Of a DNA stretch of 64,000 nucleotides, positions 1-64,000 are shown piece after piece (position 1 is the first letter of the stretch; each line of letters opens with the position of its first letter). The DNA lies in assembly GCA_963816185.1 (NCBI GenBank), contig CAWFJJ010000006.1, positions 1,326 through 65,325 on the forward strand, in the 5' to 3' direction. The notes beneath the pieces are model-generated. The model saw only the letters and a program-made list of their open reading frames with translations. It was not told the DNA's origin and did not search any database. The translations under genes were made by a program, and so were the position numbers. The stretch comes from Thermoanaerobaculia bacterium (lineage in GTDB: Bacteria > Acidobacteriota > Thermoanaerobaculia > UBA5066).

Positions 1-429
1 ATCGTCGCCCGTCACCTGGATCTGCGCGGCGAAGGCGCAGCTTTCATCGCCGGTCCGGCGCGCGGCCTTGCGATTCGCGGCCGACACCGTGTACGCGACG
101 CCTCCGAGCGATCCTCCGCTCTGGGCAAGGAGCTCCGTCGTGAGAGGCACGGGTTCGTCCCGACCCTGCACGACGGCCCAAAGCTCGAAGAAGGGAGCCA
201 CGGGACGGAACGCGGTACCGTCGCGAAACTGGATCGAGGAGGGGATGGTCGGCTGTACGGAGCCGTCCGACTTCACGAGAAGCGTCGTGGCAGGCTGGAT
301 CATCGTCGAAGCGCCGCCGTGCGTCGAGGGGTCTTCCACCCAGACGAAGCTCTCGAGCGGAACATCGCTTCCACCCAGGCGCGCGACGGCCATCGGCGGT
401 AGAAAGAAGAGCTGTTCGATTACACTCAT
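1..429 (-). CDS. LodA/GoxA-like quinoprotein amine oxidase, N-terminal 143 codons (rest of gene lies outside the window)
   Basis: Absent from the ORF track because there is no stop inside the window. Manual reverse-strand translation from ATG (429..427, GGGAG 7 nt upstream) runs stop-free to position 1: MSVIEQLFFLPPMAVARLGGSDVPLESFVWVED...IQFRDGTAFRPVAPFFELW...VAYTVSAANRKAARRTGDE. The pattern (AVARLGxS ... FRDxxxxxRxxAxFFxLW ... YTVxxANRKAA) recalls the LodA N-terminal domain (Marinomonas LodA: HPSIGVARLGN ... VHLANKKAAW, from memory). Confidence 0.55.
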   Translation of the reverse strand, partial: MSVIEQLFFLPPMAVARLGGSDVPLESFVWVEDPSTHGGASTMIQPATTLLVKSDGSVQPTIPSSIQFRDGTAFRPVAPFFELWAVVQGRDEPVPLTTELLAQSGGSLGGVAYTVSAANRKAARRTGDESCAFAAQIQVTGDD

Positions 430-488
430 TCGGGAGCTCCCTGCACGTCCCGTTTCGGAATCGCTCCGTCGTCTGCCTGAGCATTGCG

Positions 489-1655
489 ATGGACAAGTTC
501 GCAAATCGCGAGGTCGTAATCGCCGGGGCCGGAATTGCGGCCGCCGCGACCGCGCTGCGTCTCGTTTCGCTCGGTTTTCTCCCGCGGCTCATCTCGCTGG
601 GCCGCACCATGACGCCGGGAGTCGAGGCCGTTCCCGAGGGTGCGTTCCCGCTGATCGCGGAGCTCGGTCTGGAGGGAGCCGTGTCCCGCGCTGGCGGAAA
701 GACTTTCGAGGGATTCGAGAACGCGTGGAACTCTTCCGCGCCCCTCGTCCGCTCCGGGCGGTGGCTTCGGGTCGAGCGGAGCACCTTCGCCGCCGCCGCC
801 ATCGAGTGTGCCGTGACGCGGGGCGCTCGCGTTTCGCGCGCGAAGAAGCTGCCCCCCGCGCCGGACGGCTCGTTCATCGCGGTCGACGCCACAGGCCGAT
901 CCGCGGCCTGGTCGCAGCCCATCCGACGCCGGGGGAATCAGATCGCGGACCTTTTCGAGATGCCATCCTCGGTCGCCCGCGGCCGCATCGAGCGTTGCTC
1001 GGGAGGCTGGACGTATCGGGTCGGGACCACGTTGGGAGTCGTGAGCACGCACCGCGGCCGCCCGTGCGTTCCGGCCGGGGCTCGCTACATGGGCCGCCGG
1101 CCCGCGTTTCCCCAGTGGTGCGAAGAGCCGGTCCGAGGCCGCAGGATCGCCGTGGGCGACGCCGCCCTGGCCTACGATCCCCTGGCCGGTCAGGGCGTAC
1201 GGTTCGCGCTCGCGTCGGCCATCGCCGCCTCGACCGTCATCCGCGCCTGGGCCGGGACGGGCGATGCCGACGCCGCCACCCGCTTCTACCGTGACTTCGT
1301 CGCCCACGCCCGGACCCGCCACCTGGAGTTTCTCGCGAATCTGGATCGGGATGAGGCCCCCGAAGCATCGAAGCCCCTGCCCGCGCGGATTCGATTCTGC
1401 GGCCGCATCGGCAGAGCCGAGCTGAGCGTCGACTCGCGGGTCGTCACCGATCACGTGATCCTCCTCGCCGACAAGACCGCGGTCCGCTGGGTCGGCGGCG
1501 TCGATCTCCTGGAGATTTCGCGGCTGGCGCGATCGTCCATAACTTCGAAGTTCCTGATCAGCGAGCTCGAATCGGCGGGTATCGCCCCGGTCACGGCCGG
1601 GGCGGTTCTCGGCTGGTGCTTGCGCAAGGGCGTGCTCAGGGCGACGGATCGATGA
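489..1655 (+). CDS. FAD-dependent oxidoreductase, LodB/GoxB-like candidate
   Basis: 388-aa ORF. N-terminal dinucleotide-binding motif VVIAGAGIAAAATALRL and later GDAALAYDPLAGQGV, typical of FAD monooxygenase/halogenase-like flavoproteins. Lies 59 nt from the LodA-like gene and is divergent to it. Confidence 0.6.
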   Translation: MDKFANREVVIAGAGIAAAATALRLVSLGFLPRLISLGRTMTPGVEAVPEGAFPLIAELGLEGAVSRAGGKTFEGFENAWNSSAPLVRSGRWLRVERSTFAAAAIECAVTRGARVSRAKKLPPAPDGSFIAVDATGRSAAWSQPIRRRGNQIADLFEMPSSVARGRIERCSGGWTYRVGTTLGVVSTHRGRPCVPAGARYMGRRPAFPQWCEEPVRGRRIAVGDAALAYDPLAGQGVRFALASAIAASTVIRAWAGTGDADAATRFYRDFVAHARTRHLEFLANLDRDEAPEASKPLPARIRFCGRIGRAELSVDSRVVTDHVILLADKTAVRWVGGVDLLEISRLARSSITSKFLISELESAGIAPVTAGAVLGWCLRKGVLRATDR

Positions 1656-1839
1656 GGGGCTGGAGCGGTCGGCGTCCTCTGTCCTCGTTTTGGGACTGCG
1701 TCTCAATATGGGCAGTAGCAGCGTCTCTGTCAAGGGTTCGCGGCGGATGAGCCCTCCCGAAAATTGCGCGAGCGACGAAGTCCGGGGTCAAACGCCCGGA
1801 TTCACTTGTCCGAATACCTGAGACACAGGGAGGTCACTC

Positions 1840-2178
1840 GTGGCACGTCACGATTTGAAACCAGGGCTCATGGGCGCCGGGCTCATCCGGGCGCTCGTCG
1901 TCGTCCTCGCCTTTGCGCGCGCCCCTCTCGACGCTCAGCGTCCCGATACATCCTGCAACGACAAGGCTCCGAGCGAGTGCGCGAACGTGAAGTTTCTGGG
2001 GGAAAGCGACGGCTGCGCGTGCTTCGTCTGCAACCCGAACACCCCGAAGCGCAAGGTCGTCTGCACCAAGAATGCCGCCGAGAAGAGAGCTCTCTACAAG
2101 CTTCGCGACCAGGCGGTAAAGCCTGCTTCAGCCGGAGCGGGCCCGACCGCTGGAAAGGCTTCCAGGAGGGATCTGTGA
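1840..2178 (+). CDS. small secreted Cys-rich hypothetical protein
   Basis: 112-aa ORF, GTG start. Signal-like GLMGAGLIRALVVVLAFARAPLDAQ followed by 7 Cys (CNDKAPSEC...GCACFVCNP...VVC). Stop overlaps the next ORF start (GTGA). Confidence 0.4.
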   Translation: MARHDLKPGLMGAGLIRALVVVLAFARAPLDAQRPDTSCNDKAPSECANVKFLGESDGCACFVCNPNTPKRKVVCTKNAAEKRALYKLRDQAVKPASAGAGPTAGKASRRDL

Positions 2179-2813
2179 GCGCCACACAGCCGTCAGCTTC
2201 CCGAGAAGACGTCGCGCAGATGATCGAAAAGGCGAAGGCCGAGATCATCGCGGCCTTACCACGAGATGACTCTCGCGTCTGGAAGCTGACCTCCCTCATT
2301 CTTCCGATCGTCCTGACGAGTCTCCTCGGCCTCTTCGTCTACCTCATCCAGAGCGGCATAGAAGCTCGCTTGGACGACAGCTCGAAGCGCCTTCAAGCCA
2401 CGCTGAGCCTGACGCAGGACTTCTATCAAAGCCGCCTCAAGATCTACCTGGCGATCCACGAGGGCGCCGTGAGGATCGAGGAGAAAGCGGCCATCGCGGG
2501 CGGCGTCCCCGGCGGAGATTCGGGTCTCGAGGACAACGTCATCTCGTTCCACGACGCGTATTCGATCAATTCGATCCTTCTGTCGAGGGACCTTCGGCTC
2601 CTCTTGAAAGACTTCTGGAATGACGCGACCTCGGCCGTTCGTCGGGATGAGATCAGCCCGGACGATGTCTCCAAGATCCTGTCGGGCTTCGATAGGCTCG
2701 AGTGGCAGATGAGGCGCGATCTTCTCGTCGACGAGCTCTTTCCGCCGCAAGCCCCTCCCGCCCGGACGTCCTGGCCGACCCGCGCGTCTTCCGCATCCAC
2801 GGCCTCTCCCTAG
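2175..2813 (+). CDS. hypothetical single-pass membrane protein
   Basis: In-frame part of ORF 1764..2813 starting at GTG 2175, which overlaps the upstream stop (GTGA). One TM helix (WKLTSLILPIVLTSLLGLFVYLI). I recognise no family. Confidence 0.4.
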   Translation: MSATQPSASREDVAQMIEKAKAEIIAALPRDDSRVWKLTSLILPIVLTSLLGLFVYLIQSGIEARLDDSSKRLQATLSLTQDFYQSRLKIYLAIHEGAVRIEEKAAIAGGVPGGDSGLEDNVISFHDAYSINSILLSRDLRLLLKDFWNDATSAVRRDEISPDDVSKILSGFDRLEWQMRRDLLVDELFPPQAPPARTSWPTRASSASTASP

Positions 2814-2883
2814 GGGCGGGACGAGCGTCAGATTCCGCTTCGTGCTTTCACCTTCCCGGCCTTGATCGCCTTTAGGCGAGTCG

Positions 2884-5133
2884 TTATTTCGCGGCGAACT
2901 CGGGGTCCCCGGCGACGCGCAGGAAGAAGGCCCACACGTCGGCAATCTGGGCTACGGCCTGGTCGCGTGTCGAGCCCATGCCGTGCCCCGCGTCGGGGTC
3001 GATCCGGATCAGCACCGGCTTGCCGCTCTCCGTCGCCGCTTGCAGACGTGCCGCCATCTTGGCCGTCATCCACGGCGCGACCCGACGGTCGTTGAGTCCG
3101 ATCGTGAAGACGACCGCCGGATACGCCCCGCGAGGCGCCACGTGCTGGTACGGATCGACCTCGAGGATCGACTTGAAGCCGGCTTCCGCGTCCGGGTCTC
3201 CAAACTCCATCTTCTGGTTCGCGCCGTTCTCGGCGGCCAGGAGGCGCAGAGGGTTGACCATACCCACGGCGATGTGGGCGCCTGCGAACAGGTCGGGCCG
3301 CTCCGTGATCGCGCGGCCGACCAGAACCCCGCCGGCGCTGCCCCCTTGAGCGAAAAGGCGCGACGGAGTCGTCAGCTTCCTGGCGACGAGGTACTCGCCG
3401 CAGGCGATGAAGTCGCGGATGCCGTTCATCTTCTTCTCGTGGCTCCCGTCGACGTGCCAGCGTTCGCCTTTCTCGCCGCCGCCGCGCACGTGAGCCACCG
3501 CGAGAACGCCGCCGCGTTCGAGCCACGCCAGGAAGGAGGGGCGGAAGAACGGCGTCGCGGAGATGCCGTAGGCGCCGTACCCATGAAGGATCGCCGGGTG
3601 CGAGCCGTCGAGGACGAGGTCCTTGCGGTGCAGGATCGACAGCGGCACGTGCGCGCCGTCAGGGCTGACCGCCTCCACTTCCTCGGCGGCAATCTGCGAA
3701 AAGTCGGCGACCGAGGTGCTGCCGATGCCGATCGCCCGGACCTGCTTCGTTTCGGGACCGTAGGCGAAATAGGTACCGGGTCGAGTCCACGTCGTGAGGT
3801 CGAAGCTCGCACCGTCGCGGAGCGCGTCCGTCGCCAGGTCGTCGATCCACCCGTCCGCCGGAAGCGCGAGCGCCGCGGCGGTCTTCGCCTTCCAGGCGAG
3901 GCGCCAGAGCTGCGCGCGACCGTTCGCCATCTTCCGGACGTAGAGCGCGTCGCGCGCCGGCGCGATCGTGTCGATGGTCGCGTTCGGGTCCTCGGCGATC
4001 TCGACGCGTGCCTTGGCGAGATCCGGGTTCTCGAGCGGCACCGAAACGAGTCGCCGGTTCGAGGCGCCCTTGTAGGTGAGAAGGTAGAGGCGGCCGCCAT
4101 GGACGACGGCGGCCTCGACGTCGTCGTCGTAGTTCGCAACCGGACGCCATGCTGTCTTCGCGCTGCCGCTGCGGTCCAGATCCGCGATCGCGGCGACGGC
4201 GAACCGGCTGTTGCTGTGGGCGCCTCCAGCGGATGCGACGAGCCAGCGCGAATCGGGCGAGGCGGAAACACCCGGGAACTCGTCCGGCGCGATTTTCATG
4301 GTCTGCGAGTCGCCGCCTTCGAGGATCAGGACATCCTTCTCGACGGGTTCGCCAAGAACATGGAGCCGCACTTTCATGTTGAGCATCGGATCGGCGCCCG
4401 ATGCCGGCGCGGCCATTTGCGTGTAGAAAAAGCCTTTGCCGTCGGGCAGCCACTCCGCCGGAAACTCGCCCCAGATCCGCTCGACGACGTCGGGAAGCTG
4501 CTTCCCGCTGTCGACGTCGATCACGTGGATCGCGCAGACTTCGCTCCCGCCGGTCGAGAGGTTGTAGGCCACGCGTGCACCGTCGGGCGACGGCGCGTAG
4601 CTGTTGAGCGAGGCATGCGTGTCCTTGCCGCCGAGCGCAGCAGGGTCGACAAGAACCTTCATCTTCGCATCGGCGTCGCGGACGGAAAGCTTGGGAAGCT
4701 GCTCCCCGGCGGCGAGAGCCAAATAGAAGGCTCGCCCGCCGGCGAGCTGCATGGAGGATGCCGTCGACGTGTCGCTCGCGAGGTGGCGCACACGTTCGAA
4801 CAGCTTCGTACGGCCGGGGACGCCCGCGAGGAACGTAGTGGTGTATGCACCCTGCGCGCGGAGCCAACCCTCGAGCTCCGGGTTCTTGGCGCCCTCCATC
4901 CAACGGTACGGGTCGACCACCTTCACGCCGAAGCGCTCCTCGACGACATCCGTCTTTCGCGCCACCGGGAGAGTCGCATGGGGCGCAACCGCGGACGGCA
5001 CGGCCTGCCGCTCTTTCGTCGTCGGCGTCGTGAGGGCCGTGGGCGACGGCTGGCCGAAGCCGGCCCGCGCGAGGAACAAGATCGTCCAGGTCAGAAGCAC
5101 GAGGCGAACCGTTCGGGTCGTCATGTGACGCAT
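2884..5133 (-). CDS. prolyl oligopeptidase family (S9A) serine peptidase, secreted
   Basis: 749-aa ORF. Signal-like N-terminus, DPYRWME motif, beta-propeller region, catalytic Ser motif GGSAGGVLVG and C-terminal DPDAGHG. Confidence 0.9.
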   Translation of the reverse strand: MRHMTTRTVRLVLLTWTILFLARAGFGQPSPTALTTPTTKERQAVPSAVAPHATLPVARKTDVVEERFGVKVVDPYRWMEGAKNPELEGWLRAQGAYTTTFLAGVPGRTKLFERVRHLASDTSTASSMQLAGGRAFYLALAAGEQLPKLSVRDADAKMKVLVDPAALGGKDTHASLNSYAPSPDGARVAYNLSTGGSEVCAIHVIDVDSGKQLPDVVERIWGEFPAEWLPDGKGFFYTQMAAPASGADPMLNMKVRLHVLGEPVEKDVLILEGGDSQTMKIAPDEFPGVSASPDSRWLVASAGGAHSNSRFAVAAIADLDRSGSAKTAWRPVANYDDDVEAAVVHGGRLYLLTYKGASNRRLVSVPLENPDLAKARVEIAEDPNATIDTIAPARDALYVRKMANGRAQLWRLAWKAKTAAALALPADGWIDDLATDALRDGASFDLTTWTRPGTYFAYGPETKQVRAIGIGSTSVADFSQIAAEEVEAVSPDGAHVPLSILHRKDLVLDGSHPAILHGYGAYGISATPFFRPSFLAWLERGGVLAVAHVRGGGEKGERWHVDGSHEKKMNGIRDFIACGEYLVARKLTTPSRLFAQGGSAGGVLVGRAITERPDLFAGAHIAVGMVNPLRLLAAENGANQKMEFGDPDAEAGFKSILEVDPYQHVAPRGAYPAVVFTIGLNDRRVAPWMTAKMAARLQAATESGKPVLIRIDPDAGHGMGSTRDQAVAQIADVWAFFLRVAGDPEFAAK

Positions 5134-5177
5134 CCTTCAACAATCCTCGTGCGTCGGCAAGGTCCTCGTGCAGGCGG

Positions 5178-5969
5178 TCATCCTTTCGGTGCCGTGCCGA
5201 CCTCGAACACCTCTCGCACCTCTCCGAGCGGCGCGCCGCCTTCCCCGAAGCTCCTCTCCGCGAACCGTGCCGTGCCGTCCGTTCCAACGACGAGGGCCGT
5301 CTGGGCACGCGTCCCGTAGCCTGGGAGCAGGACGAACGCCGCAGAGAGAGCCCGCTCCCAATCCGGCGGCAGGCCCGTCGCCGGGAGGTCGCCGTCGGGC
5401 GCAACGGTCCGGTCCGCGAGAAGGTCCAGGAGCCGGCGCTCGAGGTCTTCCGCGCCGTCGGCGGTCTCGAGCGCCGCCTGGACGCGCGAGCGGGCGGTCG
5501 TCACCTTGGGCCACGGCGTTTCGAGGAGGTGATTCGAGAGGCCCCAGACGCCGGGACCGAGGAGCTTGGGGTCTCCCTCCACGTTCGAGAAGGACCATAG
5601 CTCGGCTTCGTCCGAGACGAGGAGGTTGAAACCGTGGTAACGGCCTGCGCCGGCCCGAGCCGCGGCGACATAGTCCGCCGCGGCGGCATCGCCCCGCAGG
5701 AAGTCCGCAACGAGCGCGCCGCGCGAGGGCGCGCCGTCCTTCTTCGGAGCCGACGCGTCCCGGAAGTTCGTGAGCGCGGCGAACCGGCCCCGTCGCGTGA
5801 CTCCCATCCACGTCCCGCCCGCCTCGAGGTCGCGACCCGCGAGAACATCCGGCGCGTCGGCCCACCATGCGGCCGGTGCGGCGTGGCGCGCGAAGAACTC
5901 ATCGCGGTTGGCCGCGACGGCGAGGCGCGTCCTCGGCGACGCCTCCCACGCAAGGACGATCAGGCACAT
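5178..5969 (-). CDS. NRDE family protein (DUF833/TANGO2-like)
   Basis: 263-aa ORF starting MCLIVLAW with the eponymous VAANRDEF motif and GGTWMGV. Confidence 0.85.
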   Translation of the reverse strand: MCLIVLAWEASPRTRLAVAANRDEFFARHAAPAAWWADAPDVLAGRDLEAGGTWMGVTRRGRFAALTNFRDASAPKKDGAPSRGALVADFLRGDAAAADYVAAARAGAGRYHGFNLLVSDEAELWSFSNVEGDPKLLGPGVWGLSNHLLETPWPKVTTARSRVQAALETADGAEDLERRLLDLLADRTVAPDGDLPATGLPPDWERALSAAFVLLPGYGTRAQTALVVGTDGTARFAERSFGEGGAPLGEVREVFEVGTAPKG

Positions 5970-6098
5970 GGCGGCATGCCCATTCCTCCGAGAGCGGGCA
6001 GCCCGTCAGGCCAGAACGGAATTTCGTGCGACACGATCTCAATCGCCATATCATTTCGCGCGGTTTCCGGGCGGTTGACCGACGCCAGAGAGGTCGGG

Positions 6099-7100
6099 GT
6101 GCAGGCTCTCTTTCGGCAGGAAGTATTCCACGCGGGCAGCCGGGTGTTCCGGTGGGAGGACGTCGTCCTGGCGGCGGAGCTGTGGGGCGACTGGAAGCTC
6201 ATCGAAGAGAGGGCGCTTCAGAATCTCGCCGTCCTCGCCTCCGTGGACTCCGGAACCGAATCCGCGGTGCCGGAAGATGAGATCGACAAGGCGGCGGACG
6301 ACTTCCGGTACGAGCGGGATCTCATCACGGCCGAGGAGCTCGAGCGTTGGCTCTCACGCTGGCGCCTCGACGCCGAGACCTGGCTCGGCTGGATTCACGC
6401 CACCCTGCTCCGCGACCGTCTGCCGGGCATCGTCTTTTCAGGCCGGCCGGAAGCAGAGGTTCGTCAGGTCGAGCTGGCCGTCCTCGCCGAGGCCGTCTGC
6501 TCCGGGGAACTGGAGCGTCTCGGTCGGCAGCTCGCCGCCCGCGCCGCGATCGCAGAGCGGGAGAGAGAACGAGAGAAGGTCGCCGACGACGAGGATCGAA
6601 ACTCGGCCGGGTCGCTCGCCGAGCGTCGGGAAGTCCTCGCCCGGCTGGAGCTTTCGTACGAGCGGTTCCGTGAGGAGGTGCTCACTCCGGACGCCCTGGC
6701 TGCGCGGGTCAAGGCGCGCCTTACCGATTGGACCCGAATCAGCTGCAGCGTCCTGAGGCTTTCGGCCGAAGACGCCGCGCGCGAGGCGGCGATGGCGGTG
6801 CGCCAGGAGGGAGTCGACCTCGGAACGCTGGCGGAGGAGATCGGCGAGGCCACGGAAGACGGCGTGGAGTTTCTCGAGGAGGCGGAGCCGGAGGTCCGTG
6901 ACATCCTTCTCTCGGCGAGGCCGGGAGAGCTCGTCGGGCCGGTGAACGTCGGCGACGAGTTCGTGCTCGTCTCTGTCCGCGCGAAGACCCCGCCGGCGCC
7001 CGACGATCCCGAGGTGCTCGAGAGAGCCGAGTCGAGCCTCCTGGAAGGGCTCGTCGCACGCGAGGTCGACAACAGGATCACGTGGACATGGAAGCCGTGA
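6099..7100 (+). CDS. hypothetical accessory protein of the exporter operon (parvulin/SurA-like C-terminal tail?)
   Basis: Downstream part of ORF 5634..7100. The upstream part is antisense to the NRDE gene and is discarded. GTG 6099 has GAGAGG upstream, but the start is uncertain. The C-terminus ARPGELVGPVNVGDEFVLVSVRAK resembles the end of PpiC-type PPIase domains. The 3' end overlaps the exporter start by ~19 nt. Confidence 0.45.
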   Translation: MQALFRQEVFHAGSRVFRWEDVVLAAELWGDWKLIEERALQNLAVLASVDSGTESAVPEDEIDKAADDFRYERDLITAEELERWLSRWRLDAETWLGWIHATLLRDRLPGIVFSGRPEAEVRQVELAVLAEAVCSGELERLGRQLAARAAIAEREREREKVADDEDRNSAGSLAERREVLARLELSYERFREEVLTPDALAARVKARLTDWTRISCSVLRLSAEDAAREAAMAVRQEGVDLGTLAEEIGEATEDGVEFLEEAEPEVRDILLSARPGELVGPVNVGDEFVLVSVRAKTPPAPDDPEVLERAESSLLEGLVAREVDNRITWTWKP

Positions 7101-10100
7101 CGAGCAAGGCGAGCTCGGCCGCCGCATCGGAGATCGAGGCGGCCCGGATCTTCCTCGACGACCTGCCGCTCCTGAAGTTCCTCTCGCCCGCGTCGCGCGC
7201 CGCCGTGACCGCGAAGTTCGTTCCCGTCGCCTTTCCCTTCGGCGCCGTCATTCTCCGCGAGGGCGACCCCGCCGACGCCTTCTTCGTCGTCGTCGCCGGG
7301 AAAGCGCGGGCGGTGAAGACGGGGGAACAGGGCGAGGAGGTTTCGCTTGGCGTACTTCGGCCCGGAGACAGCTTCGGCGAGATGGGTCTTCTGGATCCTT
7401 CAGCAAAGCGGCAGGCCACCGTACGCGCCTCGAGCGCGGCGACGGTCCTCCGGCTCGACCGGAACGCCTTCGACGCGCTTCTTTCCGGTGATCCGGAGAT
7501 CCGGACCTGCCTGGAGCTCCACGTCAGGTACCGGAGCCTCCAGAACCTCTTCCGTCTCTACACTCCTTTTTCCACCCTTCCGCCGTCCGTCCTCGCCGGG
7601 CTCCTCCACCGGTTCGAGACGATCTCCGTCGCCGCCGGTGAGGCCGTCTTTCGACAGGGGGATGGCGAGGGGCCTCTCTTCGTCGTCGAGGAAGGGCGGC
7701 TTCGCGTCTTCACCGAAGACGATGGGCACCGGCGAAACATCGCTTATCTGCGAAAAGGCGACGTCTTCGGAGAGATCTCGGCCTTCACGGGGGAACCGAG
7801 AAAGGCCACGGTCGAGGCTGTCACGCCCTGCCGGCTCCTGAGCCTTCACCCGAGCGCCTTCCGGGCGGTCACGGACGCTCACCCGGAATTTCGCGCGGCC
7901 ATCGGACGACGTATCGCCCAGTACGACTATCGAAAAGAGGCCAGGGTGCCGCTCGACTTCGCCGACGAGCTCCTGCCCGCGGAGGCGCAGGTGGAGGAGG
8001 TGGGACCCGACCAGATCGACGAGGACGCCGATCGTCCGCCGGACGAATCTTCAGCGGAGGGATCCGCCGCTCCCTTCGCGACGGAAGACGGTCGGTTCGT
8101 CAAGGGGCCTCGGCGGATCCGCCGCTTTCGCTTCGTCCGGCAGATCGACGAAATGGACTGCGGCGCGGCCTCCCTCGCGATGGTCTGCCGCCACTTCGGC
8201 CGCGCGGTGAGCCTCGCGCGGATCCGGCAGCTCCTCTTCACGTCGACTGACGGCACCAGCCTCCGGGCGGTCTGCCGCGGTGCGGAGGAGCTGGGGCTCG
8301 CCGCGCGCTCCGTCAAGGCCTCGGCGAGGCACCTGGACCAGATGCCGCTCCCCGCGATCCTGCACTGGGGCGGCAACCACTGGGTCGTCCTTTACGACGT
8401 GAGCCCGACGGAGGCTCGCGTGGCCGACCCGGGGGTCGGGCTCAGGCGCCTTCCCCGCGCGGAGGTCGAGAAGGAGTGGACCGGCTACGCCGCCCTCTTC
8501 GACTACACGGAGGCGTTCGAGAAGGCTCCGGTGGGGCGCTCCAGCTTCGCCTGGCTCACCCGGTTCTTCCGGCCGCACGCGGGCGTCCTCGCGAAGGCGG
8601 CCGGCCTCGCCCTGATCGTCAGCGTCCTGCAGATGGTCCTCCCGGTCTTCAGCCAGGTCATCGTCGACCGGGTTCTCGTCGAGCGCGACGAGGGGCTGCT
8701 CCGGATCCTCCTTTTCGGGATGGGAGGCGTCCTCGTCTTCTCGACTCTCGCGATGGTCCTGCAGCGATATCTCCTGAGCTTCGCCGCGGTCCGGATCGAC
8801 GCCTCGACGCTCGACTTCGTCACGCGGCGCCTCCTGTCGCTTCCGATGTCCTACTTCTCGACGCGGAAGACAGGCGACATCCAGCGCCGCCTCATGGGCC
8901 TCCGGCAGGTGCGAGAGCTCCTCGTCCAGTACGGGGTCTCCTCGCTGACCGCCCTCTCGCAGCTCTCCGCGGTCCTGATCCTGATGTTCGTCTACAGCCC
9001 CCTCCTCGCGGGCGTCTTTCTCGCGACCGTCCCCCTCTACGCCCTTCTCATGCGGTACTCGAGGCGCCGGCTGCGTCCCGTCTTCGACACGCTCGAGGAG
9101 GCGTTCGGAAAGTATTCCGCCCAGCAGATCGACACCATCAAGGGGATCGAGACCGTCAAGTCGCTCGGGGCCGAAGGCTCCCTCCGTCAGCTGATGCTGG
9201 AGAGGTTCCTCGGCCTCGCCCGAAAGCAGTTCCGCGCCGACTTCACGGTCATGACCTACGAAGGCGCCGTCCAGGCCGTGAGCTTCCTCTCGACCGCCCT
9301 CTTCCTCTGGGCGGGGGCCGTCCAGGTGATGCGCGGGTCGCTCACCATCGGCGGGCTCGTCGCGTTCAACACCCTCGTCGCCCTCGCGAACGCCCCGATC
9401 GGGATCCTGCTCGCGACCTGGGACCACCTCCAGTACGGAACGGTTCTCCTCGACCGCCTGAACGACGTCTTCGAGCAGAAGCCCGAGCAGGGCGACGACC
9501 GGTCCCAGCTTCTCCCGGTCCGGACGCTCGCGGGAAAGGTGTCGCTCCGAAACGTCGGCTTCCGATTCGGCGGGCCCGAGTCGCCGTTGATCCTCGACGG
9601 CCTGACGTTCGACGTGGACCCGGGAAAGATGGTGGCGATCGTCGGCCGGAGCGGCTCCGGCAAGACGACCCTCGCCAAGCTCCTCTCCGGCCTCATGGAG
9701 CCGACCGAAGGATCGATTCTTTTCGACGGAGCGGACCTCAAGACGCTGAATTACCGGGACCTCAGGCGCCGCGTCGGCTTCGTCCTCCAGGAGAACTACC
9801 TCTTCGACGAGACGATCGCCCGGAACATCGCCTTCGGCGACGGCGAGCCCGACGTGGACCGGGTCCTTTGGGCCGCCCGGGTCGCGAGCGCCCACGAGTT
9901 CGTCGAGAGGTTTCCGCTCGGCTACGACACCCGGGTCGGCGAGTCGGGCCTCGCCCTCTCCGGCGGGCAGAAGCAGCGCGTCGCCATCGCGCGGGCCGTC
10001 TACAACCGTCCCCCGGTCCTGATCTTCGACGAGGCGACCAGCTCTCTCGACACCGAATCGGAGCGGGCGGTCAAGGAGAACCTCGACCGCCTTCTGGAGG

Positions 10101-10264
10101 GCCGGACGTCGTTCGTGATCGCCCACAGGCTCAGCACCATCCGCGACGCGGACGTCATCCTCGTCCTGGAGAAGGGACGTCTCGTCGAGCACGGGACTCA
10201 CGACGAGCTGATGGACCGCCAGGGGCTCTACTACTACCTGTCGAGCCAGCAGCTCGGGATCTAG
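7082..10264 (+). CDS. peptidase C39 domain-containing ABC exporter with two N-terminal cyclic-nucleotide-binding-like domains
   Basis: 1060-aa ORF. Two CAP/cNMP-type segments (..GDSFGEMGLL.. and ..GDVFGEISAF..). C39 catalytic motifs QIDEMDCGAASLAMV (Cys) and GGNHWVVLYDV (His). ABC membrane domain, Walker A GRSGSGKTT, signature LSGGQKQR, Walker B VLIFDEATS. Confidence 0.9.
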   Translation: MDMEAVTSKASSAAASEIEAARIFLDDLPLLKFLSPASRAAVTAKFVPVAFPFGAVILREGDPADAFFVVVAGKARAVKTGEQGEEVSLGVLRPGDSFGEMGLLDPSAKRQATVRASSAATVLRLDRNAFDALLSGDPEIRTCLELHVRYRSLQNLFRLYTPFSTLPPSVLAGLLHRFETISVAAGEAVFRQGDGEGPLFVVEEGRLRVFTEDDGHRRNIAYLRKGDVFGEISAFTGEPRKATVEAVTPCRLLSLHPSAFRAVTDAHPEFRAAIGRRIAQYDYRKEARVPLDFADELLPAEAQVEEVGPDQIDEDADRPPDESSAEGSAAPFATEDGRFVKGPRRIRRFRFVRQIDEMDCGAASLAMVCRHFGRAVSLARIRQLLFTSTDGTSLRAVCRGAEELGLAARSVKASARHLDQMPLPAILHWGGNHWVVLYDVSPTEARVADPGVGLRRLPRAEVEKEWTGYAALFDYTEAFEKAPVGRSSFAWLTRFFRPHAGVLAKAAGLALIVSVLQMVLPVFSQVIVDRVLVERDEGLLRILLFGMGGVLVFSTLAMVLQRYLLSFAAVRIDASTLDFVTRRLLSLPMSYFSTRKTGDIQRRLMGLRQVRELLVQYGVSSLTALSQLSAVLILMFVYSPLLAGVFLATVPLYALLMRYSRRRLRPVFDTLEEAFGKYSAQQIDTIKGIETVKSLGAEGSLRQLMLERFLGLARKQFRADFTVMTYEGAVQAVSFLSTALFLWAGAVQVMRGSLTIGGLVAFNTLVALANAPIGILLATWDHLQYGTVLLDRLNDVFEQKPEQGDDRSQLLPVRTLAGKVSLRNVGFRFGGPESPLILDGLTFDVDPGKMVAIVGRSGSGKTTLAKLLSGLMEPTEGSILFDGADLKTLNYRDLRRRVGFVLQENYLFDETIARNIAFGDGEPDVDRVLWAARVASAHEFVERFPLGYDTRVGESGLALSGGQKQRVAIARAVYNRPPVLIFDEATSSLDTESERAVKENLDRLLEGRTSFVIAHRLSTIRDADVILVLEKGRLVEHGTHDELMDRQGLYYYLSSQQLGI

Positions 10265-11466
10265 ATGGACGAGGCGCCGTTCCTCCCGAGCGACCCGCCG
10301 CCCTTCGCGGCCCGGAGCCTCGCATGGCTCCTGATCGCCCTCTTCGCAGTGGCCGCTGTCGTATCGGTGGCGGTCAAGGTTCCCGAAACGGTCGTCGCCC
10401 CGTTCGCCCTTGTGCCCATGCGCGGCACCGATCCGGTTCGCGCTCCGCACGGAGGCACGGTCACGGAGGCTCTTGCCGTCGAGGGGCGCCCCGTGGCCAA
10501 GGGCGCGAGGCTCTTTGCCATCCGGTCGCAGGAGTTCGGGGACAGGGCCTCCGAGCGGAAGGCGCTCGAAGCAGGCCTCGGCGGACTTGCCGAGAGCCTT
10601 TCCAACGCCCGGAAGAGATTCGACAGCGAGGCCGGCGAGAGGCGTGAGGAGGCCCGGAGTCTCGCCGATCGCGCGGCCTATCTCGATCGGATGCTGGCTT
10701 TGAAGAGGGAGCAGCTCGCCTTGACGCTGGAGCAGTCCGAGCGGGCGAAGAAGCTCGCCGACCAGGGGCTCGCGAGCTTCAACGACCGTTCCGACGCCCA
10801 GATCCGGCACAGCCAGACCGTCATGGAGCTCGAGCAGCTCCAGTCCGACCGGAGCGCGACCGGGAGCGCCATCGAGAAGCTTCGCGACACCGAAGCGGCG
10901 AAGGGGACCGAGTTCCACGAGGAGGAGCGGGTCCTCGAGGAGAAGATCGCTCAGGCGAGAATCAGGATCGGCGCGCTCAGCGGGGGGCGCCCTCCGCCGG
11001 CGGAGACGAATCTGGAAACGAGCTGGCCGTCACTTCTCCGTGCGACGGCACCGTTCTCGGCGTCACGGCGCGGCGGGCCGGGGCGGTGGTCCGCGAAGGC
11101 GACGTCCTCGCCGAGGTCGCCTGCTCCGCCGAGACCCTGCAGGCCGAGCTGAGCCTCCCGCAGGGAGGGCTCTCCCGGATCCACCCCGGCCAGAGCGTCC
11201 GCCTCCTCCTCGACGCGTTCCCGTACCAGCGCTACGGCGTCCGCGGGGGAAGGGTCCGGTGGGCCAGCCCCTCCGGGGTCGGGACCCGCGAGGCCGCGAC
11301 CTTCCCCGTCCTCGTCGACCTGGACGAGCAGGCCGTCCCGGCGGACGGCGAGCGCAAGCCGCTCCTGGCGGGAATGCGCGGCACCGCGCGCGTCGTCGTC
11401 GGCCGCCGCACGCTCGTCGAGTACGCCTTCGAGCCTCTCCGGCAGCTTCGGGAGAACCTCCGGTGA
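10265..11466 (+). CDS. HlyD-family membrane-fusion/adaptor protein, reading frame interrupted once
   Basis: The ATG abuts the exporter stop (TAGATG). The N-terminal ~240 codons (TM helix LAWLLIALFAVAAVV, long coiled coil) are in one frame. The C-terminal barrel part (NELAVTSPCDGTVLGVTARRAGAVVREGDVLAEV...GMRGTARVVVGRRTLVEY) is in another. The two join only if the run GGGGGG at 10982-10987 gains or loses one G. Confidence 0.75.
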
Positions 11467-11532
11467 CGCGGAAGAGCTTCGCTCGACGCGACGCAACTCA
11501 CGCTCGAGACCTTCCGGAGCGCCGACGCCGCG

Positions 11533-12438
11533 ATGCGCCGCTGCCTCGACGTGGCGCGTGCCGCCTGCCGGACCGAGCTTCCGCTCCTCCTCCTCGGCGA
11601 GTCGGGGACCGGAAAGACGCTCCTCGCCCAGGCGATCCACAACTCCTCTCCGAGAGCGTCGGCTCCCTTCGTCTCCTTCAACGCCGCGGCCCTCTCCGAC
11701 ACGCTCCTCGACAGCCAGCTCTTCGGCCACGAGAAAGGGGCGTTCACGGACGCCAAGCAGCCGCTGCGCGGCAAGTTCGAGGTCGCCGACGGCGGGACCC
11801 TCTTCATCGACGAGATCGCCGACATGAGCCCGCTCGCCCAGGCGAAGATCCTCCGGGCGGTCGAATACGGAGAGTTCGAGAGGCTCGGATCCGAGCGGCT
11901 CCGCAAGGCGGACGTCCGCCTGATCTCGGCCACCCGCCACCCGCTGGAGCGGTTTGCGAACACCGAGCAGTTCCGGAGCGATCTCTTCTACAGGCTCGCG
12001 GGGCTCACCGTCACCCTTCCCCCGCTGCGCGAGCGGCCGAACGACCTGCGCGAGCTCGTCGCGGCCTCGATCCATCGCGCCGCTCACGCACAGGGACGGA
12101 CCATCTCCGGTCTCTCCCAGAAGGCCGCCGATGCCCTTTTCTCGTATCACTGGCCCGGGAATCTCCGGGAGCTCGACCTCGTCATCCACGCCGCAGTCGC
12201 GATGACCGAGGGCTCGGTGATCGAGGAATTTGCGATCCTGGTCCGAAACAACGGCGGGCCCGGGACGTCCCCTTCCGCCGCGCGGCCGGTCCCTGCGGCC
12301 GACCTGAGCCTCCGGGCCGTCGAGCGAGACCACATTCACCGGGTCCTCCGGGAGCTCGGGGGGAACAAGACGAGGGCCGCCAGGACCCTCGGCATCTCGC
12401 GCTCCCGCCTCGAGAGGAAGCTCAACGACGCGAAGTGA
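11533..12438 (+). CDS. sigma-54-dependent transcriptional activator (bEBP) lacking an N-terminal sensory domain
   Basis: 301-aa ORF. AAA+ core GESGTGKT, GAFTDA (GAFTGA variant), LFIDEIADM, WPGNLRELD. C-terminal Fis-type HTH NKTRAARTLGISRSRLERKL. Only ~22 in-frame codons separate the HlyD stop from the first ATG, so there is no room for a receiver, GAF or PAS module. Confidence 0.85.
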   Translation: MRRCLDVARAACRTELPLLLLGESGTGKTLLAQAIHNSSPRASAPFVSFNAAALSDTLLDSQLFGHEKGAFTDAKQPLRGKFEVADGGTLFIDEIADMSPLAQAKILRAVEYGEFERLGSERLRKADVRLISATRHPLERFANTEQFRSDLFYRLAGLTVTLPPLRERPNDLRELVAASIHRAAHAQGRTISGLSQKAADALFSYHWPGNLRELDLVIHAAVAMTEGSVIEEFAILVRNNGGPGTSPSAARPVPAADLSLRAVERDHIHRVLRELGGNKTRAARTLGISRSRLERKLNDAK

Positions 12439-12487
12439 CCGGGCACGGGCGACGGCGACCGCGACAATGAGCCTCGGAACGAGCTAC

Positions 12488-12518
12488 TCGAAACGATGCA
12501 GCAACGCATCGAAACGAT
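12488..12518 (+). promoter_or_regulatory. candidate enhancer (UAS): two TCGAAACGAT boxes 21 nt apart flanking the inverted repeat GATGC-N6-GCATC
   Basis: TCGAAACGAT at 12488-12497 and 12509-12518. GATGCagcaacGCATC at 12495-12510. Lies 56-86 nt upstream of the -24 element. A second inverted repeat, CTGAGA-N5-TCTCAG (12554-12570), abuts the promoter. Confidence 0.3.
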
Positions 12519-12573
12519 ACAGCCCGGGTCCGGAATTCACCGCCATCGCGCGCCTGAGACTGTTTCTCAGCGG

Positions 12574-12589
12574 TGGAACGGTCCTTGCT
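12574..12589 (+). promoter_or_regulatory. sigma-54 (-24/-12) promoter heading the peptide-gene array
   Basis: TGGAAC-GGTCC-TTGCT. GG (12575-76) and GC (12587-88) have the canonical 12-nt register of TGGCAC-N5-TTGC. Located 135 nt downstream of the bEBP stop and 42 nt upstream of the first leader-type RBS and start. Confidence 0.6.
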
Positions 12590-12630
12590 CCGCCCGGGCC
12601 CGGTCCCGAATTCGAGAAAGGAGAAACGAC

Positions 12631-12772
12631 GTGAACCACGAAGAAAACCCCCTCGGGCTTCTACAAGAAGGCGGTGAAGGACCTCGACGTCAAGCCCGCC
12701 AAGGTGACGTCCGCCCGGGCGTCCAGTCTCGAACCGGCCGTCAGCGACCGCGAAGAAGGCGAAGAACCGATC
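12631..12772 (+). pseudogene. decayed copy of the Lys-rich leader peptide gene
   Basis: Preceded by the family RBS (GAAAGGAGAAACGAC-GTG). The nucleotide sequence aligns to the leader consensus only with several small indels. The motif KDLDVKPAK is readable only in a shifted frame and both GG motifs are lost. Confidence 0.5.
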
Positions 12773-12913
12773 ATGAAGAAGACCCCGAAGAAAAGCGCCC
12801 GGACAAGCTTCTCAAAGAAGACGCGGTCAAGGACCTCGCACCAAGCTCCGCCAAGGGCAGGCGGCACGAGGCGGCACGGGAAGGTCTGTGACAGGGGTGG
12901 ATCGAGCATCTGA
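12773..12913 (+). pseudogene. divergent or decayed leader-peptide gene copy (46-codon ORF still open)
   Basis: MKKTPKKSARTSFSKKTRSRTSHQAPPRAGGTRRHGKVCDRGGSSI. The N-terminus (MKKTPKK) and C-terminus (..RGG-SSI) match the family, but the central AVKDLxxKPAKGG block is encoded out of frame (DAVKDLAPSSAKG in another frame). Confidence 0.4.
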
Positions 12914-12968
12914 CGAGCGACCTCCAGCTCGGCAAGGTTCTCGTCCGAGAGATTCCTGTCACTGCGAC

Positions 12969-13190
12969 ATGAAGACGGGCCGCCGCAAGACGAAGCCGTC
13001 GCCGGGGTTCGTCCCCCTCAGGGACCTCGTCCCCCGAAACGACCCCAAGGGCGGGTCGGCCGGGAAGACGGTATTCGGTGAACGTCCCCCGATCGCTCGA
13101 GACAGAAGAAAAGCACCCCTTCAAGGATGTTCCGGCCGAACGAAGGCAGAAGCCGGGTCACGACCGAAACAGGAAGAAAGGAGAAACGCC
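12969..13190 (+). repeat. R-element copy 1 (Arg-rich ORF MKTGRRKTKPSPGFVPLRDLVPRNDPKGGSAGKTVFGERPP.., fused in frame to precursor A by a 1-nt difference)
   Basis: ~225-nt element shared with 5 other copies. It ends in the conserved box CCGGCCGAACGAAGGCAGAAGCCGGGTCACGACCGAAACAGGAAGAAAGGAGAAACG plus the start codon of the next gene. Confidence 0.7.
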
Positions 13191-13376
13191 ATGAAGAAGA
13201 CCACGAAGAAAAGCTCCTCGAAGGCCTCTCACAAGAGAGCCCGCAAAAACCTCGACGTCACGCCTGCCAAGGGCGGGACCGTCCGGGGAGGCGGCAAGGC
13301 GGGCTCGGGCAGGACTACTGTCAGCGACCTCCAGATCAGCAAAGTTGTCGACAAGAGTTCAGCCGTGCTGTTCTGA
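13191..13376 (+). CDS. precursor peptide A: MKKTTKKSSSKASHKRARKNLDVTPAKGGTVRGG / GKAGSGRTTVSDLQISKVVDKSSAVLF
   Basis: ATG preceded by AAAGGAGAAACGCC. 61 codons. Family leader plus a 27-residue C-terminal part. Confidence 0.8.
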   Translation: MKKTTKKSSSKASHKRARKNLDVTPAKGGTVRGGGKAGSGRTTVSDLQISKVVDKSSAVLF

Positions 13377-13399
13377 GAGCGACCTGCTCGAAGACTGGC

Positions 13400-14542
13400 A
13401 TGGTACGGCTTCCGACGATCCCGGACACTCCCGCCAAAGGCCCGGCTCCGCTCCATGCACGCTGGCTCGAAGAGGCCCTCGGGGGAAAGATCCCCTCCGA
13501 GCCCCACGCCACGTGCGAGAGCTGCCCCATGCTCCCTGTGCCCGGCGGCGCGGACGGGGCCCGGGACGCGGTCTTCTTCAATCCCAAGACGAAGTGCTGC
13601 ACCTACCTGCCGAGGCTTCACAACTTTCTCGTCGGCGCGATCCTGGCAGACGAGGCGCCCGACATGGCCGAAGGGCAGGCGCGCGTTCTCGAGAGGATCG
13701 GAAAAAGGGTCGGCGTGACGCCGCTTTGGGTCGGCGCCGGTGGAGCGTACAGCCTCATGTACGACCACGGTGACGGGGTCTTCGGCCACAGCGAGGCGAT
13801 GCGCTGCCCCTACTACCTCGAGGATCGGATCGGCGGCGGCTGCGGGATATGGCGTCACCGCAATTCCATCTGCATGACCTGGTTCTGCAAGCACGAGCGC
13901 GGGGCCCGGGCGCTGCGGTTCTGGGACTCGGCCAAAGAGCTGCTGATGGCCGTCGAGGAGAACCTCGCGATCCACTGCCTCGTCACCCTCGGTTTCGACG
14001 ACGCGGCGCTCCGGACCAATTTCCCGTTCAAGGTTCCGAAGTCTCAGCGGACGGAAACCGTGAAGGGGGACGAGCTCGACGGCACGGTGAGCCCCGAGAG
14101 GTACAAGGCCCTCTGGGGAAGCTGGGCTGGCCGCGAGAAGGAGCTCTACCTCCTAAGCGACGGGATCGTCCGGAACATGGAGTGGAAGGACGTCGAGCGA
14201 ATCGGCGGCGCGAACGTCGCTCTCCTCTCGCAGCTCGCACGCGCTGCCTACCAGACGGCAGCCAGCGACGCTCTTCCGGAGCGCCTCGAAATCGGCAACC
14301 TCAACGTCATCGGCGCCGGGCGTAAGACCGTGCGCCTCGGCACCTACAGCCCATACGACCCCATCGATGCTCCTGCCGCGCTTCTTCCGGCATTGCCCGC
14401 CTTCGACGGCTCCAGGGTACCCGACGCCCTCCGCGCGATCGAGAAGGATCATGGGCTCGTCCTGAGCCCCGAGCTCGTCCGAAAGCTCGTCGACTACGGC
14501 CTGCTCCGCGCGGTGACCGCCCCCGAAGACGAGCGAGTCTAA
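13400..14542 (+). CDS. Cys-rich protein, paralogue 1 (YkgJ/FliB-like CxxC...CC metal-cluster motifs); candidate peptide-tailoring enzyme
   Basis: 380 codons from ATG 13400 within ORF 13127..14542, 23 nt after precursor A. Conserved Cys pattern C-ESC...KCCTYLPRL...MRCPYYLEDRIGGGCGIWRHRNSICMTWFCKHE. The CPYYLEDRxxxxC...RxxxC block resembles the PF03692 (CxxCxxCC / flagellin lysine-N-methylase FliB) family as I remember it. Confidence 0.7.
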   Translation: MVRLPTIPDTPAKGPAPLHARWLEEALGGKIPSEPHATCESCPMLPVPGGADGARDAVFFNPKTKCCTYLPRLHNFLVGAILADEAPDMAEGQARVLERIGKRVGVTPLWVGAGGAYSLMYDHGDGVFGHSEAMRCPYYLEDRIGGGCGIWRHRNSICMTWFCKHERGARALRFWDSAKELLMAVEENLAIHCLVTLGFDDAALRTNFPFKVPKSQRTETVKGDELDGTVSPERYKALWGSWAGREKELYLLSDGIVRNMEWKDVERIGGANVALLSQLARAAYQTAASDALPERLEIGNLNVIGAGRKTVRLGTYSPYDPIDAPAALLPALPAFDGSRVPDALRAIEKDHGLVLSPELVRKLVDYGLLRAVTAPEDERV

Positions 14543-14605
14543 CCAGAACTCGATGAGAAGGCCGAAGCCGGGTCATGAACAAATCAGGGCAAAAGGAGAA
14601 ACGAC

Positions 14606-14737
14606 GTGAAGAAGACCACGAAGAAAAGCCCCTCGAAGGCATCTCACAAGAAGGCGGTCAAGAACCTCGAGCTCAAAACGGTTAAGAGCGGGACGGTCCG
14701 AGGAGGAGTACCCGCGGTCCAAAAGTCAGGGAGATAG
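14606..14737 (+). CDS. precursor peptide B: MKKTTKKSPSKASHKKAVKNLELKTVKSGTVRGG / VPAVQKSGR
   Basis: GTG start 6 nt after AAAGGAGAAACGAC. 43 codons. TAG stop at 14735. Confidence 0.8.
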   Translation: MKKTTKKSPSKASHKKAVKNLELKTVKSGTVRGGVPAVQKSGR

Positions 14738-14747
14738 GAGGAGCAAC

Positions 14748-14885
14748 ATGAAAAAGATCGCGAAGAAGGGCGCCCCGAAGGCCTCTCACAAGAAATCGGT
14801 CAAGGACCTCGAGATCAAGCCCGCCAAGGGCGGGACGGGCGAGACGGTCCGTGGCGGCAAGATGATCGACAAGATCCACATCTGA
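14748..14885 (+). CDS. precursor peptide C: MKKIAKKGAPKASHKKSVKDLEIKPAKGGTGETVRGG / KMIDKIHI
   Basis: ATG after GGAGGAGCAAC. 45 codons. Leader carries the 3-residue insert GET. Confidence 0.8.
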   Translation: MKKIAKKGAPKASHKKSVKDLEIKPAKGGTGETVRGGKMIDKIHI

Positions 14886-14921
14886 CGAGCGCCGCCTGCT
14901 GCAAGGATCGCCCGACCTTCG

Positions 14922-15145
14922 ATGATGAAGACAGGCCGCCGAGGACCAAGCCGTCGCCGGGGGTTCGTCCTCCTCAGAGATCTCATCCCTCGAAACGACC
15001 CCAAAGGCGGGTCGGCCGGGAAAACGGTATTCGGTGAACGTCCCACGGTCCTCGAGACAGAAGAAAAGCACCCCCATGAGGATGTTCCGGCCGAACGAAG
15101 GCAGACGCCGGGTCACGGCCGAAACAGGAGGAAAGGAGACACGAT
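14922..15145 (+). repeat. R-element copy 2 (intact 75-codon ORF 14922..15149: MMKTGRRGPSRRRGFVLLRDLIPRNDPKGGSAGKTVFGERPTVLETEEKH...)
   Basis: Same element as 12969, 15772, 16505, 18386 and 18945. The ORF stop overlaps the precursor D start (ATGA). Confidence 0.7.
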
Positions 15146-15286
15146 ATGAAGAAGACCACGAAGAAGACCCCGAAGGCCTCGCACAAGAAGGCGGTCAGGA
15201 ACCTCGACGTCAAGCCCGCGAAGGGTGGAACGGTCCGTGGCGGAATACATGGTGGCTGGGACCAGCTCGCGAACAAGAAAGTTTGA
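15146..15286 (+). CDS. precursor peptide D: MKKTTKKTPKASHKKAVRNLDVKPAKGGTVRGG / IHGGWDQLANKKV
   Basis: ATG after AAAGGAGACACGAT. 46 codons. Confidence 0.8.
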   Translation: MKKTTKKTPKASHKKAVRNLDVKPAKGGTVRGGIHGGWDQLANKKV

Positions 15287-15373
15287 GTTCCTGGAACACC
15301 CTTCTTAGAAAGTCCGGTCGAACGAAGGTAGAAGCCGGGTCACGACCGAAACAGGAAGTAAGGAGAAGACGTC

Positions 15374-15520
15374 ATGAACAACCCCAAGAAGAAGAGCGCC
15401 TCGAAGGCCTCCCACAAGAGGAAGGTGAAGGACCTCGAGATCAAGCCCGCCAAAGGAGGGACCGTCCGTGGAGGCAAGGTCTTTCCCAAGGTGACCACGG
15501 GTTTGCTCGACAAGTACTAG
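15374..15520 (+). CDS. precursor peptide E: MNNPKKKSASKASHKRKVKDLEIKPAKGGTVRGG / KVFPKVTTGLLDKY
   Basis: ATG after GTAAGGAGAAGACGTC. 48 codons. Confidence 0.8.
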   Translation: MNNPKKKSASKASHKRKVKDLEIKPAKGGTVRGGKVFPKVTTGLLDKY

Positions 15521-15596
15521 CGAGGCTGAAGTTACCCCTTTCGTCGCGCGACCTCGCGCTCGGTCACGACCGAAACAGGAAGAAGGGAGACACGAC

Positions 15597-15734
15597 ATGA
15601 AGAAGAACGCGAAGAAGAACCCTCCGAAGGGTTCCCGAAAGAACGCAATCAAGGACCTCGAGATCAAGCCCGCCAAGGGCGGGACGGACGGGACGGTCCG
15701 TGGCGGCAAGTTCGAGACCAAGATCCACATCTGA
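15597..15734 (+). CDS. precursor peptide F: MKKNAKKNPPKGSRKNAIKDLEIKPAKGGTDGTVRGG / KFETKIHI
   Basis: ATG after AGAAGGGAGACACGAC. 45 codons. Leader insert DGT. Confidence 0.8.
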   Translation: MKKNAKKNPPKGSRKNAIKDLEIKPAKGGTDGTVRGGKFETKIHI

Positions 15735-15771
15735 CGAGGGCCGCTTGCCGTAAGGGCCGATCGGCCCCTCG

Positions 15772-15996
15772 ATGATGAAGACAGTCCGCCGAGGACCAAG
15801 CCTTCGCCAGGGATTCGTTCCCCTCAGGGACCTCGTGCCCTGAAACGACCCCAAGGGGGGGTCCGCTGGGAAGACGGTATTCGGCGAACGTCCCCCGGTT
15901 TCCGTGACAGAAATGACACAGCGCTTCCAGGATGTTCCGGCCGCACGAAGGCAGAAGCCGGGTCACGGTCGAAACAGTAAGTAAGGAGAAGACGTC
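15772..15996 (+). repeat. R-element copy 3 (ORF interrupted by TGA at 15841: MMKTVRRGPSLRQGFVPLRDLVP*)
   Basis: Nucleotide-level homologue of the other R copies, but with an in-frame stop inside the otherwise conserved PRNDPKGG block. Confidence 0.65.
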
Positions 15997-16128
15997 ATGA
16001 ACAACCCCAAGAAGAAGAGCGCCTCGAAGGCTTCCCACAAGAAGACGGTCAAGAACCTCGAGGTCACGCCCGTCAAGGGCGGGAAGGTCCGTGGGGGCTT
16101 CCCGACGCCATGGAAAAACAAGGTCTAA
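15997..16128 (+). CDS. precursor peptide G: MNNPKKKSASKASHKKTVKNLEVTPVKGGKVRGG / FPTPWKNKV
   Basis: ATG after GTAAGGAGAAGACGTC. 43 codons. Confidence 0.8.
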   Translation: MNNPKKKSASKASHKKTVKNLEVTPVKGGKVRGGFPTPWKNKV

Positions 16129-16174
16129 TGCCGCCCGAAATGACGCGCGAATCCAGAAGAAAGGAGAAACGAAC

Positions 16175-16306
16175 ATGAAAAAGACCTCGAAGAAGAGCGC
16201 CTCGAAGGCATCTCACAAGAAGGCGGTCAAGGACCTCGAGGTCAAGCACGCCAAGAGCGGGACGGTTCGCGGAGGACTGCCCCCCGGTCCACCAACCTAC
16301 AAATGA
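16175..16306 (+). CDS. precursor peptide H: MKKTSKKSASKASHKKAVKDLEVKHAKSGTVRGG / LPPGPPTYK
   Basis: ATG after GAAAGGAGAAACGAAC. 43 codons (3' part of ORF 16091..16306). Confidence 0.8.
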   Translation: MKKTSKKSASKASHKKAVKDLEVKHAKSGTVRGGLPPGPPTYK

Positions 16307-16327
16307 GTGGACAAAATGAGAACCGAC

Positions 16328-16453
16328 ATGAAGAAGACCACGAAGAAAGACCCTTCGAAGGCCTCTAAGAAGAAGGCGGTCAAAAACCTCGAGGTCAAGC
16401 CCGCGAGGGGTGGAACGGTCCGCGGAGGCTGGGACCCGACCAAAGCGCGATAG
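16328..16453 (+). CDS. precursor peptide I: MKKTTKKDPSKASKKKAVKNLEVKPARGGTVRGG / WDPTKAR
   Basis: 41 codons. No obvious SD. An in-frame ATG at 16316 would add MRTD. Starts 22 nt after precursor H. Confidence 0.7.
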   Translation: MKKTTKKDPSKASKKKAVKNLEVKPARGGTVRGGWDPTKAR

Positions 16454-16504
16454 CGTCGAAACGAGTCACTCGAAACGACCCCTTCTCCGAAAGTGAACCG
16501 CGAG

Positions 16505-16725
16505 ATGAAGACAGGCCGCGGTAAGACAAAGCCCTCGCCGGGGTTCGTCCCCCTCAGGGACCTCATCCCCCGAAACGATCCCAAGGGCGGGTCGGCCGGG
16601 AAGACGGTATTCGGCGAGCGTCCCCCGGTCCTCGAGGCAGAAGAAAAGCACCCCTTCAAGGATGTTCCGGCCGAACGAAGGCAAAAGCCGGGTCACGACC
16701 GAAACAGGAAGAGAGGAGAGACGAC
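16505..16725 (+). repeat. R-element copy 4 (ORF 16493/16505..16729: MKTGRGKTKPSPGFVPLRDLIPRNDPKGGSAGKTVFGERPPVLEAEEKH...)
   Basis: Belongs with copy 1 to a subclass that differs from copies 2, 5 and 6 by a compensated pair of 1-nt indels near the 5' end. Preceded by two TCGAAACGA boxes (16456, 16470). Confidence 0.7.
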
Positions 16726-16914
16726 ATGAAGAAGAACACGAAGAAGACAGCCTCCAAGGCAAAGGGGCCCAAGGCGACGAAGAATCTCGACGTCAAGCCC
16801 GCCAAGGGCGCGAAGGTCCGTGGTGGAACTGTAAACAAGGGGTGGATCGAAGTTTCATCCTTCAGTTTTAATGCGGAACCCACCGTCAGTGTGACCGCGA
16901 AGAAGCCGTCCTGA
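16726..16914 (+). CDS. precursor peptide J: MKKNTKKTASKAKGPKATKNLDVKPAKGAKVRGG / TVNKGWIEVSSFSFNAEPTVSVTAKKPS
   Basis: 62-aa ORF in the track. RBS GAGAGGAGAGACGAC. Stop overlaps the GT41 start (TGATG). Confidence 0.8.
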   Translation: MKKNTKKTASKAKGPKATKNLDVKPAKGAKVRGGTVNKGWIEVSSFSFNAEPTVSVTAKKPS

Positions 16915-18386
16915 TGAGCACCGGCTGGCCGAAGGGCTGCCGCATGCTCGCGGCGGGCAAGTATGCGAGCGGCCTCGCGGCCTTCGAACCGGCCGTCCGG
17001 GCGAGTCCGGACTCTGCGGCCGCACGATTCCACCTCGCCCGGGCGAGCTTCGCCCTAGGGGAGGTCGAGAGGGCGACCCGGCAGCTTCGGGCGGCACTCC
17101 GGATCCGCACGGATATCCGAGCTCTGCGGTTCCTGGCCACGATCGCCCCGTTCGACCCGCGCCTCGACCACGCGGCGATCCTGAAGGTCCGCCGCGCGCT
17201 GGCCGCTGCGGTTCGCGCTCGAACCGTCGCGCCCGCCAGGGCGATCGTCGTCGGGAGCCCGGCCAGGAAAGTGCTCAAGGTTGGCTACGTCTCGTCTTTC
17301 TTCGACAAGGACAACTGGATGAAGCCGGTGTGGGGGCTGATCGATCACCACGACGCCAAGAGGGTGGAGATCCACCTTTTTGCCGACGTGCCGCGCGTTT
17401 CTGCGGTGCGTCGGCGGGCGCGTGCGAGCGCGGCGCACGTCCACGACATCTCGCGCCTTGACAACGATGTGGCCGCGCGGCTGATCGCCCGGACGGGGCT
17501 CGACGTCCTCGTGGATCTCAATCAGTACAGCCGGGTCGGCCGGATGCCGCTTTTTTCGACCAGGCTGGCGCCGGTCGTCGTCGCGTGGTTCAACATCTTC
17601 GGGACCTCGGGAATGCCGGTTTTCGACGCGCTGATCGGCGATCGATGGCTCGTCCGCGACGTCGAGAAGCCTTGGTACCTCGAAAAGATCGTGAAACTCC
17701 CGTTCTCGTCGCTGACTTTCGCGGTGGACTATCCGGTCCCTGACGTCGGGCCGCCGCCTTTCTTGCGCAACGGCTTCGTCACGTTCGGAAGTCTTTCGTC
17801 GCTGTACAAGCTCAACGACGGCGTCGTCGGCACCTGGGCCGACATTCTGAAGCGGAGCCCGGGAAGCCGTCTTCTCCTGGGCAATGCGGATCTGGGAGAC
17901 CCCGGCAACCGAGCGCACACTCTCGAGCGATTCACCGCGCGCGGGATCGAGCCCGCGCGCGTCACGTTGCTCGGGCCCGACGAGCACTACGAGTTTCTCC
18001 GAAACTACGACGCGATTGACCTCGCTCTCGACACGTTCCCCTACAACGGAGGCACGACGACCACCGAGGCGATCTGGCAAGGAGTCCCGGTCGTCGCGTT
18101 CTTGGGGGACCGGTGGATCTCGCGTACCAGCGCCTCCCTGCTGGAAAACGCCGGTCTTGAGGGCTTCGTCAGCCGGGACGTCCGCGGTTATGTCGAAACG
18201 GCCGTCCGGTGGGGGTCGGGAGCAAAGGCGGAAGAACGGAGAGAGCTCCGCCGCACGATGAGGAAACGCCTGAAAGCCTCACCCGTCACCGACTGCGCGA
18301 GCCTCGCGCGCTGCATCGAGGACGCTTACGTCCAATTGTGGGGCGCGAGGACTCGCTCCGCTCTCCCTCAGCGGATGACAGCGTGA
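16914..18386 (+). CDS. TPR-containing GT41-family glycosyltransferase (OGT/SPINDLY-like)
   Basis: 490-aa ORF. N-terminal TPR-like helices. C-terminal block VTFGSLSSLYKLND...LLLG...IDLALDTFPYNGGTTTTEAIWQGVPVVAF matches the GT41 catalytic-domain signature (DTFPYxGxTTxxxALWxGVPVV). Confidence 0.85.
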   Translation: MSTGWPKGCRMLAAGKYASGLAAFEPAVRASPDSAAARFHLARASFALGEVERATRQLRAALRIRTDIRALRFLATIAPFDPRLDHAAILKVRRALAAAVRARTVAPARAIVVGSPARKVLKVGYVSSFFDKDNWMKPVWGLIDHHDAKRVEIHLFADVPRVSAVRRRARASAAHVHDISRLDNDVAARLIARTGLDVLVDLNQYSRVGRMPLFSTRLAPVVVAWFNIFGTSGMPVFDALIGDRWLVRDVEKPWYLEKIVKLPFSSLTFAVDYPVPDVGPPPFLRNGFVTFGSLSSLYKLNDGVVGTWADILKRSPGSRLLLGNADLGDPGNRAHTLERFTARGIEPARVTLLGPDEHYEFLRNYDAIDLALDTFPYNGGTTTTEAIWQGVPVVAFLGDRWISRTSASLLENAGLEGFVSRDVRGYVETAVRWGSGAKAEERRELRRTMRKRLKASPVTDCASLARCIEDAYVQLWGARTRSALPQRMTA

Positions 18387-18606
18387 TGAAGACAGGCCGT
18401 CGAGGACCAAGCCGTCGCCGCGGGTTCGTCCTCCTCAGAGATCTCGTCCCCCGAAACGATCCCAAGGGCGGATCGGCCGGGAAGACGGTATTCAGCGAGC
18501 GTCCCCCGGTCCTCGAGACAGAAGATAAGCATCACCTTAAAGATGTTCCGGCCGAACGAAGGCAAAAGCCGGGTCACGACCGAAACAGGAAGAAAGGAGA
18601 AACGAC
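18386..18606 (+). repeat. R-element copy 5 (ORF 18386..18610: MKTGRRGPSRRRGFVLLRDLVPRNDPKGGSAGKTVFSERPPVLETEDKHHLKD...)
   Basis: The ATG overlaps the GT41 stop (TGATG). The stop overlaps the precursor K start (GTGA). Confidence 0.7.
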
Positions 18607-18741
18607 GTGAAGAAGATCACGAAGAAAGGTCCCTCGAAGGCCCCCAAGAAGAGGACGACGAAGAATCTCGACGTCAAGCCCGCCAAGGGCGGGACGATCC
18701 GCGGGGGGAGCCTCCCCCGACAGTGGAAGTGGATCGAGTGA
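18607..18741 (+). CDS. precursor peptide K: MKKITKKGPSKAPKKRTTKNLDVKPAKGGTIRGG / SLPRQWKWIE
   Basis: GTG after AAAGGAGAAACGAC. 44 codons. Confidence 0.8.
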   Translation: MKKITKKGPSKAPKKRTTKNLDVKPAKGGTIRGGSLPRQWKWIE

Positions 18742-18776
18742 CGCCGGCCGACGGCCAGAAGGAAAGGAGAAACGCC

Positions 18777-18908
18777 ATGAAAAAGACCACGAAGAAGAAC
18801 CCTCCGAAGGTGTATCGAAAGAAGGCAATCAAGGACCTCGAGATCAAGCCCGCCAAGGGCGGGACGGGCGAGACAGTCCGTGGCGGCAAGGATAAGATCC
18901 ACATCTGA
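18777..18908 (+). CDS. precursor peptide L: MKKTTKKNPPKVYRKKAIKDLEIKPAKGGTGETVRGG / KDKIHI
   Basis: ATG after GAAAGGAGAAACGCC. 43 codons. Leader insert GET as in precursor C. Confidence 0.8.
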   Translation: MKKTTKKNPPKVYRKKAIKDLEIKPAKGGTGETVRGGKDKIHI

Positions 18909-18944
18909 CGAGAGCCGCTTCCTGCAAGGACCGCCCGATCCTCG

Positions 18945-19168
18945 ATGATGAAGACAGGCCGCCGAGGACCAAGCCGTCGCCGGGGGTTCGTCCTCCTCAG
19001 AGATCTCGTCCCCCGAAACGATCCCAAGGGCGGGTCGGCCGGGAAGACGGTATTCGGCGAGCGTCCCCCGGTCCTCGAGACAGAAGATAAGCATCACCTT
19101 AGAGATGTTCCGGCCGAACGAAGGCAGAAGCCGGGTCACGACCGAAACAGGAAGAGAGGAGAAACGAC
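18945..19168 (+). repeat. R-element copy 6 (ORF 18945..19172: MMKTGRRGPSRRRGFVLLRDLVPRNDPKGGSAGKTVFGERPPVLETEDKHHLRD...)
   Basis: Near-identical to copies 2 and 5. Most differences from them fall on third codon positions of this frame (manual comparison). Confidence 0.7.
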
Positions 19169-19312
19169 GTGAAGAAGATCACGAAGAAAGGTCCCTCGAA
19201 GGCTTCCAAGAAGAGGACGACGAAGAATCTCGACGTCAAGCCCGCCAAGGGCGCGACGGTTCGTGGCGGAGTGCATGGCGGTTGGGACCAGATCGCGAAC
19301 AAGAAGATTTGA
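19169..19312 (+). CDS. precursor peptide M: MKKITKKGPSKASKKRTTKNLDVKPAKGATVRGG / VHGGWDQIANKKI
   Basis: GTG after AGAGGAGAAACGAC. 47 codons. Confidence 0.8.
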   Translation: MKKITKKGPSKASKKRTTKNLDVKPAKGATVRGGVHGGWDQIANKKI

Positions 19313-19393
19313 GTTCCTGGAACACCCTTCATAGGTCTGGTCGAACCACTACAAGCCGGGTTACGACCGAAACAGGAAGAGAGGAGACACGAC

Positions 19394-19537
19394 ATGAAGA
19401 AGAACACGAAGAAGACAGCCTCCAAGGCAAAGGGGCCCAAGGCGACGAAGAACCTAGAGGTCAAACCCGCCAAGGGGGCGTCGGTCCGTGGCGGAGTGCA
19501 TGGTGGCTGGGACCAGGTCGGGAACAAGAAGTATTAG
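19394..19537 (+). CDS. precursor peptide N: MKKNTKKTASKAKGPKATKNLEVKPAKGASVRGG / VHGGWDQVGNKKY
   Basis: ATG after AGAGAGGAGACACGAC. 47 codons. The stop abuts the Cys-rich paralogue 2 ORF. Confidence 0.8.
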   Translation: MKKNTKKTASKAKGPKATKNLEVKPAKGASVRGGVHGGWDQVGNKKY

Positions 19538-20782
19538 TTGCCCTCTGATCAAGTGACCTCTCCGAAGACCCGCGCGGTCCGGCTCCCGTCGATCACCGAT
19601 GCTCCCGCCAGGGGCCTGGCACCGCTTCATGCGCGCTGGCTCGAGGCGGCGCTCGGGGGCAAGATTCCTTCCGAGCCACACGCGGCGTGCGACAACTGCG
19701 CGATGCTGCCGGTGTCCGGAGGCGCGGATGAAGAGCGCGGCGCAGTCTTCTTCAACCCCAGGACGAAGTGCTGCACTTACCTGCCGAGACTTCACAACTT
19801 TCTCGTCGGGGCGATCCTCGCAGACGAAGCGACCGATATGGCCGAAGGGCGTGCCCGCGTCCTGGAGAGGATCGGGAAGAAGGTCGGCGTGACGCCGCTC
19901 TGGGTCGGCGCCGGCGGCGCGTACAGCCTCGTGTACGACCACGGAGACGGGGTCTTCGGCCACAGCGAGGCGATGCGCTGCCCCTACTATCTCGAAGACC
20001 GGATCGACGGCGGCTGCGGGGTGTGGCGTCACCGCAATTCCATCTGCATGACCTGGTTCTGCAAGCATGAGCGCGGGGCCCCGGCGCTGCGGTTCTGGGA
20101 CTCGGCCAAAGAGCTGCTGATGGCCGTCGAGGAGAATCTCGCGATCCATTGCCTCGTCACTCTGGGTTTCGACGACGCGGCGCTCCGGACCAATTTCCCG
20201 TTCAAGGTTCCGAAATCTCAGCGGTCGGAAACCGTGAAGGGGGACGAGCTCGACGGCACGGTGAGCCCGGAACGATACAAGGCTCTCTGGGGGAGCTGGA
20301 CGGGCCGCGAGGAGGAGCTCTACCGCCAATGCGACGCGATCGTCCGAGACATCGAGTGGAAGGACGTCGAGCGCATCGGCGGCGCGAGCGTCGCACTCCT
20401 GTCGCAGCTCGCGCGCGCGGCCTATCAGGCGGTGATCCGTGACGACCTTCCCGAGCGGCTCGAGATCGGCAATCTCAGCGTCATCGGCACGGGGCGCGGG
20501 ACCTTGCGCCTGGCCACGTACAGCGCCTACGACCCCATCGACGCCCCGGCCGCGCTTCTCCCCGTGCTTCCCGCGTTCGACGGCTCCAGGGTGCCCGACG
20601 CCCTTCGCGCGATCGAAAGGGACCATGGGCTCGTCCTGAGCCCCGAGCTCGTCCGAAAGCTCGTCGACTACGGCCTGCTCCGCGCGGTGGACGCCCCCGA
20701 AGACGAGCAAGTCTGGCGAAACTCCATGAAAAGGCGGAAGCCGGGTCATCGCCAAAACAGGATGAAAGGAGAAACGACATGA
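19538..20782 (+). CDS. Cys-rich protein, paralogue 2 (YkgJ/FliB-like motifs)
   Basis: 414-aa ORF. Start is TTG 19538 or GTG 19553. About 47 substitutions over ~378 aligned residues versus paralogue 1 (manual count), and all 9 Cys of paralogue 1 are conserved. It lacks the stop used by paralogue 1 and reads 22 codons further, ending in an ATGA overlap with precursor O. Confidence 0.7.
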   Translation: MPSDQVTSPKTRAVRLPSITDAPARGLAPLHARWLEAALGGKIPSEPHAACDNCAMLPVSGGADEERGAVFFNPRTKCCTYLPRLHNFLVGAILADEATDMAEGRARVLERIGKKVGVTPLWVGAGGAYSLVYDHGDGVFGHSEAMRCPYYLEDRIDGGCGVWRHRNSICMTWFCKHERGAPALRFWDSAKELLMAVEENLAIHCLVTLGFDDAALRTNFPFKVPKSQRSETVKGDELDGTVSPERYKALWGSWTGREEELYRQCDAIVRDIEWKDVERIGGASVALLSQLARAAYQAVIRDDLPERLEIGNLSVIGTGRGTLRLATYSAYDPIDAPAALLPVLPAFDGSRVPDALRAIERDHGLVLSPELVRKLVDYGLLRAVDAPEDEQVWRNSMKRRKPGHRQNRMKGETT

Positions 20783-20910
20783 AGAAGATCACGAAGAAAG
20801 GTTCCTCAAAGGCTTCCAAGAAGAAGGCGGTCAGGAACCTCGACGTCAAGCCTGCGAAGGGCGGGACGGTCCGTGGAGGGGCAACCAGACTCGACAAGTG
20901 GCCCGGGTAG
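20779..20910 (+). CDS. precursor peptide O: MKKITKKGSSKASKKKAVRNLDVKPAKGGTVRGG / ATRLDKWPG
   Basis: ATG after GAAAGGAGAAACGAC. 43 codons. Confidence 0.8.
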   Translation: MKKITKKGSSKASKKKAVRNLDVKPAKGGTVRGGATRLDKWPG

Positions 20911-20934
20911 ACGCTTGGCGGCCGGCAGCACGCG

Positions 20935-21149
20935 AGGCCGGCTACGCGGTACTTCCGCGCGAAGAGCGTGAGCCGCGCGGAGAGGTGGAGAAGCTGAGCG
21001 AGCTGCGTCGCACGATGAGGATACGGTTGCGGGCTTCGCCGGTCACCGATTGCCCAAGGCTCGCGCGCCGCATGGACGATGTCTACCTCCGGCTATCGGG
21101 CGCGAGCCCTCGTCGGAAACGACCCCGGGCCGCGCTCCCGCGTAATTGA
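20935..21149 (+). pseudogene. C-terminal remnant of a second GT41 glycosyltransferase gene
   Basis: ..ELRRTMRIRLRASPVTDCPRLARRMDDVYLRL.. aligns to the last ~45 residues of the intact GT41 protein (ELRRTMRKRLKASPVTDCASLARCIEDAYVQLW). Nothing corresponding to the TPR or catalytic parts precedes it. Confidence 0.7.
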
Positions 21150-21227
21150 GATTGACTCTCGGTACAAACCCGCGTCAGAATTCGCGGCCTTCAACGAGTG
21201 CCAAACGGGAATTTCGGAGGTGATGCC

Positions 21228-22404
21228 ATGCCGGTCGCGATGAAACCTGTGCTCACGGACGCCCTTCTCGAAAAGTGCCGCGAGAGGGCTCCTCTCTACG
21301 ACCGCGAGAACCGCTTCTGCCAGGAGGACTTCGACGACCTGAAGGCTGCCGGGCTATCTCCTCATGGCGGTTCCGAAGGAGTTTGGGGGGGCCGGCCTGA
21401 CGGTCGAGGAGGTCGGGCTCGAGACGCGCCGGCTCGCCTATTACGCTCCCGCGACCGCGCTCTGCCTCAACATGCACAACTACTGGGTGGGCGACGCGGC
21501 GGATCTCTGGCGGAGCGGCGACAAGTCCTGCGAGTGGGTCCTCAGGGAGGCGGCGGCCGGAGAGGTCTTCGCCGCTGGCCACGCCGAGCACGGCAACGAC
21601 ATCCCGGGTCTCCTGTCGACCTCGAAGGCCGAGCGCGTCGACGGGGGTTGGCGCATCACGGGAAAGAAGGCCTTCGGCAGCCTCACTCCGGTCTGGACGC
21701 GCCTCGGGCTCCACGCCATGGACACGAGCGACCCCGCCGCCCCGAAGATCGTGCATGTGTTCCTGCCGAAGGGGACGAAGGGCGTCACGGTCAAGGAGAC
21801 CTGGGACGTGCTCGGCATGCGCGCGACGAAGAGCGACGACACGATCCTCGACGGCGCGTTCGTCCCCGACAAGTACGTCGCACGTGTCGTCCCCGCCGGC
21901 GTCGCCGGGGTGGATATGTTCATCCTCGGCTTCTTCACGTGGGGCCTCGTCGGCTTCGCGAACGTCTACTACGCGATCGGGCAGAGGGCGCGCGACGTCA
22001 TCGTCGAGCAGCTCAAGACGAAGACGTCGATCGGCCTGACCCGGCCGATGACCTATCACCCGGAGATCCAGCACGGCGTCGCGGAGATCGCGCTCGAGCT
22101 CGAGTCGATCGGCCCGCACGTCGACGCGATCGCGCACGACTGGACACGCGGCGCCATCGGGCCGGACTGGTTTCTCAGGCTTGTCGCGATGAAGTACCAC
22201 GCGGTCGAGGGGGCCTTCCGCGTTGCGGACCGCGCGCTCGACCTCTCCGGCGGATTCGGCATGTTCAGGAAGAGCGAGCTCGAGCGGCTCTTCCGCGACT
22301 CGCGCGCGGGGCGGTTCCACCCGGCGAACTCGGCGCTCGCTCACGAGATCGTCGGAAAGCTGACGCTCGGGATCAGCCCGGACGAGCAGCCGCGCTGGGG
22401 CTGA
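21228..22404 (+). CDS. acyl-CoA dehydrogenase family protein, reading frame interrupted once
   Basis: N-terminal 41 codons (MPVAMKPVLTDALLEKCRERAPLYDRENRFCQEDFDDLKAAG, GGAGG 8 nt upstream) are in one frame. The rest (YLLMAVPKEFGGAGLTVEE... = ORF 21364..22404) is in another. The frames join if GGG at 21351-21353 were GG. Confidence 0.75.
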
Positions 22405-22563
22405 CGGCTTCCTCGACCCGGGCAGACACTGAGCCGAGCCCGGCGTCGGGGCGCAGACGACGTTACGCCAGAGTTACACCGCTCCGTCCCCGTTACGGCC
22501 GCCCAAGGCCGTGCTGCGCAAGGCAAGCCATTCTCTAGAGAGCGTTTCGGCTCTCGTCTCGGC

Positions 22564-22579
22564 TGGCAGCGTACTTGCT
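22564..22579 (+). promoter_or_regulatory. sigma-54 (-24/-12) promoter
   Basis: TGGCAG-CGTAC-TTGCT with canonical GG/GC register (22565-66 / 22577-78). Lies ~30 nt upstream of the probable TTG start of the next gene. Confidence 0.55.
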
Positions 22580-22607
22580 CCGTCAGGGGGTTGTCCTAGG
22601 GGGACGA

Positions 22608-23420
22608 TTGTCGTCTGTCCTCATCTCTCGCGGCACCATGTCGGGCGGCGAGGCATTGGCTCATCGCCTGGCGGAGCGTCTCTCCCTCCGTTACGTCTCC
22701 CGGGAGGACCTCATCGAGGTGGTCGACGCCCAGGGCGAGCACGCGAAGAAAGTCAGGGCGAGCCTCGACCGCGCCACCCGCGCGTACGACCAGTTCGGCC
22801 AGCTCCGCCGCCCGTACCTCGTGCTGATGCGACGTGCCTTGCTGGGTTTCATCCGGGAAGGCAACGTCGTGTACGCCGGGTACGCGAGCCATCTCCTCGT
22901 GCCCACCGTGCCCTGTTGCATGCGCGTTCGAATCAACGCCCCCATGTCCCTCCGGGTCAAGAATGCAATTCAGCGGCTCGGCCTGGGGGAGGAAGAGGCG
23001 CGCGAAGCGGTTCTGCGCGAGGACGAGCAGCGCGTCCGGTGGGGTCGCTTCATGTATGGGCACGACATTCGCGACCCGAATCTCTATGACGTCTGTTTTC
23101 TGCTCGACAGGATGTCGGTCGACGCGATCTGCACCATGATCGCCGCGGGTCTCGGTGAGAAGGATTTCCAGCCCACGCCCCAGGCTGCGAAGGCGCTTCA
23201 GGATCTTTTCGTCGCCGCGAGCGTCGAGGCGGCGCTCGTGAGCGATCCCCGCACGCTCTCCTGGGAGATCGGGGCGCGTTCGCGGGGTGGAAACGTCCTG
23301 CTGGAGGGGCCGTTCCTCGAAGATCGCAAGCTTATCGACGTCCTCGAGGTCGCGCGAGGAGTCGAGGGCGTCGAGGCCGCCGAGTACCAGCCTGGATGTG
23401 TGTCGAGTTTCGACCACTGA
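22608..23420 (+). CDS. cytidylate-kinase-like (PF13189-type) P-loop protein with C-terminal BON-like domain
   Basis: In-frame part of ORF 22575..23420. The track start (TTG 22575) lies inside the sigma-54 promoter, so TTG 22608 (GGGGGA upstream) is preferred. VLISRGTMSGGEALAHRLAERL matches the family N-terminus (ITIsRexGSGGxxIaxxLA). Confidence 0.6.
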   Translation: MSSVLISRGTMSGGEALAHRLAERLSLRYVSREDLIEVVDAQGEHAKKVRASLDRATRAYDQFGQLRRPYLVLMRRALLGFIREGNVVYAGYASHLLVPTVPCCMRVRINAPMSLRVKNAIQRLGLGEEEAREAVLREDEQRVRWGRFMYGHDIRDPNLYDVCFLLDRMSVDAICTMIAAGLGEKDFQPTPQAAKALQDLFVAASVEAALVSDPRTLSWEIGARSRGGNVLLEGPFLEDRKLIDVLEVARGVEGVEAAEYQPGCVSSFDH

Positions 23421-23451
23421 CCGATTGCCAGCGTATGCCGGGAGTCAATCC

Positions 23452-24339
23452 ATGCCCATAACAGCCGACACCAGCCGCCGCGCCGCCTTCGAAACGATAA
23501 GAGAATTCCTCGTGCGAGCCGCCGAGGCCGAGGAATCGCTGATCCAGCTCGCCGCGGCTCGCAACGAGCTGCTCCGGCACTCGAGCAAGACCGGCGACGA
23601 CCTACTGGGCTTCACCTCCAACACGACGGACCTGACCGAACGACAGACCTCCATGGCCCAGGAGCGGACCGCCCTGACCCGCGAGCAGACGCGCCTCTCG
23701 ACCCGAAGCACCGAGCTCGCGAACATCCGTACGGAGCTCGGCCGCGAGCGAACTTCACTCGCCGGCGAACGAACCGACATGGCGGTGGCCCGGACCGAAA
23801 TGGCGCGCCGCCGCTCCTCGCTGGCCGAAGGACGCACGGGTCTCGCGCAGTCGCGAACGGTTCTCGCCGAAGAGCGCACAGGGCTCGCGAAGCAGCGCAC
23901 CGGCATGGCGCACGAGCGGACGGACCTCTCCGTCACGCGCACCAGCATGGCGCGTGAACGCAACGAGCTCGCTCTCCAGCGCACCGACTACTCCGTGCGC
24001 CGAACCAACCTCGCCGGGGAGCGAAACCAGCTCGCGACGGTGCGTACGGTCAGGGCCGCGTCGCGCACCCGGCTTTCGTTCCAGAGGACCGAAATGGCCC
24101 GGGAGAGGACGTACCTTGCTCTCCTGCGCACGGGCCTCGCCTTGCTCACTTTCGGAGTCGTTCTCTTCCGGACGTTCGGAGTCTCCTGGTGGAGCCTCTT
24201 CGACGGGGCACTCGTCCTCATCAGCATCGGCCTCGTCGTCGTGGGATCCTCGGGTTATGTCAAGAGTCACCGGCTGGTGCAGAAGCTCGGCATTCTGATC
24301 CAGTCCGACAGGGGGCTGACGGATCTCGAAGCGGGCTGA
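23452..24339 (+). CDS. DUF202/YidH-like membrane protein with ~23 tandem xRTxLAx heptads
   Basis: 295 codons from ATG 23452 within ORF 23287..24339. Residues ~60-225 are an uninterrupted heptad series (ERTALTR EQTRLST RSTELAN IRTELGR ERTSLAG ERTDMAV ...). It ends in the DUF202-type ERTYLALLRTGLAL motif and two TM helices. Confidence 0.65.
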   Translation: MPITADTSRRAAFETIREFLVRAAEAEESLIQLAAARNELLRHSSKTGDDLLGFTSNTTDLTERQTSMAQERTALTREQTRLSTRSTELANIRTELGRERTSLAGERTDMAVARTEMARRRSSLAEGRTGLAQSRTVLAEERTGLAKQRTGMAHERTDLSVTRTSMARERNELALQRTDYSVRRTNLAGERNQLATVRTVRAASRTRLSFQRTEMARERTYLALLRTGLALLTFGVVLFRTFGVSWWSLFDGALVLISIGLVVVGSSGYVKSHRLVQKLGILIQSDRGLTDLEAG

Positions 24340-24353
24340 TTCCGATACGAAGG

Positions 24354-24956
24354 TCAGGTTGCAGCGGTTCCGGCATCGCGACGCCCGCCGTGCTCTGCCG
24401 TGTCAGTGTCTGCCTGAAATTTCTCGACTTGATAGACCGCAAGCTGCACGGCACCAGCCCAAAGGCCGGCGGGAACCCCGGCCTTTTGCTTGAGAAGAGC
24501 CATGAACTCGCGCGGCTCCGGGTGCTGGCTCCAGACCTGCGGCAGAAAAGTGGCGCGCCGCCCGCCGTACTGAAAAATGACGCCGTCGACGCCCGGACGA
24601 AGGAGGCTCAGGGCTTCCGCCTCGCTGCTGAACTGGAGCGGTTGCGGCGCGGTCAGCACGGAGACCTCGATGCTCACGGCAGACAATTCCTCGGATGCAA
24701 GGGTTGGAAAGCGCGGGTCGCCAAAAGCGGCGGCGCAGGCGTTCCGAGTCACGTCGTCGTAGAGGGAACGATGCGCCTCGAGCGAGCCGATGCAGCCGCG
24801 CAGCCGCCCGTGAAGGGTGAGGGTGACGAAGGTGGCAGCCGGCTCGTCGAGCCAGAGGGGACGTGGCAACGCGGGCCAAGCCTCGCCGAATTCGGCCGCT
24901 ATGGCGGCGCGTGCCAGTGAGGTGAGAAGCCGCCCTCTGGCCTGATGCTCCGTGAG
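24354..24956 (-). CDS. AMMECR1 domain protein (AmmeMemoRadiSam system protein A-like); start codon unresolved
   Basis: C-terminal ~200 codons of ORF 24354..25262. Motif LHGRLRGCIGSLEAH. The family-like N-terminus (LTEHQARGRLLTSLARAAI) has no ATG, GTG or TTG nearby. The long upstream extension is Arg-rich and overlaps the divergent gene at 25162. Confidence 0.65.
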   Translation of the reverse strand, partial: LTEHQARGRLLTSLARAAIAAEFGEAWPALPRPLWLDEPAATFVTLTLHGRLRGCIGSLEAHRSLYDDVTRNACAAAFGDPRFPTLASEELSAVSIEVSVLTAPQPLQFSSEAEALSLLRPGVDGVIFQYGGRRATFLPQVWSQHPEPREFMALLKQKAGVPAGLWAGAVQLAVYQVEKFQADTDTAEHGGRRDAGTAAT

Positions 24957-25161
24957 CGAATGAGTTCCTTCCGTAAGGCCACCGCCGCGTAACCGACGAC
25001 GCGCCCTTTGTCGACGACCGCCTCGTCGGGAGTTCCGCGAGTCTATCAGGCGGGCACGAACGTGTCGCCGTGAACCGCGGACCTTTACGCTATAGAATCG
25101 TCGCGCGTTCAAACCAACCCGGCGCGACGCACGTTCGCGCCCTTTCCAGAAAGGAAGGTCC

Positions 25162-25602
25162 ATGAGACGTTTCCTCACTTTCACCGTCGCCGCGCTGTTC
25201 GTGGTCGCGGCCTTCTCCGTCTCCGCGGGCGATCCGCCGAAGGGCGGAGGCGACGCGGCCAAGAGCCCGCAGGCGAAGGTCTACCTCGACTGGGTCAAGG
25301 CCGTGAAGGCTGGGAACCTCGACGCGTGGAAGAAGGTCGTTCCGGCCGAGGCGTCGCAGCAGATCGAAGCCCAGGCCAAGGAGATGAAGAAGACGCCCAA
25401 GGACGTGCTCGAGTTCCTCGGGGCGATGACCCCGGACGACAGCAAGATCACGGGCCTCAAGGTCGACGGAAAGAAAGCCACGCTCAAGGTGACCGGGAAG
25501 ACGAAGGGCGATCCCAAGCCCTCGTATGGGAGCGTCGAGATGATCCAGGAGGGAGGCGGCTGGAAGGTCGGCAAGCAAAGCTGGAGCGACAAGCCGGAGT
25601 AG
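25162..25602 (+). CDS. secreted hypothetical protein
   Basis: 146-aa ORF. RBS GAAAGGAAGG. Signal peptide MRRFLTFTVAALFVVAAFSVSAG. Lys-rich mature part. Confidence 0.6.
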   Translation: MRRFLTFTVAALFVVAAFSVSAGDPPKGGGDAAKSPQAKVYLDWVKAVKAGNLDAWKKVVPAEASQQIEAQAKEMKKTPKDVLEFLGAMTPDDSKITGLKVDGKKATLKVTGKTKGDPKPSYGSVEMIQEGGGWKVGKQSWSDKPE

Positions 25603-25651
25603 CGGGGATCGACGGAGCTCCTTCGACTGCCGGGCCTTTGAACATGAGACC

Positions 25652-25681
25652 CTAGGGGGGGCCGCTCTTGGCCCCCCCTAG
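25652..25681. terminator. perfect 12-bp GC hairpin between convergent genes (bidirectional terminator candidate)
   Basis: CTAGGGGGGGCC-gctctt-GGCCCCCCCTAG. The right arm contains the stop codon (25678-25680, reverse strand) of the M1 peptidase gene. Confidence 0.55.
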
Positions 25682-27705
25682 CGAGGTAGTCCCATCCCCC
25701 AGTAGTTCGCCTCGAAGAACGGCATGTAGTCCTTCTTCGTCAGGAAACCGAGCAAGCCGGCGACGTGCTTCGTCGTGCCGAACTTCCAACGAAACGTCTT
25801 TTGATACGACTTGAGGAACGTCAGGAAGGTCGCCTCGCCGATTTCCTTGTGCAGCACCGACAGAAGGTACGGACCCTTTCCGTACAGGAGCCCTGTACGG
25901 TATTGGTCCTCCATCTCGCGGTCGTTCGGCATGTCGATGCGGTTGGCGAGCGCGATCGGCGCGACGCCATTGGCGAGCTTCGCACGCGATTTCCAGCCCG
26001 CCACGAGCATCTCGTAGTCACCCTTGCCCTTGGCGTCGCGAATGAAGAGCGCCGCGCAGTATTCCGCGAATGCCTCCTCCAGCCACTGCTCTTCCGGGCC
26101 CGGGCTCTTCACCACCGTGCCCCAATACTGGTGGGCGATTTCGTGGGCGAAGCGGTGATTGACGCCTCCGGAGAAAAGCTGGTTCGCCTCACCCATGATC
26201 GGGTTGAACGCCTCCTTGGTGATGAAGAGAGTGCCCGGCGGCGCCTGCCCCCAGCCGTAGTCGTTGATCTCGATGATGTTGAGCTCCCGGAACGGGAAAG
26301 GCCCGAGGAAGCCTTCGTAGTACTTGATTACGCTGAATGCGAGGTTCGTGAGCTTCTTGAACGCGTGCGGATGGTTCATCGCGTACGAGGCCACGCGCAC
26401 GGTCATTCCCTCGCGCGTCTCCTCCTGGTAGCGGTAGTTGCCCGCCAAGACAACGGGAAAGTCCACTGGGTCGGCGATCTCCGTCTCGACGACGTTCTCG
26501 TCTCCGTCCACCCGACGGCTCGTTGTGACGCCAGGCGCGAACGGCAAGAACGGCTTCTTGACCCGCACCGTGGCGCGCATCGTGAATGAGCGGCCCGTCT
26601 GCTGCGGCAGCGGCAGCCAGTTGCCCTCCAGGAGCCAGAAGTTATCGCCCTGCGGGCGCACGAGAAAATCGCCTTCAACCTCGAAGGTCAGCTTGAACGG
26701 CCTGTTCGCTGCGGCGACCGTGGGGAGACCCACCAGGAGCGCGCCGCGGTCGTGGTGGAACGGTAGAGACGTCCCGTCCTCAGCCTTCACCGAGCGCAGC
26801 CGCTCGGAGCGCAACCGCACGACGCCCGTTCCCGTCACGTCCCAGCGCGTGTTCGTCAGGCCGAAGTCGAAGACGGAGCGCGGTCGCCGGAGGGGCACGA
26901 TCGTCTCGACGACCGTGAGGGTTGTGTCGCGGCCGTCCGTCGCGCGAAGCGTGTAGTCGATATTGGTCACGACGAAGGGGGCCGGCTGCAGGTCCCGTCG
27001 GTCTCGAGCGGACTGGCTCGATAGCGTCGTCCTCCAAAGGCGCTTCTTCACCTCGTCGTCGGCCAGACTGTCTTTGATCTTCCGGATCACGTCGAGGCGT
27101 TCGACGTCGCCCTCGATGGAATCGGAGACGTAGACGTAGGCCTCCTGCCCACCGGAGATCTCGAGGCGCAGCACTTTTGCCGAGGGCGCGTCGAGCCGCT
27201 GGAGGATGAACGGATGCGAAGGAGGGCTCTCCTGTATCCGCCCGAACCATCCTCGGTGCGCCTTGAACGCTCCGTCGAGTGGCGCGCCTTGCGCAGCGGC
27301 CGCGGCGGCATCGGGGTCCGTGGTCAGGACGAGGAGCTCCGTGAAGGTGTCCCTGAGCGTGAGGGACTTGTCGCCCTTCTCCAGCTTGAGCGACGTCGCC
27401 TTCTTGACGTTGAACTCGACGGCCGGCAGCTCGATCGGATCGGCGGCTCGATACTCGAAGGAGCCTCTTCCCGTGAAGAAGAAGCCGACGACGTCGTCAC
27501 CGGCCTTGACTGGCACACGCCAGCCGTCGGCTAGCAGCACCACCATGTGCCCGGACTCAATGCGGGTTCCTCGTACCTGTGTCGATGCGCCCGCCGCGGC
27601 AAGGGCTTCGTAGCTCTTCGCAAGCGCGGCCACACTCGGCGCAGCGGCGGATGCAGGACCGGAGAGCGCGAGGACTGCTCCTGCCATCCGGAAAAAGTCT
27701 CTCAT
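25678..27705 (-). CDS. M1-family zinc metallopeptidase (aminopeptidase N-like), secreted
   Basis: 675-aa ORF. Signal-like N-terminus. HEIAHQYWG...(18)...WLEEAFAEY gluzincin motif. Confidence 0.85.
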   Translation of the reverse strand: MRDFFRMAGAVLALSGPASAAAPSVAALAKSYEALAAAGASTQVRGTRIESGHMVVLLADGWRVPVKAGDDVVGFFFTGRGSFEYRAADPIELPAVEFNVKKATSLKLEKGDKSLTLRDTFTELLVLTTDPDAAAAAAQGAPLDGAFKAHRGWFGRIQESPPSHPFILQRLDAPSAKVLRLEISGGQEAYVYVSDSIEGDVERLDVIRKIKDSLADDEVKKRLWRTTLSSQSARDRRDLQPAPFVVTNIDYTLRATDGRDTTLTVVETIVPLRRPRSVFDFGLTNTRWDVTGTGVVRLRSERLRSVKAEDGTSLPFHHDRGALLVGLPTVAAANRPFKLTFEVEGDFLVRPQGDNFWLLEGNWLPLPQQTGRSFTMRATVRVKKPFLPFAPGVTTSRRVDGDENVVETEIADPVDFPVVLAGNYRYQEETREGMTVRVASYAMNHPHAFKKLTNLAFSVIKYYEGFLGPFPFRELNIIEINDYGWGQAPPGTLFITKEAFNPIMGEANQLFSGGVNHRFAHEIAHQYWGTVVKSPGPEEQWLEEAFAEYCAALFIRDAKGKGDYEMLVAGWKSRAKLANGVAPIALANRIDMPNDREMEDQYRTGLLYGKGPYLLSVLHKEIGEATFLTFLKSYQKTFRWKFGTTKHVAGLLGFLTKKDYMPFFEANYWGMGLPR

Positions 27706-27846
27706 CTATGTTTATGCGGCTCCCACCGTGCGCTCTGACATGGCCAGCCACGCGCAACAAATCATCATACCCTTCCGATTTCATGAGCTCCCGCCCGTTT
27801 GGGCTCGAGAAGCTCGAAAGATCGTCGGCCGGAAGGACCGCACGGC

Positions 27847-29127
27847 CTACCTGCGGTCCGGCGACTGGATATGCCCGGCGCCCGTGTGGAGGTCGAGGCG
27901 GAGAATCCCCCTGCTCACCACGCTGGCTCGTGTGGAGTCCGTGACTCGGATGTCGCCTTGGCGCAGCCGCACGACGACCTGTTCCAGGCCGGCGGCTGGA
28001 ACGCGGAGGCTTGCGAAGCAATTCAGGTCCGTAAACAGGCCGCGCTGCTCGATCCGGAACAGGAGCCTCGGCACGGGACCCGGGATGAATTCGACGTGCG
28101 CGCCAAGCCGGCTCAGTGGCAGCCCGAAGCCGTGCAGCTCGCCCCGAATCGTCACCTGCGAAGACGGTGCGTCGACGAGAGCGATTTCGATCGTCCCTTT
28201 CGGGGCCTGGACCTCCAGAACCCGCGGCGCCTGCGGCAGGGAGGGGAGTGGCACGACCGAGTCGATCGGCGTGCCGTGCGGCGTCGCGAAGAGCGCGACG
28301 AGGACACCCGCAGCTCCGAGGACGGCTGTGACACTCGAAGCCCTGGGCCAGCGCCACTCGGGGCGGGCTGCAAGTGGAGCGGCGTCCAGCGCTTCGTCGC
28401 GGGGAAGGTGCAGCACATGGTAGTAGAGGACGTGCGATACCCCGGCCGCAAGGAGCGCCGACCAGAGGATATCGGAGAGGAAATGGGCGCCCGCGGCCAT
28501 GCGTCCCACCCCCAGGAGCCCTCCCGCGAGGAGACCCGTTGAGAGCGAAGTGAGCGCCGGCGCTCGGCGGCGTTTCCAGATCCACCAGCCGATGCCGTAG
28601 AGGAAGCCAACCGTGCAATGGCCGCAGGGAAACGAGGCCCCTCCTTCGCGACCGGGAAGAGGCGTCGGGACGTAGCGCAACGCCCCCCCGAATTCGACGA
28701 TCTCGCGGGGCCGCGGGTGATTCCAGTGATCCTTGAGCAGCACGTTGCCGAGAAGGCCGGGGCCCAGAACAACGCTCAGCAGGACGAAGACCCCGTGCCG
28801 GCTCCACGGCCTGCGCCTGAGGTGGGCGCCGGCCGCGAGCATCGCGAGGCCCGCGATCACGAGCGACGCCGTGATCCAGGGTGACGCGCGATAAAGCAAC
28901 GGCCAAGGGGCTTGCGTCGCGAGAGGCCAGTGGTCGGTGCCGGTCGGCCGGTAGAACCAGCGTGCGACGGCGACGTCGAGGGACGAGACGCCGAAGAGGA
29001 GCGTTACAGCCAGCGCCGACAGCACGAGCAGCGCCCCTTCCTGCAGCCGCCCTGATTCGGGCGGAGGCGAGCTGCCGACGATCACGCCGTCGTCCGTTCG
29101 CATCCGCCGATTATCGGTTTCGTCCAC
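27847..29127 (-). CDS. PAP2-family phosphatase with extra C-terminal domain
   Basis: 426-aa ORF. Multiple TM helices. PAP2 motifs KDHWNHPRP, FPCGH, GRMAAGAHFLSD. Confidence 0.8.
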   Translation of the reverse strand: MDETDNRRMRTDDGVIVGSSPPPESGRLQEGALLVLSALAVTLLFGVSSLDVAVARWFYRPTGTDHWPLATQAPWPLLYRASPWITASLVIAGLAMLAAGAHLRRRPWSRHGVFVLLSVVLGPGLLGNVLLKDHWNHPRPREIVEFGGALRYVPTPLPGREGGASFPCGHCTVGFLYGIGWWIWKRRRAPALTSLSTGLLAGGLLGVGRMAAGAHFLSDILWSALLAAGVSHVLYYHVLHLPRDEALDAAPLAARPEWRWPRASSVTAVLGAAGVLVALFATPHGTPIDSVVPLPSLPQAPRVLEVQAPKGTIEIALVDAPSSQVTIRGELHGFGLPLSRLGAHVEFIPGPVPRLLFRIEQRGLFTDLNCFASLRVPAAGLEQVVVRLRQGDIRVTDSTRASVVSRGILRLDLHTGAGHIQSPDRR

Positions 29128-29255
29128 CGTCGGGCTCCCGACATCGGGTACGACGTCGAGACCACTGATATCCGCCCACTCACGTGCCCGCCGTCGGACA
29201 CGATATCGTCAGCTCGTCGAGTGCCAGATTCGCTCGACCGGGTCGGAGGGCGTCG

Positions 29256-30935
29256 ATGAATACGGCGGGAAAAGAGTTTCTCAAGGCTCGCGACTTTCTG
29301 CAGGAGCATCGCGAGGACTACGAATCGGCGTACCGCGGCTTCCGCTGGCCCGAGCTCGAGGAGTTCAACTGGGCCCTCGACTTCTTCGACCCCTGGGCCG
29401 AGGGTAACCAACGCCCGGCTCTCTGGATCGTCGACGAACAGGGTCGCGAGTGGAAATACTCGTTCGCCGAGATGCGGGAACGCTCGAACCGCGTCGCGAA
29501 CTTCCTCCGACGGCTGGGGCTTCAGCGCGGAGGCCGGGTCCTTCTCATGCTCGACAACCAGCCCGAGCTGTGGGAGACGGTTCTGGCCGCCATCAAGCTC
29601 GGCGCGGTCCTCATCCCGTCGTCGCTTCTCCTGACGAAGAGCGACCTTCAGGACCGGATTCGCCGCGGACAGGTGACGCTCGTCGCCGCGACACCCGAGA
29701 ACACTGGCAAGTTCGAGGGGCTCGAAGGGAGTTTCGTGAAGGTCCTCGTCGGCGGAAAAGCGGACGGCTGGGTCTCGTACGAGGAGGCGGGCGAGGCCCC
29801 CGCAGCCTTCCGCGCCGACTTCGTGACGAAGATCTCCGACGCCCTCTTCCTCTATTTCACGTCCGGAACGACCGCGCTTCCCAAGATGGTGCTTCACACG
29901 AACGGCTCCTATCCGGTCGGGCATCTTTCGACGATGTACTGGGTCGGGCTGAAGGAGGGCGACCTTCACCTGAACATCAGCTCGCCGGGGTGGGCCAAGC
30001 ACGCATGGAGCTCTTTCTTCGCGCCCTGGAACGCCGGCGCGACGATCTTCGTCCACAAGTACGCACGCTTTTCCCCGGCTTCCCTTCTCGAGACGCTGCG
30101 GAAATACCGGATCAACACGCTCTGCGCACCGCCGACCGTCTGGAGGATGGTGATCCTCGAGACCCTGGGAGCGCGGCCCGAAGGGCTGCGCGAGCTCGTG
30201 AGCGCCGGCGAGCCGCTGAACCCGGAGGTCATTGCACGGGTCGAGAAGGAGTGGGGCCTCACGATCCGCGACGGCTACGGCCAAACGGAGACGACGCTGC
30301 AGGTGGGAAACATGCCCGGCCTCCCCGTGAAGGTCGGCTCCATGGGGCGTCCCGCGCCCGGCTACCGGCTGGAGTTGCTCGACTCCGACGGCCGGGAGGC
30401 CGACGAAGGAGAGCTGGCTGTCCACCTCGAGCCGCGCCCCCTCGGTTTGATGGTCAACTACGCGGACGATCTCGCCCGCACCCGCGCTGCGATGTCGGGG
30501 GGCTACTACCGGACGGGCGACACGGCCTCGCGCGATTCGGAGGGGTACTTCTGGTTCATCGGCCGCGCGGACGACGTCTTCAAGAGCTCGGACTACCGGA
30601 TCAGCCCGTTCGAGATCGAGAGCTCCCTCCTCGAGTGCGGCCCCGTCGCCGAGGCGGCCGTCGTTCCCTCTCCCGACCCGATCCGCGGCTTCGTTCCGAA
30701 GGCCTACGTCACGCTCAAGCCCGGCTTCAAGCCGGATGCGGCGACCGCGGCGATGATCTTCGAGACGCTCCGGGCGAAGGTGGCCCCTTTCCGCCGCGTC
30801 CGGCGCCTCGAGTTCGTCACGGACCTCCCGAAGACCGTATCGGGCAAGATCCGCCGCGTCCAGCTTCGCGGCCAGGAGACGAACCGCGACGCGATGAGGC
30901 CGCAAGAGTTCCGCGAGGAGAGTTCGAAGGGTTGA
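29256..30935 (+). CDS. AMP-forming acyl-CoA synthetase (medium-chain type)
   Basis: ATG 29256 with GGAGGG upstream, inside ORF 29184..30935. Motifs YFTSGTTALPKMV, GYGQTET, YYRTGD, LPKTVSGKIRR. Confidence 0.85.
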   Translation: MNTAGKEFLKARDFLQEHREDYESAYRGFRWPELEEFNWALDFFDPWAEGNQRPALWIVDEQGREWKYSFAEMRERSNRVANFLRRLGLQRGGRVLLMLDNQPELWETVLAAIKLGAVLIPSSLLLTKSDLQDRIRRGQVTLVAATPENTGKFEGLEGSFVKVLVGGKADGWVSYEEAGEAPAAFRADFVTKISDALFLYFTSGTTALPKMVLHTNGSYPVGHLSTMYWVGLKEGDLHLNISSPGWAKHAWSSFFAPWNAGATIFVHKYARFSPASLLETLRKYRINTLCAPPTVWRMVILETLGARPEGLRELVSAGEPLNPEVIARVEKEWGLTIRDGYGQTETTLQVGNMPGLPVKVGSMGRPAPGYRLELLDSDGREADEGELAVHLEPRPLGLMVNYADDLARTRAAMSGGYYRTGDTASRDSEGYFWFIGRADDVFKSSDYRISPFEIESSLLECGPVAEAAVVPSPDPIRGFVPKAYVTLKPGFKPDAATAAMIFETLRAKVAPFRRVRRLEFVTDLPKTVSGKIRRVQLRGQETNRDAMRPQEFREESSKG

Positions 30936-31021
30936 GGGGCGGACTTTTCGCCTCGGGATCAAGCAGCTGAATGTCCGTCCTCTATGAACTGCCTCCGCGT
31001 ACCCTTCCAGCGACAGTGCCG

Positions 31022-31037
31022 TGGCATAGGTGTTGCT
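31022..31037 (+). promoter_or_regulatory. sigma-54 (-24/-12) promoter
   Basis: TGGCAT-AGGTG-TTGCT with canonical GG/GC register. Lies 55 nt upstream of the DUF3300 gene ATG. Confidence 0.5.
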
Positions 31038-31091
31038 GCGCCCTGTCATGGGTCCCGTTCGGCGTGAACCAAGACCCAGCGGAGGTATGAG

Positions 31092-32522
31092 ATGGCATAC
31101 CGAATGGCCCGGCAGGTCTGTGTCTTAGCGGCTATGTCAGGAAGTCCGCTTCTCTTGATGGCTCAGGAGCAGGGGCCGGCAGCAGAGGCTTCCGGGAACG
31201 AGGCATCGGTCCAGTCGCAAAATCTGGCCCCGGAGCAACTCGCCGACCTGGTCGCGCCCATCGCGCTGTATCCCGATCCGCTTCTGAGTCAGGTCCTGGT
31301 CGCGAGCACCTACCCGTTGGAGGTCGTCGAGGCGCAGCAGTGGCTGCAACGGAATAGACGTCTGAGGGGCCGGCAGCTGATGGACGCAGCCCAGGAGCAG
31401 AACTGGGACGCCAGCGTTCAGGGACTGGTGGCCTTTCCGGACGTGCTGGACACGCTGAACCAGGACGTCCAATGGACCACGGCATTGGGCAATGCCTTCC
31501 TCGCGCAGCAAGCGGACGTCATGAACGCGGTGCAGCGACTGCGCGCACGGGCGCAGGCGAACGGTACGCTCTCCTCCACCCGGGAGCAGACGGTTACCAC
31601 CGAGACGCCGGGCGAGCAGTCGGTCATAGAGATCGTGCCGGCCGATCCGCAGGTGATTTACGTGCCGGAATACGATCCAGACTCCATCTGGGGACCCCCG
31701 GAGTGGGGCACCTATCCGCCGCTGGATTACGTCAGCTACGGCTTCGGTTTCGGTCCGGCGATTGACATCGGATTTTGCTTCGGCGGGTGGAACGGCTGGG
31801 GCTGGCGCGGCTGGGGTTGGGGCTGGGGCCCGAACTGGTTTGGCGGCTCGGTGTTCGTCAACGGAGCGTTCTTCCGACATCATGGTTTCCACGGCCGGTT
31901 CCTGGCCGGCGGGTTTGCCGGCAGGAGGGTGTGGCGGCACGATCCAGGCCACCGGTCGGGAGTCTCGTACCCGAACGCTCGACTGGCAGCCCGGTATCAG
32001 TCTGCCTCGCTGGCTTCCCGGAGCACGATGGCAAGGCCGGAAAGCTTCAATTCGGCCCGATCGGCCGGCACGGGAAGCTGGAACCGGCTCGGGCCTGGGA
32101 CCGCGTCGACACGCGGAAGCCGACCGGTCACGCAGGGCGTTCGCGCCGCGACACCGCGGAGCACACGGCGCACAACCGAGGAAGCGTGGCGACGCTCTCC
32201 CGGTGCGCAACGCGAGCAGGTTCCCGTGCAGCGTTACTCGGCTCCGATGCGGCGCTATTCGGCCCCGGTGCGGCAGTACTCGGCTCCGGTGCAGCGGTAT
32301 TCGGCTCCGATCCAGCGGTATTCGGCTCCGGTGCAGCGGTATTCGGCTCCGGTCCAGCGCTACCCTTCTTCTACGCCGCGAGTGTCCCCGACGGGAAGTG
32401 GCGGGCGCAGCTTCGGCGGCGGTGCCGGCTCATACGGCTCAAGCCGTGGCGGAGGCGTGAGCAGCACGGGCGGCGGCCATGCCTCCGGTGGCGGCTCACA
32501 CGTTGGCGGCCACCGCCGGTGA
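31092..32522 (+). CDS. DUF3300 domain protein with C-terminal YSAP heptad repeats and Gly/Ser-rich tail
   Basis: 476-aa [35 protein letters not shown] is the DUF3300 signature. Also has a GW-rich segment and a VQRYSAP x7 block. Confidence 0.8.
32226..32364 (+). repeat. 21-nt tandem repeat (~6.5 copies) encoding (V/M/I)(Q/R)(R/Q)YSAP
   Basis: gtgcagcgttactcggctccg / atgcggcgctattcggccccg / gtgcggcagtactcggctccg / gtgcagcggtattcggctccg ... read directly from the sequence. Confidence 0.9.
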
Positions 32523-32682
32523 CTCGGATGAAGGAGTCGACCGCCTAGACGCCCCCGCGGCGCCCCCGCGCGCCTCGCCCGCGCTCCGCATCGCTCACGG
32601 GTCGGCCCTCGGTCGGCTTCCGGCTCTCCGCTTGATGATTGACGCGGGAAGAGCGGGAGTTCACTTTAGCCACGGAGGTTCC

Positions 32683-35214
32683 GTGCCGAAGATCGCTTTG
32701 TCGCTGCTGGAGGCGACCCTCGAGTCCACGGCGGACGGCATCCTCGTGGTGGACCTGAACGGGCGCATCGTCTCGTACAACCAACGGTTCGCCGAGATGT
32801 GGCGGATTCCCCCGGAAGTCCTGCAGACACACGACGACGATCGGGCGCTCGGCTTCGTCATCGAGCAACTCGCGGATCCGGAGGCCTTCCTCGAAAAGGT
32901 ACGGGAACTGTACGCAACCCCCGAGGCGGAGAGCATGGACGTCCTCACATTTCGCGACGGCCGGGTCTTCGAGCGCCTCTCGAGACCCCAGCTTCTGCAG
33001 GGACGCCCCGCGGGACGAGTCTGGAGCTTCCGAGACGTCACCGAGAGGAAGCGCTCCGAACTGCTACAGCAGGCGACCTATCGGATTTCCGAATCGGCGC
33101 ACGAGGCCACGAGCCTCGAGGAGCTCTTCCGGGCTCTTCACGCCATCGTCAGCGAGCTGATGCCGGCCCAGAATTTCTACATCGCTCTCCACGACCGGCA
33201 GAGCGACACCATCAGCTTCCCCTACTTCGTCGACGAGTTCGATGCTCCGCCCGCCCCCAAGCCCCTCGGACGGGGGCTCACCGAATACGTTCTTCGGACC
33301 GGCCAGCCGATCCTGGCCTCTCCGGAGGTTTTCGAGGAGCTTGTTCGCCGGGGGGAAGTCGAGCTCCTCGGCGCCCCCTCGGTCGACTGGCTCGGCGTTC
33401 CGTTGCGGACGGCTCAGGAGACGATCGGGATCGTCGTGGTCCAGAGCTACACGGAAGGTGTCCGGTTCCGCGACACCGACCGGGACCTCCTCGCGTTCGT
33501 GTCGACCCAGCTCGCGATGGCCATCGAGCGCAAGGCAGCCGAAGCGGCCATGCGGGCGTCAGAGCTTCGCTACCGACTTCTGTTCGAGCGGGGTCTGGCC
33601 GGCGTGTACCGGATGACTGCCGACGGGTACGTCGTGGAATGCAACCGGGCTCTCGCCAGCCTGCTCGGGTACGCTTCGCCCGGTGAAGTTCGCGGCCTCG
33701 GCCCCGCCGAGCTCTTCGTGGACCCTGCCGAGCGGCTGGCCGGACTCGAGCGTTTGCGCACACAGCGCATCGCCGTCAACCAGGAGGTGTGGATGCGTCG
33801 CCGCGACGACACATCCGTCTGGGTTCTCCTGAACGAGAGTCTCGTCCAGGAGGCCGGTGCCCCTCCCGTCGTGGACGGCAGTCTCATCGACATCACCGAC
33901 CGGAAGGTGGCGGAGGAGAAGAGCTGGAAGATGGCGCACCACGACTCGCTGACCGGCCTTCCCAATCGGACGCTCTTCAACGACCGTCTCGAGCTGGCCA
34001 TCCAGCGAGCTCGGCGAGGCAGCCAGCGGCTCGCCATCATGTTTCTGGACCTGGACGACTTCAAGCACGTCAACGACACGCTCGGGCATTCGGCAGGGGA
34101 CGAGCTGCTCGTGCAGGTCGGAGGGCGCCTCCGGCATATTCTTCGCGGAGAGGACACGGTGGCGCGACTGGGAGGAGACGAGTTTCTTCTCCTGATAACC
34201 GACGTTAAGGATTCGACCGGCGTCGGCGTGATGGCACGGAAGGTCCTCGCGGTCTTTGAATCTCCCTTCCTCGTCAAGAAAAGGGAGCTCTTTCTCTCCG
34301 CCAGCCTCGGCATCGTGCTCTACCCTGAAGACGGAAGCGACCCGGAGGTCCTGCTCTCCAACGTCGACACCGCGATGTACCGGGCGAAGAAGATCGGTCG
34401 TAACAACTACCAGTTCTTCACCGCCGAGATGCAGCAGCACGCACAGGAGCGGGCCCGGCTCGAGAGCGGTCTCAGGCGCGCCTTGCCGCGAGACGAGTTC
34501 GTGCTCCACTATCAGCCTATCCGGGACCTGCGCAGCAGAAAAATCGTCGGTCTCGAGGCGCTCGTGCGATGGCAGCACCCCGAGCACGGTTTGCTTCCCC
34601 CGCGAAACTTCGTTGCGCTCGCCGAGGACGTTGGCCTGATCATGCCGCTGGGAGCCTGGGTTCTCCGACGGGCCTGCGAACGAACGCGCGCCTGGCGGGA
34701 GCAAAACGTCCGCAACCTCACGATCGCCGTGAATCTGTCGGCCCGCCAGGTCCAGAGCGAGGAATTCGCGCGCCAGGTGACCCAGATTCTCCATGAAACA
34801 GGTCTGCCGCCGATCGGCCTCGACCTGGAGATCACCGAGTCCGCCGCCATGCAGAACGTCGAGGTCACCGGCCATGTCCTCGGTCAACTCTCGGCGCTGG
34901 GAGTGAGGATCTCCATCGACGACTTCGGCACGGGGCACTCGTCGCTCAGCTACCTGAAGCACTTCCCCATCAATCGCCTGAAGATAGACCGCTCGTTCAT
35001 CGACGGAATGACTCGCGACACGCGCGACCGCGCCATCGTCGCCGGAATCCTTTCCATCGCCCACAATCTCGGACTGAGGGTCGTAGCCGAAGGCGTCGAA
35101 ACCAAAGAGCAGGCTGCCCTCCTCGGAGATCTCGACTGTGACGAGGTGCAGGGGTTCTTCTTTGGCGCGCCTGTGCCCGAGAGCCAGGTCGAGAAGCTGC
35201 TTGCCGAGGGATAG
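32683..35214 (+). CDS. PAS-GAF-PAS-GGDEF-EAL signalling protein (c-di-GMP turnover)
   Basis: In-frame part of ORF 32479..35214. GTG 32683 has GGAGG 5 nt upstream (alternative ATG at 32635). Motifs RLGGDEFLL and [12 protein letters not shown]-like [16 protein letters not shown]. Confidence 0.85.
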
Positions 35215-35431
35215 GACCGGGTACTCAGGGTAGGTTCCGGGGGGTCAACCAGTTGCGCGCCTGAGTCGCCATCAACTGAAGACTGCCCTCTCTCGCGCAG
35301 GTTCCAGACTGCCGGCTTAGGCGGGCTGGCCGTCGGCCGCGCAGGCCGGCAATTTTTCGATGTCAACTTCAAGCCGTGGGGAATATTCCCGGGCTTCCGC
35401 CAGTCCACTCATCAGCTTGGAGGGAGGCGTG

Positions 35432-35887
35432 ATGAGAAACGTCCGCCCACGCATGGAGTCTGCTCTGCTCGACGCCTCGTCCGTGTCGTCGGCGAGACGG
35501 CAGACTCCTGCGGTTGCAGCGCACGAACATGACGGACAGTGCAGACTTGCGGTATCCGCCACGACGTGGGTGTGTGCGCTCTTCCTGGCGTTCGCCTTGC
35601 TCGGCCCAAGCGGCGGCAACGCGCAAGCCCAGGTCGTCACCGAGTTCAGTTCCGGCATTACCGCCAGCGCAAGCCCCCTCGGCATCACGGCAGGCCCCGA
35701 CGGCAACCTGTGGTTCACGGAATACAGCGGCCACCGCATCGGGCGGATCACCCCGCTCGGAGCCGTGACCGAGTTCAGCGCCGGCATCACCGCCGGCGCG
35801 CGGCCCGTCGGCATCGCGTCCGGCCCCGATGGCGATTTGTGGTTCGCGGAAGACGACGGCAACCGGGTGAACGGCTTCTTCAGGTGA
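35432..35887 (+). CDS. truncated Vgb/streptogramin-lyase-like beta-propeller repeat protein
   Basis: ATG 35432 after GGAGGGAGG. TM/signal segment, then only two blades ([23 protein letters not shown] / [19 protein letters not shown]) before the stop. Confidence 0.5.
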
Positions 35888-35954
35888 GCACTTGCGATCT
35901 TTCCGCCCGGAATCACTTTCAATGTGGGCACTTCTCAAGGAGGAGATTCGAATC

Positions 35955-36794
35955 ATGAAGTCACCGGCCGTTCGGGGGTACGCAGTCATCTTCGCTTTCG
36001 CTCTGCAACTCGTCGTCATGGGCCGCGCCTTGGCCGACGACCAAAAACACGATCCGCTCATCCTGGCGGCCGTGCCGGACTCGTCCGTCAGCCCGACTCA
36101 ACTCACGATCATGGGAGAGAACTTCGGTACGCTGAAGCCGGCAGTCACCCTCGATTCGATCCCGCTGACGGTCGTCAACTTCGGATCCACTTCTGTCACG
36201 GCGCTGCTTCCGGCAGGGCTGACTCCGGGCTCCTACCTGCTGACGTTGCAGCGGAACGGACAAAAGCAGAACACGGCGGAGTTCGATGTCGCACTCGGCG
36301 CGATCGGGCCAAAAGGCGAGAAGGGCGATCCGGGGGCTCTCGGACCGGCGGGGCCAGCGGGGCCATCCGGACCGACGGGGCCCGTCGGACCGACGGGTCC
36401 ACAGGGTCCAGAGGGAGCACCGGGCGCCGGTGCGAGTGACGTCTTCTCCGTCACGGGGCCGAGTGTCTCACTTCGCATCTTCGCCAAGAGCGTGGCCACC
36501 CTGGACGTGCCGGCTGGCGAATACTGGATCGTGTTCACGTCCACCGTGACGAATACGACGGGCGATATCTTGAACCCGACGGATACGATTGCGTGCTCGA
36601 TCGCCGGCGTCGGATCTCCGAACTCGGTTCGCCTTGGGCAGGACGCCAATCAGGGCGTCATGGCGCTTCAAGGGGTGGCCGCCTTTGGCGCGCCGACTTC
36701 GATAGACGTCACGTGTCAGGGATCCACCATATTCTTCAGTGGACGGTCCGACAACAACGTGCTGACCGCATTGAAGGTAGGCGCGATTCACTGA
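35955..36794 (+). CDS. secreted IPT/TIG-like plus collagen-triple-helix-repeat protein
   Basis: ATG 35955 after AAGGAGGAG. Signal peptide. 13 uninterrupted GXY triplets ([40 protein letters not shown]). Globular C-terminal domain. Confidence 0.75.
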
Positions 36795-36847
36795 GCCCGA
36801 TCCGTTTGTCGACCGATTCGTGCGCGTAAACTGCGGCGAGGGAGTCG

Positions 36848-37309
36848 GTGCCACAGCGTCTTCAGATCTCCGGTTCGCGGGCGATCATCCTCATCCGGCT
36901 GATGGTGGGGATCGTGTTCCTCTCCGAGGGGATCCAGAAATTCCTCCACCCGGCTGAGATGGGGGCGGGACGCTTCGCGAAGATCGGAATCCCGTCGCCC
37001 GAGCTCATGGGACCCTTCGTCGGCGTGGCCGAGATCGTGTGCGGGACCCTGGTCCTCTTAGGGCTCTTCATCCGTCTCGCGGCCGCCGTCATGCTGATCA
37101 ACATCTCGGTCGCGCTGCTGTCGACGAAGCTGCCGATCCTGCTCGGACGTGCCATAGGACCTTTTGCTCTCCCGAAGGTCCCGCGATACGGCGTCTGGAG
37201 CTCGCTGCACGAGGCGCGCGTCGATCTCTGCATGTGGCTCGGCTCGCTCTTCCTGATCCTGGTGTCGGCGAAAACGAGAGCCGGGCAGGTCAAGGATCCG
37301 CCTCGTTAG
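36848..37309 (+). CDS. DoxX family membrane protein
   Basis: 153-aa ORF with four TM helices. RLMVGIVFLSEGIQKF and GVAEIVCGTLVLLGLF are typical of DoxX. Confidence 0.7.
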   Translation: MPQRLQISGSRAIILIRLMVGIVFLSEGIQKFLHPAEMGAGRFAKIGIPSPELMGPFVGVAEIVCGTLVLLGLFIRLAAAVMLINISVALLSTKLPILLGRAIGPFALPKVPRYGVWSSLHEARVDLCMWLGSLFLILVSAKTRAGQVKDPPR

Positions 37310-37348
37310 AAGGCGACCGCCGCCCCGTGCGCGGGCGATAATGAGTTC

Positions 37349-37708
37349 ATGAATCTTTTGAACGAGCGTCTCCATGGCGTTCTCGACCTCGTCACCGTAG
37401 CCGTCTTTCTTCTCGCGCCATCTTTCTTCGGGCTCGGTGGCTACGTGGCCGCCGTGGCTTGGGCGCTCGCGGTCGTCCATCTTCTGATGACACTCTTCAC
37501 GCGTTTTCCGCTTGGCGTCGTCAAGGTGATCCCTTTCCCGATTCACGGGGTGGTCGAGCTCGTCGCCGGAGTCGTCCTCGTGCTCGCCATGCCGCGTTTG
37601 CTCCGCGCCGGCCCCGGCTCGCCTGCACGAACGTTCTTCATCGGCGCGGGCGTGGCCATCCTCATCGTCTGGCTGCTGACGCGCTACCGGGAGTCTCCGC
37701 GGCGCTGA
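37349..37708 (+). CDS. hypothetical 4-TM membrane protein
   Basis: 119-aa ORF, hydrophobic throughout. I recognise no family. Confidence 0.5.
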   Translation: MNLLNERLHGVLDLVTVAVFLLAPSFFGLGGYVAAVAWALAVVHLLMTLFTRFPLGVVKVIPFPIHGVVELVAGVVLVLAMPRLLRAGPGSPARTFFIGAGVAILIVWLLTRYRESPRR

Positions 37709-37728
37709 CGCTCGGGGCCTTACGCAGC

Positions 37729-40425
37729 TCACGGCTTCGCCGCGAGCCGCGCGTCCAGGTTCTCGAGCCAGTGGAACGTGGCGATCACGGTGCGGGTCGG
37801 GGCCGTCCCGTCCTGCGAGCTGGTCGGCTCGAGGAAGACGAAGGAGCCGTCCGGAAAAACGTCGTAGGTGGTATGCGCGGCACCCTGCGGCCGCGCGAAG
37901 CGGTCCTTGAAAACGGTGACCGGCGGCTGGAAGGCGGGCGCCGGAGCCGTGCCGAGGCGCGCCACCATCAGATCGGCGTCGGAGCGGAAGTAGAGTGACC
38001 GGCCGTCGCGCGCCCAGACGGGCTGGATACCCCCGTCGGTCGAGATCGGTACTTTGCCGCCACCGTTCGGCAAGGGCTGCAGATAGACCTCGTCCCGCCC
38101 GGACTCGTTCGACCGGTACGCGAGCCACCGGCCGTCGGGGGAGACCCGGCCCGAGGACTCGTCGAACGGCGTTTCGAGGAAAGGCCGCGGCATCGGCTTC
38201 TCTTCCAGGTCCAGGCGCACGATGTCGGTGCGCGATTTCGTTCGATACACGTCCACCAACAGGAACCGGCCGTCGGGGGACCAGTCGGTCACGTGGGCGT
38301 GGTCGGAAAGAGTCCAGAGCACCTCCTCGGCGCCGCTGCCGTCGGCGGGCCTCCGGATCACGCGCCGCTTCTCCCCCCGCGTTGCGCTGAACGCGATCCA
38401 CCGGCCGTCGGGGGACCAGACCGGCGTCTCGTCCTCCCCCGGCTCGAACGTCAGCCGCGTCAGCGAGTCGCGCACGAGGTCGAGCGTCCAGACGTCGTCT
38501 CCCTCTTCCTGCACGTGGAGCGCGAGGCGGCGTCCGTCGGGCGAAACGCGCGAGTCCGAGTACTCGTGGACCGTCTTCGACAGGGGCGTGGCGAGACCGG
38601 TCGCCTTCACGCGCCGCAGGAGACAGGGCGACTCGTTGAGGACGCTCCCCGGCAGGTGGACCAGAGTACCCGTCTCCGAGACGTCGTATTGCGCGGCGCT
38701 GCCCACCAGCGCGACTCCCGGGACCACGAGGACGGGCTCCTTCGTGAGCCGTCGCTCGCGGAGCGACAGGGGCGCCGCGAATAGGCCTTCGGCGCGGGCC
38801 ACGAGCAGCATCCCGGTGGCGAGCCAGGTCGGGCTGGTTCCCGTCGTGAGCGTGGTCTCCTTCCCGTCCTCGAGCGACCGCAGGACGACCTGGCCGTCGG
38901 GCGCGAACGAGATCGCCGCCTGGCGAGCGTAGAGAAGCCAGCGGGAGCCCGGGAGCATCTGCGGGTGTGCGAGGCTCGAGCCGGCGACGACCAGCTGCGA
39001 CGTGCCTCCGGTCGCCGGGACGACGCGGATACCGTCGAGCGCGCCGAAGTAGATGAGGCCGTTGTCTCCCCATGCGATGCCGCTCGGACCGGACGAGAGG
39101 TTCGTCCCGATCTCCGCCACGAGCACGACCTCGCTCGACCCGACCGCGACCTTCTTGATGGCGGTGTCGGTGGTGAAGCCGATGAAGCGGCTGTCGGGCG
39201 AGAAGAAGACGCTCTGGATCCCGTCCGATCCCGGGACCCGCGACGACCCCAGCTCGTCGAGGTGCCGGACCTCGAGGTACGAGCCCGTTCCGACCGACCC
39301 AACGACCGAGGCGAGGGTGCGGCCGTCGGGCGCGATCGCGAGAAGGCGCCGCTGGATCGTGAGGCCGAGTCGGGGTCCCATCGGGTAGCTCGTCCGGATG
39401 AGCGGGTGCCGGCGGACCGCCGGCGCGGGCTTCAGCATCCACGCCGCGGCGGCCGCGAGGGCGGCCGCACCGAGCACGGCGATTGCGAGGGGGAGAGAAG
39501 GGCTCCGGCGGGTCGCGGCGGGGGCTTCGGCGAGCCGGTCGGTGCCGGCGACGTCGAGCTCGAGGCGCGCGTCGCCGATGTCGCGGAGCCGCAGTTTCGG
39601 TTCGCGCACGAGGCAGCGGATCAGGAGGCGGCGAACGTGGTCGGGAGTCTCCGCCGGGAGCGCGGCAAGGTCCAGGTCCTGCCTCAGGACCGCAGCCAGC
39701 GTGTCGCTGACCGTCTCGCCACCGAAGAGGCGCTTGCCCGCGAGCATCTCGTGGAGGACGACGCCGAAGGACCAGATGTCGGTCCTCTTGTCGACCGGTT
39801 TGCCGCGCGCCTGCTCGGGGCTCATGTAAGCCGCGGTGCCGAGGATCATTCCCGCCTCGGTCAAATGTCGAGACATCGTCGGCGACTGCGTGAGGGACGC
39901 TACACTCGAGGCCGCGGCGTCGTCTCCCCCGAACGCCTTCGCGAGCCCGAAGTCGAGGATCTTCACGACCCCGTCGCGCGTGAGTTTCACGTTCGCGGGC
40001 TTCAGGTCGCGGTGGACGATCCCCTTCTCGTGCGCCGCCTCGAGCCCCTCGGCGATCTGCTTCGCGATCGCGATTGCCTCGTCCACCGGGATCGCGCCGC
40101 GCGCGAGGCGCCGCGCGAGGTCCTCGCCGTCGACGAGCTCCATGACGAGGATGTGGCGCGTCGAAGAGGAAGAGGAAGAGGGGATTTCTTCGAAGGAATA
40201 GATGGCGGCGATCCCGGGATGGTTCAGGCTAGCCAGCGTGCGGGCTTCCCTTTCGAAGCGCGCTCTTCTTTCTTCACCTTCAAAGAATTTTTCCGGCAGC
40301 ACCTTGATCGCAACGTCTCTCGCGAGCCGAGGGTCCCGGGCGCGGTAGACCTCGCCCATCCCGCCCGCGCCGAGAGGCGAGGACACCTCGTAGGGACCGA
40401 GCCTAGTACCGGGCTCGAGAGCCAT
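37729..40425 (-). CDS. Ser/Thr protein kinase fused to TolB-like beta-propeller
   Basis: 898-aa ORF. Motifs GAGGMGEVYRA, VAIKVL, HRDLKPANV, DFGLAKA. One TM helix. Many SPDGR-type propeller repeats. Confidence 0.9.
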   Translation of the reverse strand: MALEPGTRLGPYEVSSPLGAGGMGEVYRARDPRLARDVAIKVLPEKFFEGEERRARFEREARTLASLNHPGIAAIYSFEEIPSSSSSSTRHILVMELVDGEDLARRLARGAIPVDEAIAIAKQIAEGLEAAHEKGIVHRDLKPANVKLTRDGVVKILDFGLAKAFGGDDAAASSVASLTQSPTMSRHLTEAGMILGTAAYMSPEQARGKPVDKRTDIWSFGVVLHEMLAGKRLFGGETVSDTLAAVLRQDLDLAALPAETPDHVRRLLIRCLVREPKLRLRDIGDARLELDVAGTDRLAEAPAATRRSPSLPLAIAVLGAAALAAAAAWMLKPAPAVRRHPLIRTSYPMGPRLGLTIQRRLLAIAPDGRTLASVVGSVGTGSYLEVRHLDELGSSRVPGSDGIQSVFFSPDSRFIGFTTDTAIKKVAVGSSEVVLVAEIGTNLSSGPSGIAWGDNGLIYFGALDGIRVVPATGGTSQLVVAGSSLAHPQMLPGSRWLLYARQAAISFAPDGQVVLRSLEDGKETTLTTGTSPTWLATGMLLVARAEGLFAAPLSLRERRLTKEPVLVVPGVALVGSAAQYDVSETGTLVHLPGSVLNESPCLLRRVKATGLATPLSKTVHEYSDSRVSPDGRRLALHVQEEGDDVWTLDLVRDSLTRLTFEPGEDETPVWSPDGRWIAFSATRGEKRRVIRRPADGSGAEEVLWTLSDHAHVTDWSPDGRFLLVDVYRTKSRTDIVRLDLEEKPMPRPFLETPFDESSGRVSPDGRWLAYRSNESGRDEVYLQPLPNGGGKVPISTDGGIQPVWARDGRSLYFRSDADLMVARLGTAPAPAFQPPVTVFKDRFARPQGAAHTTYDVFPDGSFVFLEPTSSQDGTAPTRTVIATFHWLENLDARLAAKP

Positions 40426-40538
40426 CCGCCCCCTCCGACTCGACGGGTTACGTGGTCCGAGCTGTCGGCGGGCAGTCTACCCTTCACCTCAAGAGGCGGA
40501 TGCCTCATCCGAGCCCGGCTCCGCGGCCGAAGAATGAA

Positions 40539-41210
40539 TCAAGGCACGGCGTCCTGAACCACGACCTCTACGCGGCGGTTCTGACTCCGGCCCTCTGGCG
40601 TGCCGTTACTCGCTACCGGTTTTGTCGAACCGTAACCGTGGGTCTCGATTCGGTCCCCCGAAACGCCGTTCTTGATGAAGATGGCTCTTACGGACTCGGC
40701 CCTGAGCTCTGAGAGCCTCATGTTGAACTTGGCCGGCCCGGTCGAGTCGGTGTGGCCTTCCACGAGGATTTTTCCGTCGGCGGCGCCGGCCAGCGCCTGA
40801 CCGATCCGGGCGAGGCGCTCGCGGGCGCGACGCTTCACATCCGAGTGGCCGGAATCGAAGTACACGCTACCGGGAAGCGTCAGAACGATCCCTCGCGGCT
40901 CGATCCGCGCGGACTGCTCGATCTGCTGGAGACGGACCAGGAGCTCGCCTTGCCTCTTCTCGCGCTCGGCGGCCTGCCTCCGGGCTTCGTCGGCCCGGGC
41001 GCGCTCTTCATCCGCCCGCCGGGCAGCGGCAACCTGCTCGTCGGCCTGGCGCTTCTCTGCGGCAGCCTGCTCCTCGGTCTGCTTCTTCTCCTCTCCGTCC
41101 GGCTTAGGTTTCGTTTCCGCGCAGGCGCCGAGGAAGAGGAGAACGGCGGCCGCAGAGAGGACCGCCGACGCGGAGGTCCGTCGCGAGAGAGCGTCACGAA
41201 TCATTGTCAT
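40539..41210 (-). CDS. OmpA-family lipoprotein with coiled-coil linker
   Basis: ATG 41210 with GGGAGGA upstream, inside ORF 40539..41318. Lipobox LFLGAC. OmpA C-terminal domain (VEGHTDSTGPAKFNMRLSELRAESV). Confidence 0.8.
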   Translation of the reverse strand: MTMIRDALSRRTSASAVLSAAAVLLFLGACAETKPKPDGEEKKQTEEQAAAEKRQADEQVAAARRADEERARADEARRQAAEREKRQGELLVRLQQIEQSARIEPRGIVLTLPGSVYFDSGHSDVKRRARERLARIGQALAGAADGKILVEGHTDSTGPAKFNMRLSELRAESVRAIFIKNGVSGDRIETHGYGSTKPVASNGTPEGRSQNRRVEVVVQDAVP

Positions 41211-41392
41211 TCCTCCCACGGGCCCCGCGCTTGCGCGTTGAATTCCCGATTCCGCTTGTCGAGGTCGTCGAGCTGTTCTTGGAGCGTGGCCGCTTGCTCC
41301 GCGAGCTGAACAGAGCACGCTTTACCCCAAGGCGGCACGGGAGGGCCTCGATCCACTGGTGGCGCGCCCCGCGTGCGCGCCGATGATCGAGA

Positions 41393-41977
41393 TCACTGAA
41401 GCGCGCCGGCAAAGCCCGCGCTCCCGGATCCCCGGGTCCTTCCCACCCTCGCCTCACTGACGACCGCAACAGCGACCGGATCCCGATTGGGAATCCCGCG
41501 GTCGAGGGCCTTCTCAACCTTGGTGGCGACCTCGCTCTCCGGCAGTCCGTTGATCTGCGCGATCTCGGAGACGATGAGATACCGGGCGTGCTCGTACATC
41601 TTCTTCTCTTGAGAGGAGAGCGCCTTCTGCGTCTGGGCACACGCCAGGTTCCTGAGGACGTCGGCGATATCCGTGAGGTGGCCCGAGCGCATTCTGTCTA
41701 GGTTCTGCTTGTACCGGCCTTTCCAGTCGGCGCTCGGCGGGAGCGTCGCGTTCTCGAGGACGCGGAACACCGACCCCACATCCGTGCGCCGTGTGAGCAG
41801 GCGCAGCCCAATGCGGTCGGAGTTTCCCACCGGCACCATCACGCGCGAATTGTTTCCGAAAAGGCGAAGGTGGTACCAGGGGACGGGCGAGCCTCCGAGG
41901 AGGGAGTCCTGAATCGTTTCGACGACCCCGACACCGTAGTTCGGGTAAACAAGCCTATCGCCGATCTTGAAGGACAC
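41393..41977 (-). CDS. carD: CarD/CdnL family RNA-polymerase-binding regulator with ~30-residue C-terminal extension
   Basis: 194-aa ORF. FKIGDRLVYPNYGVGVVETI is the Tudor-like N-terminus of the family. The tail ..RTRGSGSAGFAGALQ is encoded by a 64-nt sequence repeated at 46172. Confidence 0.85.
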   Translation of the reverse strand: MSFKIGDRLVYPNYGVGVVETIQDSLLGGSPVPWYHLRLFGNNSRVMVPVGNSDRIGLRLLTRRTDVGSVFRVLENATLPPSADWKGRYKQNLDRMRSGHLTDIADVLRNLACAQTQKALSSQEKKMYEHARYLIVSEIAQINGLPESEVATKVEKALDRGIPNRDPVAVAVVSEARVGRTRGSGSAGFAGALQ

Positions 41978-42289
41978 GGAATTGCCTCCTTTAGAAGCGC
42001 AACTGCGAGGATACTCCTACGCCTCTCATCCGTCAATGGCGTCTATGGCGGACGCGGCCGATGGCGGACTGTTGCAAGCATGCGAAACATACGTCCTATG
42101 GTGGGAGATTGGTTAACTGCGCCGGCCTCGCAAAGAGAAGCAGAGCTTGCAAGCCTCTAAGAACCGTACCCCACGAACGTACGCGCGCCGACGTAGTCGT
42201 ATCCCTCGGTCGAAGGGGTTATAAGCTAGCGGGAGTCCGCCCCTGCGGATTTCTGCCTGATCGGATGGCTCCTGAAAGGAGAACAACCC

Positions 42290-44437
42290 ATGAAGCGGTT
42301 CGCCCCCCTCGCTCTCGTTTTGCTGACGGCCGCCCCCTGCGCCGCGCAGTGGCGCTACCCACCCTCCAGGACTGTCGACGCTGCGGATACGTACTTCGGG
42401 AAGACCTACAAGGATCCCTACCGCTGGCTGGAGAACCTCAAGGACAAGGAGGCCGAGGCATGGTTCAAGGCGCAGGGGGAGCTGACGGAACGCCTCCTGG
42501 CGAAGATCCCGGCACGGGATGCCCTCGCCAAGGAGTGGATGGAGCTGGACAAGCTGAAGCCCGCAACGTACTCGTCCATCACCTACGAGAACGGGCGGAT
42601 CTTCTACAAGAAGACCCTCGGAGGCGAGAACGTGGGCAAGCTCTTCTTCCGCCAGGGTTGGAACGGGACGGAAAAGCTGCTCTTCGACGCCTCCACCTAC
42701 AAGGCGGGGGTGACGACGACGATCGAGAGCCTGCTCCCCTCTGTTGACGGGCATTACGTCGCCATAGGCCTCTCAGCGAACGGGGCCGAATACTCCGAGA
42801 TCCGGATCCTGGACGTCGACCGGGGGGCCCTGCTCCCCGAGAGCATCTACCCTTCCTACGGCCCGTATGGTTGGACGCTGGACAGCAAGTCTCTCTTCTA
42901 CGACGCAGGGAAGGTCACCGACATCAAGAGCCTCGACATCGAACTGAACCGCAAGACCAGGCTGCACAAGATCGGCACGAACTTCGCCGCCGACCGCGAC
43001 TTCTTCAGCAACGAGAGCAACCCCGAACTCGGGATCGCTCCGAAGGAATTCCCGTCGGCCTTCATCGACGAGTCGTACCCCGACACGATCGTGGGAACGG
43101 CCGGCACGGTGCAGAACGAGATGCGGGTCTTCTACGCTCCTGCTTCCGAGTTGAAGTCCCCGAAGATCAAATGGAAGGTCCTCTGTACACCTTCGGACAA
43201 CCTCGTCCGCGGCATGGCCTTCCACAAGGGCTTCGTCTACGCCGTCACCCATACGAACGCCCCCCGCTACAAAGTGGTCCGGACAAGCGTGAAGCATCCC
43301 GACTGGGCGCACGCGGAGACCGTCCTTCCGGAAGCGAAGGACTCCATCCAGTCCATTACCAAGACCAAGGACTTCCTCTTCGTCGTGTACTCCAACGGGA
43401 TCCTCGCCCGCATCGTCAAGTACGAATTCGCGACCGGGAAGGCGAACGAGATCAAGCTTCCCGGTTCGGGTACGGTCTTTGTAGTCTGTCCCGACTGGCA
43501 TACCAACCGGTGCATCGTCTACCTAACCTCGTGGACCAGCCCCACGACCCTCTACGATTTCGACGGGGACAAGGACACCTTCGCAAAGAGCATCTTCAAC
43601 ACGGACGTCTCGTACCCGGGCTTCGACACCCTCGTCACGGAAGAGGTGGAGGTTCCGGGACACGACGGCGCCCTGATCCCCCTCTCCATCATCCACAAGA
43701 AGGGCATTCCGCTCGACGGGAGCAGCAGCTGCATCCTGGGGGGCTATGGCGCCTACGGGATCAGCGCTTCGCCGTACTTCGACGTGAAGCGTTCGATCGC
43801 CTTGCGGGGTGTCGTCCTGGCCTACGCTCATCCCAGGGGTGGAAGTGAGAAGGGCGAGGCCTGGTACAAGGCGGGCTACAAGACGACCAAGCCGAACACT
43901 TGGAAGGACTTCATCTCCTGCGCGGAATTCCTGGTGAAGAAGGGCTATACCAGCCCCGAGCATCTCGCGGGCACCGGCACCAGTGCCGGAGGGATCCTGA
44001 TCAGCCGGGCCGTCACCTCGCGCCCGGACCTCTTCGCCGCCGCCGTCTGTAACGTCGGATGCGCCAACGCCATGCGCATGGAGTTCTCCCCGAACGGCCC
44101 TGTCAATACTCCCGAATTCGGCACGGTCAAGGATCCCGTCGAATGTGAAGCCCTATACGAGATGGACGGGGTCCAGCACGTCCAGCCGGGGGTGAAGTAC
44201 CCGGCCGTGCTCTGCGTCGGCGGCTGGAACGATCCGCGCGTCGCCCCGTGGGAGCCCGGGAAGTTCGCGGCCGCCCTCCAGAACGCGAGCACCTCGGGAA
44301 AGCCCGTCCTGATGAAGGTCAACTACGACAACGGCCACTTCACCGAGGAGAAGATCGTCACCTTCAAGAATTTCGCGGGCCAGTTCGCGTTTCTGCTCTG
44401 GCAGACCGGCCACAAGGAGTTCCAACCGGTGAACTAG
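42290..44437 (+). CDS. prolyl oligopeptidase family (S9A) serine peptidase, secreted (second paralogue)
   Basis: 715-aa ORF. RBS AAAGGAGAA. Signal peptide. DPYRWLEN. Catalytic GTSAGGILIS. C-terminal NYDNGHF. Confidence 0.9.
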   Translation: MKRFAPLALVLLTAAPCAAQWRYPPSRTVDAADTYFGKTYKDPYRWLENLKDKEAEAWFKAQGELTERLLAKIPARDALAKEWMELDKLKPATYSSITYENGRIFYKKTLGGENVGKLFFRQGWNGTEKLLFDASTYKAGVTTTIESLLPSVDGHYVAIGLSANGAEYSEIRILDVDRGALLPESIYPSYGPYGWTLDSKSLFYDAGKVTDIKSLDIELNRKTRLHKIGTNFAADRDFFSNESNPELGIAPKEFPSAFIDESYPDTIVGTAGTVQNEMRVFYAPASELKSPKIKWKVLCTPSDNLVRGMAFHKGFVYAVTHTNAPRYKVVRTSVKHPDWAHAETVLPEAKDSIQSITKTKDFLFVVYSNGILARIVKYEFATGKANEIKLPGSGTVFVVCPDWHTNRCIVYLTSWTSPTTLYDFDGDKDTFAKSIFNTDVSYPGFDTLVTEEVEVPGHDGALIPLSIIHKKGIPLDGSSSCILGGYGAYGISASPYFDVKRSIALRGVVLAYAHPRGGSEKGEAWYKAGYKTTKPNTWKDFISCAEFLVKKGYTSPEHLAGTGTSAGGILISRAVTSRPDLFAAAVCNVGCANAMRMEFSPNGPVNTPEFGTVKDPVECEALYEMDGVQHVQPGVKYPAVLCVGGWNDPRVAPWEPGKFAAALQNASTSGKPVLMKVNYDNGHFTEEKIVTFKNFAGQFAFLLWQTGHKEFQPVN

Positions 44438-44581
44438 GGGGCTTGGCCCTGTCGGTGAGGATTCTCTGAGATCGGCTAGCTTCGGTATTCGCGCAGGAAC
44501 AATGGCTCCAACCCTCGGGTGCAGAGAGGAAGGTGTAATCGATGAGGCCGAGATCGTCCATGACTTGCGGGCCAGCCGGGG

Positions 44582-45526
44582 TTATGGGACGACGTGGGTG
44601 CCCGCCTTGCCGGCGAGGGCGAGGCCGACGTGGGCAGGGTCGGTGATGATCGCCTCGCGGCCGCCTCCCTCCAGGAAGTCGATCACCGCCTCGATCTTCG
44701 GAAGCATGCTCCCCGCCTTGAAATGACCTTCGGCCATGTAGCGCCGCGCATCGGCGACGGTCATCCGGTCGATGTCCTTCTGGTGCGGCGTCCCGAAGTC
44801 GAGGCAAACCGTCGCGACGCCCGTCGAAACGACGAACAACGCGGCTCCCAGCTCGCGCGCCAGGAGGCTCGACGCATGGTCTTTGTCGATGACCGCGGCC
44901 GCGCCCCGGATAACCCCCGCGGCGTCTTCGACCACGGCGATCCCCCCTCCGCCCGCCGCGACGACCACGAAGCCGGCGTCGAGCAGACTCTTTACCGCGC
45001 CGAGCTGAAGGATCGCGGTCGGCGCCGGCGAGGCGACGACGCGCCGCCATCCCCGCCCAGCGTCCTCGACCAGGTCCCACCCGTCCGCCGCGCGGTGGAA
45101 CTCCGCCTGCTCCTTAGACAGGAACGATCCGATGGGTTTGTTCGGCTTCTCGAACGCGGGATCGGCGCGGTCCACGAGACAGAGCGTGACCAACGTGGCC
45201 GTTGCCTTCTCGATGCCGAGACGCCGGAACTCATTGAAGAGCGCGAGCTGGATGTGGTAGCCGAGCGCCCCCTGCGTGTCCGCCACGCAGGAGTCAAGCG
45301 GCACCGTGTGGAGCTCTTTCGACGCGAGCTCGGACCGGCGCAGGATGAAGCCCACCTGCGGGCCGTTTCCGTGCGTGATCACGAGCCTGAGGTTCGGCTC
45401 TCGGAGGAGCGGCGCGATGTGGCGGCACGTTTCGGAGCACGCCTGGTATTGGTCCGGGACGCGCTGGTGCTCCTTGTCCGTGATGAGCGAGTTCCCGCCG
45501 ATTGCGATGACGGCCGTCCTGATCAC
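44582..45526 (-). CDS. arcC: carbamate kinase
   Basis: 314 codons from GTG 45526 (AAGGAGG 5 nt upstream), inside ORF 44582..45853. Motifs AIGGNSL, ITHGNGPQVG, VVAAGGGGIAV. Confidence 0.85.
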   Translation of the reverse strand: MIRTAVIAIGGNSLITDKEHQRVPDQYQACSETCRHIAPLLREPNLRLVITHGNGPQVGFILRRSELASKELHTVPLDSCVADTQGALGYHIQLALFNEFRRLGIEKATATLVTLCLVDRADPAFEKPNKPIGSFLSKEQAEFHRAADGWDLVEDAGRGWRRVVASPAPTAILQLGAVKSLLDAGFVVVAAGGGGIAVVEDAAGVIRGAAAVIDKDHASSLLARELGAALFVVSTGVATVCLDFGTPHQKDIDRMTVADARRYMAEGHFKAGSMLPKIEAVIDFLEGGGREAIITDPAHVGLALAGKAGTHVVP

Positions 45527-45989
45527 GTGAACCTCCTTCCTCCGGCACGCCGAGGATGTCAGTCCGCCGCCCGCTACGCTTTCTGGCGTCAGTCTAACAT
45601 CAAGCGGTAGAGAGACCTGTGACGCAGGTGGCCAGTCTTGCCCCTTGAGTGTAGGGGTGCAATCGGAATTGGCGAAGGCACGATGGATCTGCCGTTTCGC
45701 GTCGACTACCTCGACGCCGAGCGGATGCTGCCGGTGCTGAATCGAAAAGCAGCCTGAAGGGTGGTTACGAAAGGCGTGGGCCGTGTGCGCGCCGAGAAAG
45801 GAGCCGAGGGCGTGACTCTGGTCTCTACCCGCTACAGCGTCCCGCAATCCCACTGCCTCTTACACCGTCGGTCACGTTCTCAATCCCCGGCCCCGTAGAC
45901 GGCACTCTGTCCAGACTGATATCGTCGGGCGAACCACCCGGAGTCGACGGCAACGCAGACAACGAGATCGGACCGAAGGGGACACGCTC

Positions 45990-46262
45990 GTGAAGGTCAA
46001 CGTATCGAGGTTCAACGCGTCCATTTTCGAGCTCGTCTACCCGGACAAGAAGGAGCGCGCCTTCCTGCGCCGCGTGGACCCGGAGTTCCTCGAAGCCCTG
46101 CAAGCCGAGGCCGCGTACGAGAGCAAGCTCAAGAAATTGCCGTTCGGCCTGGGGAAGAAACTGCTCTCCCCGCCGACGATCGAGATCACTGAAGCGCGCT
46201 GGCAAAGTCTGCGCGCCCGGATCTCCGGCTCCTTCCCGGCCGTGAAGATCGGTGGATCATGA
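45990..46262 (+). CDS. hypothetical protein (lower-GC patch)
   Basis: 90-aa ORF, GTG start. Normal amino-acid composition, unlike the overlapping reverse ORFs. The C-terminal part is encoded by the 64-nt repeat shared with the carD 3' end. Confidence 0.4.
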   Translation: MKVNVSRFNASIFELVYPDKKERAFLRRVDPEFLEALQAEAAYESKLKKLPFGLGKKLLSPPTIEITEARWQSLRARISGSFPAVKIGGS

Positions 46263-46743
46263 GGCTAGTCCTCACCAGGATCGCATCCGACTCTCGAATG
46301 GGACGCCGGTGAGCGAGGAAAGCGTTCTCTTGGTGGTTCCACGGCTCAGTCTCGATGGAGATAGCCGCGAGGTTGGAGACCTCGTCTTCACAACCCGGCA
46401 AGTCTTCCTGGTCAAGACGGCCGACAACGCGGTCGCACGAACGTTCGGCCTTATCGAAGCAGCCGCAGCAGCGGCCCAACGCAGCAGAAACTCCTTCCAA
46501 CAGCTTCAGGCTCGGCCTCTCAAGACTCTTCTCGCCATGGCGGAGCCACGCACGCGGTTCGAGTATCGTGAGCTTCAGAGCATCACCGTCAAGCTCGGCG
46601 GCCTCTTTTCCTGCCCCGCCGTCAGGATGATCCCCCACCACGGCCGGCGCCTCAAGCTCTCGGGTAAGCGGTCGACTCTCATACACCTCGCCACCGCCAT
46701 TTCCCTCCTGGCTCGTGTTGGAGCACCTATATCGCTTTCGTAG
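46252..46743 (+). CDS. hypothetical protein (lower-GC patch)
   Basis: 163-aa ORF, GTG start overlapping the previous stop. I recognise no family. Confidence 0.4.
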   Translation: MDHEASPHQDRIRLSNGTPVSEESVLLVVPRLSLDGDSREVGDLVFTTRQVFLVKTADNAVARTFGLIEAAAAAAQRSRNSFQQLQARPLKTLLAMAEPRTRFEYRELQSITVKLGGLFSCPAVRMIPHHGRRLKLSGKRSTLIHLATAISLLARVGAPISLS

Positions 46744-47535
46744 CGTCGCGTCGCCCAACCCCGCGCTCAGGCCTGGGCGCCTGACGCCGGCAAGCTCGCC
46801 GAATGGCCCTCGAAGGCGAGGCGCGCAGCGTCGGCGTGTCGTGATACAGCCTGCAGCAGTCGCTGAGCCAGATTTTGTCTGATGAAAGTGACCGGCAGGC
46901 ATCAAAAACTGGCATCGCAAGCGCTTCTAGCCAAGGCATCGCCCTGGTCCACAACTTGCGTAAAGGGCACGCGACCAGCTCCGGTCCGTCCGGAGTCTAT
47001 TGCCTAACCGATAGGAGGCTTGCTTGACGTTCGCTGTTTCGTTGCAGGCTGTTCTGCTCGCGGGAACTTCTTCTGGGCGCGGCACGCGCGTCCGCTATCC
47101 TGGCATCCACGAGGACGCCGAGTACTTTGCTAAGCGCTGGAATCAGGGGAGCGACTTGCTCCACATCAACCAGGATGGGCGCTCGCTGCGTCTTGATGGG
47201 GGGGTGGAAAGTGAGTAGGGTCTATGCTTGTCCTGCCTGCCGTGATTCAGGGTTCCGTTTCGTCGCAGTCCACGATGCGGCCAACACCAACGTCAATTCG
47301 ACAGGATATGTGTTTCGCTGGCAACCATGCAACGCTAATCCGTGCCTCGCTCCCGATGACGAAGAGACACTTTCCGTCCGGAGGAAGAACGAGCCAAGAC
47401 ACGCTCCGAGCGGACTTGAATCAAGCGGCGTCGAGAATCGCTCGACACGTGCCCATCAGATTCCTCGTTCCTAGCCGCTTTCCCCCGTCCGGTTCAAATA
47501 GCCAGTCGTTCATTCAGTAGGGGTTTTGGCGGTGC

Positions 47536-47736
47536 TCAACTCTTCGGCTTCCAGACCGCCGCGTCAATCGTGGCGAGGATGTGTCCTATCCAGCCGAGGA
47601 GGAGGAACCAAAGAACGCCGGACAGAATGAAGAACCCGAGGGCGGCGAGTACACGCCCCTGAATGAGCTGCCCGAGCCCCGGGATGAAGAAGCTGACGAG
47701 CGCGGCGATCACGTTCCCAGCCGATCCCTGTCCCAT
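47536..47736 (-). CDS. small two-TM membrane protein
   Basis: 66 codons from ATG 47736 (MGQGSAGNVIAALVSFFIPGLGQLIQGR...). The upstream part of ORF 47536..48003 looks non-coding. Confidence 0.45.
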   Translation of the reverse strand: MGQGSAGNVIAALVSFFIPGLGQLIQGRVLAALGFFILSGVLWFLLLGWIGHILATIDAAVWKPKS

Positions 47737-47990
47737 GCCGGAATGATACGGCTCGGCGACGAGGCGGTTTTCCCGCGGGTTCTGCAGCCGACGAGCGCGC
47801 CCACACCGCCTTGCCTCGATCATCGGCAGTCCTGTTAACCAGCGAAGCATCGCCCCAGCGGATCTGTTGACCGTTCTCAGCCGCTCTCGACACTTCAGGC
47901 CCCGAATCCACCAAAGAGGCCCTGCTGACAAACACTCGGAACAGGGCCATTCTGGGCTCGCGTCGCGAGGCGCGGCCGCGAAGGAGGACG

Positions 47991-49001
47991 ATGGACAATT
48001 CACGGACGTACCGCGCCGTGATGCTCACGAGGAAAGGCGGCCCGGAGGCGCTAGAGGTGGTGGAGCTGCCTGTCCGCGAGCCGGCCCCAGACGAGCTGCG
48101 TGTGCGCGTACGCGCAGCGGGCGTCGGCTCCACCGACGTCGTCATGCTCAGCGGTTCGTACCCGTACGCGCCGAAGATCCCCTTCGTGCCGGGCTACGAG
48201 GTGGCCGGCGTCGTCGACGCGGTCGGGTCGGGCGTGACGGGCTTCGCGCCCGGACAGCGCGTCGCCGCGCTCACGGTTCACGGCGGCTTCGGCGAGCTCC
48301 TCTATCGCGAGGCGGAGCATTTCCTGCCGATACCCGACGGGGTGTCCGATGTCGAAGCAGCTGCGGTCATCCTCAACTACGTGACCGCCTGGCAGGCGAT
48401 CCACCGCAAGGCCAAGGTCCGCGAAGGAAGGACCGCGCTCGTCACGGCGGCGGCCGGCGGCGTTGGCACGGCGGTACTGCAGCTCTTGCGGCTCGCCGGA
48501 CTGAGGACCTACGGCGCGGCGTCGGCCGGCAAGCACGGCACCGTGCGCGCGCTCGGCGCCACGCCGATCGACTACCGCGCCGGGCGCCTCGACCGCCTCG
48601 TTCGCGCATTCGAGCCACAGGGCGTCGACTACGTCTTCGACGGCGTGGGCGGAAGCGGCCTAAGCGCGTGCATCGGCGCGCTCCGCCGCGACGGCACGCT
48701 GGTCGGCTATGGTTTCATGGCAACCCGAGGACCGGTCGAAACCGTAGCAATGTTCGCGCGGATCTTCGTCGGCGCGCGCCTTCGTGGGCGGCGCGGAGCC
48801 TTCTACGGCATCACCATGCTCTACCGCAAAGACCCGCAGCCTCTGCGCGAGGACCTGCCCAAGATCTTCACGCTTCTCACCGAGAAGAAGATCGACCCGC
48901 TGGTGACGCGCCGCTTCCCGCTGCTCGGAGCGCGCCAGGCGATCGAGCTGCTGGCCGCCGGCAGCGTAGAGGGCAAGATCGTGCTCGAGAACCCGGGATG
49001 A
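47991..49001 (+). CDS. zinc-type alcohol dehydrogenase/quinone oxidoreductase (MDR superfamily)
   Basis: 336-aa ORF. PGYEVAGVV substrate-domain motif and AAAGGVGTAVLQL NAD(P)-binding motif. Confidence 0.85.
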   Translation: MDNSRTYRAVMLTRKGGPEALEVVELPVREPAPDELRVRVRAAGVGSTDVVMLSGSYPYAPKIPFVPGYEVAGVVDAVGSGVTGFAPGQRVAALTVHGGFGELLYREAEHFLPIPDGVSDVEAAAVILNYVTAWQAIHRKAKVREGRTALVTAAAGGVGTAVLQLLRLAGLRTYGAASAGKHGTVRALGATPIDYRAGRLDRLVRAFEPQGVDYVFDGVGGSGLSACIGALRRDGTLVGYGFMATRGPVETVAMFARIFVGARLRGRRGAFYGITMLYRKDPQPLREDLPKIFTLLTEKKIDPLVTRRFPLLGARQAIELLAAGSVEGKIVLENPG

Positions 49002-49184
49002 GCGCCGGTGAGCCCGCTCAATAGGCGGTACGGCCAAGCCTCTCGTTGTCGCGTCAGTCGTGCTTGCTGCCGAGCTCTGCGAACCGGAATCTCTGATGAG
49101 ACATTCAGCTTCAACCCGCTCTCAACGGATAACCGAAGGCAGCTCTGTGTCTTACAGATCGTCGACCGATAGGACCGAACACTG

Positions 49185-49349
49185 CCCCGGGGATTGACTT
49201 TTGCCGCGCCCAGCACCACGTTGAGACGAAGACGATGTTGAGGCGTTGACCTGCCGGGCCCTTCGTGGCCACCCATGCCCGTCAGCGAGCCACTAGTGAA
49301 ACCGGCAACGTCTCGTTGCCGGTTCTTGCTTTCTCCGACGGTTTGAGGG
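49185..49349 (+). other. conserved non-coding element, copy 1 (candidate sRNA or 5' leader with terminator-like hairpin)
   Basis: ~165 nt, almost identical to 63427..63593. Contains TTGACT/TTGAGA/TTGAGG/TTGACC boxes, the stem CTGCCGGGC/GCCCGTCAG with a variable loop, and the hairpin ACCGGCAAC-gtctc-GTTGCCGGT (49301-49323) followed by TCTTGCTTTCT. Lies ~100 nt upstream of the S8 peptidase start. Confidence 0.5.
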
Positions 49350-49447
49350 GGCCCTCGTATCTCTCAACCCTCTCAAACTCCTGGCCACACAGCTTCTCGC
49401 CCTTCTCCATCTTCTGCTCGTGGGATTTCCCCCAAGGAGGTTTCTCG

Positions 49448-51634
49448 ATGAGTATAGGAATACTTCGATCCACCTTTCTGCTCGGTGTCGCGGCTCTGTT
49501 GACCGCGGCCGAGCTCGCAGCGGACCAGGCGGTCATCGTGCGGACGATGAAACCGTACGGCGCGGTCAAGCAGAAGATTGCCGCCCTCGGCGGGACCGTG
49601 ACATACGAGTTCAAGAATGCGAACGGTCTGGCGGTGAGCATTCCCGACAACAAGCTCGACGCGTTGAACCTGACCGACGGAGTCCTTTACACCGTGCGCG
49701 ATGAAACCGTGCCTGCCCCGAAGCCCAAGCTGATCGTCGACGTCACAGGCGACGTTCAGTCGGACCTGGGCTCGGATGCGGCACCGGCGAACTACTACCC
49801 CTACAACAGCGATCTGACCGATGCGCTGCCGCTGCAGACGGCGGGAATTCTCGGGCAGGGGGTCGTGGTCGGAGTCATCGACACGGGCACCTCTCGCTCG
49901 GCGACGGCTCTCTGCACGGGCGCCTGCGCGACGGGGACACGCGTCCTCGGCGGCGAGAGCTTCGTCCCGGGCGAGCCGGACGCCACGGCCCCCACAAACG
50001 GCGCTCACGGAACCTGGGTCGCCTGCATGATCGGCGCGAATCGCACGTTCGGGTTCGCCAGCACCAGCGCGCTCGCGATCGCTGTCCGCACGTACTGCAC
50101 ACCGGCGGCTTCCTCCCCCTGCTCGTTCACGGCGGCTCCGGGTGTCGATGGGATCCCGATGGTCGGCCAGGCTCCCGCAGTGCAATTCTTTGCCCTGAAG
50201 GTCTTCCCGGCGTCGGGAGCCGGAGCGCCGACCAGCCGCATCATGGCGGCCATGGATCGCGCGATCGATCTGAAGAACTCCACCCAGCCGAATATGAAGG
50301 TCGTCAACATGAGCCTGGGCGGGCCGACGCTTCTTGCGGGCGGAGACATCGAAGATGAGCTCGCGACTTCCATGGCCAACTCAGGCATCACCCTCGCCGT
50401 CTCGGCAGGCAACGCGGGGCCGAGCGGCATGACGGTCGGAAGCCCCGGTACGGCGCACGGCATCCTGACGGTGGGCGCGGCCTCGAGCCCCGTCCATGAG
50501 CGCATCCTGCGAGACCTACAGTACGGGGCCGGCGTCGGGCCGCTCTATCGCCCGGACAACAACCAGCAGATGGCCTACTTCAGCTCGCGCGGCCCCGACG
50601 CGGATGGCCGCATCGATCCGGAGGTCGTCGCCAACGGCTTCGCCTCCTACGCCCAGGGCGCCGACGGCTCGATCTCCCTGGTCTCCGGAACTTCCTTCTC
50701 CGCGCCGACCATCTCCGGCGTCGCGGCCCTCCTCTACAGCGCGAAGCCGTCGGCGACGCCGGCGCAAATCCGCTCCGCGATCGTCGGCTCGGCGCGTTCG
50801 ACAGTCATTCCGACCGCGACCGCTGTCGATCAGGGCCACGGCTACGTCGACGCGGCTGCTGCGGAGACGCTTCTGAATACGAATCCCGGCCCGATCGCCG
50901 ACACCGGTCCCGCAAAGAAGAAGGTGACGCAGAATGTCCAGGAGGGCGCCGGCATTCAGCCGATCAACAGCTCCTCGTTCACCACGCACGTTGCCGATCT
51001 GCGGCCCGCGGAGCGCCGCGAGTACTACTACGTCGTCAGCAAGAACACGGCCCAAGTCCGCGTTACCCTCTCCAACGTGACGCCGGCGCTCCCGGCCTCA
51101 CAGCAGAACGCGTTGTTCGGCGACGACCTCCTCTTTGCCGTCCACTCCGCCAAGACCTCGGCGATCGGCGAAGGGGACTACCTCGCCTTCGATTTCGTCA
51201 ACGGCGCGAGATCCTTCGTTTTCGACCGGCCGGAAAACGGCGTCATGCGCGTCACCGTCAACGGAGACTGGACCAACGCCGGGAAGATCGCGACCGACCT
51301 CGCGATCGAGGAAGTCACGGCGCCCCGCTCCAAGAAAGACTTCAAGGGGAAGATCTCGCAGGGCGAGCTCGTCACGCAGACAGTCGACATCCCGGCGGGA
51401 ACCGCGTCCGTCACGTTCAGCCTCTCCTGGGACAACGACTGGAGCAGCTACCCAACCAACGATCTCGATCTGTACCTCGTGTCTCCCGGCGGCGTCCTGA
51501 ACACCAGCGGTGCGACGTTGAACAGCCCGGAAGTCGTCACGATCACGAACCCGCTGCCGGGCACCTGGACGATCTTCGCCGACGGGTTCACGATCTTCGG
51601 CAAGGATGACAAGTACGAAATCCGGATCGACTAA
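49448..51634 (+). CDS. secreted subtilisin-like (S8) serine peptidase with C-terminal beta-sandwich domain
   Basis: ATG 49448 after AAGGAGG, inside ORF 49265..51634. Signal peptide. Catalytic triad motifs VGVIDTGTS, HGTWVACM, SGTSFSAPTISG. Confidence 0.9.
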   Translation: MSIGILRSTFLLGVAALLTAAELAADQAVIVRTMKPYGAVKQKIAALGGTVTYEFKNANGLAVSIPDNKLDALNLTDGVLYTVRDETVPAPKPKLIVDVTGDVQSDLGSDAAPANYYPYNSDLTDALPLQTAGILGQGVVVGVIDTGTSRSATALCTGACATGTRVLGGESFVPGEPDATAPTNGAHGTWVACMIGANRTFGFASTSALAIAVRTYCTPAASSPCSFTAAPGVDGIPMVGQAPAVQFFALKVFPASGAGAPTSRIMAAMDRAIDLKNSTQPNMKVVNMSLGGPTLLAGGDIEDELATSMANSGITLAVSAGNAGPSGMTVGSPGTAHGILTVGAASSPVHERILRDLQYGAGVGPLYRPDNNQQMAYFSSRGPDADGRIDPEVVANGFASYAQGADGSISLVSGTSFSAPTISGVAALLYSAKPSATPAQIRSAIVGSARSTVIPTATAVDQGHGYVDAAAAETLLNTNPGPIADTGPAKKKVTQNVQEGAGIQPINSSSFTTHVADLRPAERREYYYVVSKNTAQVRVTLSNVTPALPASQQNALFGDDLLFAVHSAKTSAIGEGDYLAFDFVNGARSFVFDRPENGVMRVTVNGDWTNAGKIATDLAIEEVTAPRSKKDFKGKISQGELVTQTVDIPAGTASVTFSLSWDNDWSSYPTNDLDLYLVSPGGVLNTSGATLNSPEVVTITNPLPGTWTIFADGFTIFGKDDKYEIRID

Positions 51635-51654
51635 TTTCTGGCTTCACTGATATC

Positions 51655-51682
51655 GAGAGGCCGCCCGAGAGGGCGGCCTCTC
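51655..51682 (+). terminator. rho-independent terminator
   Basis: GAGAGGCCGCCC-gaga-GGGCGGCCTCTC followed by TTTCT, 20 nt after the S8 stop. Confidence 0.7.
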
Positions 51683-51948
51683 TTTCTAGGCTCCTCGCGC
51701 TTGGCCCGAAGGGTTGCCTCCTGAGATGTCCGTCGCTTTCACCTGCCGCTAGCCTGAACATGGCCCGAGAAAGCGCGCCGGCGACGAAAACGCGGCGGCT
51801 TTCCCAGAATCCCACGCGGAAAGTGAACCGCTCGTGATCTCCGACACTCTCGCTGCGTTCAATGTGGTGAGACGCTGGGAAGCGTCCGCCATTTCGGGCG
51901 GACACGCGTCGCGGCCGCCCCTTGCGACGCATTGAGAGGAGCAACTCG

Positions 51949-53004
51949 ATGAGAACACCGGCGTCCGTACGTTTCGTCACACCCCTCGCTTTGACCCTCG
52001 CGTTTGCCGCCGCCGCGGCGAGGGCCGACGTCGTGATCCCGTCGACTGTCTACCGCCGCGGCGCCGGCGGCGCCGAGTTCCGGAGCGACGTCCGGGTCTT
52101 AAACCCGACCGCCTCGCCGATCAACTACACGCCCGTCCTCTACGACCAGGTCTCCGGCCAGACGCTCACGGCTCCCCTTCAGACGATCCCCGCACGGACA
52201 CAACAGTCCTTCGACAACATCGTCGGGACGCTCTTCGGCAAGACGCTCGTGGACGGTGCGTTCGGGCCGATCCGTTTCCAGACGTCCGGCGCCATCCTCG
52301 TCTCGTCCTCCGTCAACAACTACAACGCCTGCGGCAACGGCGCGATCTCCGGCCAGTGGCTGCCCGGACTCGACGCGACGGCCGCCGTGAAGGCCGGGAC
52401 GCTTGTTCAACTGGCCTCGAGCGTGGACCTGAACAGCGGGTACCGGACGAACGTCGTCTTCACGAATCCCGGCACGCAGCCCGCGATCGTCACGGCGAAG
52501 GTGCGGAAGGGCGACGGTTCGCAGGTCTCGAGCGCGACGCTCGACCCGCTCGGGGCGAACGGGTTCGTCCAGATCGGCAACTGGGGCTCGTTCCCGGGCG
52601 TCGCGGGCACCGCAGACACGAATCTCTGGCTCGAGTTCACGAGCGACCAGCCCGTCCTCGCCTTCGCGTCCGTCATCAACAACGCGTCCGGAGATCCGTT
52701 CGCGATTGTCATGACGGCCGAGCCGAACGTCTCGTCGCCGGCTCCCGTCGCCTCCTATACCGTCTCCGACAGCCCCACGACGGGCCAGCTGGTCACGTTC
52801 ACCGACACGTCCTCGAATTCCCCCGTGAATCGGTTCTGGGCGTTCGGCGACGGCACGGTCAGCACGACGACGACCAGCACCACGACGCATACATACTCGA
52901 CGTCAGGGACGTACCACTCGGCGTTCTTCGTCGAAAATGCGAGCGGCTCGAGCAGCGCGACCAAGGACGTCGTCGTGGTGGGCAAACCCCCGGTGGGGTA
53001 CTGA
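51949..53004 (+). CDS. secreted protein with C-terminal PKD domain
   Basis: ATG 51949 after GAGAGGAG, inside ORF 51922..53004. Signal peptide. PKD signature FTDTS...WAFGDGT...HTYSTSGTY. Confidence 0.7.
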   Translation: MRTPASVRFVTPLALTLAFAAAAARADVVIPSTVYRRGAGGAEFRSDVRVLNPTASPINYTPVLYDQVSGQTLTAPLQTIPARTQQSFDNIVGTLFGKTLVDGAFGPIRFQTSGAILVSSSVNNYNACGNGAISGQWLPGLDATAAVKAGTLVQLASSVDLNSGYRTNVVFTNPGTQPAIVTAKVRKGDGSQVSSATLDPLGANGFVQIGNWGSFPGVAGTADTNLWLEFTSDQPVLAFASVINNASGDPFAIVMTAEPNVSSPAPVASYTVSDSPTTGQLVTFTDTSSNSPVNRFWAFGDGTVSTTTTSTTTHTYSTSGTYHSAFFVENASGSSSATKDVVVVGKPPVGY

Positions 53005-53092
53005 TTCACTGGAAGAAGGTAGATCTCCGGAAAGCCGAACTCCCGCGGGAATAGAATCGCAGCCGCTCTTCGTCTCCGGAGGTTTCACGCCG

Positions 53093-55663
53093 ATGCTCGC
53101 CCCGGGGACCCGGCTGGGCCCGTACGAGATTCTCTCTCCGCTCGGGGCCGGCGGAATGGGGGAAGTCTACCGGGCAGTCGACGAGCGGCTGAAGCGCGAG
53201 GTCGCCGTGAAGGTGCTGTCGCGTTTCGGCAGCCACGACCCGGAGCGTCTGAAGCGCTTCGAGCAGGAGGCGCGCGCCGCCTCGGCGCTCTCCCACCCAA
53301 ACATCCTGACGATCTTCGATGTCGGCGAAAACGAAGGCGTCCCGTTCGTCGTGTCGGAGCTCCTCGAGGGCGAGACGCTGAGGGAGCGTCTCGCCCGGGG
53401 ACCGCTCCCGTCACGGAAGGTCGTCGAGCTCGCCCGGGAACTGGCGCGCGGCCTCGCCGCCGCGCACGAGGCCGGCATCGTGCACCGCGATCTGAAGCCG
53501 GAAAACGTCTTCCTGACAAAGGATGGGAGGCTGAAGATCCTCGACTTCGGCCTCGCGAAGATCGTCTCGGGGTCCGAGGGCCGGAAGGCCGCCCCTGAGG
53601 CGACGACGATGACGGTCCTGACGGATTCCGGCTTCGTCGTGGGGACGGCGGGTTACATGTCGCCGGAGCAGGTGCGGGGCTTGCCCGTGGATCACAGGTC
53701 GGACATCTTTTCGTTCGGCTCGATCCTCTACGAGATGCTGACGGCACGGCGTGCGTTCCAAGGCGCGTCGGCCGTCGAGACGATGAACGCCGTTCTCACG
53801 ACGGACCCGCCCGAGCTCGCGGGAATTTCGGCGGTCATGCCGCCGGGTCTCGAGAGAATCCTTCGGCACTGTCTCGAGAAGGAGCGGGACGACCGCTTCC
53901 AGTCGACGCGCGACCTCGCGTTCCACCTCGACGCGCTCTCGTCGATCTCGTCGGCTGCCCTTCCGGTTCCCGCCGTACCCGCGGTGCCGCGGCGACGGCC
54001 GCTTCTCCTCGCCGGCGCGGGCGTCCTCGCGGCAGCCGTCGTGGCGGGTGCGGTCTGGCTTCTTGCGACGCTGAATACGGTGGAGCCGGCCCGGTACCGC
54101 CAGCTCACGTTCCGACGGGGAACGATCCTGACGGCGCGCTTCGCGAAGGACGGCGAGTCGATCGTCTACGGCGCCGCCTGGGATGGCGAGCCGTTCCGCG
54201 TCTTCTCCATGCGCGCGGGGAGTCCCGAGTCGGCGGCGGTCGCGCTTCCGCCCGCCGACGTCCTCTCGATTTCGGCGTCCGAGGAGCTCGCCCTCGCGCT
54301 GAACCAGCGCTTCGCGTTCGGATGGATCACCTCCGGGACGCTCGCTCGGGTGCCGTTCGCGGGCGGGGCGCCGCGGGAGCTCCTCGAGCGCGTGCAGGAG
54401 GCTGACTGGGCGCCGGACGGGAGCCTTGCCATCGTCCGGCGGGTCGAAGGACGGACGCGGCTCGAATGTCCGCAGGGACGCGTCCTGTTCGAGACGCCGA
54501 GCTGGGTCAGCCACCCGCGCGTCTCGCCCGACGGCAGCCGGATCGCGTTCCTCGACCATCCGGTCTACGCCGACGACCACGGCGCCGTGACCGTCGTCCG
54601 CGCCGGCGAGGCGCCGCGCCGTCTGACGCTCGTCTACGCCTCTGCGCAGGGGATCTCCTGGACCCCGAACGGCCGCGAGATCTGGTTCTCGGCCTCCGAG
54701 AAGGGAGCGAATACGGCGCTCCTTGCGGTCACCCCCGCGGGCCGGGTCCGGACGGTGGTCCGGGCTCTCGGGCGTCTGCGGCTCCTCGACATCTCCCGCG
54801 CGGGGCGAGTCCTCGTCACCCGGGAAAGCTCGGTCGCCAGCGTCTTCGTCCGCGGACCCGGGGGCCGCGAGGAACGTGATCTCTCGTGGCTCGACCGCTC
54901 CACCGCCGAGGACCTTTCGGCCGACGGTACGAAGCTGCTCCTCAACGAGGAAGGGGAAGGGGCCGGCGCCTCGTCGAGCGTCTACCTCCGCGGGACCGAC
55001 GGCTCCCCGGCCGTGCGGCTCGGCGAAGGGGTCGGCACGTCGCTCTCCGCCGACGGGAAATGGGCGGTCGCCATCAACTACGGCTCACCGCCCCAGCTCT
55101 GGCTCCTTCCCACCGGACCCGGAGAGCCGAGGCTCGTTCCCCGGGGGCCGATGGAGCAATACCACTGGGCGCGCGTGCTCCCCGACGGGCGGCGCGTTTT
55201 GATCTCGGGCAATGAGAAGGGTGGAGGCGTCCGGCTCTTCGTCCAGGAGATCACCGGGGCAACCGCGCGTCCGATCACGCCGGAAGGAACCGGCTACCTC
55301 CTGCCCCCGTCGCCGGACGGCAGGTTCGTCCCGTCGGCCGATCCGGAAGGACGGGTGAATCTCTACCCGGTCGACGGCGGCGAGCCCCGGCCGCTTCCCG
55401 GCATCGCGCGCGGGGACGAGGTCCTTCTCTGGAAGGCCGACGGCCGCTCGTTGCTCGTCCGGCGTGGGCTCAGCATGCCCGTCCGCATCGACCGCGTCGA
55501 CGTCGCCACGGGCAAGGCAGAACTCTGGCGCGAGATCGCTCCGGCCGACCGGACAGGGATGACCGAGGTCCCTTCGATCCGGGTTTCGGCGGACGAAAGC
55601 ACGTTCACGTATACGGTGCATCGGCTTCTCTCCGAGCTCTACGTCGCCGACGGGTTACGCTGA
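53093..55663 (+). CDS. Ser/Thr protein kinase fused to TolB-like beta-propeller (paralogous architecture to 37729..40425)
   Basis: ATG 53093 (GGAGG upstream), inside ORF 52937..55663. Motifs GAGGMGEVYRA, VAVKVL, HRDLKPENV, DFGLAK. TM helix. SPDGS/SADGK propeller repeats. Confidence 0.9.
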   Translation: MLAPGTRLGPYEILSPLGAGGMGEVYRAVDERLKREVAVKVLSRFGSHDPERLKRFEQEARAASALSHPNILTIFDVGENEGVPFVVSELLEGETLRERLARGPLPSRKVVELARELARGLAAAHEAGIVHRDLKPENVFLTKDGRLKILDFGLAKIVSGSEGRKAAPEATTMTVLTDSGFVVGTAGYMSPEQVRGLPVDHRSDIFSFGSILYEMLTARRAFQGASAVETMNAVLTTDPPELAGISAVMPPGLERILRHCLEKERDDRFQSTRDLAFHLDALSSISSAALPVPAVPAVPRRRPLLLAGAGVLAAAVVAGAVWLLATLNTVEPARYRQLTFRRGTILTARFAKDGESIVYGAAWDGEPFRVFSMRAGSPESAAVALPPADVLSISASEELALALNQRFAFGWITSGTLARVPFAGGAPRELLERVQEADWAPDGSLAIVRRVEGRTRLECPQGRVLFETPSWVSHPRVSPDGSRIAFLDHPVYADDHGAVTVVRAGEAPRRLTLVYASAQGISWTPNGREIWFSASEKGANTALLAVTPAGRVRTVVRALGRLRLLDISRAGRVLVTRESSVASVFVRGPGGREERDLSWLDRSTAEDLSADGTKLLLNEEGEGAGASSSVYLRGTDGSPAVRLGEGVGTSLSADGKWAVAINYGSPPQLWLLPTGPGEPRLVPRGPMEQYHWARVLPDGRRVLISGNEKGGGVRLFVQEITGATARPITPEGTGYLLPPSPDGRFVPSADPEGRVNLYPVDGGEPRPLPGIARGDEVLLWKADGRSLLVRRGLSMPVRIDRVDVATGKAELWREIAPADRTGMTEVPSIRVSADESTFTYTVHRLLSELYVADGLR

Positions 55664-55758
55664 TTGCGCCCACCTGTGACGCAGATCAACTCTGGAGACG
55701 AGGCGATGGAGCTAGCATCGCGGCCGGGAGCCGGCCCAGCAGCGGCGCCGAAACATCG

Positions 55759-56463
55759 ATGCAGAGTGCGGAACAGGTTGCACGGATACGCTCGATCTTC
55801 GGGGGCACCGCTTCTGTCTACGACGAAATCGTGGACGCGGCGACGCAGGGTGAGGATCGCTACTGGAAAGAGCGGGTGCTGGAGAAACTGGACCAGCCAC
55901 GGCGTGTCCTCGACCTCGCCTGCGGGACCGGAATTCTCGCCTTCATGATCAGGGACCGCTTTCCCGCCACGCGGGTGGTCGGCCTCGACATCTCGGAGGA
56001 GTACCTCGACCGCGCTCGGGCGCGCGCCCACGGGCGGCGCGACGACGGCGTCGAGTTCGTGTGCGGGGCCGCCGAGGAGCTGGACGTCCCGAAGGCCTTC
56101 GACGCCATCACCTCGTGCTACCTCCCGAAATACGCGAACCTGCCGCTCCTCGCGAGCCGCCTCGGAGAAAAGCTCGAGAGAGGAGCGCGCCTCGTGATGC
56201 AGGACTTCGACTACCCCGAGCGCGCGGAGGTTCAGGCCGTCTGGGAGGCCCGCTTCGAATCGCTTCGCCGCTGGGCGCACGCGTCGCGGCCCGAGGCCGA
56301 GCGCATGATGACCGTGCTTCCCGGGATCATCCGGGAGTCACGGTGGAGTCGCAACCTGCCGGAACTGCTCGTTCGGGAGGGTTTCACCGACGTGACGCTC
56401 GAGCGGCTGAGTCTTGGAACGTCCTCGATCGTGTCGGCACGATGGAAACTTCCGGTCCAGTAG
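55759..56463 (+). CDS. class I SAM-dependent methyltransferase
   Basis: 234-aa ORF with motif I VLDLACGTGIL. UbiE/COQ5-like N-terminal region. Confidence 0.8.
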   Translation: MQSAEQVARIRSIFGGTASVYDEIVDAATQGEDRYWKERVLEKLDQPRRVLDLACGTGILAFMIRDRFPATRVVGLDISEEYLDRARARAHGRRDDGVEFVCGAAEELDVPKAFDAITSCYLPKYANLPLLASRLGEKLERGARLVMQDFDYPERAEVQAVWEARFESLRRWAHASRPEAERMMTVLPGIIRESRWSRNLPELLVREGFTDVTLERLSLGTSSIVSARWKLPVQ

Positions 56464-56605
56464 CCTCTCCCTAAGGCAAGAAAGTCGCTCGGAAGCTCTT
56501 CGACGAAACCCTAAACAAGGGTGAGTGGGACACCTACCTCGCCACCCACGCCCCGGCGTTTCAGGCGCACTCCCTTGACAGAATCCGAGTCGCAATCGAG
56601 ACTGA

Positions 56606-59600
56606 ATGATCAGCGGAACGCCCGCCGACGACGCCGAAACGACACTGGACACGCCGGGCCTGAAGGACGGGGCGGGTCGTCCGATCCTGCCGGCCGATCG
56701 GGCAGCCGCGGGCGAAGCGTCCGAGGCCACGGACTCGTTCATCCGGCCGGGCCTCGTCATGAACGGGCGCTACCGGGTCGACCGTCTCCTCGCGCGCGGG
56801 GGAATGGGAGGCGTCTACCGCGTCGACGATCAGCTCTTTCCGGGGCGTCCGACGGCCCTCAAGATCTTCCTTCACCCGCTCCGGAACACGGTCGAGCTGT
56901 TCCGCGCCGAGTTCAGAACCATGGCGTCGCTGCGCCACCCGAACGTCGCCCGCGTGTACGACTTCGAGCAGGTCGCGGGCCAGGACGCGTTCTTCTTCAC
57001 GATGGAGCTCCTGCCCGGCGTGCCGCTCGACCGCTTCCTGGCCGAGCCGCGCGCCGAAGCGGAGACGTCCGATGCGGGGTCTCCGCCGCCCGCCTCCACG
57101 GTCGACGCGTCGGCCGTGCGCGGCCCCTCGGCCGGGCGGATCGTGCCGTGGGGGGACGCTCTCGAGCTTCTCGTCCCCGTCATCCGCGCGCTCGCGTACC
57201 TTCACGGCCGCGGCGTCGTCCACTTCGACCTCAAGCCCGGCAACATCGTGGTCAGCTCGCGCGGCGCCCAGCGCCACGTGAAGGTCCTCGACTTCGGCCT
57301 CGCGGGCCTGCGCGGCGTCCGCGGGCTCGTGATGGGCACTCCGCATTACCTCTCGCCCGAGATCGCGAGCGCGAAGGAAGGCGACCACCGCTCCGACCTC
57401 TACAGCCTCGGCATCATGGCGTACCGCCTGCTGACGGGCGAAACGCCATTCAGCACGACGCAGGGCCTCAGCGTCCTCCTCAAGCGGAAGCTCACCGAGC
57501 CGGTGCGCTTCACGAGTGCGCACGCGGAACGCGTGCCGGACTGGCTCCGCACGATCGTCGAGCGCCTCTGCTCCGTCGATCCGGCCGGGCGACCCGCGAG
57601 CGCCGGCGACCTCCTCGACGAGATCAACCGCGCGGGCGGCCTCGCGTACGAACTCGAGACGCGCGACGCCCGCGAGAACTATCTCTTCTCGAGCGCCTTC
57701 GTCGGCCGCTCTCACGAGATGGAGGACGTGAACCGCTCGATCGACGCGGCCCTCAAGGGCGATCGGCACGCCGGCCTCTTCGTCACGGGCCGGAGCGGCA
57801 TGGGGAAGTCGCGCCTCATGCGCGAGGTGCGGCTGGCCGTCCAGCTGCGCGGCGTCCCGTTCCTCGAGGTCGACTGCTTCGAGCGCGACCTGACCGAGTC
57901 CGGGCCGATGGCGAACCTCGTCCTGCAGGCCGCCCGCCTCGCGACATCCGTGGGCGCGCAGTCGCTCCTCAATGCGCACGCGCCGGAGATGGTCAAGCTC
58001 GTTCCGTCGCTCCCGCTCGACGCGGGGGTCGCGCCGACGCCGCCGCTCCCGAACGCGGACGCCGAACGCCGGCGCGTCCTCGAGGCCATCGCCGCGTTCC
58101 TCGTCGGGCTCGGCCGCATCACGCCGTACGTCGCGTACGTGAACGACTTTCAGTGGGCGCGCGACGGCACCGTCGACGTCGCCTCGTCGCTCCTCGCGAT
58201 CCGCTCGGGCGCGGCTGTCGCGGCCACGGGCTCGAAGTTCTGCCTCCTCGGCAGCTACCGCGTCGACGACGTGACGGGCCGGCCGCTCGCGCGCCTCGTC
58301 CAGCCGGGACCCGAGCGCCCGGCGCCGCGCGTCGTCGAGCTCTCCCCGCTTCGCGACGAGGACGTCGCCGGCCTCCTCAGGTCCATGCTCGGCCTCTCCG
58401 AGCTGCCCGATTGGCTCGCCGCGCACGTCGCCGAGTCGAGCGAGGGCCTCCCGTTCTTCGTCGAGGAGATCCTGCGCGACCTCCTCGAAGAGGGCCGGCT
58501 CGGGATGGCGGACGGAAGGGGTGCAAAGCTCGCCGAGGGCCTGCGCATCGACGCGGCCGCGTCCTTCCTGAAGCGCGCGGCGCGCGTCTCGCCCGGCGAG
58601 CGGAGCCTCCTCGACATCCTCGCCGTCTCGGGGCGGCCCTTGGACACGGACGTCCTGCAGGAGGTGAGCGGCCTTCCGCGGCCGGCGGCCCGCGAGGCCC
58701 TCCAGATCCTCGGCGAGAAGCAGATGGTCGTCGCGATCCAGGGCGAGAAGGAGCGCTACAACCTCGCCCACGACCGCATGCGCGAGGCGCTCTACGTGGG
58801 CCTGCACGCGGACGCGCAGACGGCCCTCCACCTGCGCCTCGGGAGGAGCCTCGCCCGCGCGCTCGCGGCGGGCGGCCGGTGGGAGACGCTCTTCGAGGCC
58901 GTCGCCCACTTCGGCCAGGCCCTCGACCGCGACGGCCCCGGGGCGCTCGCCGACGAAGCCGAGCGCACGGGCGTCGCGCGCCTTCAGCTTCGGGCGGCCG
59001 TGGCCACGAACGCGACGGGAGCCTTCTCGACCGGCGTCTCCTACCTCGAGCGCGCGCTCTCCCTCCTCCCCGAGCGCGCGTACGAGCGTACGTACGACCT
59101 TGCCCTCGCCGTCGACCACGCGCTCGCCGCGACGCTCATCCCGCTCGGGCGCGTCGACGAGGCGCTAAGGGCCGCGGACCGCATCGTCGCGAACGCGCGC
59201 GGCGCCCTCGACGAGTCGCCCGGATGGGAGGCCCGCATTCTCGCGTACGCCGCGCTCAACGAGTATCCGAAGGCGATCGCGGCCGGCATCGAGATCTGCG
59301 GGCGGCTCGGCCTCGCGCTGCCCACGGACCCCACGCGCCTCGACATCGCCCGGATCCTCGGCCGCGTCCTCTGGAAGGTCCGCAACATGACGGACGAGAC
59401 GCTCGCCACGCTCCCAGAGGTCGAGGACCCGCGCGCCCTGCGCCTCATTCGCATCATGTCGTCGATGACGGCGTGCGCGTACGTCTCGCGGCCGTACCTG
59501 TGGCCCGTCCTCATCGGCAATTGCCTGACGCTCATGCTGCGCCACGGCCGCGGGCCCACGCACGCGCTCCTCTTCGTCTGGTTCGCGACGGCGCTCAACG

Positions 59601-60596
59601 CCGTGGGCCTCTACGGCGCGTCGGTGCGCTTCTCGCGCCTCGGCACGCGCCTCATGGGCGCGCCCGACGGCGCCGCGTTCCTCCCGAAGCTGCACCACGC
59701 GATGGGGCAGTTCGTGTCGCACTGGAGGGAGCCGATCGCCCGCTCGGCCGAGTGGTGCCGCGAGGGCTACGCGCTCGGCCGGCGCGTGGAGGACGCGGAG
59801 TTCGCGGGCTACTGCCACATGGGCTGGGCGAAGGCGCGGCTCGAGATGGGCGAGCCGCTCTCCGAGGTGCGGACGACGGCGCTCGACGCCCTCGAGACGA
59901 TCCGGGCTTCGGGACAGATCGGCACCGAGGTCATGCACCGGACGACGATCGAAGTCGTCGACGCCCTCATGGGCCTCGCCCCCGTGCCGGCCGCCGGCGC
60001 CGGCGACGCCGCGCGCTCCGCCGAGCTCAGCAACACGCAGAACGCTTTCCGCCTCCTCGACCGCGCGCGCCTCCTCTGCTTCTTCCGGAGGAGCGGCGGC
60101 TCCGCGCTGGGACGCGAGCTCCTGAAGGTGAGCGAGATCGGCCTGCCGGCGACGTTCTTCCTCTCCATCGCGCACTACGTCGCGTGCCTGGGCTGGATGC
60201 TCGAGGCGCGCCGCGGCGGCGCCTTCACGCGGCTCGCAGTGCCTCGTTCGCGTGCGCCTTGCGCGCGGCCGGATTCGCAAATGGGCGCGCCTCTGCCCCC
60301 ACAATTTCGAGCACCGCGCGCTCCTCGTGGACGCCGAGTGGCTGCGCACGACGGGACGCCCCGGGCGCTCGCTTCGCAGATACGAAGAGGCGATCGCGGC
60401 GGCGTACGACCACGGGTTCGTCCAGGACGCGGGGCTCGCGCACGAACTCGCGGCCGAGATGCTGGTCGACCGCGGGGACGAGCGCGCGGCGCGGACGCAC
60501 GTCCTCGCGGCGCTGGAGAGATACCGCGCGTGGGGCGCCGACGCGAAGGTCCTGGACCTGCAGACGCGTTACGCCCGATTCCTCGCCGCCGCCTGA
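56606..60596 (+). CDS. Ser/Thr kinase - AAA(STAND) ATPase - TPR multidomain protein, frame interrupted near the 3' end
   Basis: ORF 56606..60664 carries the kinase (RGGMGGVYRV, HFDLKPGNIV, DFGLAG) and P-loop (VTGRSGMGKSRLM), then turns into Arg/Pro-rich sequence after ~60240. The family-typical C-terminus (NFEHRALLVDAEWLR...ALERYRAWGADAKV) is ORF 60252..60596 in another frame. A single-nt shift lies between ~60236 and 60252. Confidence 0.8.
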
Positions 60597-60615
60597 CGCG
60601 TGACCGCCCGGCCGG

Positions 60616-62791
60616 TCAGATCGAGATGCTGTTCGGAATCATCGAGGGCAGCTGGTTCTCGTAAGGCAGCGGGCGCGTCCGGTTGCGCTTGCGGATCTCG
60701 GCCTCGATGGCGGCGAGCGCCATCCTGAAGTCGACGTTGACGGCCTCGGCCCGCGCGTCGGCGAAGTAGGGCCGGCGGGGATTGTCGGAGTACGTGCCGA
60801 ACGTGTCGTACTGCACGCTGCTCAGGAGGTACCCGAACGCCACCTGGTAGAGCGCGACGTCGACGGGCGGCAGCAAGCCGAGCAGGGGGTCGGGAGAACC
60901 GGCGGCCCTCGAGCCCGAGGGCGGCGGCGCGTACGCCGTGCCCGAGACGCTCGGCAGGTACGACATCAGGGGGTACTGCGCGTAGTTCACGTTCGCGTGC
61001 TGCGGTCCGGCCGTGTAGACGATGAGCGACACCATGTCGACGAGGTAGTCGAAGCTGTCGAGCTGCGCCGTGCCCTGTCCCTCGGCGCCGCCTGTCGAAC
61101 GTCAGGCCGCCGAGCCCGCGGAACGCCGCGCCGGCCGGGCTCGTGATCTCCTCGACCCACGCCTGCACTTCCTTGTCCGCGCGCACGTCGTCGTTGCCCG
61201 CCGTAGTAGCACGCGAGATACGCGCGCACGTACTCGCGGATCGCGTCCCAGAGGAGGAGGGTGTCGTCGCGGAACGGGAACTCGGGCAGCCGCTCGCGGT
61301 CGACTCCCCGGAGCGCGAACAGGCGGTGCGGCAGGTTCTGGTCGAAGCGCCACGCGAGCCGCGCGTCCCGCACCATCCCGAGGCTTCCGGCGATGCTCGG
61401 CGACAGCACCGACGCCACGACGCCGTGCGGAATGATGAGGCTGTGCTTGGCGCCCTCGTTGATGTCGAGCGTGAACCGGAAGTGCGGCGCCAGGAGCGCG
61501 AGGATCGGATGCTCGACCGAGAGCTGGCGGTTCGTGGCGACGACGAGCGTCTCGACGGTGAGATGGCAGGCGCCGAGGTGCGCGACCGTCTCGTGCTGCA
61601 CGGCGACGGCGTTCAGCACCCAGAACTTCGCGACCTTCCACGCCGTGGCGTCGCCGCCGGGAAGGAAGATCGGACAGGTCACGGGGTCGTGCTTCTGGCC
61701 GACCTGGATCGCGACCGGCTGCAGGCTGCCGCGCCCCTCCGGGAAACCCGGCCCCGGCTCGGGGTTCCAGTAGAAGAGGGCGATCGGCGCGGCGAGGTAG
61801 CGCTGGTCCCCGTGGAGCCTGCTCGCCTCTACGCCGTCGAACATCGTGAGGTCGAGCGCGTAGAGACGGCCGATCTCCGCCGCCCGCTGCAGCGTGAGGG
61901 ACGAGTCGCCGGAGGCGGCCTTCAAGCATCGCGTCGGTCACGGGCATCTTCGAAAGCAGAGCGCCGAGGTCGACCGCGAGCTCGGGTGCCATACCCCTCG
62001 GGAAGACGCCCTTGAGGTTCGAAGTGTTGAAGCCGGCGATCTGGAGCCAGCCGAAATACCAGTCGCTCTCCCACACCTCCTGGCCGGGCGCGAGGCGCAT
62101 CCACGGCTGCGGCTCGAAGTTCGATCACGGCGGGCGGTCCGGGGAAGCCCGGGTACAGCGTCTTGAACTCCGCGAGGTCCTTCGCGTGCAGGTACCCGTC
62201 GCCCGTCTGTGGCGTCCGGAGAACTTCGTAGAGCGTGTCCCTCAGGAACGACGTGATGCCGACGTCCTTCATGTCCTGGAGCGACTTCGAGACCGCCTTC
62301 TCGAGCCCCTCGACGAGCGGCGGGATCTCGGACATCTTCTTGTACGCCTCAGCGAGCTCCGGCGGGCCGCCTTCGAGCGACTCGAAGATCCTGACGATTG
62401 CAGCGAGGTCCGCGGGGACGTTCAGCGGGTTGAGACCCGAGAACTGTTTCTTCGCGGCGTCGATCGCGCTCTGCAGCGCGACCATCCACGGCATCGGCAT
62501 CGCCGGAAGGTCCGCGCGCAGCTGCGCCTCGAATCGGGCGACGAGGACGCTCTTGAGGTTCTCGGCGACCTCGAGGAGGACGGGCGCGACCTTCGCCTTG
62601 TACGCGAGCGAGAACCTCTCGGAGTCGGGCACCTGCGCCGCGAGCGGCGCGGGGTACAGGTAGCTCGTCGTGTAGTTGTATCGCGTGCGCGCGAGCGAGA
62701 GCTCGTAGCTCCGGTGATGGGCACGTTTCTCGTCGTCCTTCTGCGGGAGGGATGGAAGGGAGCCAATCACGAAGCCTCCTCGACACGTCAT
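60616..62791 (-). pseudogene. lipoxygenase gene broken by four single-nucleotide frameshifts
   Basis: Four consecutive reverse-strand pieces in different frames: (1) ..SLPQKDDEKRAHHRSYELSLARTRYNY..LYPGFPGPPAV. (2) NFEPQPWMRLAPGQEVWESDWYFGWLQIAGFN..PVTDAML. (3) KAASGDSSLTLQRAAEIGRLYALD..WKVAKFWVLNAVAVQHETVAHLGACH..LLLWDAIREYVRAYLACYYG, then NDDVRADKEVQAWVEEITSPAGAAFRGLGGLTFD. (4) GGAEGQGTAQLDSFDYLVDMVSLIVYTAGPQHANVNYAQY...IPNSISI. Shifts lie near 62120-62130, 61919-61928, 61197-61202 and 61088-61097. Metal-ligand motifs and the C-terminal Ile are retained. Confidence 0.8.
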
Positions 62792-62963
62792 CGGACGACC
62801 GGGTTACGTGCAGGCAGTATACAGACGCGTCAACCAGTCTCAACCGCAGGCGGGCTGGGCGAGGTCTACGGGGCGAATAACACGAAGATCGAACGCGGCG
62901 CTGCTACTCGTGTGTAATAGTTGACGTCTGGGGTTCAGAAGTAATTGGGCCTGAGGTGGAACG

Positions 62964-63368
62964 ATGAACAAGAGCGCAGATCGCTACACCATTAGTTTGC
63001 TTGGGCCATTTGGTCCAGCGAGGCTCGTGGGCAGTTTCTCCGGCACGTCCGGGATCTTCCCCACCCACCACATTCAAAAGGTCGCCGGCATAAACAAGGC
63101 GGGTGACGTCACGTTGAAGCGCGGAGTGGTCGATTCTTCGTGCTTGTGGAATTGGATTTCGCAAGTCAGGCAGTCGGGAGGCGCGAGCGAACACGACGTC
63201 ATTATCACGCGGCTGGTTACCGCCAACCGCCCGATCCAGGCGTGGAGGCTGCGCAACGCCAAGCCGACGAAGTACACAGGTCCGCCGCTGGGTGGAAAGA
63301 GTGGCAAGGTAGCTATGGAGGAACTCGTTCTGTCCGCAGAAGCGATCGAGATCGTGCCTCCGGGCTGA
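62964..63368 (+). CDS. phage-tail-tube-like protein (T4 gp19 / eCIS tube family, TIGR02241-like)
   Basis: 134-aa ORF. ..GDVTLKRGVVDSSCLWNWISQV...HDVIITRL...IQAWRLRNAKPTKYTGPPLGGKSGKVAMEELVLSAEAIEI follows the family pattern (nvtLkrGvxxdxxLwdW ... WxLxnawPxkxxGPxLxAxxxevAiEeLxLxhe). Confidence 0.65.
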   Translation: MNKSADRYTISLLGPFGPARLVGSFSGTSGIFPTHHIQKVAGINKAGDVTLKRGVVDSSCLWNWISQVRQSGGASEHDVIITRLVTANRPIQAWRLRNAKPTKYTGPPLGGKSGKVAMEELVLSAEAIEIVPPG

Positions 63369-63426
63369 AGCCGGAGATCGGCGACGCTCGTCCGCATCTC
63401 GAGGGCTTCGCGGCGCTGGGGGCTGG

Positions 63427-63593
63427 CCCCGGGGATTGACTTTTGCCGTGTCCGGCACCACGTTGAGACAAAGACGATGTTGAGGCGTTGACCTGCCGGG
63501 CCCTTCGTGGACACCTACGCCCGTCAGCGAGCCACTAGTGAAACCGGCAACGTCGCGATACCGGTTTTTTGCTTTCTCCGACGGCTTCGAGGG
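63427..63593 (+). other. conserved non-coding element, copy 2
   Basis: Near-identical to 49185..49349. The hairpin is AACCGG-N13-CCGGTT followed by TTTTGCTTTCT. Lies ~85 nt upstream of the CsbD-like gene. Confidence 0.5.
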
Positions 63594-63675
63594 TACCCGA
63601 GCCCGAAGTTGAAGCGACGTGTTTGCATGCAGGCGAGCGCAATCTTTGTAAACGTTTGTGGAAAGGAAAACCCCC

Positions 63676-63879
63676 ATGAAAAAGCAGGAAGTTCGCGGAA
63701 AAGTGAAGAAGGTCAAGGGGAAGGCTAAGGAGACCGTCGGGATCCTCACCGGCAACAAGAAGATGGAAGGTGAGGGGTCCCTTCAGCGCGCCGCGGGCGC
63801 GGTCCAGGAGGGGTTCGGCAGGGCTGGCCGCATGGTCGGCGATGCCGTGACCAGTCTCGGCAACGTTTTCAAGAAGTAG
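63676..63879 (+). CDS. CsbD-family general-stress protein
   Basis: 67 codons from ATG 63676 (AAAGGAAAA upstream), inside ORF 63658..63879. KGKAKETVGILTGNKKMEGEG matches the CsbD repeat. Confidence 0.75.
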   Translation: MKKQEVRGKVKKVKGKAKETVGILTGNKKMEGEGSLQRAAGAVQEGFGRAGRMVGDAVTSLGNVFKK

Positions 63880-64000
63880 CGGACTACGACAGGCGAAAGC
63901 CCGAGTCTCGCCAAGGCCGTCACGCCGTTCCTCGACACCCCAATGCCGGGAGGCAGGTGAGGCGGACAGATTGAACGGACCGCGCTGATCTGAATGCATC

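Follow-up and report, generated by a model that had tools for sequence, protein, structure and literature searches.

A probable sigma-54-controlled export system for peptides with double-glycine leaders, some of which resemble parts of Hcp, the tube protein of the T6SS

The window analysed here is a stretch of 64,000 nucleotides from a Thermoanaerobaculia soil bacterium. In this window, positions 6099-21149 of the plus strand form a co-oriented block of 15 kb. Every component named in the original prediction was found in its place when coordinates and domains were rechecked. The block is a sigma-54-controlled export system for peptides with double-glycine (GG) leaders. Besides the small peptide genes, it contains the following features:

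6099..7100 (start approximate), +, PpiC/SurA-like accessory protein (Rotamase_2, weak TIGR04500)
7082..10264, +, ABC exporter with a peptidase domain and, at its N-terminus, two cNMP-binding domains (Pfam, motifs)
10265..11466, +, HlyD-type periplasmic adaptor, split in two frames (tblastn, TIGR01843)
11533..12438, +, sensor-less sigma-54 enhancer-binding protein (bEBP; AAA+ plus HTH_8) (Pfam)
12574..12589, +, -24/-12 sigma-54 promoter-like site TGGAACggtccTTGCT (motif match)
13400..14542, +, Cys-cluster plus predicted RRE protein, copy 1, 380 aa
16914..18386, +, TPR plus GT41 glycosyltransferase, lineage-specific accessory (Glyco_transf_41, TPR_19)
19538..20782, +, second copy of the Cys-cluster plus predicted RRE protein, without its canonical ATG, start TTG 19538 or GTG 19553
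20898..21149, +, C-terminal remnant (~48 aa) of another GT41 gene (identity to GT41, DNA repeat D7)

The Pfam domains of the exporter, two cNMP_binding, Peptidase_C39 (1.2e-32), ABC_membrane and ABC_tran, together with the catalytic-type motifs DCG (residue 359) and HWVV (residue 433), bear out the cNMP-C39-ABC architecture proposed earlier. Its best NCBIfam match is TIGR03796, with a score of 527 against a cut-off of 853. This architecture is not new. HetC of Nostoc PCC 7120, the only characterised cNMP-PCAT, has the same domain order, acts in heterocyst development and is a proposed exporter of a signalling peptide; its N-terminal cNMP domain is needed for function and binds ppGpp in vitro (PMC10986499). 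However, HetC has a single cNMP domain, no adjacent adaptor and no known Hcp-like cargo, whereas the window has two cNMP domains and HlyD. The adaptor is present as predicted, but its frame is broken in this assembly: compared with the orthologue of L001, an 86%-identity relative of the window in which the gene is intact (400 aa), a G-run near 10981-10986 is one nucleotide short. Two tblastn segments in frames +1 and +3 are 88-89% identical to that orthologue, and the C-terminal part matches TIGR01843 at 2e-20. Only one base of a homopolymer is affected, and the defect may be a sequencing or assembly error.

The accessory protein scores 27.3 bits against Pfam Rotamase_2 (cut-off 27) and weakly, 30 bits, against TIGR04500 (cut-off 180). 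A homologue above 80 bits adjoins the exporter in 17 of 19 exporter-bearing loci, with a weaker match (E<1e-5) in the remaining two. A comparable protein is MirC, a PpiC/SurA-like partner (TIGR04500) in the biosynthesis of the graspetide rosaritide, which is likewise of a divergent PpiC type and encoded next to a PCAT in a cluster for peptide maturation (PMC13097080). Unlike that cluster, the window has no ATP-grasp ligase.

The regulator contains Sigma54_activat (2.7e-58), an AAA lid and HTH_8 (2e-11), with a GAFTDA loop at residue 69. It has no N-terminal sensor domain, and the in-frame stop at 11464 leaves no room for an N-terminal extension, in agreement with the sensor-less bEBP of the original prediction. 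Of 10 related bEBP-containing loci, 8 have a TGG-N9-TGC site equivalent to TGGAACggtccTTGCT downstream of the bEBP gene, against a chance expectation of about 0.2 per locus, which strengthens the case for sigma-54 control.

Downstream of this site lies the array of precursor genes:

12632..12913, +, two decayed leader-peptide genes (repeat copies without intact frame)
13191..13376, +, precursor 1, core GKAGSGRTTVSDLQISKVVDKSSAVLF, aligns with residues 45-70 of Hcp (Pfam T6SS_HCP, real-Hcp HMM)
14606..14737, +, precursor 2, GTG start, core VPAVQKSGR (leader repeat)
14748..14885, +, precursor 3, core KMIDKIHI, TGE insert in leader
15146..15286, +, precursor 4, core IHGGWDQLANKKV, possible but non-significant match to the C-terminus of Hcp
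15374..15520, +, precursor 5, core KVFPKVTTGLLDKY
15597..15734, +, precursor 6, core KFETKIHI
15997..16128, +, precursor 7, core FPTPWKNKV (relative in another genome, FPTPWRSKP)
16175..16306, +, precursor 8, core LPPGPPTYK
16328..16453, +, precursor 9, core WDPTKAR
16726..16914, +, precursor 10, core TVNKGWIEVSSFSFNAEPTVSVTAKKPS, aligns with residues 22-41 of Hcp (real-Hcp HMM)
18607..18741, +, precursor 11, GTG start, core SLPRQWKWIE
18777..18908, +, precursor 12, core KDKIHI
19169..19312, +, precursor 13, GTG start, core VHGGWDQIANKKI
19394..19537, +, precursor 14, core VHGGWDQVGNKKY
20779..20910, +, precursor 15, core ATRLDKWPG

The leader-coding repeat (DNA family D4) has 16 copies. The earlier count of 15 intact and two decayed genes holds: one decayed copy (12635-12704) lacks both an in-frame start and the GG, and the second (12774-12913) is frameshifted. 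In each precursor, a leader of about 33 aa that is rich in Lys and Arg and closes with V/I-R-G-G precedes a core of 6-28 aa. A common leader is thus present as described, but of its two GG motifs only the second (RGG) is invariant across the 15 leaders; family-wide, V(R/K)GG is nearly invariant (64 peptides). The reading as double-glycine peptide export stands. The leaders match no model in Pfam or NCBIfam, the source annotations name no precursor family, and the literature searched yielded nothing relevant on it.

Interspersed with the precursors are six R repeats (at 12968, 14923, 15773, 16503, 18384 and 18946). They had been taken for non-coding elements, but they encode a conserved small protein of about 74 aa with a GG motif of its own:

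12969..13190, +, R gene copy 1, frameshifted after ...FGERPPI
14925..15149, +, R gene copy 2, intact (74 aa), stop codon overlapping the start ATG of the gene that follows
15775..15996, +, R gene copy 3, broken by in-frame TGA
16505..16729, +, R gene copy 4, intact
18386..18610, +, R gene copy 5, intact
18948..19172, +, R gene copy 6, intact

Protein-level homologues of the R-ORF are found in five other bEBP-containing loci, and the peptide is conserved after its GG. Part of this conservation may be at the nucleotide level, because the R-ORF overlaps in its 3' half with the 5' leader and Shine-Dalgarno sequence of the following gene, which are conserved as well. The R product accompanies bEBP-containing versions of the system; this conserved peptide is probably either exported or regulatory.

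The two decayed leader genes, the two disrupted R copies, the GT41 remnant, the frameshifted HlyD gene and the missing ATG of the second Cys-rich copy could together suggest that the array is decaying and non-functional, made up of remnants of duplicated gene pieces, and that the R-elements are non-coding repeats. Several observations make this highly unlikely. First, purifying selection is seen in frame and not out of frame. In an alignment of 14 leaders, from which the gene at 14606 with its GTG start is absent because a string search missed it, pN/pS is 0.44 in frame versus 1.08 and 1.15 in the other frames, and insertions and deletions comprise whole codons; for the R-ORFs, it is 0.42 versus 1.1-1.4. 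Second, an AGGAGA- or GGGAGA-like Shine-Dalgarno sequence lies about 6-8 nt upstream of 13 of the 14 genes examined, the exception being the gene at 16328. Third, the repeats match no RNA family of Rfam. Finally, the HlyD defect is the single homopolymer base noted above, and the same architecture is found across phyla.

The two Cys-rich paralogues are present as predicted and are 87.6% identical. They belong to a family of about 2,000 cluster representatives from many phyla, for which neither Pfam nor NCBIfam has a model. The N-terminal domain is a remote CxxCxxCC-type Cys-cluster domain with no relative among solved structures. In a predicted model, the C-terminal domain matches RiPP recognition elements (RRE) by fold, a RiPP feature missed by the earlier statement that no enzyme family defining known RiPP classes is recognisable; two B12-radical-SAM enzymes in distant relatives of the locus also speak against an absence of RiPP features. 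A FliB-like lysine methylase, as originally proposed, could not be demonstrated: the window protein has no Pfam match even at E<=10 and no NCBIfam FliB match, and PF03692 is touched weakly by 16 of 45 homologues (best E 0.025). The predicted glycosyltransferase (Glyco_transf_41, 3.6e-35, plus TPR_19) is there, as is its remnant, which is 60% identical over 48 aa to GT41 residues 444-486. However, GT41 is confined to the window and its closest relatives (L001 and L004) and is therefore a lineage-specific accessory rather than a defining part.

Gene order is the same in L001, and the array turns over fast between the two. A distant relative (L002, 43% identity) carries HlyD, bEBP, about 10 K/R-leader peptides, the Cys-rich protein and the two B12-radical-SAM enzymes. 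In 19 of 81 loci, a cNMP-C39-ABC exporter lies within 10 kb of a Cys-rich homologue. The ten largest other ORFs of the window include no outer-membrane channel, immunity gene or receptor, consistent with the earlier observation for the first two.

The cores had been called hypervariable and unrelated. Not all of them are: across the family, many cores correspond to conserved stretches of Hcp, the tube protein of the T6SS. Of 133 distinct cores, 58 are significant against an HMM of real Hcp (p<=0.01; about 1.3 expected by chance), and together they tile Hcp residues 2-159. In the window, two of the 15 cores are statistically Hcp-like. That of precursor 1 matches Pfam T6SS_HCP (E=0.0011) and the real-Hcp HMM (15.3 bits, p=0.003), and a cluster mate of this peptide carries the JGI name Hcp. 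That of precursor 10 matches the HMM (p=0.003) and is collinear with the Hcp-family PDB chains 7fcf and 4w64. The window also has three K..KIHI cores and three GWD..NKK cores, the latter no more than suggestive of Hcp; nine cores of 6-14 aa have no assigned relation. T6SS_HCP is matched by 7 of 64 peptides, one of which (P0148) reaches 29.8 bits against a Pfam cut-off of 23.5, and no other family recurs. The concatenated cores of one locus match P. aeruginosa Hcp1 (1y12) at 1.7e-12. A "virtual Hcp" stitched from 9 cores is 50-55% identical to real Hcps of 158-161 aa over 99% of the length (E ~1e-40), and a canonical T6SS cluster houses one of the Hcps matched. Nearly all convincing matches in 83 loci begin directly after the GG, including those behind unrelated acidic leaders. 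No full-length Hcp gene was seen in these loci. One exception is a mini-Hcp ORF in L015 that carries a signal peptide.

As cores across the family near-copy segments of genuine Hcp (PF05638/TssD), with up to 100% identity, the exported products are best read as Hcp-mimicking peptides that may act or report on T6SS tube assembly in kin or rivals of the producer. They may serve in T6SS interference, signalling or killing. Unlike Hcp itself, the cores contain no full-length Hcp fold, and each fragment is a separate gene behind a secretion leader, sent to an ABC exporter and not to the T6SS. To judge from the annotation libraries and literature searched, this arrangement has not been described before. 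A sigma-54-controlled operon with many precursors, RiPP- or microcin-like export and Hcp-mimicking cargo is probably the best explanation of the locus.

C39-ABC/HlyD pairs are the classical exporters of GG-leader bacteriocins, such as colicin V (CvaAB) and class II microcins. The C39-ABC fusion, the HlyD partner and small precursors with GG-ending leaders are shared with these systems, and many paralogous precursors in a quickly changing array would also suit conventional class II microcin- or bacteriocin-type antimicrobials with a membrane or periplasmic target. The Hcp likeness would then reflect the origin of the coding material from an ancestral sigma-54 hcp gene. Indeed, hcp operons often depend on sigma-54 and a bEBP (for example, VasH in Vibrio cholerae), and the predicted promoter type matches that of many of them. 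Even so, this reading is unlikely. No immunity gene is seen, and cores of 6-14 aa are far below known microcin lengths. The two cNMP domains, sigma-54/bEBP control, at least 15 precursors with cores of only 6-28 aa, the putative RRE-containing partner and the Hcp-copied cores are further differences from the colicin V and class II microcin systems. Moreover, Hcp fragments recur in several phyla behind unrelated leader types and are near-identical to real Hcp (KPQKADGSLDAGIHFKYDLKAQKEG, 25 of 25 residues); this favours selection on Hcp-like sequence over leftover ancestry.

The products could also act in cell-cell signalling (quorum, kin or danger), with Hcp-derived sequences imitating what T6SS activity or lysed kin leave behind. 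The HetC precedent, very short cores of importable size, a dedicated regulator and the conservation of the R peptide after its GG, as expected of a ligand with a fixed receptor, are consistent with this possibility. However, neither a receptor nor a histidine kinase nor an RRNPP-type regulator is present in the cluster, the bEBP lacks a sensor domain, and at least 15 different cores are many for a signal. The dedicated protein with its predicted RRE and the tailoring enzymes of these clusters (B12-radical-SAM, GT41) point to modified products more than to plain signal peptides. Signalling is thus quite improbable.

For the favoured explanation, an export system of Hcp-mimicking peptides, the following course may be proposed. 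The sensor-less bEBP, judged by its domains and the conserved site, would activate the -24/-12 promoter. The array would then be transcribed, and about 15 precursors translated from genes with their own Shine-Dalgarno sequences, as their coding constraint suggests. The Cys-cluster protein may bind the leader of each precursor through its predicted RRE fold, while its metal- or Fe-S-type N-terminal domain is a candidate for chaperoning or chemically modifying the core. GT41 possibly adds sugars in this lineage only, and the PpiC/SurA-like protein may be a partner or chaperone. By analogy with what is established for these protein families, C39 would cut after the GG, the ABC/HlyD pair would export the core, and the two cNMP domains would tie export to a nucleotide ligand.

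Many precursors sharing one conserved leader are also known from the prochlorosins, where ProcM acts with many Nif11-leader precursors, and from NHLP/Nif11 systems with TIGR03796-type exporters. Diverse cores and a single leader-recognising partner are likewise common to both. However, the window exporter stays below the TIGR03796 cut-off, the leader is unrelated, and the partner is an uncharacterised Cys-cluster plus predicted RRE protein instead of a lanthionine synthetase. The cores, unlike those of the prochlorosin and NHLP/Nif11 systems, derive from a structural protein.

The inventory of cluster parts in the original prediction was borne out by an ORF listing and HMM scans. Features of the + strand block that are cited by position are the following, in window coordinates.

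About 6099-7100, + strand: PpiC/SurA-like ORF, from the ORF listing and HMM scans
11533-12438, + strand: gene of the sigma-54 enhancer-binding protein (bEBP)
12574-12589, + strand: -24/-12 site, TGGAACggtccTTGCT
13400-14542 and 19538-20782, + strand: two copies of the Cys-rich protein gene
16668-16706, 18549-18587 and 20714-20754: examples of a stem-loop upstream of precursor genes

C39-ABC/HlyD systems cut their cargo after a double glycine and then export it. The exporter of the cluster is 1060 aa long and, according to the HMM scans, is composed of two cNMP-binding domains, a C39 peptidase, an ABC membrane domain and an ATPase domain, in this order. The Peptidase_C39 match (1.2e-32) provides the catalytic Cys and His of the N-terminal C39 domain of peptidase-containing ABC transporters (catalytic-type motifs DCG at residue 359 and HWVV at 433), and the six-helix membrane domain and the nucleotide-binding domain are matched by ABC_membrane (8.3e-43) and ABC_tran (5.5e-36). 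With two cNMP_binding stretches N-terminal to C39 (3.1e-46), the protein has the architecture of HetC, in which the cNMP domain is required for function and binds ppGpp (PMC10986499). Membership in the NHLP/Nif11 bacteriocin export system was rejected on NCBIfam scores below the cut-offs, both for the exporter (TIGR03796 equivalog, 527 vs 853) and for the adaptor (TIGR03794, 23.5 vs 156), and on leaders that, in Pfam and NCBIfam, match neither NHLP nor Nif11. Compared with its intact orthologue in L001, the closest related locus, the HlyD adaptor gene is split, its G-run at 10981-10986 being one base short; this could reflect a long-read homopolymer or assembly error or a genuine inactivation. 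The Rotamase_2 match of the PpiC-like protein is barely at the Pfam cut-off. Its membership in TIGR04500, for which a literature search yielded graspetide papers only, was rejected at 30.2 bits vs a cut-off of 180, the match covering just the C-terminal half. MirC illustrates that the maturation of a peptide can depend on a divergent PpiC-type protein as an obligatory partner (PMC13097080).

The leader-coding repeat is present in sixteen DNA copies in the window. Of the 15 intact precursor genes, 14 were aligned; the one left out, at 14606, starts with GTG and was absent from the search output. An AGGAGA- or GGGAGA-like Shine-Dalgarno sequence lies about 6-8 nt upstream of 13 of the 14, indels are whole codons, and the pN/pS of the leader is 0.44 in frame vs 1.08 and 1.15 out of frame. 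By these sequence measures, the small ORFs are real genes. A second glycine pair (V/I-R-G-G) is the only one invariant in all 15 window leaders, and it lines up with a V(R/K)GG that is nearly invariant among 64 family members of other genomes; cleavage is therefore predicted after this second pair. That the exporter performs this cleavage and exports the core is likewise a prediction, from the conservation of RGG in the leaders. Pfam and NCBIfam scans of the leaders gave no match, known precursor families included, and PADLOC reported nothing specific. Approximately 50-25 nt upstream of most precursor starts, a stem-loop recurs around GGC-NNNN-GCC, with outer stems that differ in sequence and still pair. 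Folding energies of the conserved 5' regions and of the stem-loop are no better than those of shuffles (z from -0.5 to -2.0). The stem-loop may be an element of mRNA processing or stability.

The C-termini had been described as unrelated to one another. This does not hold for all of them: across the family, many of the cores are pieces of Hcp, the tube protein of the type VI secretion system (T6SS). Against an HMM of real Hcps, 58 of 133 distinct cores are significant, in the sense that at most one of 200 shuffles scores as well; chance alone would give about 1.3 such cores. Their matches span Hcp residues 2-159. Some cores are identical to a segment of a real Hcp (for example, KPQKADGSLDAGIHFKYDLKAQKEG) and another, RKAGKEQHEYLIVKMNDILIT, differs from one by a single mismatch. 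Among the 64 peptides with Lys/Arg-rich leaders, which come from the window and from related loci, 7 match Pfam T6SS_HCP, the only family to recur; the T6SS_HCP cut-off is exceeded by one database relative (29.8 vs 23.5 bits), and 10 of 76 database matches had been named 'Hcp' by the JGI pipeline. Five cores of the related locus L018, joined end to end, retrieve Hcp1 of P. aeruginosa (1y12) at 1.7e-12, in separate aligned blocks at the N-terminus, in the middle and at the C-terminus. Nine cores stitched together match genuine Hcps of 158-161 aa with 50-55% identity over 99% of the query (E about 1e-40), in an Hcp order chosen by us, so that the alignment demonstrates tiling and not genomic collinearity. 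One of the Hcps matched is encoded in a canonical T6SS cluster with TssK/L/M, TagF, TssA/B/C, two Hcp genes, TssE/F/G, ClpV and VgrG.

Nearly all convincing Hcp-like matches in 83 loci start directly after the GG. The possibility that the cores are T6SS Hcp proper (PF05638, a fold of about 160 aa) was rejected, as only segments of 10-32 residues match, each of them straight after GG. Unrelated leaders of the classical acidic type (ending in ...LSDDQLERVSGG) also precede fragments of the Hcp N-terminus; in Myxococcota, Bacillota-like and other genomes, such peptides are encoded just upstream of the Cys-rich gene. A reversed-Hcp control gave no match at E<1, compared to 7 with the real sequence. 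No full-length Hcp gene was seen in the 83 loci, with the exception of a mini-Hcp ORF with a signal peptide in L015. This ORF (1430-2200) lies about 360 bp upstream of the Cys-rich homologue and combines a signal-peptide-like N-terminus with a compact Hcp-like body (DTFLKINLPG...LEILSFSWGP...LTITKKMDAASPKLMAAF...). In genomes labelled Heliomicrobium, the Hcp N-terminal strand is fused to an Hcp-like C-terminus in a single core of 31 aa (PSDYLLTLDGIKGESSG...TYDLKAAKK) behind an acidic GG leader. Another core motif, ...PG..K(Y/W)..(I/L)TLKRG(I/L)T, is present in the database peptides P0147, P0149, P0156, P0160, P0143 and P0169. Cores with this motif presumably resemble tail-tube proteins of contractile injection systems, but their being copies of such proteins is unproven, with no match in PDB and TIGR02241 only at E=0.12. 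The positions of the two core types, in locus coordinates, are as follows.

L023 2095-2367: fused 31-aa Hcp-like core
L037 9710-9922: fused 31-aa Hcp-like core
L040 120-332: fused 31-aa Hcp-like core
L007 18487-18681: core with the ...TLKRG motif
L002 9651-9827: core with the ...TLKRG motif

Among the 15 cores of the window itself, two are significant, those of the genes at 13191-13376 (Hcp 45-70) and 16726-16914 (Hcp 22-41), both at p=0.003. The former, precursor 1, also matches Pfam T6SS_HCP at profile positions 36-67 (E=0.0011). When joined, the two are collinear with residues 20-70 of the Hcp-family chains 7fcf and 4w64. A resemblance to the Hcp C-terminus is seen in three GWD..NKK cores; this assignment was rejected, the cores being not significant against the real-Hcp HMM, the alignment to the C-terminus of 7fcf scoring 1.4 bits, and a longer relative having no Hcp match in PDB. 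The remaining window cores are 6-14 aa long. FPTPWKNKV has the relative FPTPWRSKP in another genome, and SLPRQWKWIE has SLQSTRFEKWIE. Judged from such sequence pairs, several of the short cores are conserved families and not noise.

The six R-elements are repeats of about 230 nt, each with an ORF that reads MKTGRR...FVLLRDLVPRNDPKGGSAGKTVFGERP...KRGETT. Of the copies, four are intact, one carries a frameshift and another an in-frame TGA. Each intact ORF ends in a stop codon that overlaps the ATG of the following precursor gene. For four intact window copies and two from L001, the pN/pS is 0.42 in frame vs 1.38 and 1.13 out of frame. Homologues of the R protein are encoded in five other loci, all of which contain a bEBP gene, with the signature (V)LL[KR]DL[AV]PR..[VI][KR]GG.GK..FGE. 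The alternative that the R-elements are RNA was rejected: an Rfam search of 12.0-21.5 kb returned one chance-level match, folding is no more stable than that of shuffles, and the coding tests favor a protein. The R-elements are coding. In its 3' third, the ORF shares nucleotides with the conserved 5' region and Shine-Dalgarno sequence common to most precursor genes (repeat families D2 and D3), so that conservation there may be partly at the nucleotide level.

The two Cys-rich paralogues of the window are 87.6% identical, and eight cysteines (C51, C54, C78, C79, C148, C160, C170 and C175) are invariant in 45 homologues. Copy 2 lacks the start codon of the MVRLP shared by copy 1 and the homologues and reads AVRLP (19538-19560), so that its start must be TTG 19538 or GTG 19553. 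The original prediction took the protein for a candidate modifier of the FliB-like lysine methylase kind. This membership is unsupported, because the window proteins have no Pfam match at E<=10, NCBIfam gave nothing relevant on 45 family members, the FliB model included, and PF03692 (CxxCxxCC) is only weakly matched, by 16 of 45 homologues with a best E of 0.025. The relation to PF03692 appears to be, at most, a remote one at the level of the domain. For the N-domain, Foldseek against PDB gave nothing significant and a sequence-profile search of PDB found no solved relative. The confident AlphaFold model (pLDDT 85, pTM 0.84) places an RRE-type winged-helix domain (RRE, RiPP recognition element), with a predicted PqqD-like fold, at about residues 305-400. 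RRE domains bind leaders. Taken with the model, the data show a remote Cys-cluster (metal or Fe-S) domain fused to a predicted leader-binding domain, and this is very probably a new peptide-processing family. Precursor genes flank both copies in the window, and in many other loci the homologue directly follows a GG-peptide gene. No class-defining RiPP enzyme family was detected in the window by Pfam and NCBIfam scans. Charge complementarity of the RRE with basic vs acidic leaders was considered and rejected, with no clear difference (-3.2 vs -2.3).

bEBPs activate sigma-54 promoters. The bEBP of the cluster has 301 aa and consists of an AAA+ domain and an HTH only (Sigma54_activat 2.7e-58, HTH_8 2e-11), with the loop GAFTDA, a variant of GAFTGA, in a sensor-less, PspF-like architecture; an in-frame stop 69 nt upstream of the gene excludes an N-terminal or sensor domain. 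A TGG-N9-TGC site follows the bEBP gene within 900 nt in 8 of the 10 loci that contain one, far above the roughly 0.2 per locus expected by chance from the window density of 29 per 128 kb of strand. The GC content of the window, 0.66-0.70 elsewhere, drops to 0.61-0.65 from 12 to 20 kb, and AT skew climbs there to +0.18 to +0.34, which fits Lys-rich genes in series on the + strand.

The first database search with the Cys-rich protein gave more than 270 matches, none with a Pfam domain and all named 'hypothetical' or, once, 'Fe-S-cluster containing'. Among 1.84 billion cluster representatives, a profile search yielded 1,983 at E<=1e-3, of which 1,190 reach E<=1e-30. A genome scan found 80 loci, every one from a metagenome-assembled genome, in Acidobacteriota, Methylomirabilota, Gemmatimonadota, Chloroflexota, Myxococcota, Bacillota, Bacteroidota, Planctomycetota and Pseudomonadota, the closest being from Thermoanaerobaculia (Acidobacteriota). 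L001 (86% identity) has the gene order of the window, including GT41 and two Cys-rich copies; L002 (43% identity) has HlyD, bEBP, about ten peptides with Lys/Arg-rich leaders, two B12-radical-SAM enzymes and the Cys-rich protein. The cNMP-C39-ABC exporter is encoded within 10 kb of the Cys-rich homologue in 19 of 81 independent loci, 17 of which have a PpiC-like gene above 80 bits and the other two weaker matches, and a bEBP is found in ten of the 81. GT41 is confined to the window and L001; among the relatives, only the closest have it. In the window, it combines Glyco_transf_41 (3.6e-35) with an N-terminal TPR_19 (5.3e-9), and the remnant of a second gene is 48 aa long. In L002 (11408-13447 and 14063-16153) and likewise in L013, two B12-binding radical-SAM enzymes are interleaved with precursors of the SFSFG... 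type; these enzymes of distant relatives, absent from the window, are candidate tailoring enzymes. A different class of partner peptide lies directly upstream of the Cys-rich homologue in L016, L021, L022, L036, L041, L047, L050 and L059 (locus coordinates about 9.1-10.0 kb). Its N-terminus is hydrophobic or twin-arginine-like (for example, SRRGLLKGALIALGASIIMQPNGG), and a Lys-rich tail (...KKKKKKKKKKPD) follows, the Lys-rich part standing after the GG and not before it.

We infer that the Cys-rich protein would bind the leaders and modify or escort the cores, that GT41 would tailor cores in the window lineage, that the cNMP domains would gate export and that the products may act through Hcp mimicry. 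As hcp operons are frequently sigma-54- and bEBP-dependent, the module may have originated from an hcp gene and its promoter broken up behind secretion leaders. A tentative and rather unlikely reading is that libraries of short peptides, secreted by bacteria of several phyla and each copying a single strand or the helix of Hcp, are matured by a hitherto unrecognised Cys-cluster/RRE enzyme family and serve as mimics, which would either poison or cap the assembly of Hcp rings and tubes in rivals, as a peptide weapon or shield against T6SS, or signal T6SS activity or danger among kin. The peptides could instead be ordinary bacteriocins or signalling peptides, or the array could be decaying. The evidence on these rivals points different ways, with purifying selection, Hcp segments behind different leaders across phyla, and no immunity gene or receptor; computation settles none of the functional readings. 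If the Hcp-mimic reading is true, the peptides would represent a functionally new class of ribosomal peptide and, as a secreted small-molecule-like antagonist or reporter of T6SS, would be the first. Action on T6SS would open a new level of conflict or communication between the bacteria of soil communities and offer natural peptide leads against a major bacterial weapon. Whatever their role, the arrays show wholesale recruitment of precursor cores from a structural protein, and the Cys-cluster and RRE family is large and unannotated, with about 2,000 cluster representatives from Acidobacteriota, Gemmatimonadota, Methylomirabilota, Myxococcota, Chloroflexota, Bacillota and others.

In Pfam, NCBIfam and PADLOC there is no model for the leaders, the R protein or the Cys-rich protein, source annotations call the peptides 'hypothetical' or 'Hcp', and a full-text literature search of incomplete coverage found no description of the system. 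The familiar export machinery follows, in a variant form, the known logic of GG-peptides and RiPPs; the unfamiliar cargo and maturation protein appear undescribed. None of the ten largest ORFs in the rest of the window is TolC-like or a T6SS component. The genes flanking the cluster differ between the window and L001, placing the orthologous clusters of the two relatives in different genomic contexts. The region 25678-60664 of the window encodes M1, S8 and S9 peptidases, a PAS-GAF-GGDEF-EAL protein, DUF3300 and three Ser/Thr kinases with WD40/PD40 or AAA domains.

Follow-up and report, generated by a model that had tools for sequence, protein, structure and literature searches.

Gene content of the locus

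The window, meaning the whole 64,000-nucleotide stretch of Thermoanaerobaculia DNA analyzed, contains an ABC exporter gene preceded by a gene for a PpiC-like protein and followed by genes for an HlyD-family adaptor and a sigma-54-dependent activator (bEBP). Downstream of these lie 15 intact type-B and 6 type-A GG-leader genes on the same strand as the exporter (Table 1). The exporter ORF contains no stop across 1,060 codons, and its GC3 of 0.89 suits a window of roughly 67% GC, consistent with a real gene. Its start is GTG 7082 or ATG 7088, and relatives of 86 to 87% identity keep both.

Table 1. Positions of the features identified at the exporter locus
Feature	Position	Strand	Basis or remark
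PpiC-type rotamase-like protein	6099..7100	+	stop overlaps exporter start; own start uncertain
cNMP-cNMP-C39-ABC exporter (HetC-type peptidase-containing ABC transporter, PCAT)	7082..10264	+	1060 aa; Pfam domains and PCAT alignment
CNB-A domain, residues 45-136	7214..7489	+	Pfam best stretch 50-135; cassette FGEMGLLDPSAKRQATVRA, E100 and R110
CNB-B domain, residues 178-266	7613..7879	+	Pfam; cassette FGEISAFTGEPRKATVEA, E231 and R240
Acidic, predicted-disordered linker, residues 285-338 (54 residues)	7934..8095	+	composition and pLDDT
C39 peptidase domain, residues 349-474	8126..8503	+	Pfam E 1e-32; Q354, C360, H433, D449
ABC exporter membrane domain (residues 509-770) and nucleotide-binding domain	8606..10261	+	Pfam and motifs
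HlyD-family membrane-fusion adaptor	10265..11466	+	NCBIfam and Pfam HlyD matches on both pieces
Sigma-54-dependent activator (bEBP)	11533..12438	+	Pfam Sigma54_activat E 3e-58 from residue 1, plus HTH_8
Sigma-54-type promoter-like site TGGAACGGTCCTTGCT	12574..12589	+	136 nt past activator stop codon
Two degenerate, frameshifted type-B leader peptide copies	12629..12913	+	repeat family D4 copy at 12635; three-frame translation
Type-A GG peptide copy 1	12969..13190	+	MKTGRRKTKPSPGFVPLRDLVPRNDPKGG followed by SAGKTVFGERP...; frame continues into next peptide
Type-B GG peptide	13191..13376	+	...KNLDVTPAKGGTVRGG followed by GKAGSGRTTVSDLQISKVVDKSSAVLF; core has sub-threshold Pfam T6SS_HCP match, E 1.1e-3
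Cysteine-rich protein copy 1, about 380-410 aa	13400..14542	+	start approximate; paralogue of 19538..20782; repeat family D6
Type-B GG peptide	14606..14737	+	core VPAVQKSGR
Type-B GG peptide	14748..14885	+	core KMIDKIHI
Type-A GG peptide copy 2	14925..15149	+	stop overlaps next peptide's ATG (ATGA)
Type-B GG peptide	15146..15286	+	core IHGGWDQLANKKV
Type-B GG peptide	15374..15520	+	core KVFPKVTTGLLDKY
Type-B GG peptide	15597..15734	+	core KFETKIHI
Type-A GG peptide copy 3	15775..15999	+	in-frame TGA
Type-B GG peptide	15997..16128	+	core FPTPWKNKV
Type-B GG peptide	16175..16306	+	core LPPGPPTYK
Type-B GG peptide	16328..16453	+	core WDPTKAR
Type-A GG peptide copy 4	16505..16729	+	
Type-B GG peptide	16726..16914	+	core TVNKGWIEVSSFSFNAEPTVSVTAKKPS
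TPR and GT41 (OGT/SPY-like) glycosyltransferase	16914..18386	+	Pfam Glyco_transf_41 E 4e-35 plus TPR
Type-A GG peptide copy 5	18386..18610	+	
Type-B GG peptide	18607..18741	+	core SLPRQWKWIE
Type-B GG peptide	18777..18908	+	core KDKIHI
Type-A GG peptide copy 6	18948..19172	+	
Type-B GG peptide	19169..19312	+	core VHGGWDQIANKKI
Type-B GG peptide	19394..19537	+	core VHGGWDQVGNKKY
Cysteine-rich protein copy 2	19538..20782	+	paralogue of 13400..14542
Type-B GG peptide	20779..20910	+	core ATRLDKWPG

Domain architecture of the exporter

Using Pfam gathering scores as cut-offs, it was found that the exporter matches PF00027 (cNMP_binding) in two stretches (E 3e-46; 155.7 bits, with 27.5 as cut-off), PF03412 (Peptidase_C39; E 1e-32), PF00664 (ABC_membrane; E 8e-43), and PF00005 (ABC_tran, residues 838 to 987; E 6e-36), all far above threshold. 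An earlier note, made from the letters alone, had described two CNB modules ahead of C39 and ABC domains; the domain searches bear this out, and the motifs it quoted lie where expected (FGEMGLL at residue 98, FGEISAF at 229, QIDEMDCGAAS at 354 with C360, and GGNHWVV at 430 with H433). The ATPase carries Walker A (GRSGSGKT at 855), the signature LSGGQ at 959, Walker B (LIFDE, with E984), and the H-loop (IAHRL at 1013). Residues 351 to 1060 align end to end with PCAT1 of Clostridium thermocellum (4ry2; E 4e-115), HlyB, and ComA (8hf4; E 4e-102). The exporter scored below the NCBIfam equivalog or subfamily cut-offs of TIGR03796 (527 versus 853) and TIGR01193 (396 versus 524).

With Q354, C360, H433, and D449 intact, and each conserved in 94 to 98% of 242 relatives, the C39 domain is apparently catalytically competent, as had been proposed. 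The acidic linker ahead of it, also predicted earlier, contains 17 Asp/Glu versus 4 Lys/Arg and has a pLDDT below 50; it carries a conserved VPLDF..E.LPAE motif, of which P290, D292, E296, and P299 are invariant across 30 relatives. In the AlphaFold model, the C39 fold and both CNB folds are confident (CNB-A pLDDT about 90) and are tied together by the disordered linker; at a pTM of 0.47, the model offers no dependable contact of the tandem with C39.

In the PDB, Foldseek matched the tandem best to the cGMP- or cAMP-bound CNB pairs of PKG I-beta and of PKA regulatory subunits. By alignment, the CNB-A cassette FGEMGLLDPSAKRQATVRA matches FGEIALLMNRPRAATVVA of PKA RI-alpha residue for residue (it was also aligned to PKG), as the CNB-B cassette FGEISAFTGEPRKATVEA does FGELALIYGTPRAATVKA; each domain therefore has the Glu/Arg pair, E100/R110 in CNB-A and E231/R240 in CNB-B, whose absence the earlier note had named as an argument against its reading. 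Among 242 relatives, the CNB-A Glu and Arg were found in 92% and 87%, respectively, and those of CNB-B in 93% and 92%, with the relatives keeping these pairs (about 90%) reaching down to about 30% identity. This retention argues that a phosphate-containing ligand is truly bound by the tandem; on the sequence evidence, selection maintains the sensor layer. The earlier note's further step, that a cyclic nucleotide or similar ligand gates leader cleavage and export, is supported only in part. The residue following the cassette Arg is usually small (Ala, Ser, or Thr). In the exporter it is Gln111 in CNB-A and Lys241 in CNB-B, the relatives having mostly N/T/S and A/T/S, respectively.

A cassette conserved across phyla

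The genes around the exporter recur with it. The PpiC-like gene lies directly upstream in 78 of 80 related loci; its reading frame extends back to 5634, and relatives share its sequence from near GTG 6099 onward. Its C-terminal rotamase-like region matches Pfam Rotamase_2 slightly below the cut-off (E 1.4e-5). The best NCBIfam match, TIGR04500 (putative peptide maturation system protein), reached 28 to 30 bits of the 180 required, which makes the protein a distant relative rather than a member. The HlyD gene is present in about 60 of the 80 loci. Here it is broken by a -1 frameshift in a G-run (10982 to 10987), which DNA alignment revealed as a 1-nt deletion relative to both L001 and L002, two loci of 86 to 87% identity in which HlyD is a single ORF of about 400 amino acids. 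The frameshift may mean that the system is inactive in this genome, or it may be a homopolymer error of the assembly.

The sigma-54 activator, downstream of HlyD in 38 of the 80 loci, is limited to an AAA+ domain with a GAFTDA loop plus a Fis-type HTH; a sensory domain is absent. The promoter-like site beyond it, TGGAACGGTCCTTGCT, is the sole match in the window with at most one mismatch (0.34 expected by chance). A similar site lies 110 to 145 nt past the activator gene in many related loci; with up to two mismatches allowed, one was found in 12 of 33 loci versus 24 of 720 random windows. Together, the PpiC-like gene, exporter, HlyD, sigma-54 activator, and a sigma-54-type promoter form a cassette that is conserved across phyla.

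The design itself is common in soil bacteria. All of the best 120 matches to the exporter have PF00027 plus PF03412, the family comprises 423 clusters at 50% identity (E<=1e-30), and the cNMP-C39-ABC N-terminal architecture is shared by at least 556 species genomes. NCBI names such proteins, and one has been published (Rachedi et al. 2024, PMC10986499), namely, HetC (alr2817), a cNMP-C39-ABC exporter on which Nostoc/Anabaena sp. PCC 7120 depends to differentiate heterocysts; the novelty of the control layer implied by the earlier note therefore fails. In vivo, the peptidase Cys/His, the ATPase Glu, and the cNMP region of HetC are each required, and deletion of the cNMP region abolishes function (PMC10986499).

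GG-leader peptide arrays

Differences between copies at codon positions 1, 2, and 3 numbered 18, 0, and 84 for type A and 144, 106, and 304 for type B; both sets of ORFs are thus coding, as the differences pile up at third positions. An invariant (V/I)RGG lies at a fixed distance from the peptide start, the leaders carry 10 to 12 Lys/Arg, and at several junctions ATGA serves as both stop and start. Type-A copy 3 is likely a pseudogene because an in-frame TGA interrupts it. The same leader types were identified in 37 related loci from several phyla, as basic ...DL...(V/I)(K/R)GG leaders at the equivalent position, with 83 of 98 matches on the exporter strand; the type-A motif, LKDLAPR.DVKGG followed by.GK..FGE, is kept across phyla. 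From these sequence features, the type-A and type-B peptides are likely substrates of the exporter.

Other genes are interspersed within the array. The two cysteine-rich proteins have no Pfam, NCBIfam, or PDB match, and the gene is found in 13 of the 80 related loci. Among those loci only L002 has a GT41 gene, and the membership of this glycosyltransferase in the export system is uncertain.

Proposed function and alternatives

The exporter is probably a HetC-type PCAT in which a PKA-R/PKG-like CNB tandem precedes a complete bacteriocin/pheromone-type machinery of C39 peptidase, six-helix membrane domain, and ATPase, acting as the nucleotide-gated export engine of a conserved peptide-secretion cassette. 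The sensor-less activator would act at the sigma-54 promoter ahead of about 20 small genes, whose products bear very basic leaders ending in (V/I)(R/K)GG. The C39 domain would bind the leader and cut after GG, and ATP hydrolysis would drive the short core through the inner membrane, from where it would leave the cell through the HlyD adaptor and an outer-membrane channel encoded elsewhere. The CNB tandem would sense a phosphate-bearing nucleotide in the cytoplasm (cAMP/cGMP, or a guanine nucleotide, for example ppGpp) and allosterically permit or block substrate access or the ATPase cycle. If true, secretion would track the second-messenger or nutritional state of the cell.

A narrower reading, possible though we consider it improbable, is that the ligand of the tandem is linear rather than cyclic, a guanine nucleotide (ppGpp or GTP/GDP), tying export to the stringent response and nutritional state, as proposed for HetC. 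The melting temperature of the HetC N-terminal domain shifts by +2.3°C with GDP, +4.8°C with GTP, and +5.9°C with ppGpp, whereas cAMP, cCMP, c-di-GMP, and 2-OG do not stabilize it (PMC10986499). However, cGMP lies outside the ligands listed in that paper, and a preference for guanine is also compatible with it; the Kd for ppGpp, about 59 uM by ITC, is weak, and its physiological meaning was left open by the authors (PMC10986499). No class III cyclase is encoded in the window, and 78 of 80 loci in the exporter's clade have no such gene within 10 kb, but a distant relative occurs in a locus where HlyD, cNMP-PCAT, Crp, rotamase, PDEase_II (class II phosphodiesterase), and Guanylate_cyc (cyclase) are found together with a classical GG precursor. 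The Glu/Arg pairs conserved in the cassettes are the hallmark of ribose-cyclic-phosphate binding.

Several features speak against the main reading: Gln111 and Lys241 after the cassette Arg, a class III cyclase near only 2 of 80 loci, the N-terminal fragment of HetC being unstabilized by cAMP and weak in its ppGpp binding, the low pTM of the model, and the frameshift in HlyD.

It is very unlikely that the CNB domains are ligand-independent, forming a structural, dimerization, or substrate-docking module while export is controlled solely through transcription by the sigma-54 activator. Many bacterial PF00027 domains do not bind cyclic nucleotides, the cassette owns a dedicated activator, and the acidic linker with its conserved motif stands opposite strongly basic leaders, which it could, for example, hold; yet the retention of both Glu/Arg pairs in about 90% of relatives is difficult to account for if no phosphate ligand binds, and HetC does bind nucleotides. 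That the small ORFs are non-substrates or non-genes, with the true substrate unlinked as assumed for HetC, is scarcely credible: the peptides match no curated Pfam or NCBIfam precursor family, their unusually basic leaders lack the classical LS..EL..I.GG pattern, and a leader HMM built from the window found no match in the 80 related loci, but the third-position bias, the invariant motif with ATGA overlaps, and the analogous leaders in 37 loci stand against it.

Comparison with known systems

The exporter's CNB tandem has its closest parallel in PKA-R and PKG; by sequence and by fold, residues 20 to 280 match the CNB tandems of these proteins best. Both systems share a helix-joined tandem A/B layout and cassettes that keep FGE...R.AT, but in PKA/PKG the cassette Arg is followed by Ala or Thr rather than Gln or Lys, and the tandem regulates a kinase instead of being fused to a transporter. 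Exporters of the PCAT1/ComA/CvaB type share the Gln/Cys/His/Asp peptidase site and GG-leader peptide substrates, but they lack the N-terminal sensor region of roughly 345 residues, and their leaders are amphipathic and acidic whereas those in the window are strongly basic. The PpiC-related TIGR04500 serves as a context marker, the upstream gene being only distantly related.

HetC is similar in length (1,044 versus 1,060 amino acids), has the same domain order (cNMP_binding, C39, membrane domain, and ATPase), and likewise has a cytoplasmic N terminus. Its catalytic spacing is near-identical, with C347/H420/E970 by published positions corresponding to C360/H433/E984. One cNMP domain is described in HetC (residues 60 to 146), while two score in the exporter, and the hosts differ, being a cyanobacterium and a member of the Thermoanaerobaculia (Acidobacteriota). 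The vicinity of hetC contains neither an adaptor nor a GG-leader gene, whereas the exporter adjoins both, as well as genes for a PpiC-like protein and a sigma-54 activator. The added value of this locus is that about twenty likely substrate peptides adjoin the exporter.

Domain organization of the exporter

The exporter ORF spans 1,060 open codons, and it is taken as a real gene because its GC content by codon position (0.70/0.45/0.89) fits a window of roughly 67% GC. Using Pfam, two stretches of cNMP_binding (PF00027; E 3e-46, 155.7 bits against a cut-off of 27.5) were identified N-terminal to Peptidase_C39 (PF03412, residues 349 to 474, E 1e-32) within one polypeptide, the arrangement of HetC, an exporter of Nostoc PCC 7120 (PMC10986499). 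These are followed by ABC_membrane (PF00664, residues 509 to 770) and ABC_tran (PF00005, residues 838 to 987), and the C39, membrane, and ATPase domains all score far over their gathering thresholds. Over their full length, residues 351 to 1060 can be aligned with PCAT1 (4ry2, E 4e-115), HlyB, and ComA; the exporter therefore consists of a whole peptidase-containing ABC transporter (PCAT) with about 345 additional N-terminal residues. It scored under the curated NCBIfam cut-offs of both the NHLP/Nif11 bacteriocin exporters (TIGR03796; 527 versus 853.3) and the peptide cleavage/export subfamily (TIGR01193; 396 versus 523.85).

The C39 site is complete, with Cys, His, and Asp (C360, H433, and D449) and the oxyanion Gln (Q354), in agreement with the earlier note, which had described this domain as apparently competent for catalysis. 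These positions are kept in 94 to 98% of 242 aligned family members, each 440 residues or longer; two database searches supplied the sequences, and for some of them identity to the query falls to about 30%. The ATPase carries Walker A (GRSGSGKT at 855), the signature LSGGQ (959), Walker B (LIFDE with E984), and the H-loop (IAHRL at 1013). By its domains, its motifs, and the GG precursors nearby, the protein is thus a PCAT whose activity is predicted.

An AlphaFold2 model of residues 1 to 480, built from a 30-sequence alignment (mean pLDDT of 82), contained two confident beta-rolls at residues 45 to 136 (CNB-A) and 178 to 266 (CNB-B), each with a pLDDT of about 90 and followed by helices, as well as a confident C39 fold over residues 350 to 474. 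With a pTM of 0.47, the model does not predict the relative placement of the domains. The segment in between (residues 285 to 338) was disordered, with a pLDDT below 50, and has 17 Asp/Glu against 4 Lys/Arg, as expected of the acidic linker described in the earlier note; a short motif within the linker, VPLDF..E.LPAE, is invariant among 30 relatives.

Predicted nucleotide-binding pockets and their conservation

When the model was compared with the PDB using Foldseek, the top matches were tandem cyclic nucleotide-binding (CNB) domains, those of PKG I-beta with cGMP and of the PKA regulatory subunit with cAMP (probability of 1.00), and in alignments with solved structures residues 20 to 280 likewise match the tandem domains of PKG and of the PKA regulatory subunits. 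Pfam, AlphaFold, and Foldseek thus agree on two modules of the CAP/PKA type, with a beta-roll and conserved glycines, ahead of the C39 domain, where the earlier note had proposed them, and all of the motifs that it quoted were found in place. In a canonical CNB domain, the Glu of the phosphate-binding cassette contacts the ribose 2'-OH and the Arg contacts the cyclic phosphate. Both cassettes of the exporter align residue for residue with those of solved structures (FGEMGLLDPSAKRQATVRA versus FGEIALLMNRPRAATVVA, and FGEISAFTGEPRKATVEA versus FGELALIYGTPRAATVKA), E100/R110 and E231/R240 corresponding to E324/R333 and E200/R209 of PKA RI-alpha. The earlier note had made its reading depend on cNMP-binding HMM matches and on this Arg/Glu pair, and both were present.

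Among the 242 relatives, Glu and Arg were kept in 92% and 87% of sequences, respectively, in CNB-A and in 93% and 92% in CNB-B, and FGE...PR.A(S/T) signatures were read directly in both domains of distant representatives. Conservation to this degree speaks for the binding of a phosphate-bearing ligand. The small residue (Ala/Ser/Thr) right after the cassette Arg is absent from the exporter, which has Q111 and K241; relatives mostly carry N/T/S at this position in CNB-A and A/T/S in CNB-B. The Gln and Lys are a peculiarity of this protein, and the main-chain contact could persist.

Genes surrounding the exporter

The exporter sits in a same-strand cassette, in which real genes were told from shadow ORFs by GC3. 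The stop of the upstream PpiC-type, rotamase-like gene (Pfam Rotamase_2, E 1e-5) overlaps the exporter start, and its product weakly matches NCBIfam TIGR04500, "putative peptide maturation system protein." Downstream lies a gene for an HlyD-family adaptor. Relative to the two closest loci, where it is a single ORF of about 400 amino acids, this gene has a 1-nucleotide deletion in the G-run at 10982 to 10987, so that it is divided between two frames. The deletion is either genuine, making the gene a pseudogene, or a homopolymer error of the assembly. For the S9 peptidase and TANGO2 genes, related loci revealed no link with the cassette.

Features of the window and of related loci
Feature	Positions	Strand	Remark
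Prolyl oligopeptidase (S9)	2884..5133	-	1 kb upstream of cassette
TANGO2-family gene	5178..5969	-	Directly upstream of cassette, opposite strand
PpiC-like gene	6099..7100	+	
Exporter	7082..10264	+	
HlyD adaptor	10265..11466	+	Frames 10265..~10985 and ~10981..11466
Sigma-54 activator	11533..12438	+	
Sigma-54-type promoter-like site	12574..12589	+	TGGAACGGTCCTTGCT, 136 nt past activator stop
Type-A gene copies	12969..13190, 14925..15149, 15775..15999, 16505..16729, 18386..18610, 18948..19172	+	~230-nt repeat
Hcp-like cores, window	13191..13376, 15146..15286, 16726..16914, 19169..19312, 19394..19537		
Cysteine-rich paralogues, about 410 aa	~13400..14542, 19538..20782	+	Interleaved with peptides
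TPR + GT41 (OGT/SPINDLY-like) glycosyltransferase	16914..18386	+	Starts at stop codon of peptide gene
Signaling ORFs	32479..35214, 37729..40425, 52937..55663, 56606..60664		
Prolyl oligopeptidase (S9)	42290..44437	+	Second S9 gene of window
Lipoxygenase-like ORF	60987..61925	-	Pfam E 1e-33, partial profile 291-486 of 673
Hcp-like cores, relatives	L011 16320..16538, 17085..17270; L007 16001..16463; L004 15179..15382		
Cluster of distant representative P0183	L082 7759..17430		logan:SRR27977616_36302; HlyD, Crp-family regulator, rotamase, class II cNMP phosphodiesterase, class III cyclase

The gene after that of the adaptor encodes a protein with an AAA+ domain (PF00158, E 3e-58), in which a GAFTDA loop is visible, and a Fis-type HTH (HTH_8, E 2e-11). 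With a GAFTGA-type loop and an HTH, the product is classed as a sigma-54-dependent activator (bEBP); neither a sensory nor a receiver domain was found in it, a feature shared with PspF. The site located beyond its stop codon is the best sigma-54 promoter match of the whole window, with one mismatch, at a level where 0.34 sites are expected by chance. Its position is conserved, as a site with up to two mismatches occurs 110 to 145 nucleotides after the activator in 12 of 33 related loci, compared with 24 of 720 random windows. A strict regular-expression scan gave nothing in the peptide region, and allowing three mismatches gave a count equal to chance; the only informative evidence for sigma-54 dependence is the one-mismatch site and its positional conservation, which point to a putative promoter.

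Elsewhere in the window, signaling genes abound: one encodes a PAS-GAF-PAS-GGDEF-EAL protein and three encode Ser/Thr kinases, of which two carry PD40 beta-propeller repeats and the third an AAA_16 (STAND-like) domain. It also holds a lipoxygenase-like ORF; lipoxygenases are uncommon in bacteria.

An array of GG-leader peptide genes

The 9-kb stretch after the activator has a strongly positive AT skew and is dense with small ORFs. Between 12.9 and 20.9 kb, on the strand of the exporter, 15 intact genes of type B and 6 of type A were identified, with leaders ending in (V/I)RGG or PKGG. Type B is one family of 41 to 62 residues, in which the leader pattern MKKTTKKS.SKASHKKAVKNLEVKPAKGGTVRGG is followed by short, highly variable cores; two further copies (12629 to 12913) are degenerate. 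Differences in the type-B leader block fall mostly at third codon positions (144/106/304 at positions 1/2/3).

Type A corresponds to a repeat of about 230 nucleotides that precedes some type-B genes and is better conserved than the neighboring peptide genes. Its sequence reads MKTGRRGPSRRRGFVLLRDLVPRNDPKGG before the predicted cut and SAGKTVFGERPP... after it (also written ..LRDLVPRNDPKGG, then SAGKTVFGERP..), and its stop overlaps the ATG of the next peptide as ATGA. One copy has an in-frame stop, and another runs into the next gene. Differences among copies at codon positions 1/2/3 are 18/0/84, the pattern of a second coding GG-peptide family under purifying selection. The same pattern rules out the repeat (alignment A2) as a riboswitch or leader RNA; no Rfam match was found for it at E<=1, and RNAalifold gave only three covarying pairs. 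The peptides of both types are probable substrates of the exporter, with candidate cleavage after GG.

Other genes are interleaved with the array. Searches of Pfam, NCBIfam, and the PDB gave no match for the two cysteine-rich paralogues, which may act as a modification enzyme or as an immunity factor. The TPR-GT41 enzyme, whose gene also follows the activator in the closest relative (L002), could glycosylate the array peptides.

In the window and in relatives, several of the predicted exported cores are similar to individual beta-strand segments of Hcp, the tube protein of the type VI secretion system (T6SS). Two matched Pfam T6SS_HCP below the cut-off of 23.5 bits (...TTVSDLQISKVVDKSSAVLF, E 1.1e-3, 19.7 bits; ITKLVDKSSAVLFQKCATGEHFGK, E 3.3e-4, 21.4 bits), and by eye KGWIEVSSFSF, GGWDQ.ANKK, and AYDAFLKIEG also seem similar to Hcp motifs. 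No T6SS gene was found in the window, and literature searches for Hcp with double-glycine peptides returned nothing relevant.

Distribution of the cassette

A scan limited to one genome per species, with the full 1 to 480 region as the query, identified relatives in at least 556 genomes. Among the matches listed, the closest (86 to 87% identity) were Thermoanaerobaculia and Acidobacteria MAGs, and others belonged to Holophagales, Gemmatimonadota, Methylomirabilota/Rokubacteria, Binatota, Blastocatellia, Vicinamibacterales, Verrucomicrobiota, Myxococcota, and Actinomycetota. PF00027 and PF03412 were both present in all of the best 120 hits of a word-indexed protein search, several of which NCBI already names "cyclic nucleotide-binding domain-containing protein." With a threshold of E<=1e-30, an exhaustive search of cluster representatives recovered 423 clusters, many with lengths of 1,010 to 1,075 amino acids and matched over query residues 20 to 480.

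Of 80 related loci, 78 have the PpiC-like gene directly ahead of the exporter, about 60 carry HlyD, 38 the sensor-less activator, and 13 the cysteine-rich protein. An HMM of the 15 window leaders, iterated four times, matched nothing in these loci and was too specific, so a looser pattern, ...DL...(V/I)(K/R)GG, was needed. This yielded 98 basic leader peptides across 37 loci, including some false positives (for instance, part of an HlyD protein in L068 and spurious ORFs rich in Arg); 83 of the 98 are on the strand of the exporter, mostly just past the activator gene. Nine loci from several phyla share the motif of type A, ..LLKDLAPR.DVKGG before the predicted cut and.GK..FGE.. after it.

Ligand and proposed mechanism

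By analogy with PCAT1, ComA, and CvaB, the C39 domain would recognize the leader and cut after GG, and the peptide would then be exported through the membrane domain at the expense of ATP and onward through HlyD and an outer membrane channel. Ligand binding to the CNB tandem may alter substrate access or the ATPase cycle, as PKA/PKG and HetC suggest.

For the clade of the window, we lean toward a cyclic nucleotide as this ligand. Both cassettes are canonical and conserved, and the neighbors of P0183, a distant representative of the family, include a class III cyclase and a class II phosphodiesterase; a classical GG precursor (MAKIKIEDLPILESLTNEEVKEIFGG before the predicted cut, with TTQLPGSG repeats) adjoins them. 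Against a cyclic nucleotide, only 2 of the 80 loci of the clade have a cyclase within 10 kb, and neither a class III cyclase nor a phosphodiesterase was found in the window, where the only such candidate, a PAS-GAF-GGDEF-EAL protein, is 22 kb away and unrelated. Experiments on HetC point instead to ppGpp or another guanine nucleotide: its fragment was not stabilized by cAMP, cCMP, c-di-GMP, or 2-OG, whereas GDP, GTP, and ppGpp stabilized it, with a Kd of 59 uM for ppGpp by ITC; cGMP was not among the ligands tested (PMC10986499). Weighing the canonical cassettes and the context of P0183 against the cAMP result and the rarity of cyclases, we keep "nucleotide-gated" as the best-supported description of the putative control, and for this clade we lean toward a cyclic nucleotide over ppGpp.

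A more far-reaching reading joins all of these elements into an undescribed, multiphylum peptide secretion system gated by a second messenger. The sensor-less sigma-54 activator would drive expression of the strongly basic GG-leader peptides encoded in arrays, and a true cAMP/cGMP-gated PCAT would decide on their cleavage and release; the type-A core with GK..FGE, conserved family-wide, would be the system's own signal, while some of the variable cores like single Hcp strands would act on neighboring cells. This reading is improbable in our view. If it held, the clade would provide natural substrates adjoining a cNMP-PCAT, which are missing in the HetC field.

Comparison with HetC

The earlier note had implied that a sensor-fronted PCAT was novel, a view that does not stand, as the same architecture is already published as HetC. 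The N-terminal fragment of HetC has cysteine protease activity, and C347/H420, E970, and the cNMP region (codons 2 to 278 deleted) are each required for heterocyst formation (PMC10986499). Compared by published positions, these residues correspond to C360/H433/E984 of the exporter, with a Cys-to-His distance of 73 in both and Cys-to-Glu distances of 623 and 624, respectively; P0183 has a HetC-like spacing (C347/H420/E969). The name HetC was found for none of ten looked-up representatives of about 1,024 to 1,045 amino acids. Apart from the HetC paper, literature searches pairing C39 with cyclic nucleotide and double-glycine with sigma-54 yielded no relevant work, and a study of polymorphic toxins mentions cNMP fusions only for PrsW peptidases (PMC3482391).

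A sensor on a PCAT would place the secretion of signaling or antimicrobial peptides under posttranslational control at the transporter itself. Such control has already been put forward for HetC; the exporter thus adds a member to the HetC-type architecture and no new control principle. The window is the more tractable of the two: both pockets look canonical, genes for the adaptor, for a sigma-54 regulator of its own, and for about 20 candidate substrates are neighbors, and the arrangement as a whole is found again in Acidobacteriota, Gemmatimonadota, Methylomirabilota, Binatota, Verrucomicrobiota, Myxococcota, and Actinomycetota. The nucleotide, its effect on cleavage, and the exported product can therefore be tested with synthetic peptides and a soluble N-terminal fragment. 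The value of the finding lies in its context, a HetC-type exporter beside probable substrates and a dedicated regulator in a compact and widely distributed cassette. The authors of the HetC study stress that neither an adaptor gene nor a GG-leader gene lies near hetC (PMC10986499), whereas in the window both adjoin the exporter.

Follow-up and report, generated by a model that had tools for sequence, protein, structure and literature searches.

What is the short box that recurs in front of small genes in this array, and why is its sequence so well kept? In the stretch of DNA analysed here (64 kb, hereafter the window), 15 intact precursor-like genes of 41-62 amino acids form an array on the + strand (13191-20910), with starts at 13191, 14606, 14748, 15146, 15374, 15597, 15997, 16175, 16328, 16726, 18607, 18777, 19169, 19394, and 20779. 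The precursors share the leader MKKxxKK..KAVKNLDVKPAKGGTVRGG; the cores behind it vary and resemble Hcp fragments. Two decayed precursor copies are located at ~12631 and 12773, and two Cys-rich genes of 380 amino acids (13400-14542 and 19538-20700) and one TPR/GT41 gene (16914-18386, + strand; Pfam Glyco_transf_41, 3.6e-35) are interspersed in the array. Ahead of it, and downstream of a sigma-54 activator gene (11533-12438; Pfam Sigma54_activat, E = 2.7e-58), is a predicted sigma-54-type promoter-like site, TGGAACGGTCCTTGCT (TGGAACggtccTTGC; 12574-12589, + strand), the only match to TGG-N8-TTGC on the + strand near the array. No + strand terminators were found in the array, and the single long sigma-54 transcript proposed in the preliminary description of this locus fits this layout. 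A gene encoding cNMP-binding, Peptidase_C39, and ABC transporter domains (7082-10264, + strand; Pfam cNMP_binding 3e-46, Peptidase_C39 1e-32, ABC_membrane, ABC_tran) presumably encodes the exporter that also cleaves off the ..VRGG leaders.

The preliminary description had reported a conserved box adjoining the ribosome-binding site of ten of these genes, and both pattern and profile searches recover it. An nhmmer profile built from the copies detects 11 boxes in the window; they precede 11 of the 15 intact precursor starts, each ends at the ATG or GTG of a precursor, and the profile search of the whole 64 kb found none outside precursor-gene starts. Pattern searches allowing up to three mismatches gave eight matches to the 3' part (GCCGGGTCACGACCGAAACAGGAAGA) and seven to the hairpin part (CCGGYCGAACGAAGGYARAAGCCGG), all of them + strand matches within 13.1-19.4 kb, where shuffles lead us to expect zero. 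The ten sites are real, with positions that had been off by 1-3 nt, and an eleventh, at 15561, had been overlooked. Eight boxes are full length (13126, 15081, 15311, 15931, 16661, 18542, 19104, and 19334) and three comprise the 3' part only (14557, 15561, and 20731); the copy previously listed as partial at 19344 is full length with a diverged loop. Within the window, copies are 93-96% identical to each other.

Six of the eight full-length boxes form the 3' end of a longer repeat, ~225 nt in length, that opens with ATGAAGACAGG (starts at 12969, 14925, 15775, 16505, 18386, and 18948). This repeat is made up of a small ORF of 73-76 codons, which we refer to as D1 (MKTGRR..GFVPLRDLVPRNDPKGGSAGKTVFGERPP...DVPAERRQKPGHDRNRKKGETT), and in these six cases its coding sequence closes with the full box, ~65 nt long, a point missed in the earlier reading of the box. 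Intact copies, all on the + strand, are found at 14922-15149 (75 amino acids, box 15081-15145), 16505-16729 (74 amino acids, box 16661-16725), 18386-18610 (74 amino acids, box 18542-18606), and 18945-19172 (75 amino acids, box 19104-19168); their TGA codons overlap the ATG of precursors 15146 and 16726 and the GTG of precursors 18607 and 19169, respectively. The ATG of the copy at 18386 overlaps the stop codon of the TPR/GT41 gene. Two copies are dead, one with a 1-nt indel and the other with stop codons. The first (12969-13190, + strand; 72 bits with nhmmer; box 13126-13190) has, according to the alignments, a 1-nt insertion after GERPP that leads into the frame of precursor 13191 (ORF 12888-13376), and it is either a fusion with this precursor or a decayed copy. 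The second (15775-15996, + strand; box 15931-15996, before precursor 15997) is interrupted in frame by a TGA at codon 23, and a TAA lies within the box.

D1 is a genuine, previously unrecognised coding gene. Its 36 protein homologues come from Acidobacteriota, from clusters that also encode a sigma-54 activator and peptides with double-glycine leaders, the motif L..DL.PR..PKGG....K.VFGERP is invariant in lineages with otherwise unrelated DNA, and gene callers predict D1 on public contigs. Among 17 intact copies from at least 12 loci, pairwise identity at codon positions 1/2/3 is.76/.72/.57 in the N-terminus,.88/.91/.67 in the centre, and.70/.75/.53 in the linker, and the variable columns of the central part split 10/7/23 over the three positions. 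Intact copies differ in length by multiples of three (221, 224, 227, or 230 nt), in a set found partly via protein searches and thus biased toward in-frame indels. In three lineages (L004, L012, and L023) D1 comes first of the ORFs after a sigma-54-type promoter, with TGG-N8-TTGC sites 36-60 nt 5' of its start, and in clusters L012 and L022 no precursor follows it. The D1 family and the Hcp-fragment cores are by-products more curious than the box, which is itself of modest interest.

Boxes also occur without a D1 ORF, all of them on the + strand. The box at 15311-15373, before precursor 15374, has the 5' arm CCGGT and is what is left of the 3' end of a D1, with a linker remnant (CACCCTTCTTAGAAAG) upstream and stops in the old D1 frame; despite these stops it keeps 62 of 66 box positions. 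The diverged box at 19334-19393, before precursor 19394, has a replaced loop (CGAACCACTACAA) and the arms CTGGT/GCCGG. Partial boxes lacking the 5' arm are found at 14557-14605 (from GAAGGCCGAAGCCGGGTCA to the start codon; 25 bits with nhmmer), between the first Cys-rich gene and precursor 14606 as in a like arrangement at L001:11158, and at 20731-20778 (36 bits with nhmmer), between the second Cys-rich gene and precursor 20779. Only the 3' half (CGGTCACGACC...) is left at 15561-15596, before precursor 15597. An unrelated hairpin, GCGCG-ACCT-CGCGC, lies immediately 5' of this box.

Does the box persist simply because it was copied? The preliminary description allowed that it might be just a duplication footprint. 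In that case the similarity would stem from recent copying or gene conversion, and the function would be no more than that of an ordinary SD. Full boxes are always within larger repeats such as D1-D3, the 5' break points differ among partial copies, and, in addition to the high identity within the window, conservation simply decays with distance from the start: the information content of 34 distinct precursor starts increases steadily from -45 onward and is greatest at the SD and ATG. However, in the 17 intact D1 units from at least 12 loci, third-position pairwise identity jumps from 0.53-0.67 before the box to 0.80-0.85 inside it, and codon periodicity ends within the box (.87/.83/.85 at positions 1/2/3 in the 5' half and.87/.75/.80 in the 3' half), where third positions are ~0.2-0.3 above those of the adjacent coding sequence. 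Synonymous sites in the box are under constraint. Between loci and genomes, box identity is 0.80-0.87 at every codon position, versus 0.52-0.67 in the flanking linker and third positions. Gene conversion within a genome cannot explain conservation between genomes, and a D1 protein identity of 64-83% argues against the public contigs representing near-identical strains. Given the jump in third-position identity and the lost periodicity, the box is selected as a nucleotide sequence and is not a duplication scar; copying as the full explanation is already disfavoured and we consider it highly improbable.

The same numbers bear on whether the box is conserved only as the code for an important D1 C-terminal tail (DVPAERRQKPGHDRNRKKGETT), which we regard as very unlikely. 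In favour of this, every intact copy keeps its reading frame open across the box, ERRQKPGH hardly varies within the close family and has a related counterpart, an RKQKP tail, in Holophagales homologues, and L001b has three synonymous box changes that break the hairpin. Selection on the protein does not account for the absence of a third-position excess in the box, for the ~9 non-synonymous versus 5 synonymous changes counted by eye in the 5' half, or for a 3' half that is equally conserved without any D1, and the tails of distant D1 homologues are unrelated.

The two halves of the box behave differently. All 19 D1-linked copies have the 5' half, versus 2 of 13 D1-less copies, and this distribution suggests that it has a separate, D1-linked function. 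The footprint of a ribosome normally falls short of -65, so ribosome binding does not really explain the strong synonymous conservation of the 5' half (-65 to -38).

One candidate function, put forward in the preliminary description, is that of an RNA processing or stability element: an endoribonuclease would cut at or near each box and the 5' hairpin would protect the resulting mini-mRNA, giving more precursor than enzyme mRNA. The constraint beyond the ribosome footprint is consistent with this, as are the apparently single promoter-like site and the lack of + strand terminators in the array. The CCGGC/GCCGG pairing can form as described (stem S1, 5 bp, 15-nt loop, -6.5 kcal/mol), and the CCGGT copy does retain a G-U pair. 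S1 is pairable in 94.5% of cells, with most changes being C-to-U or yielding G-U, a hairpin (S1 or an alternative stem, S2, CGGYCG/CGRYCG) is predicted in every full copy, and copy 15561 has its unrelated GC hairpin in the same place. Against this, no compensatory change was detected among 22 distinct copies in the larger alignment, and the covariation score is not above that of shuffles. The preliminary description had itself named absent covariation as one of two observations that would speak against its proposal, and for the hairpin this is what was found. Furthermore, six S1 cells are broken (in L001b, L011, L015, L017, and L021). S1 and S2 are mutually exclusive and the predicted winner varies by copy: S2 is predicted to win in nine copies, to be dominant in those with a T-A or C-G centre, and to have a probability of ~1 in box 15311. 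Fold z-scores range from -1.4 to +0.6, there is no Rfam match, and 11 of the 13 D1-less copies lack the 5' arm while their genes are presumably still expressed. The hairpin as a signal is not supported, and a processing or stability element appears unlikely.

Another possibility is that the box is an operator at which an RNA-binding protein (perhaps the product of D1 or of another gene in the cluster) or a small RNA gates the translation of all precursors. Uniform conservation of ~65 nt at the nucleotide level without codon periodicity would be expected of such a target, as would a sequence repeated identically ahead of many genes of one regulon but absent from the rest of the window, and an invariant SD GGA within a purine-rich single strand. 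However, the two-site layout of the CsrA type is unmet, as 7 of 22 copies lack the upstream GGA (CAGGAAG) and GGC takes the place of GGA in the loop. No candidate regulator was found, with neither a CsrA nor an Hfq motif in the window, and most D1-less copies lack the 5' half. We think an operator distinctly unlikely.

The junction itself points elsewhere. The D1 TGA overlaps the next precursor start as xTGA in all 17 intact D1 ORFs, and the called genes share 4 nt in L015-L020 and also in the distant locus L023, where this overlap is kept though the box sequence is not conserved. This overlap is partly free, given that any ATGAAG or GTGAAG start in the right frame yields it. The SD, AAGGAGA, is 7-8 nt before the precursor start and inside the D1 coding sequence. 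The tract in the 3' half of the box is 77% purine, and when the box is folded by itself most predictions leave this tract unpaired; folded in a longer context, the SD is predicted to pair partly with downstream coding sequence in some copies. The reading we prefer, and to which we give about even credence, is that the box is a translational-coupling junction combined with an extended purine-rich ribosome-binding region; from this anatomy we infer that coupling and ribosome loading are the selected function. Ribosomes would translate D1 on through the box, pass the SD, and terminate at the UGA overlapping the precursor AUG or GUG, and the precursor would then be translated by termination-reinitiation, or by initiation on mRNA held open by D1 translation. 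The box would be conserved as nucleotides because it is the extended, largely unpaired ribosome-binding region of the precursor. Its 3' half (GGGTCACGACCGAAACAGGAAGAAAGGAGAAACGAC) is retained even after loss of D1, whereas most D1-less precursors can do without its 5' half (with the CCGGC...GCCGG repeat), which travels with D1. The unit of D1, box, and precursor may have originated as the promoter-proximal start of a sigma-54 operon and been duplicated six times in the array, with partial boxes arising from duplications or deletions with differing 5' break points.

How does this arrangement compare with known systems? Precursors of class II bacteriocins and lanthipeptide-type peptides have double-glycine leaders and are exported by Peptidase_C39 ABC transporters. 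Here, too, a conserved leader that ends in GG (..VRGG) is common to many small genes, the array adjoins the genes for a C39-ABC transporter and for a regulator of its own, and related clusters contain LanB, LanC, or YcaO genes. The likeness concerns the genes rather than the box, and unlike in those arrays the enzymes encoded nearby are an unclassified Cys-rich protein and a TPR/GT41 glycosyltransferase, and the cores are Hcp-fragment-like. The ompA 5' UTR and the pap and puf operons have 5' stem-loops that stabilise mRNA or intercistronic processing sites. The box similarly has a small GC stem upstream of the ribosome-binding site and recurs along a long transcript, between cistrons with products required at very unequal levels, but its predicted stem is only 5-6 bp with a 15-nt loop, has no covariation support, competes with another stem, and is optional among copies.

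Leader peptides of attenuated or arrest-regulated operons are promoter-proximal uORFs that control or feed translation of the downstream cistron. D1 resembles them in being short, in lying directly behind a promoter (36-60 nt from the sigma-54-type sites in L004, L012, and L023), in being followed immediately by the first structural gene, and in its conserved peptide sequence. In contrast to classical leader peptides, D1 is much longer and is conserved like a functional protein, it is found in some clusters (L012 and L022) without a following precursor, and neither a terminator/anti-terminator nor an SD-sequestering structure was found.

In trpE-trpD, trpB-trpA, and many other operons, stop and start codons overlap as ATGA or GTGA and the downstream SD is inside the upstream ORF. 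The putative coupling at this locus differs in that its upstream gene, an ORF of 74 codons, occurs six times in the array, and in that ~65 nt of synonymous-site conservation exceeds what such junctions normally need. As in the trp pairs, the D1 UGA overlaps the precursor AUG or GUG, the precursor SD is inside D1, and the overlap is conserved, in every intact unit and in the distant lineage L023.

The precursor genes of the array, which encode small double-glycine (GG)-leader peptides (13191-20910, + strand), are preceded by a conserved sequence of about 65 nt, the box, that ends at the precursor A/GTG and holds the Shine-Dalgarno (SD) sequence in its 3' half. The two halves of the box have 8 and 7 matches in the window, versus 0 expected in shuffled sequences. 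A profile search detected 11 copies, every one terminating at a precursor start and none elsewhere in the window, confirming the repeated element before the precursors that the preliminary description had reported. Of these, eight are of full length (13126, 15081, 15311, 15931, 16661, 18542, 19104, and 19334) and three consist of the 3' part only (14557, 15561, and 20731); the other four precursors retain only the SD region.

In six of the eight full-length copies, the box forms the 3' end of a repeat of about 225 nt, the conservation of which starts exactly at an ATG. This repeat is a 74-codon open reading frame, D1 (M(M)KTGRR..GFVPLRDLVPRNDPKGGSAGKTVFGERPPVLETE..DVPAERRQKPGHDRNRKKGETT), whose TGA shares bases with the A/GTG of the precursor that follows. 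Six copies of D1 occur in the window (within 12969-19172), four of them intact; the copy at 12969 is fused to the precursor frame by a 1-nt insertion and the copy at 15775 has stop codons in frame. Among the window copies alone, positions 44-125 have 5, 1, and 15 variable columns at codon positions 1, 2, and 3, respectively. This third-position variability of the N-terminus, centre, and linker of D1 persists with 12, then 17 units from other genomes, which were collected by a metagenome scan with the D1 alignment, one protein search, and contig look-ups. The protein search returned 36 homologues that share the invariant core L..DL.PR..PKGG....K.VFGERP and have unrelated basic tails (the contig position of one, P0016, was not found). 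Members of the family are 53-123 amino acids long and are encoded in Acidobacteriota clusters with sigma-54 activators and GG-leader precursors; no model of the family is present in Pfam or NCBIfam. Four agreeing lines of evidence from these comparisons indicate that D1 is a genuine coding gene. Open reading frames on the antisense strand (MTRLLPSFGRNI..) are codon-aligned with D1 and the variable sites would fall at their first positions, so we regard them as shadows of D1. The core motif of D1 faintly resembles the precursors' own leader. A profile-profile alignment of the two (LRDLVPRNDPKGG versus VKNLDVKPAKGG) is weak (E 0.098, probability 0.6%, hhalign); the reading of D1 as a paralogue of the precursor leader was rejected, and the likeness is only suggestive.

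The codon periodicity of D1 ends at the box. In the 136 pairwise comparisons of 17 D1 units, identity at codon positions 1, 2, and 3 is.88,.91, and.67 in the centre of D1 and.70,.75, and.53 in the linker, versus.87,.83, and.85 in the 5' half of the box and.87,.75, and.80 in its 3' half. In a separate nucleotide alignment of 12 units, identity is 0.87-0.90 in the box versus 0.65-0.66 in the linker and at third positions. Pairs from different genomes have the same pattern as all pairs. The loss of periodicity and the contrast in identity show that the box is under purifying selection at the nucleotide level and is not conserved solely as the tail of D1. For the same reasons, the box is not a mere scar of duplication, the alternative that had been offered for its recurrence. 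Although the former D1 frame of the D1-less copy at 15311 contains stops, this copy agrees with the consensus at 62 of 66 positions. The description of the box as conserved and proximal to the ribosome-binding site holds.

The overlap of the D1 stop with the precursor start (xTGA) is found in 17 of 17 intact D1 units, and, as called, the D1 gene and the small gene after it share 4 nt in six loci from other genomes (L015-L020) and in one distant locus (L023). The SD sequence AAGGAGA lies inside the D1 frame, 7-8 nt 5' of the precursor start, and most folds predicted for the box by itself leave the purine tract (77% purine) unpaired. Across 34 precursor starts, conservation forms a gradient with its maximum at the SD and the start codon. 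The 5' half of the box is present in 19 of 19 D1-linked copies versus 2 of 13 D1-less copies (all loci), and the box is absent from L002, another comparison locus, in the profile search. This anatomy fits a translational-coupling junction. Ribosomes would be handed over from D1 to the precursor at the xUGA overlap; the 3' half of the box, retained with or without D1, would be the extended ribosome-binding region of the precursor, and the 5' half is the D1-linked portion. Ribosome hand-over combined with an extended initiation region is the leading candidate for the function of the box, and we give it about an even chance. The only feature poorly explained by coupling is the conservation of synonymous sites in the 5' half, where processing or the binding of a regulator is possible. 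Two other relations between the frames were rejected. No in-frame start lies upstream of the annotated precursor starts, as an N-terminal extension through the box would need. A -1 frameshift leading from the D1 frame to that of the precursor was defined by a slippery heptamer X XXY YYZ with a stimulatory structure 5-9 nt downstream; 16 of 17 D1 frames have no such heptamer in their last 40 codons, and the sole match is a non-conserved CCCGGGA in L018.

The preliminary description had also proposed a small hairpin in the box. Its stem CCGGC/GCCGG (S1) can form (-6.5 kcal/mol), and in 22 distinct copies, gathered from the window and from other loci, 94.5% of cells pair and six are broken. No pair is changed on both sides, and the covariation score is 0.167 versus 0.171 in shuffles. 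S1 is mutually exclusive with a second stem, CGGYCG/CGRYCG (S2), which is 84.8% paired and has a central C.A mismatch in the majority of copies, with all four C/T by A/G combinations found at that position. The predicted probability of S1 is about 0.6-0.7 in canonical copies and 0 where S2 is perfect; that of S2 is about 1 in copies with a T-A or C-G centre. The RNAalifold covariation term amounts to 0.16 kcal/mol, and none of S1, S2, or a third stem, S3 (GGCC/GGGTC), shows covariation in the 14 and then 22 copies tested. The fold stability of seven boxes is not unusual relative to shuffles (z -1.36 to +0.58), and the whole D1 unit is likewise rejected as a structured RNA (fold z-score +0.53). 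The 5' arm is missing in 11 of 13 D1-less copies from all loci (for example L004:6413 and L001:9782, which read ATGTTC and then GGGTCACGACC). A rough count of independent stem changes gives about 8 that keep pairing versus 6 that break it; the mild enrichment in wobble-compatible transitions is a weak signal, confounded with common C-to-T changes. A scan of the window with Rfam 15 at gathering thresholds detected only two c-di-GMP-II-GAG riboswitches, neither at a box (RF03169; 49230-49316 and 63472-63558, both + strand, 49-50 bits), and a permissive scan of 18900-19420 gave chance-level matches only (E >= 0.65). The data therefore allow the hairpin but do not support it, given the lack of compensatory changes, the shuffle-level covariation, the competing S2, the ordinary fold energies, and the frequent loss of the 5' arm. 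Of the original interpretation, what stands is a conserved element next to the ribosome-binding site that is more than a footprint; its hairpin gains no covariation support.

Other regulatory readings of the box were also considered. An operator of the CsrA/RsmA type was defined as at least two GGA motifs in all copies, one over the SD and one upstream in a hairpin loop or single strand. All 22 box copies have the SD GGA; 7 of the 22 lack the upstream GGA (CAGGAAG), the loop of S1 (GAAGGCA) contains none, and the reading was rejected because the two-GGA layout is not conserved. No CsrA motif was found in the window, a result of little weight. A sigma-54 promoter inside the box (cGGccgaacgaagGCa) was rejected, as TGG-N8-TTGC near the array matches only at 12574 and in no box, and the box has only GG-N10-GC in common with -24/-12 elements (TGGCAC-N5-TTGCW-like). 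An intrinsic terminator or attenuator, defined by a GC-rich stem with a T-run behind it on the coding strand, was rejected as well; no + strand terminator-like site lies at any box.

Between 12.5 and 21 kb lie 15 intact small genes for products of 41-62 amino acids, in which a common leader (MKKxxKK..KAVKNLDVKPAKGGTVRGG) precedes a variable core, and no + strand terminator-like sites were found between the array genes. Upstream are genes for a cNMP-binding/Peptidase_C39/ABC transporter (7082-10264) and a sigma-54 activator (11533-12438), and a single sigma-54-type promoter-like site (TGGAACggtccTTGC, 12574). Two decayed precursor copies (~12631 and ~12773) lie within the array region. These first two precursor-like copies (12631-12913), directly 3' of the promoter-like site, carry small deletions and frameshifts and look like pseudogenes, or else assembly errors. 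An intergenic stretch (GTTCCTGGAACACCCTTC, containing the palindrome TTCCTGGAA) is conserved at 15287-15312 and 19313-19338, 3' of the ..GGWDQxANKKx genes; it is similar to a -24 element (TGGAAC), but no -12 TTGC accompanies it. Also among the precursors are a TPR/GT41 glycosyltransferase gene, a GT41 fragment, and two paralogous genes for Cys-rich proteins of 380 amino acids (13400-14542 and 19538-20700; motifs CxxC...CC..YLP and C..W.C). The fragment, an orphan GT41 C-terminus at 20898-21149 that is 72% identical to 18217-18355, marks, in decayed form, where a duplicated block ends on the right. The Cys-rich proteins, presumed to be modifying enzymes of the array, have no match in Pfam or NCBIfam. 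The closest public relative, a Thermoanaerobaculia MAG, encodes a Cys-rich protein with 90% identity; the sole distant homologue found (39% identity) is in a Bryobacteraceae MAG, and a genome scan with the protein returned one distant locus (L003), without an array.

Besides a sigma-54 activator and GG-leader precursors in multiple copies, the clusters that encode D1 homologues contain further genes: YcaO and LanB in L012 (Holophagales), a C39-ABC transporter and LanC in L022, and GT41 in L017 and L020. A TGG-N8-TTGC site is located 36-60 nt 5' of the D1 start in L004, L012, and L023, and D1 is thus the promoter-proximal frame in these loci; members of the family are often the first open reading frame behind a sigma-54-type site.

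The variable cores of precursors resemble fragments of Hcp, the tube protein of the T6SS. Hcp-like cores lie at 13191-13376, 16726-16914, 15146-15286, 19169-19312, and 19394-19537 in the window and at L004:6225-6612, L011:3014-3187, and L001:9819-9956 in other loci. Single core peptides have sub-threshold matches to Pfam T6SS_HCP at model positions 2-20, 36-67, 40-70, and 49-78. Cores from several loci, joined artificially end to end, match Pfam with E = 1.7e-18, and a similar concatenation matches solved Hcp chains at 1e-12 to 1e-10 over Hcp residues 4-85; VHGGWDQIANKK aligns with an Hcp C-terminus, VSSGWDLTANKA. Such leader-tagged Hcp shards could be Hcp mimics or a chopped-up gene. A more elaborate reading would make D1 a leader frame that senses the state of maturation or export, the box an operator or processing signal for each cassette, and the cassettes leader-tagged Hcp fragments. 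The nascent or finished D1 peptide would be the sensor of the maturation or export machinery, and the box would switch its cassette on or excise it as its own mini-mRNA. We consider this improbable; if true, it would be a new kind of regulatory leader for sigma-54-driven peptide arrays, and the array might make Hcp-mimicking peptides. Literature on this cluster type, on precursor-mRNA processing, and on Hcp-like leader peptides yielded nothing relevant.

For annotation, the window contains six copies of a conserved 74-codon gene previously taken for an untranslated leader, belonging to an uncharacterised small-protein family found repeatedly in those double-glycine peptide clusters of Acidobacteriota that are under sigma-54 regulation. 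In mining for precursors or regulatory RNAs, the box is to be treated as coding sequence fused to a ribosome-binding region, with a hairpin that lacks comparative support. The box is an ordinary type of feature; the D1 family and the cores that tile Hcp are the more unusual leads. The D1-box-precursor unit provides a testable model of how ribosomes may be loaded onto the many tiny genes of an array. Stop-start overlaps with an internal SD are common and well known, as are leader frames behind promoters, and the D1-box-precursor unit is a new instance of these known arrangements. It is unusual in two ways: it is copied six times in one array, and about 65 nt of box are constant at synonymous sites.
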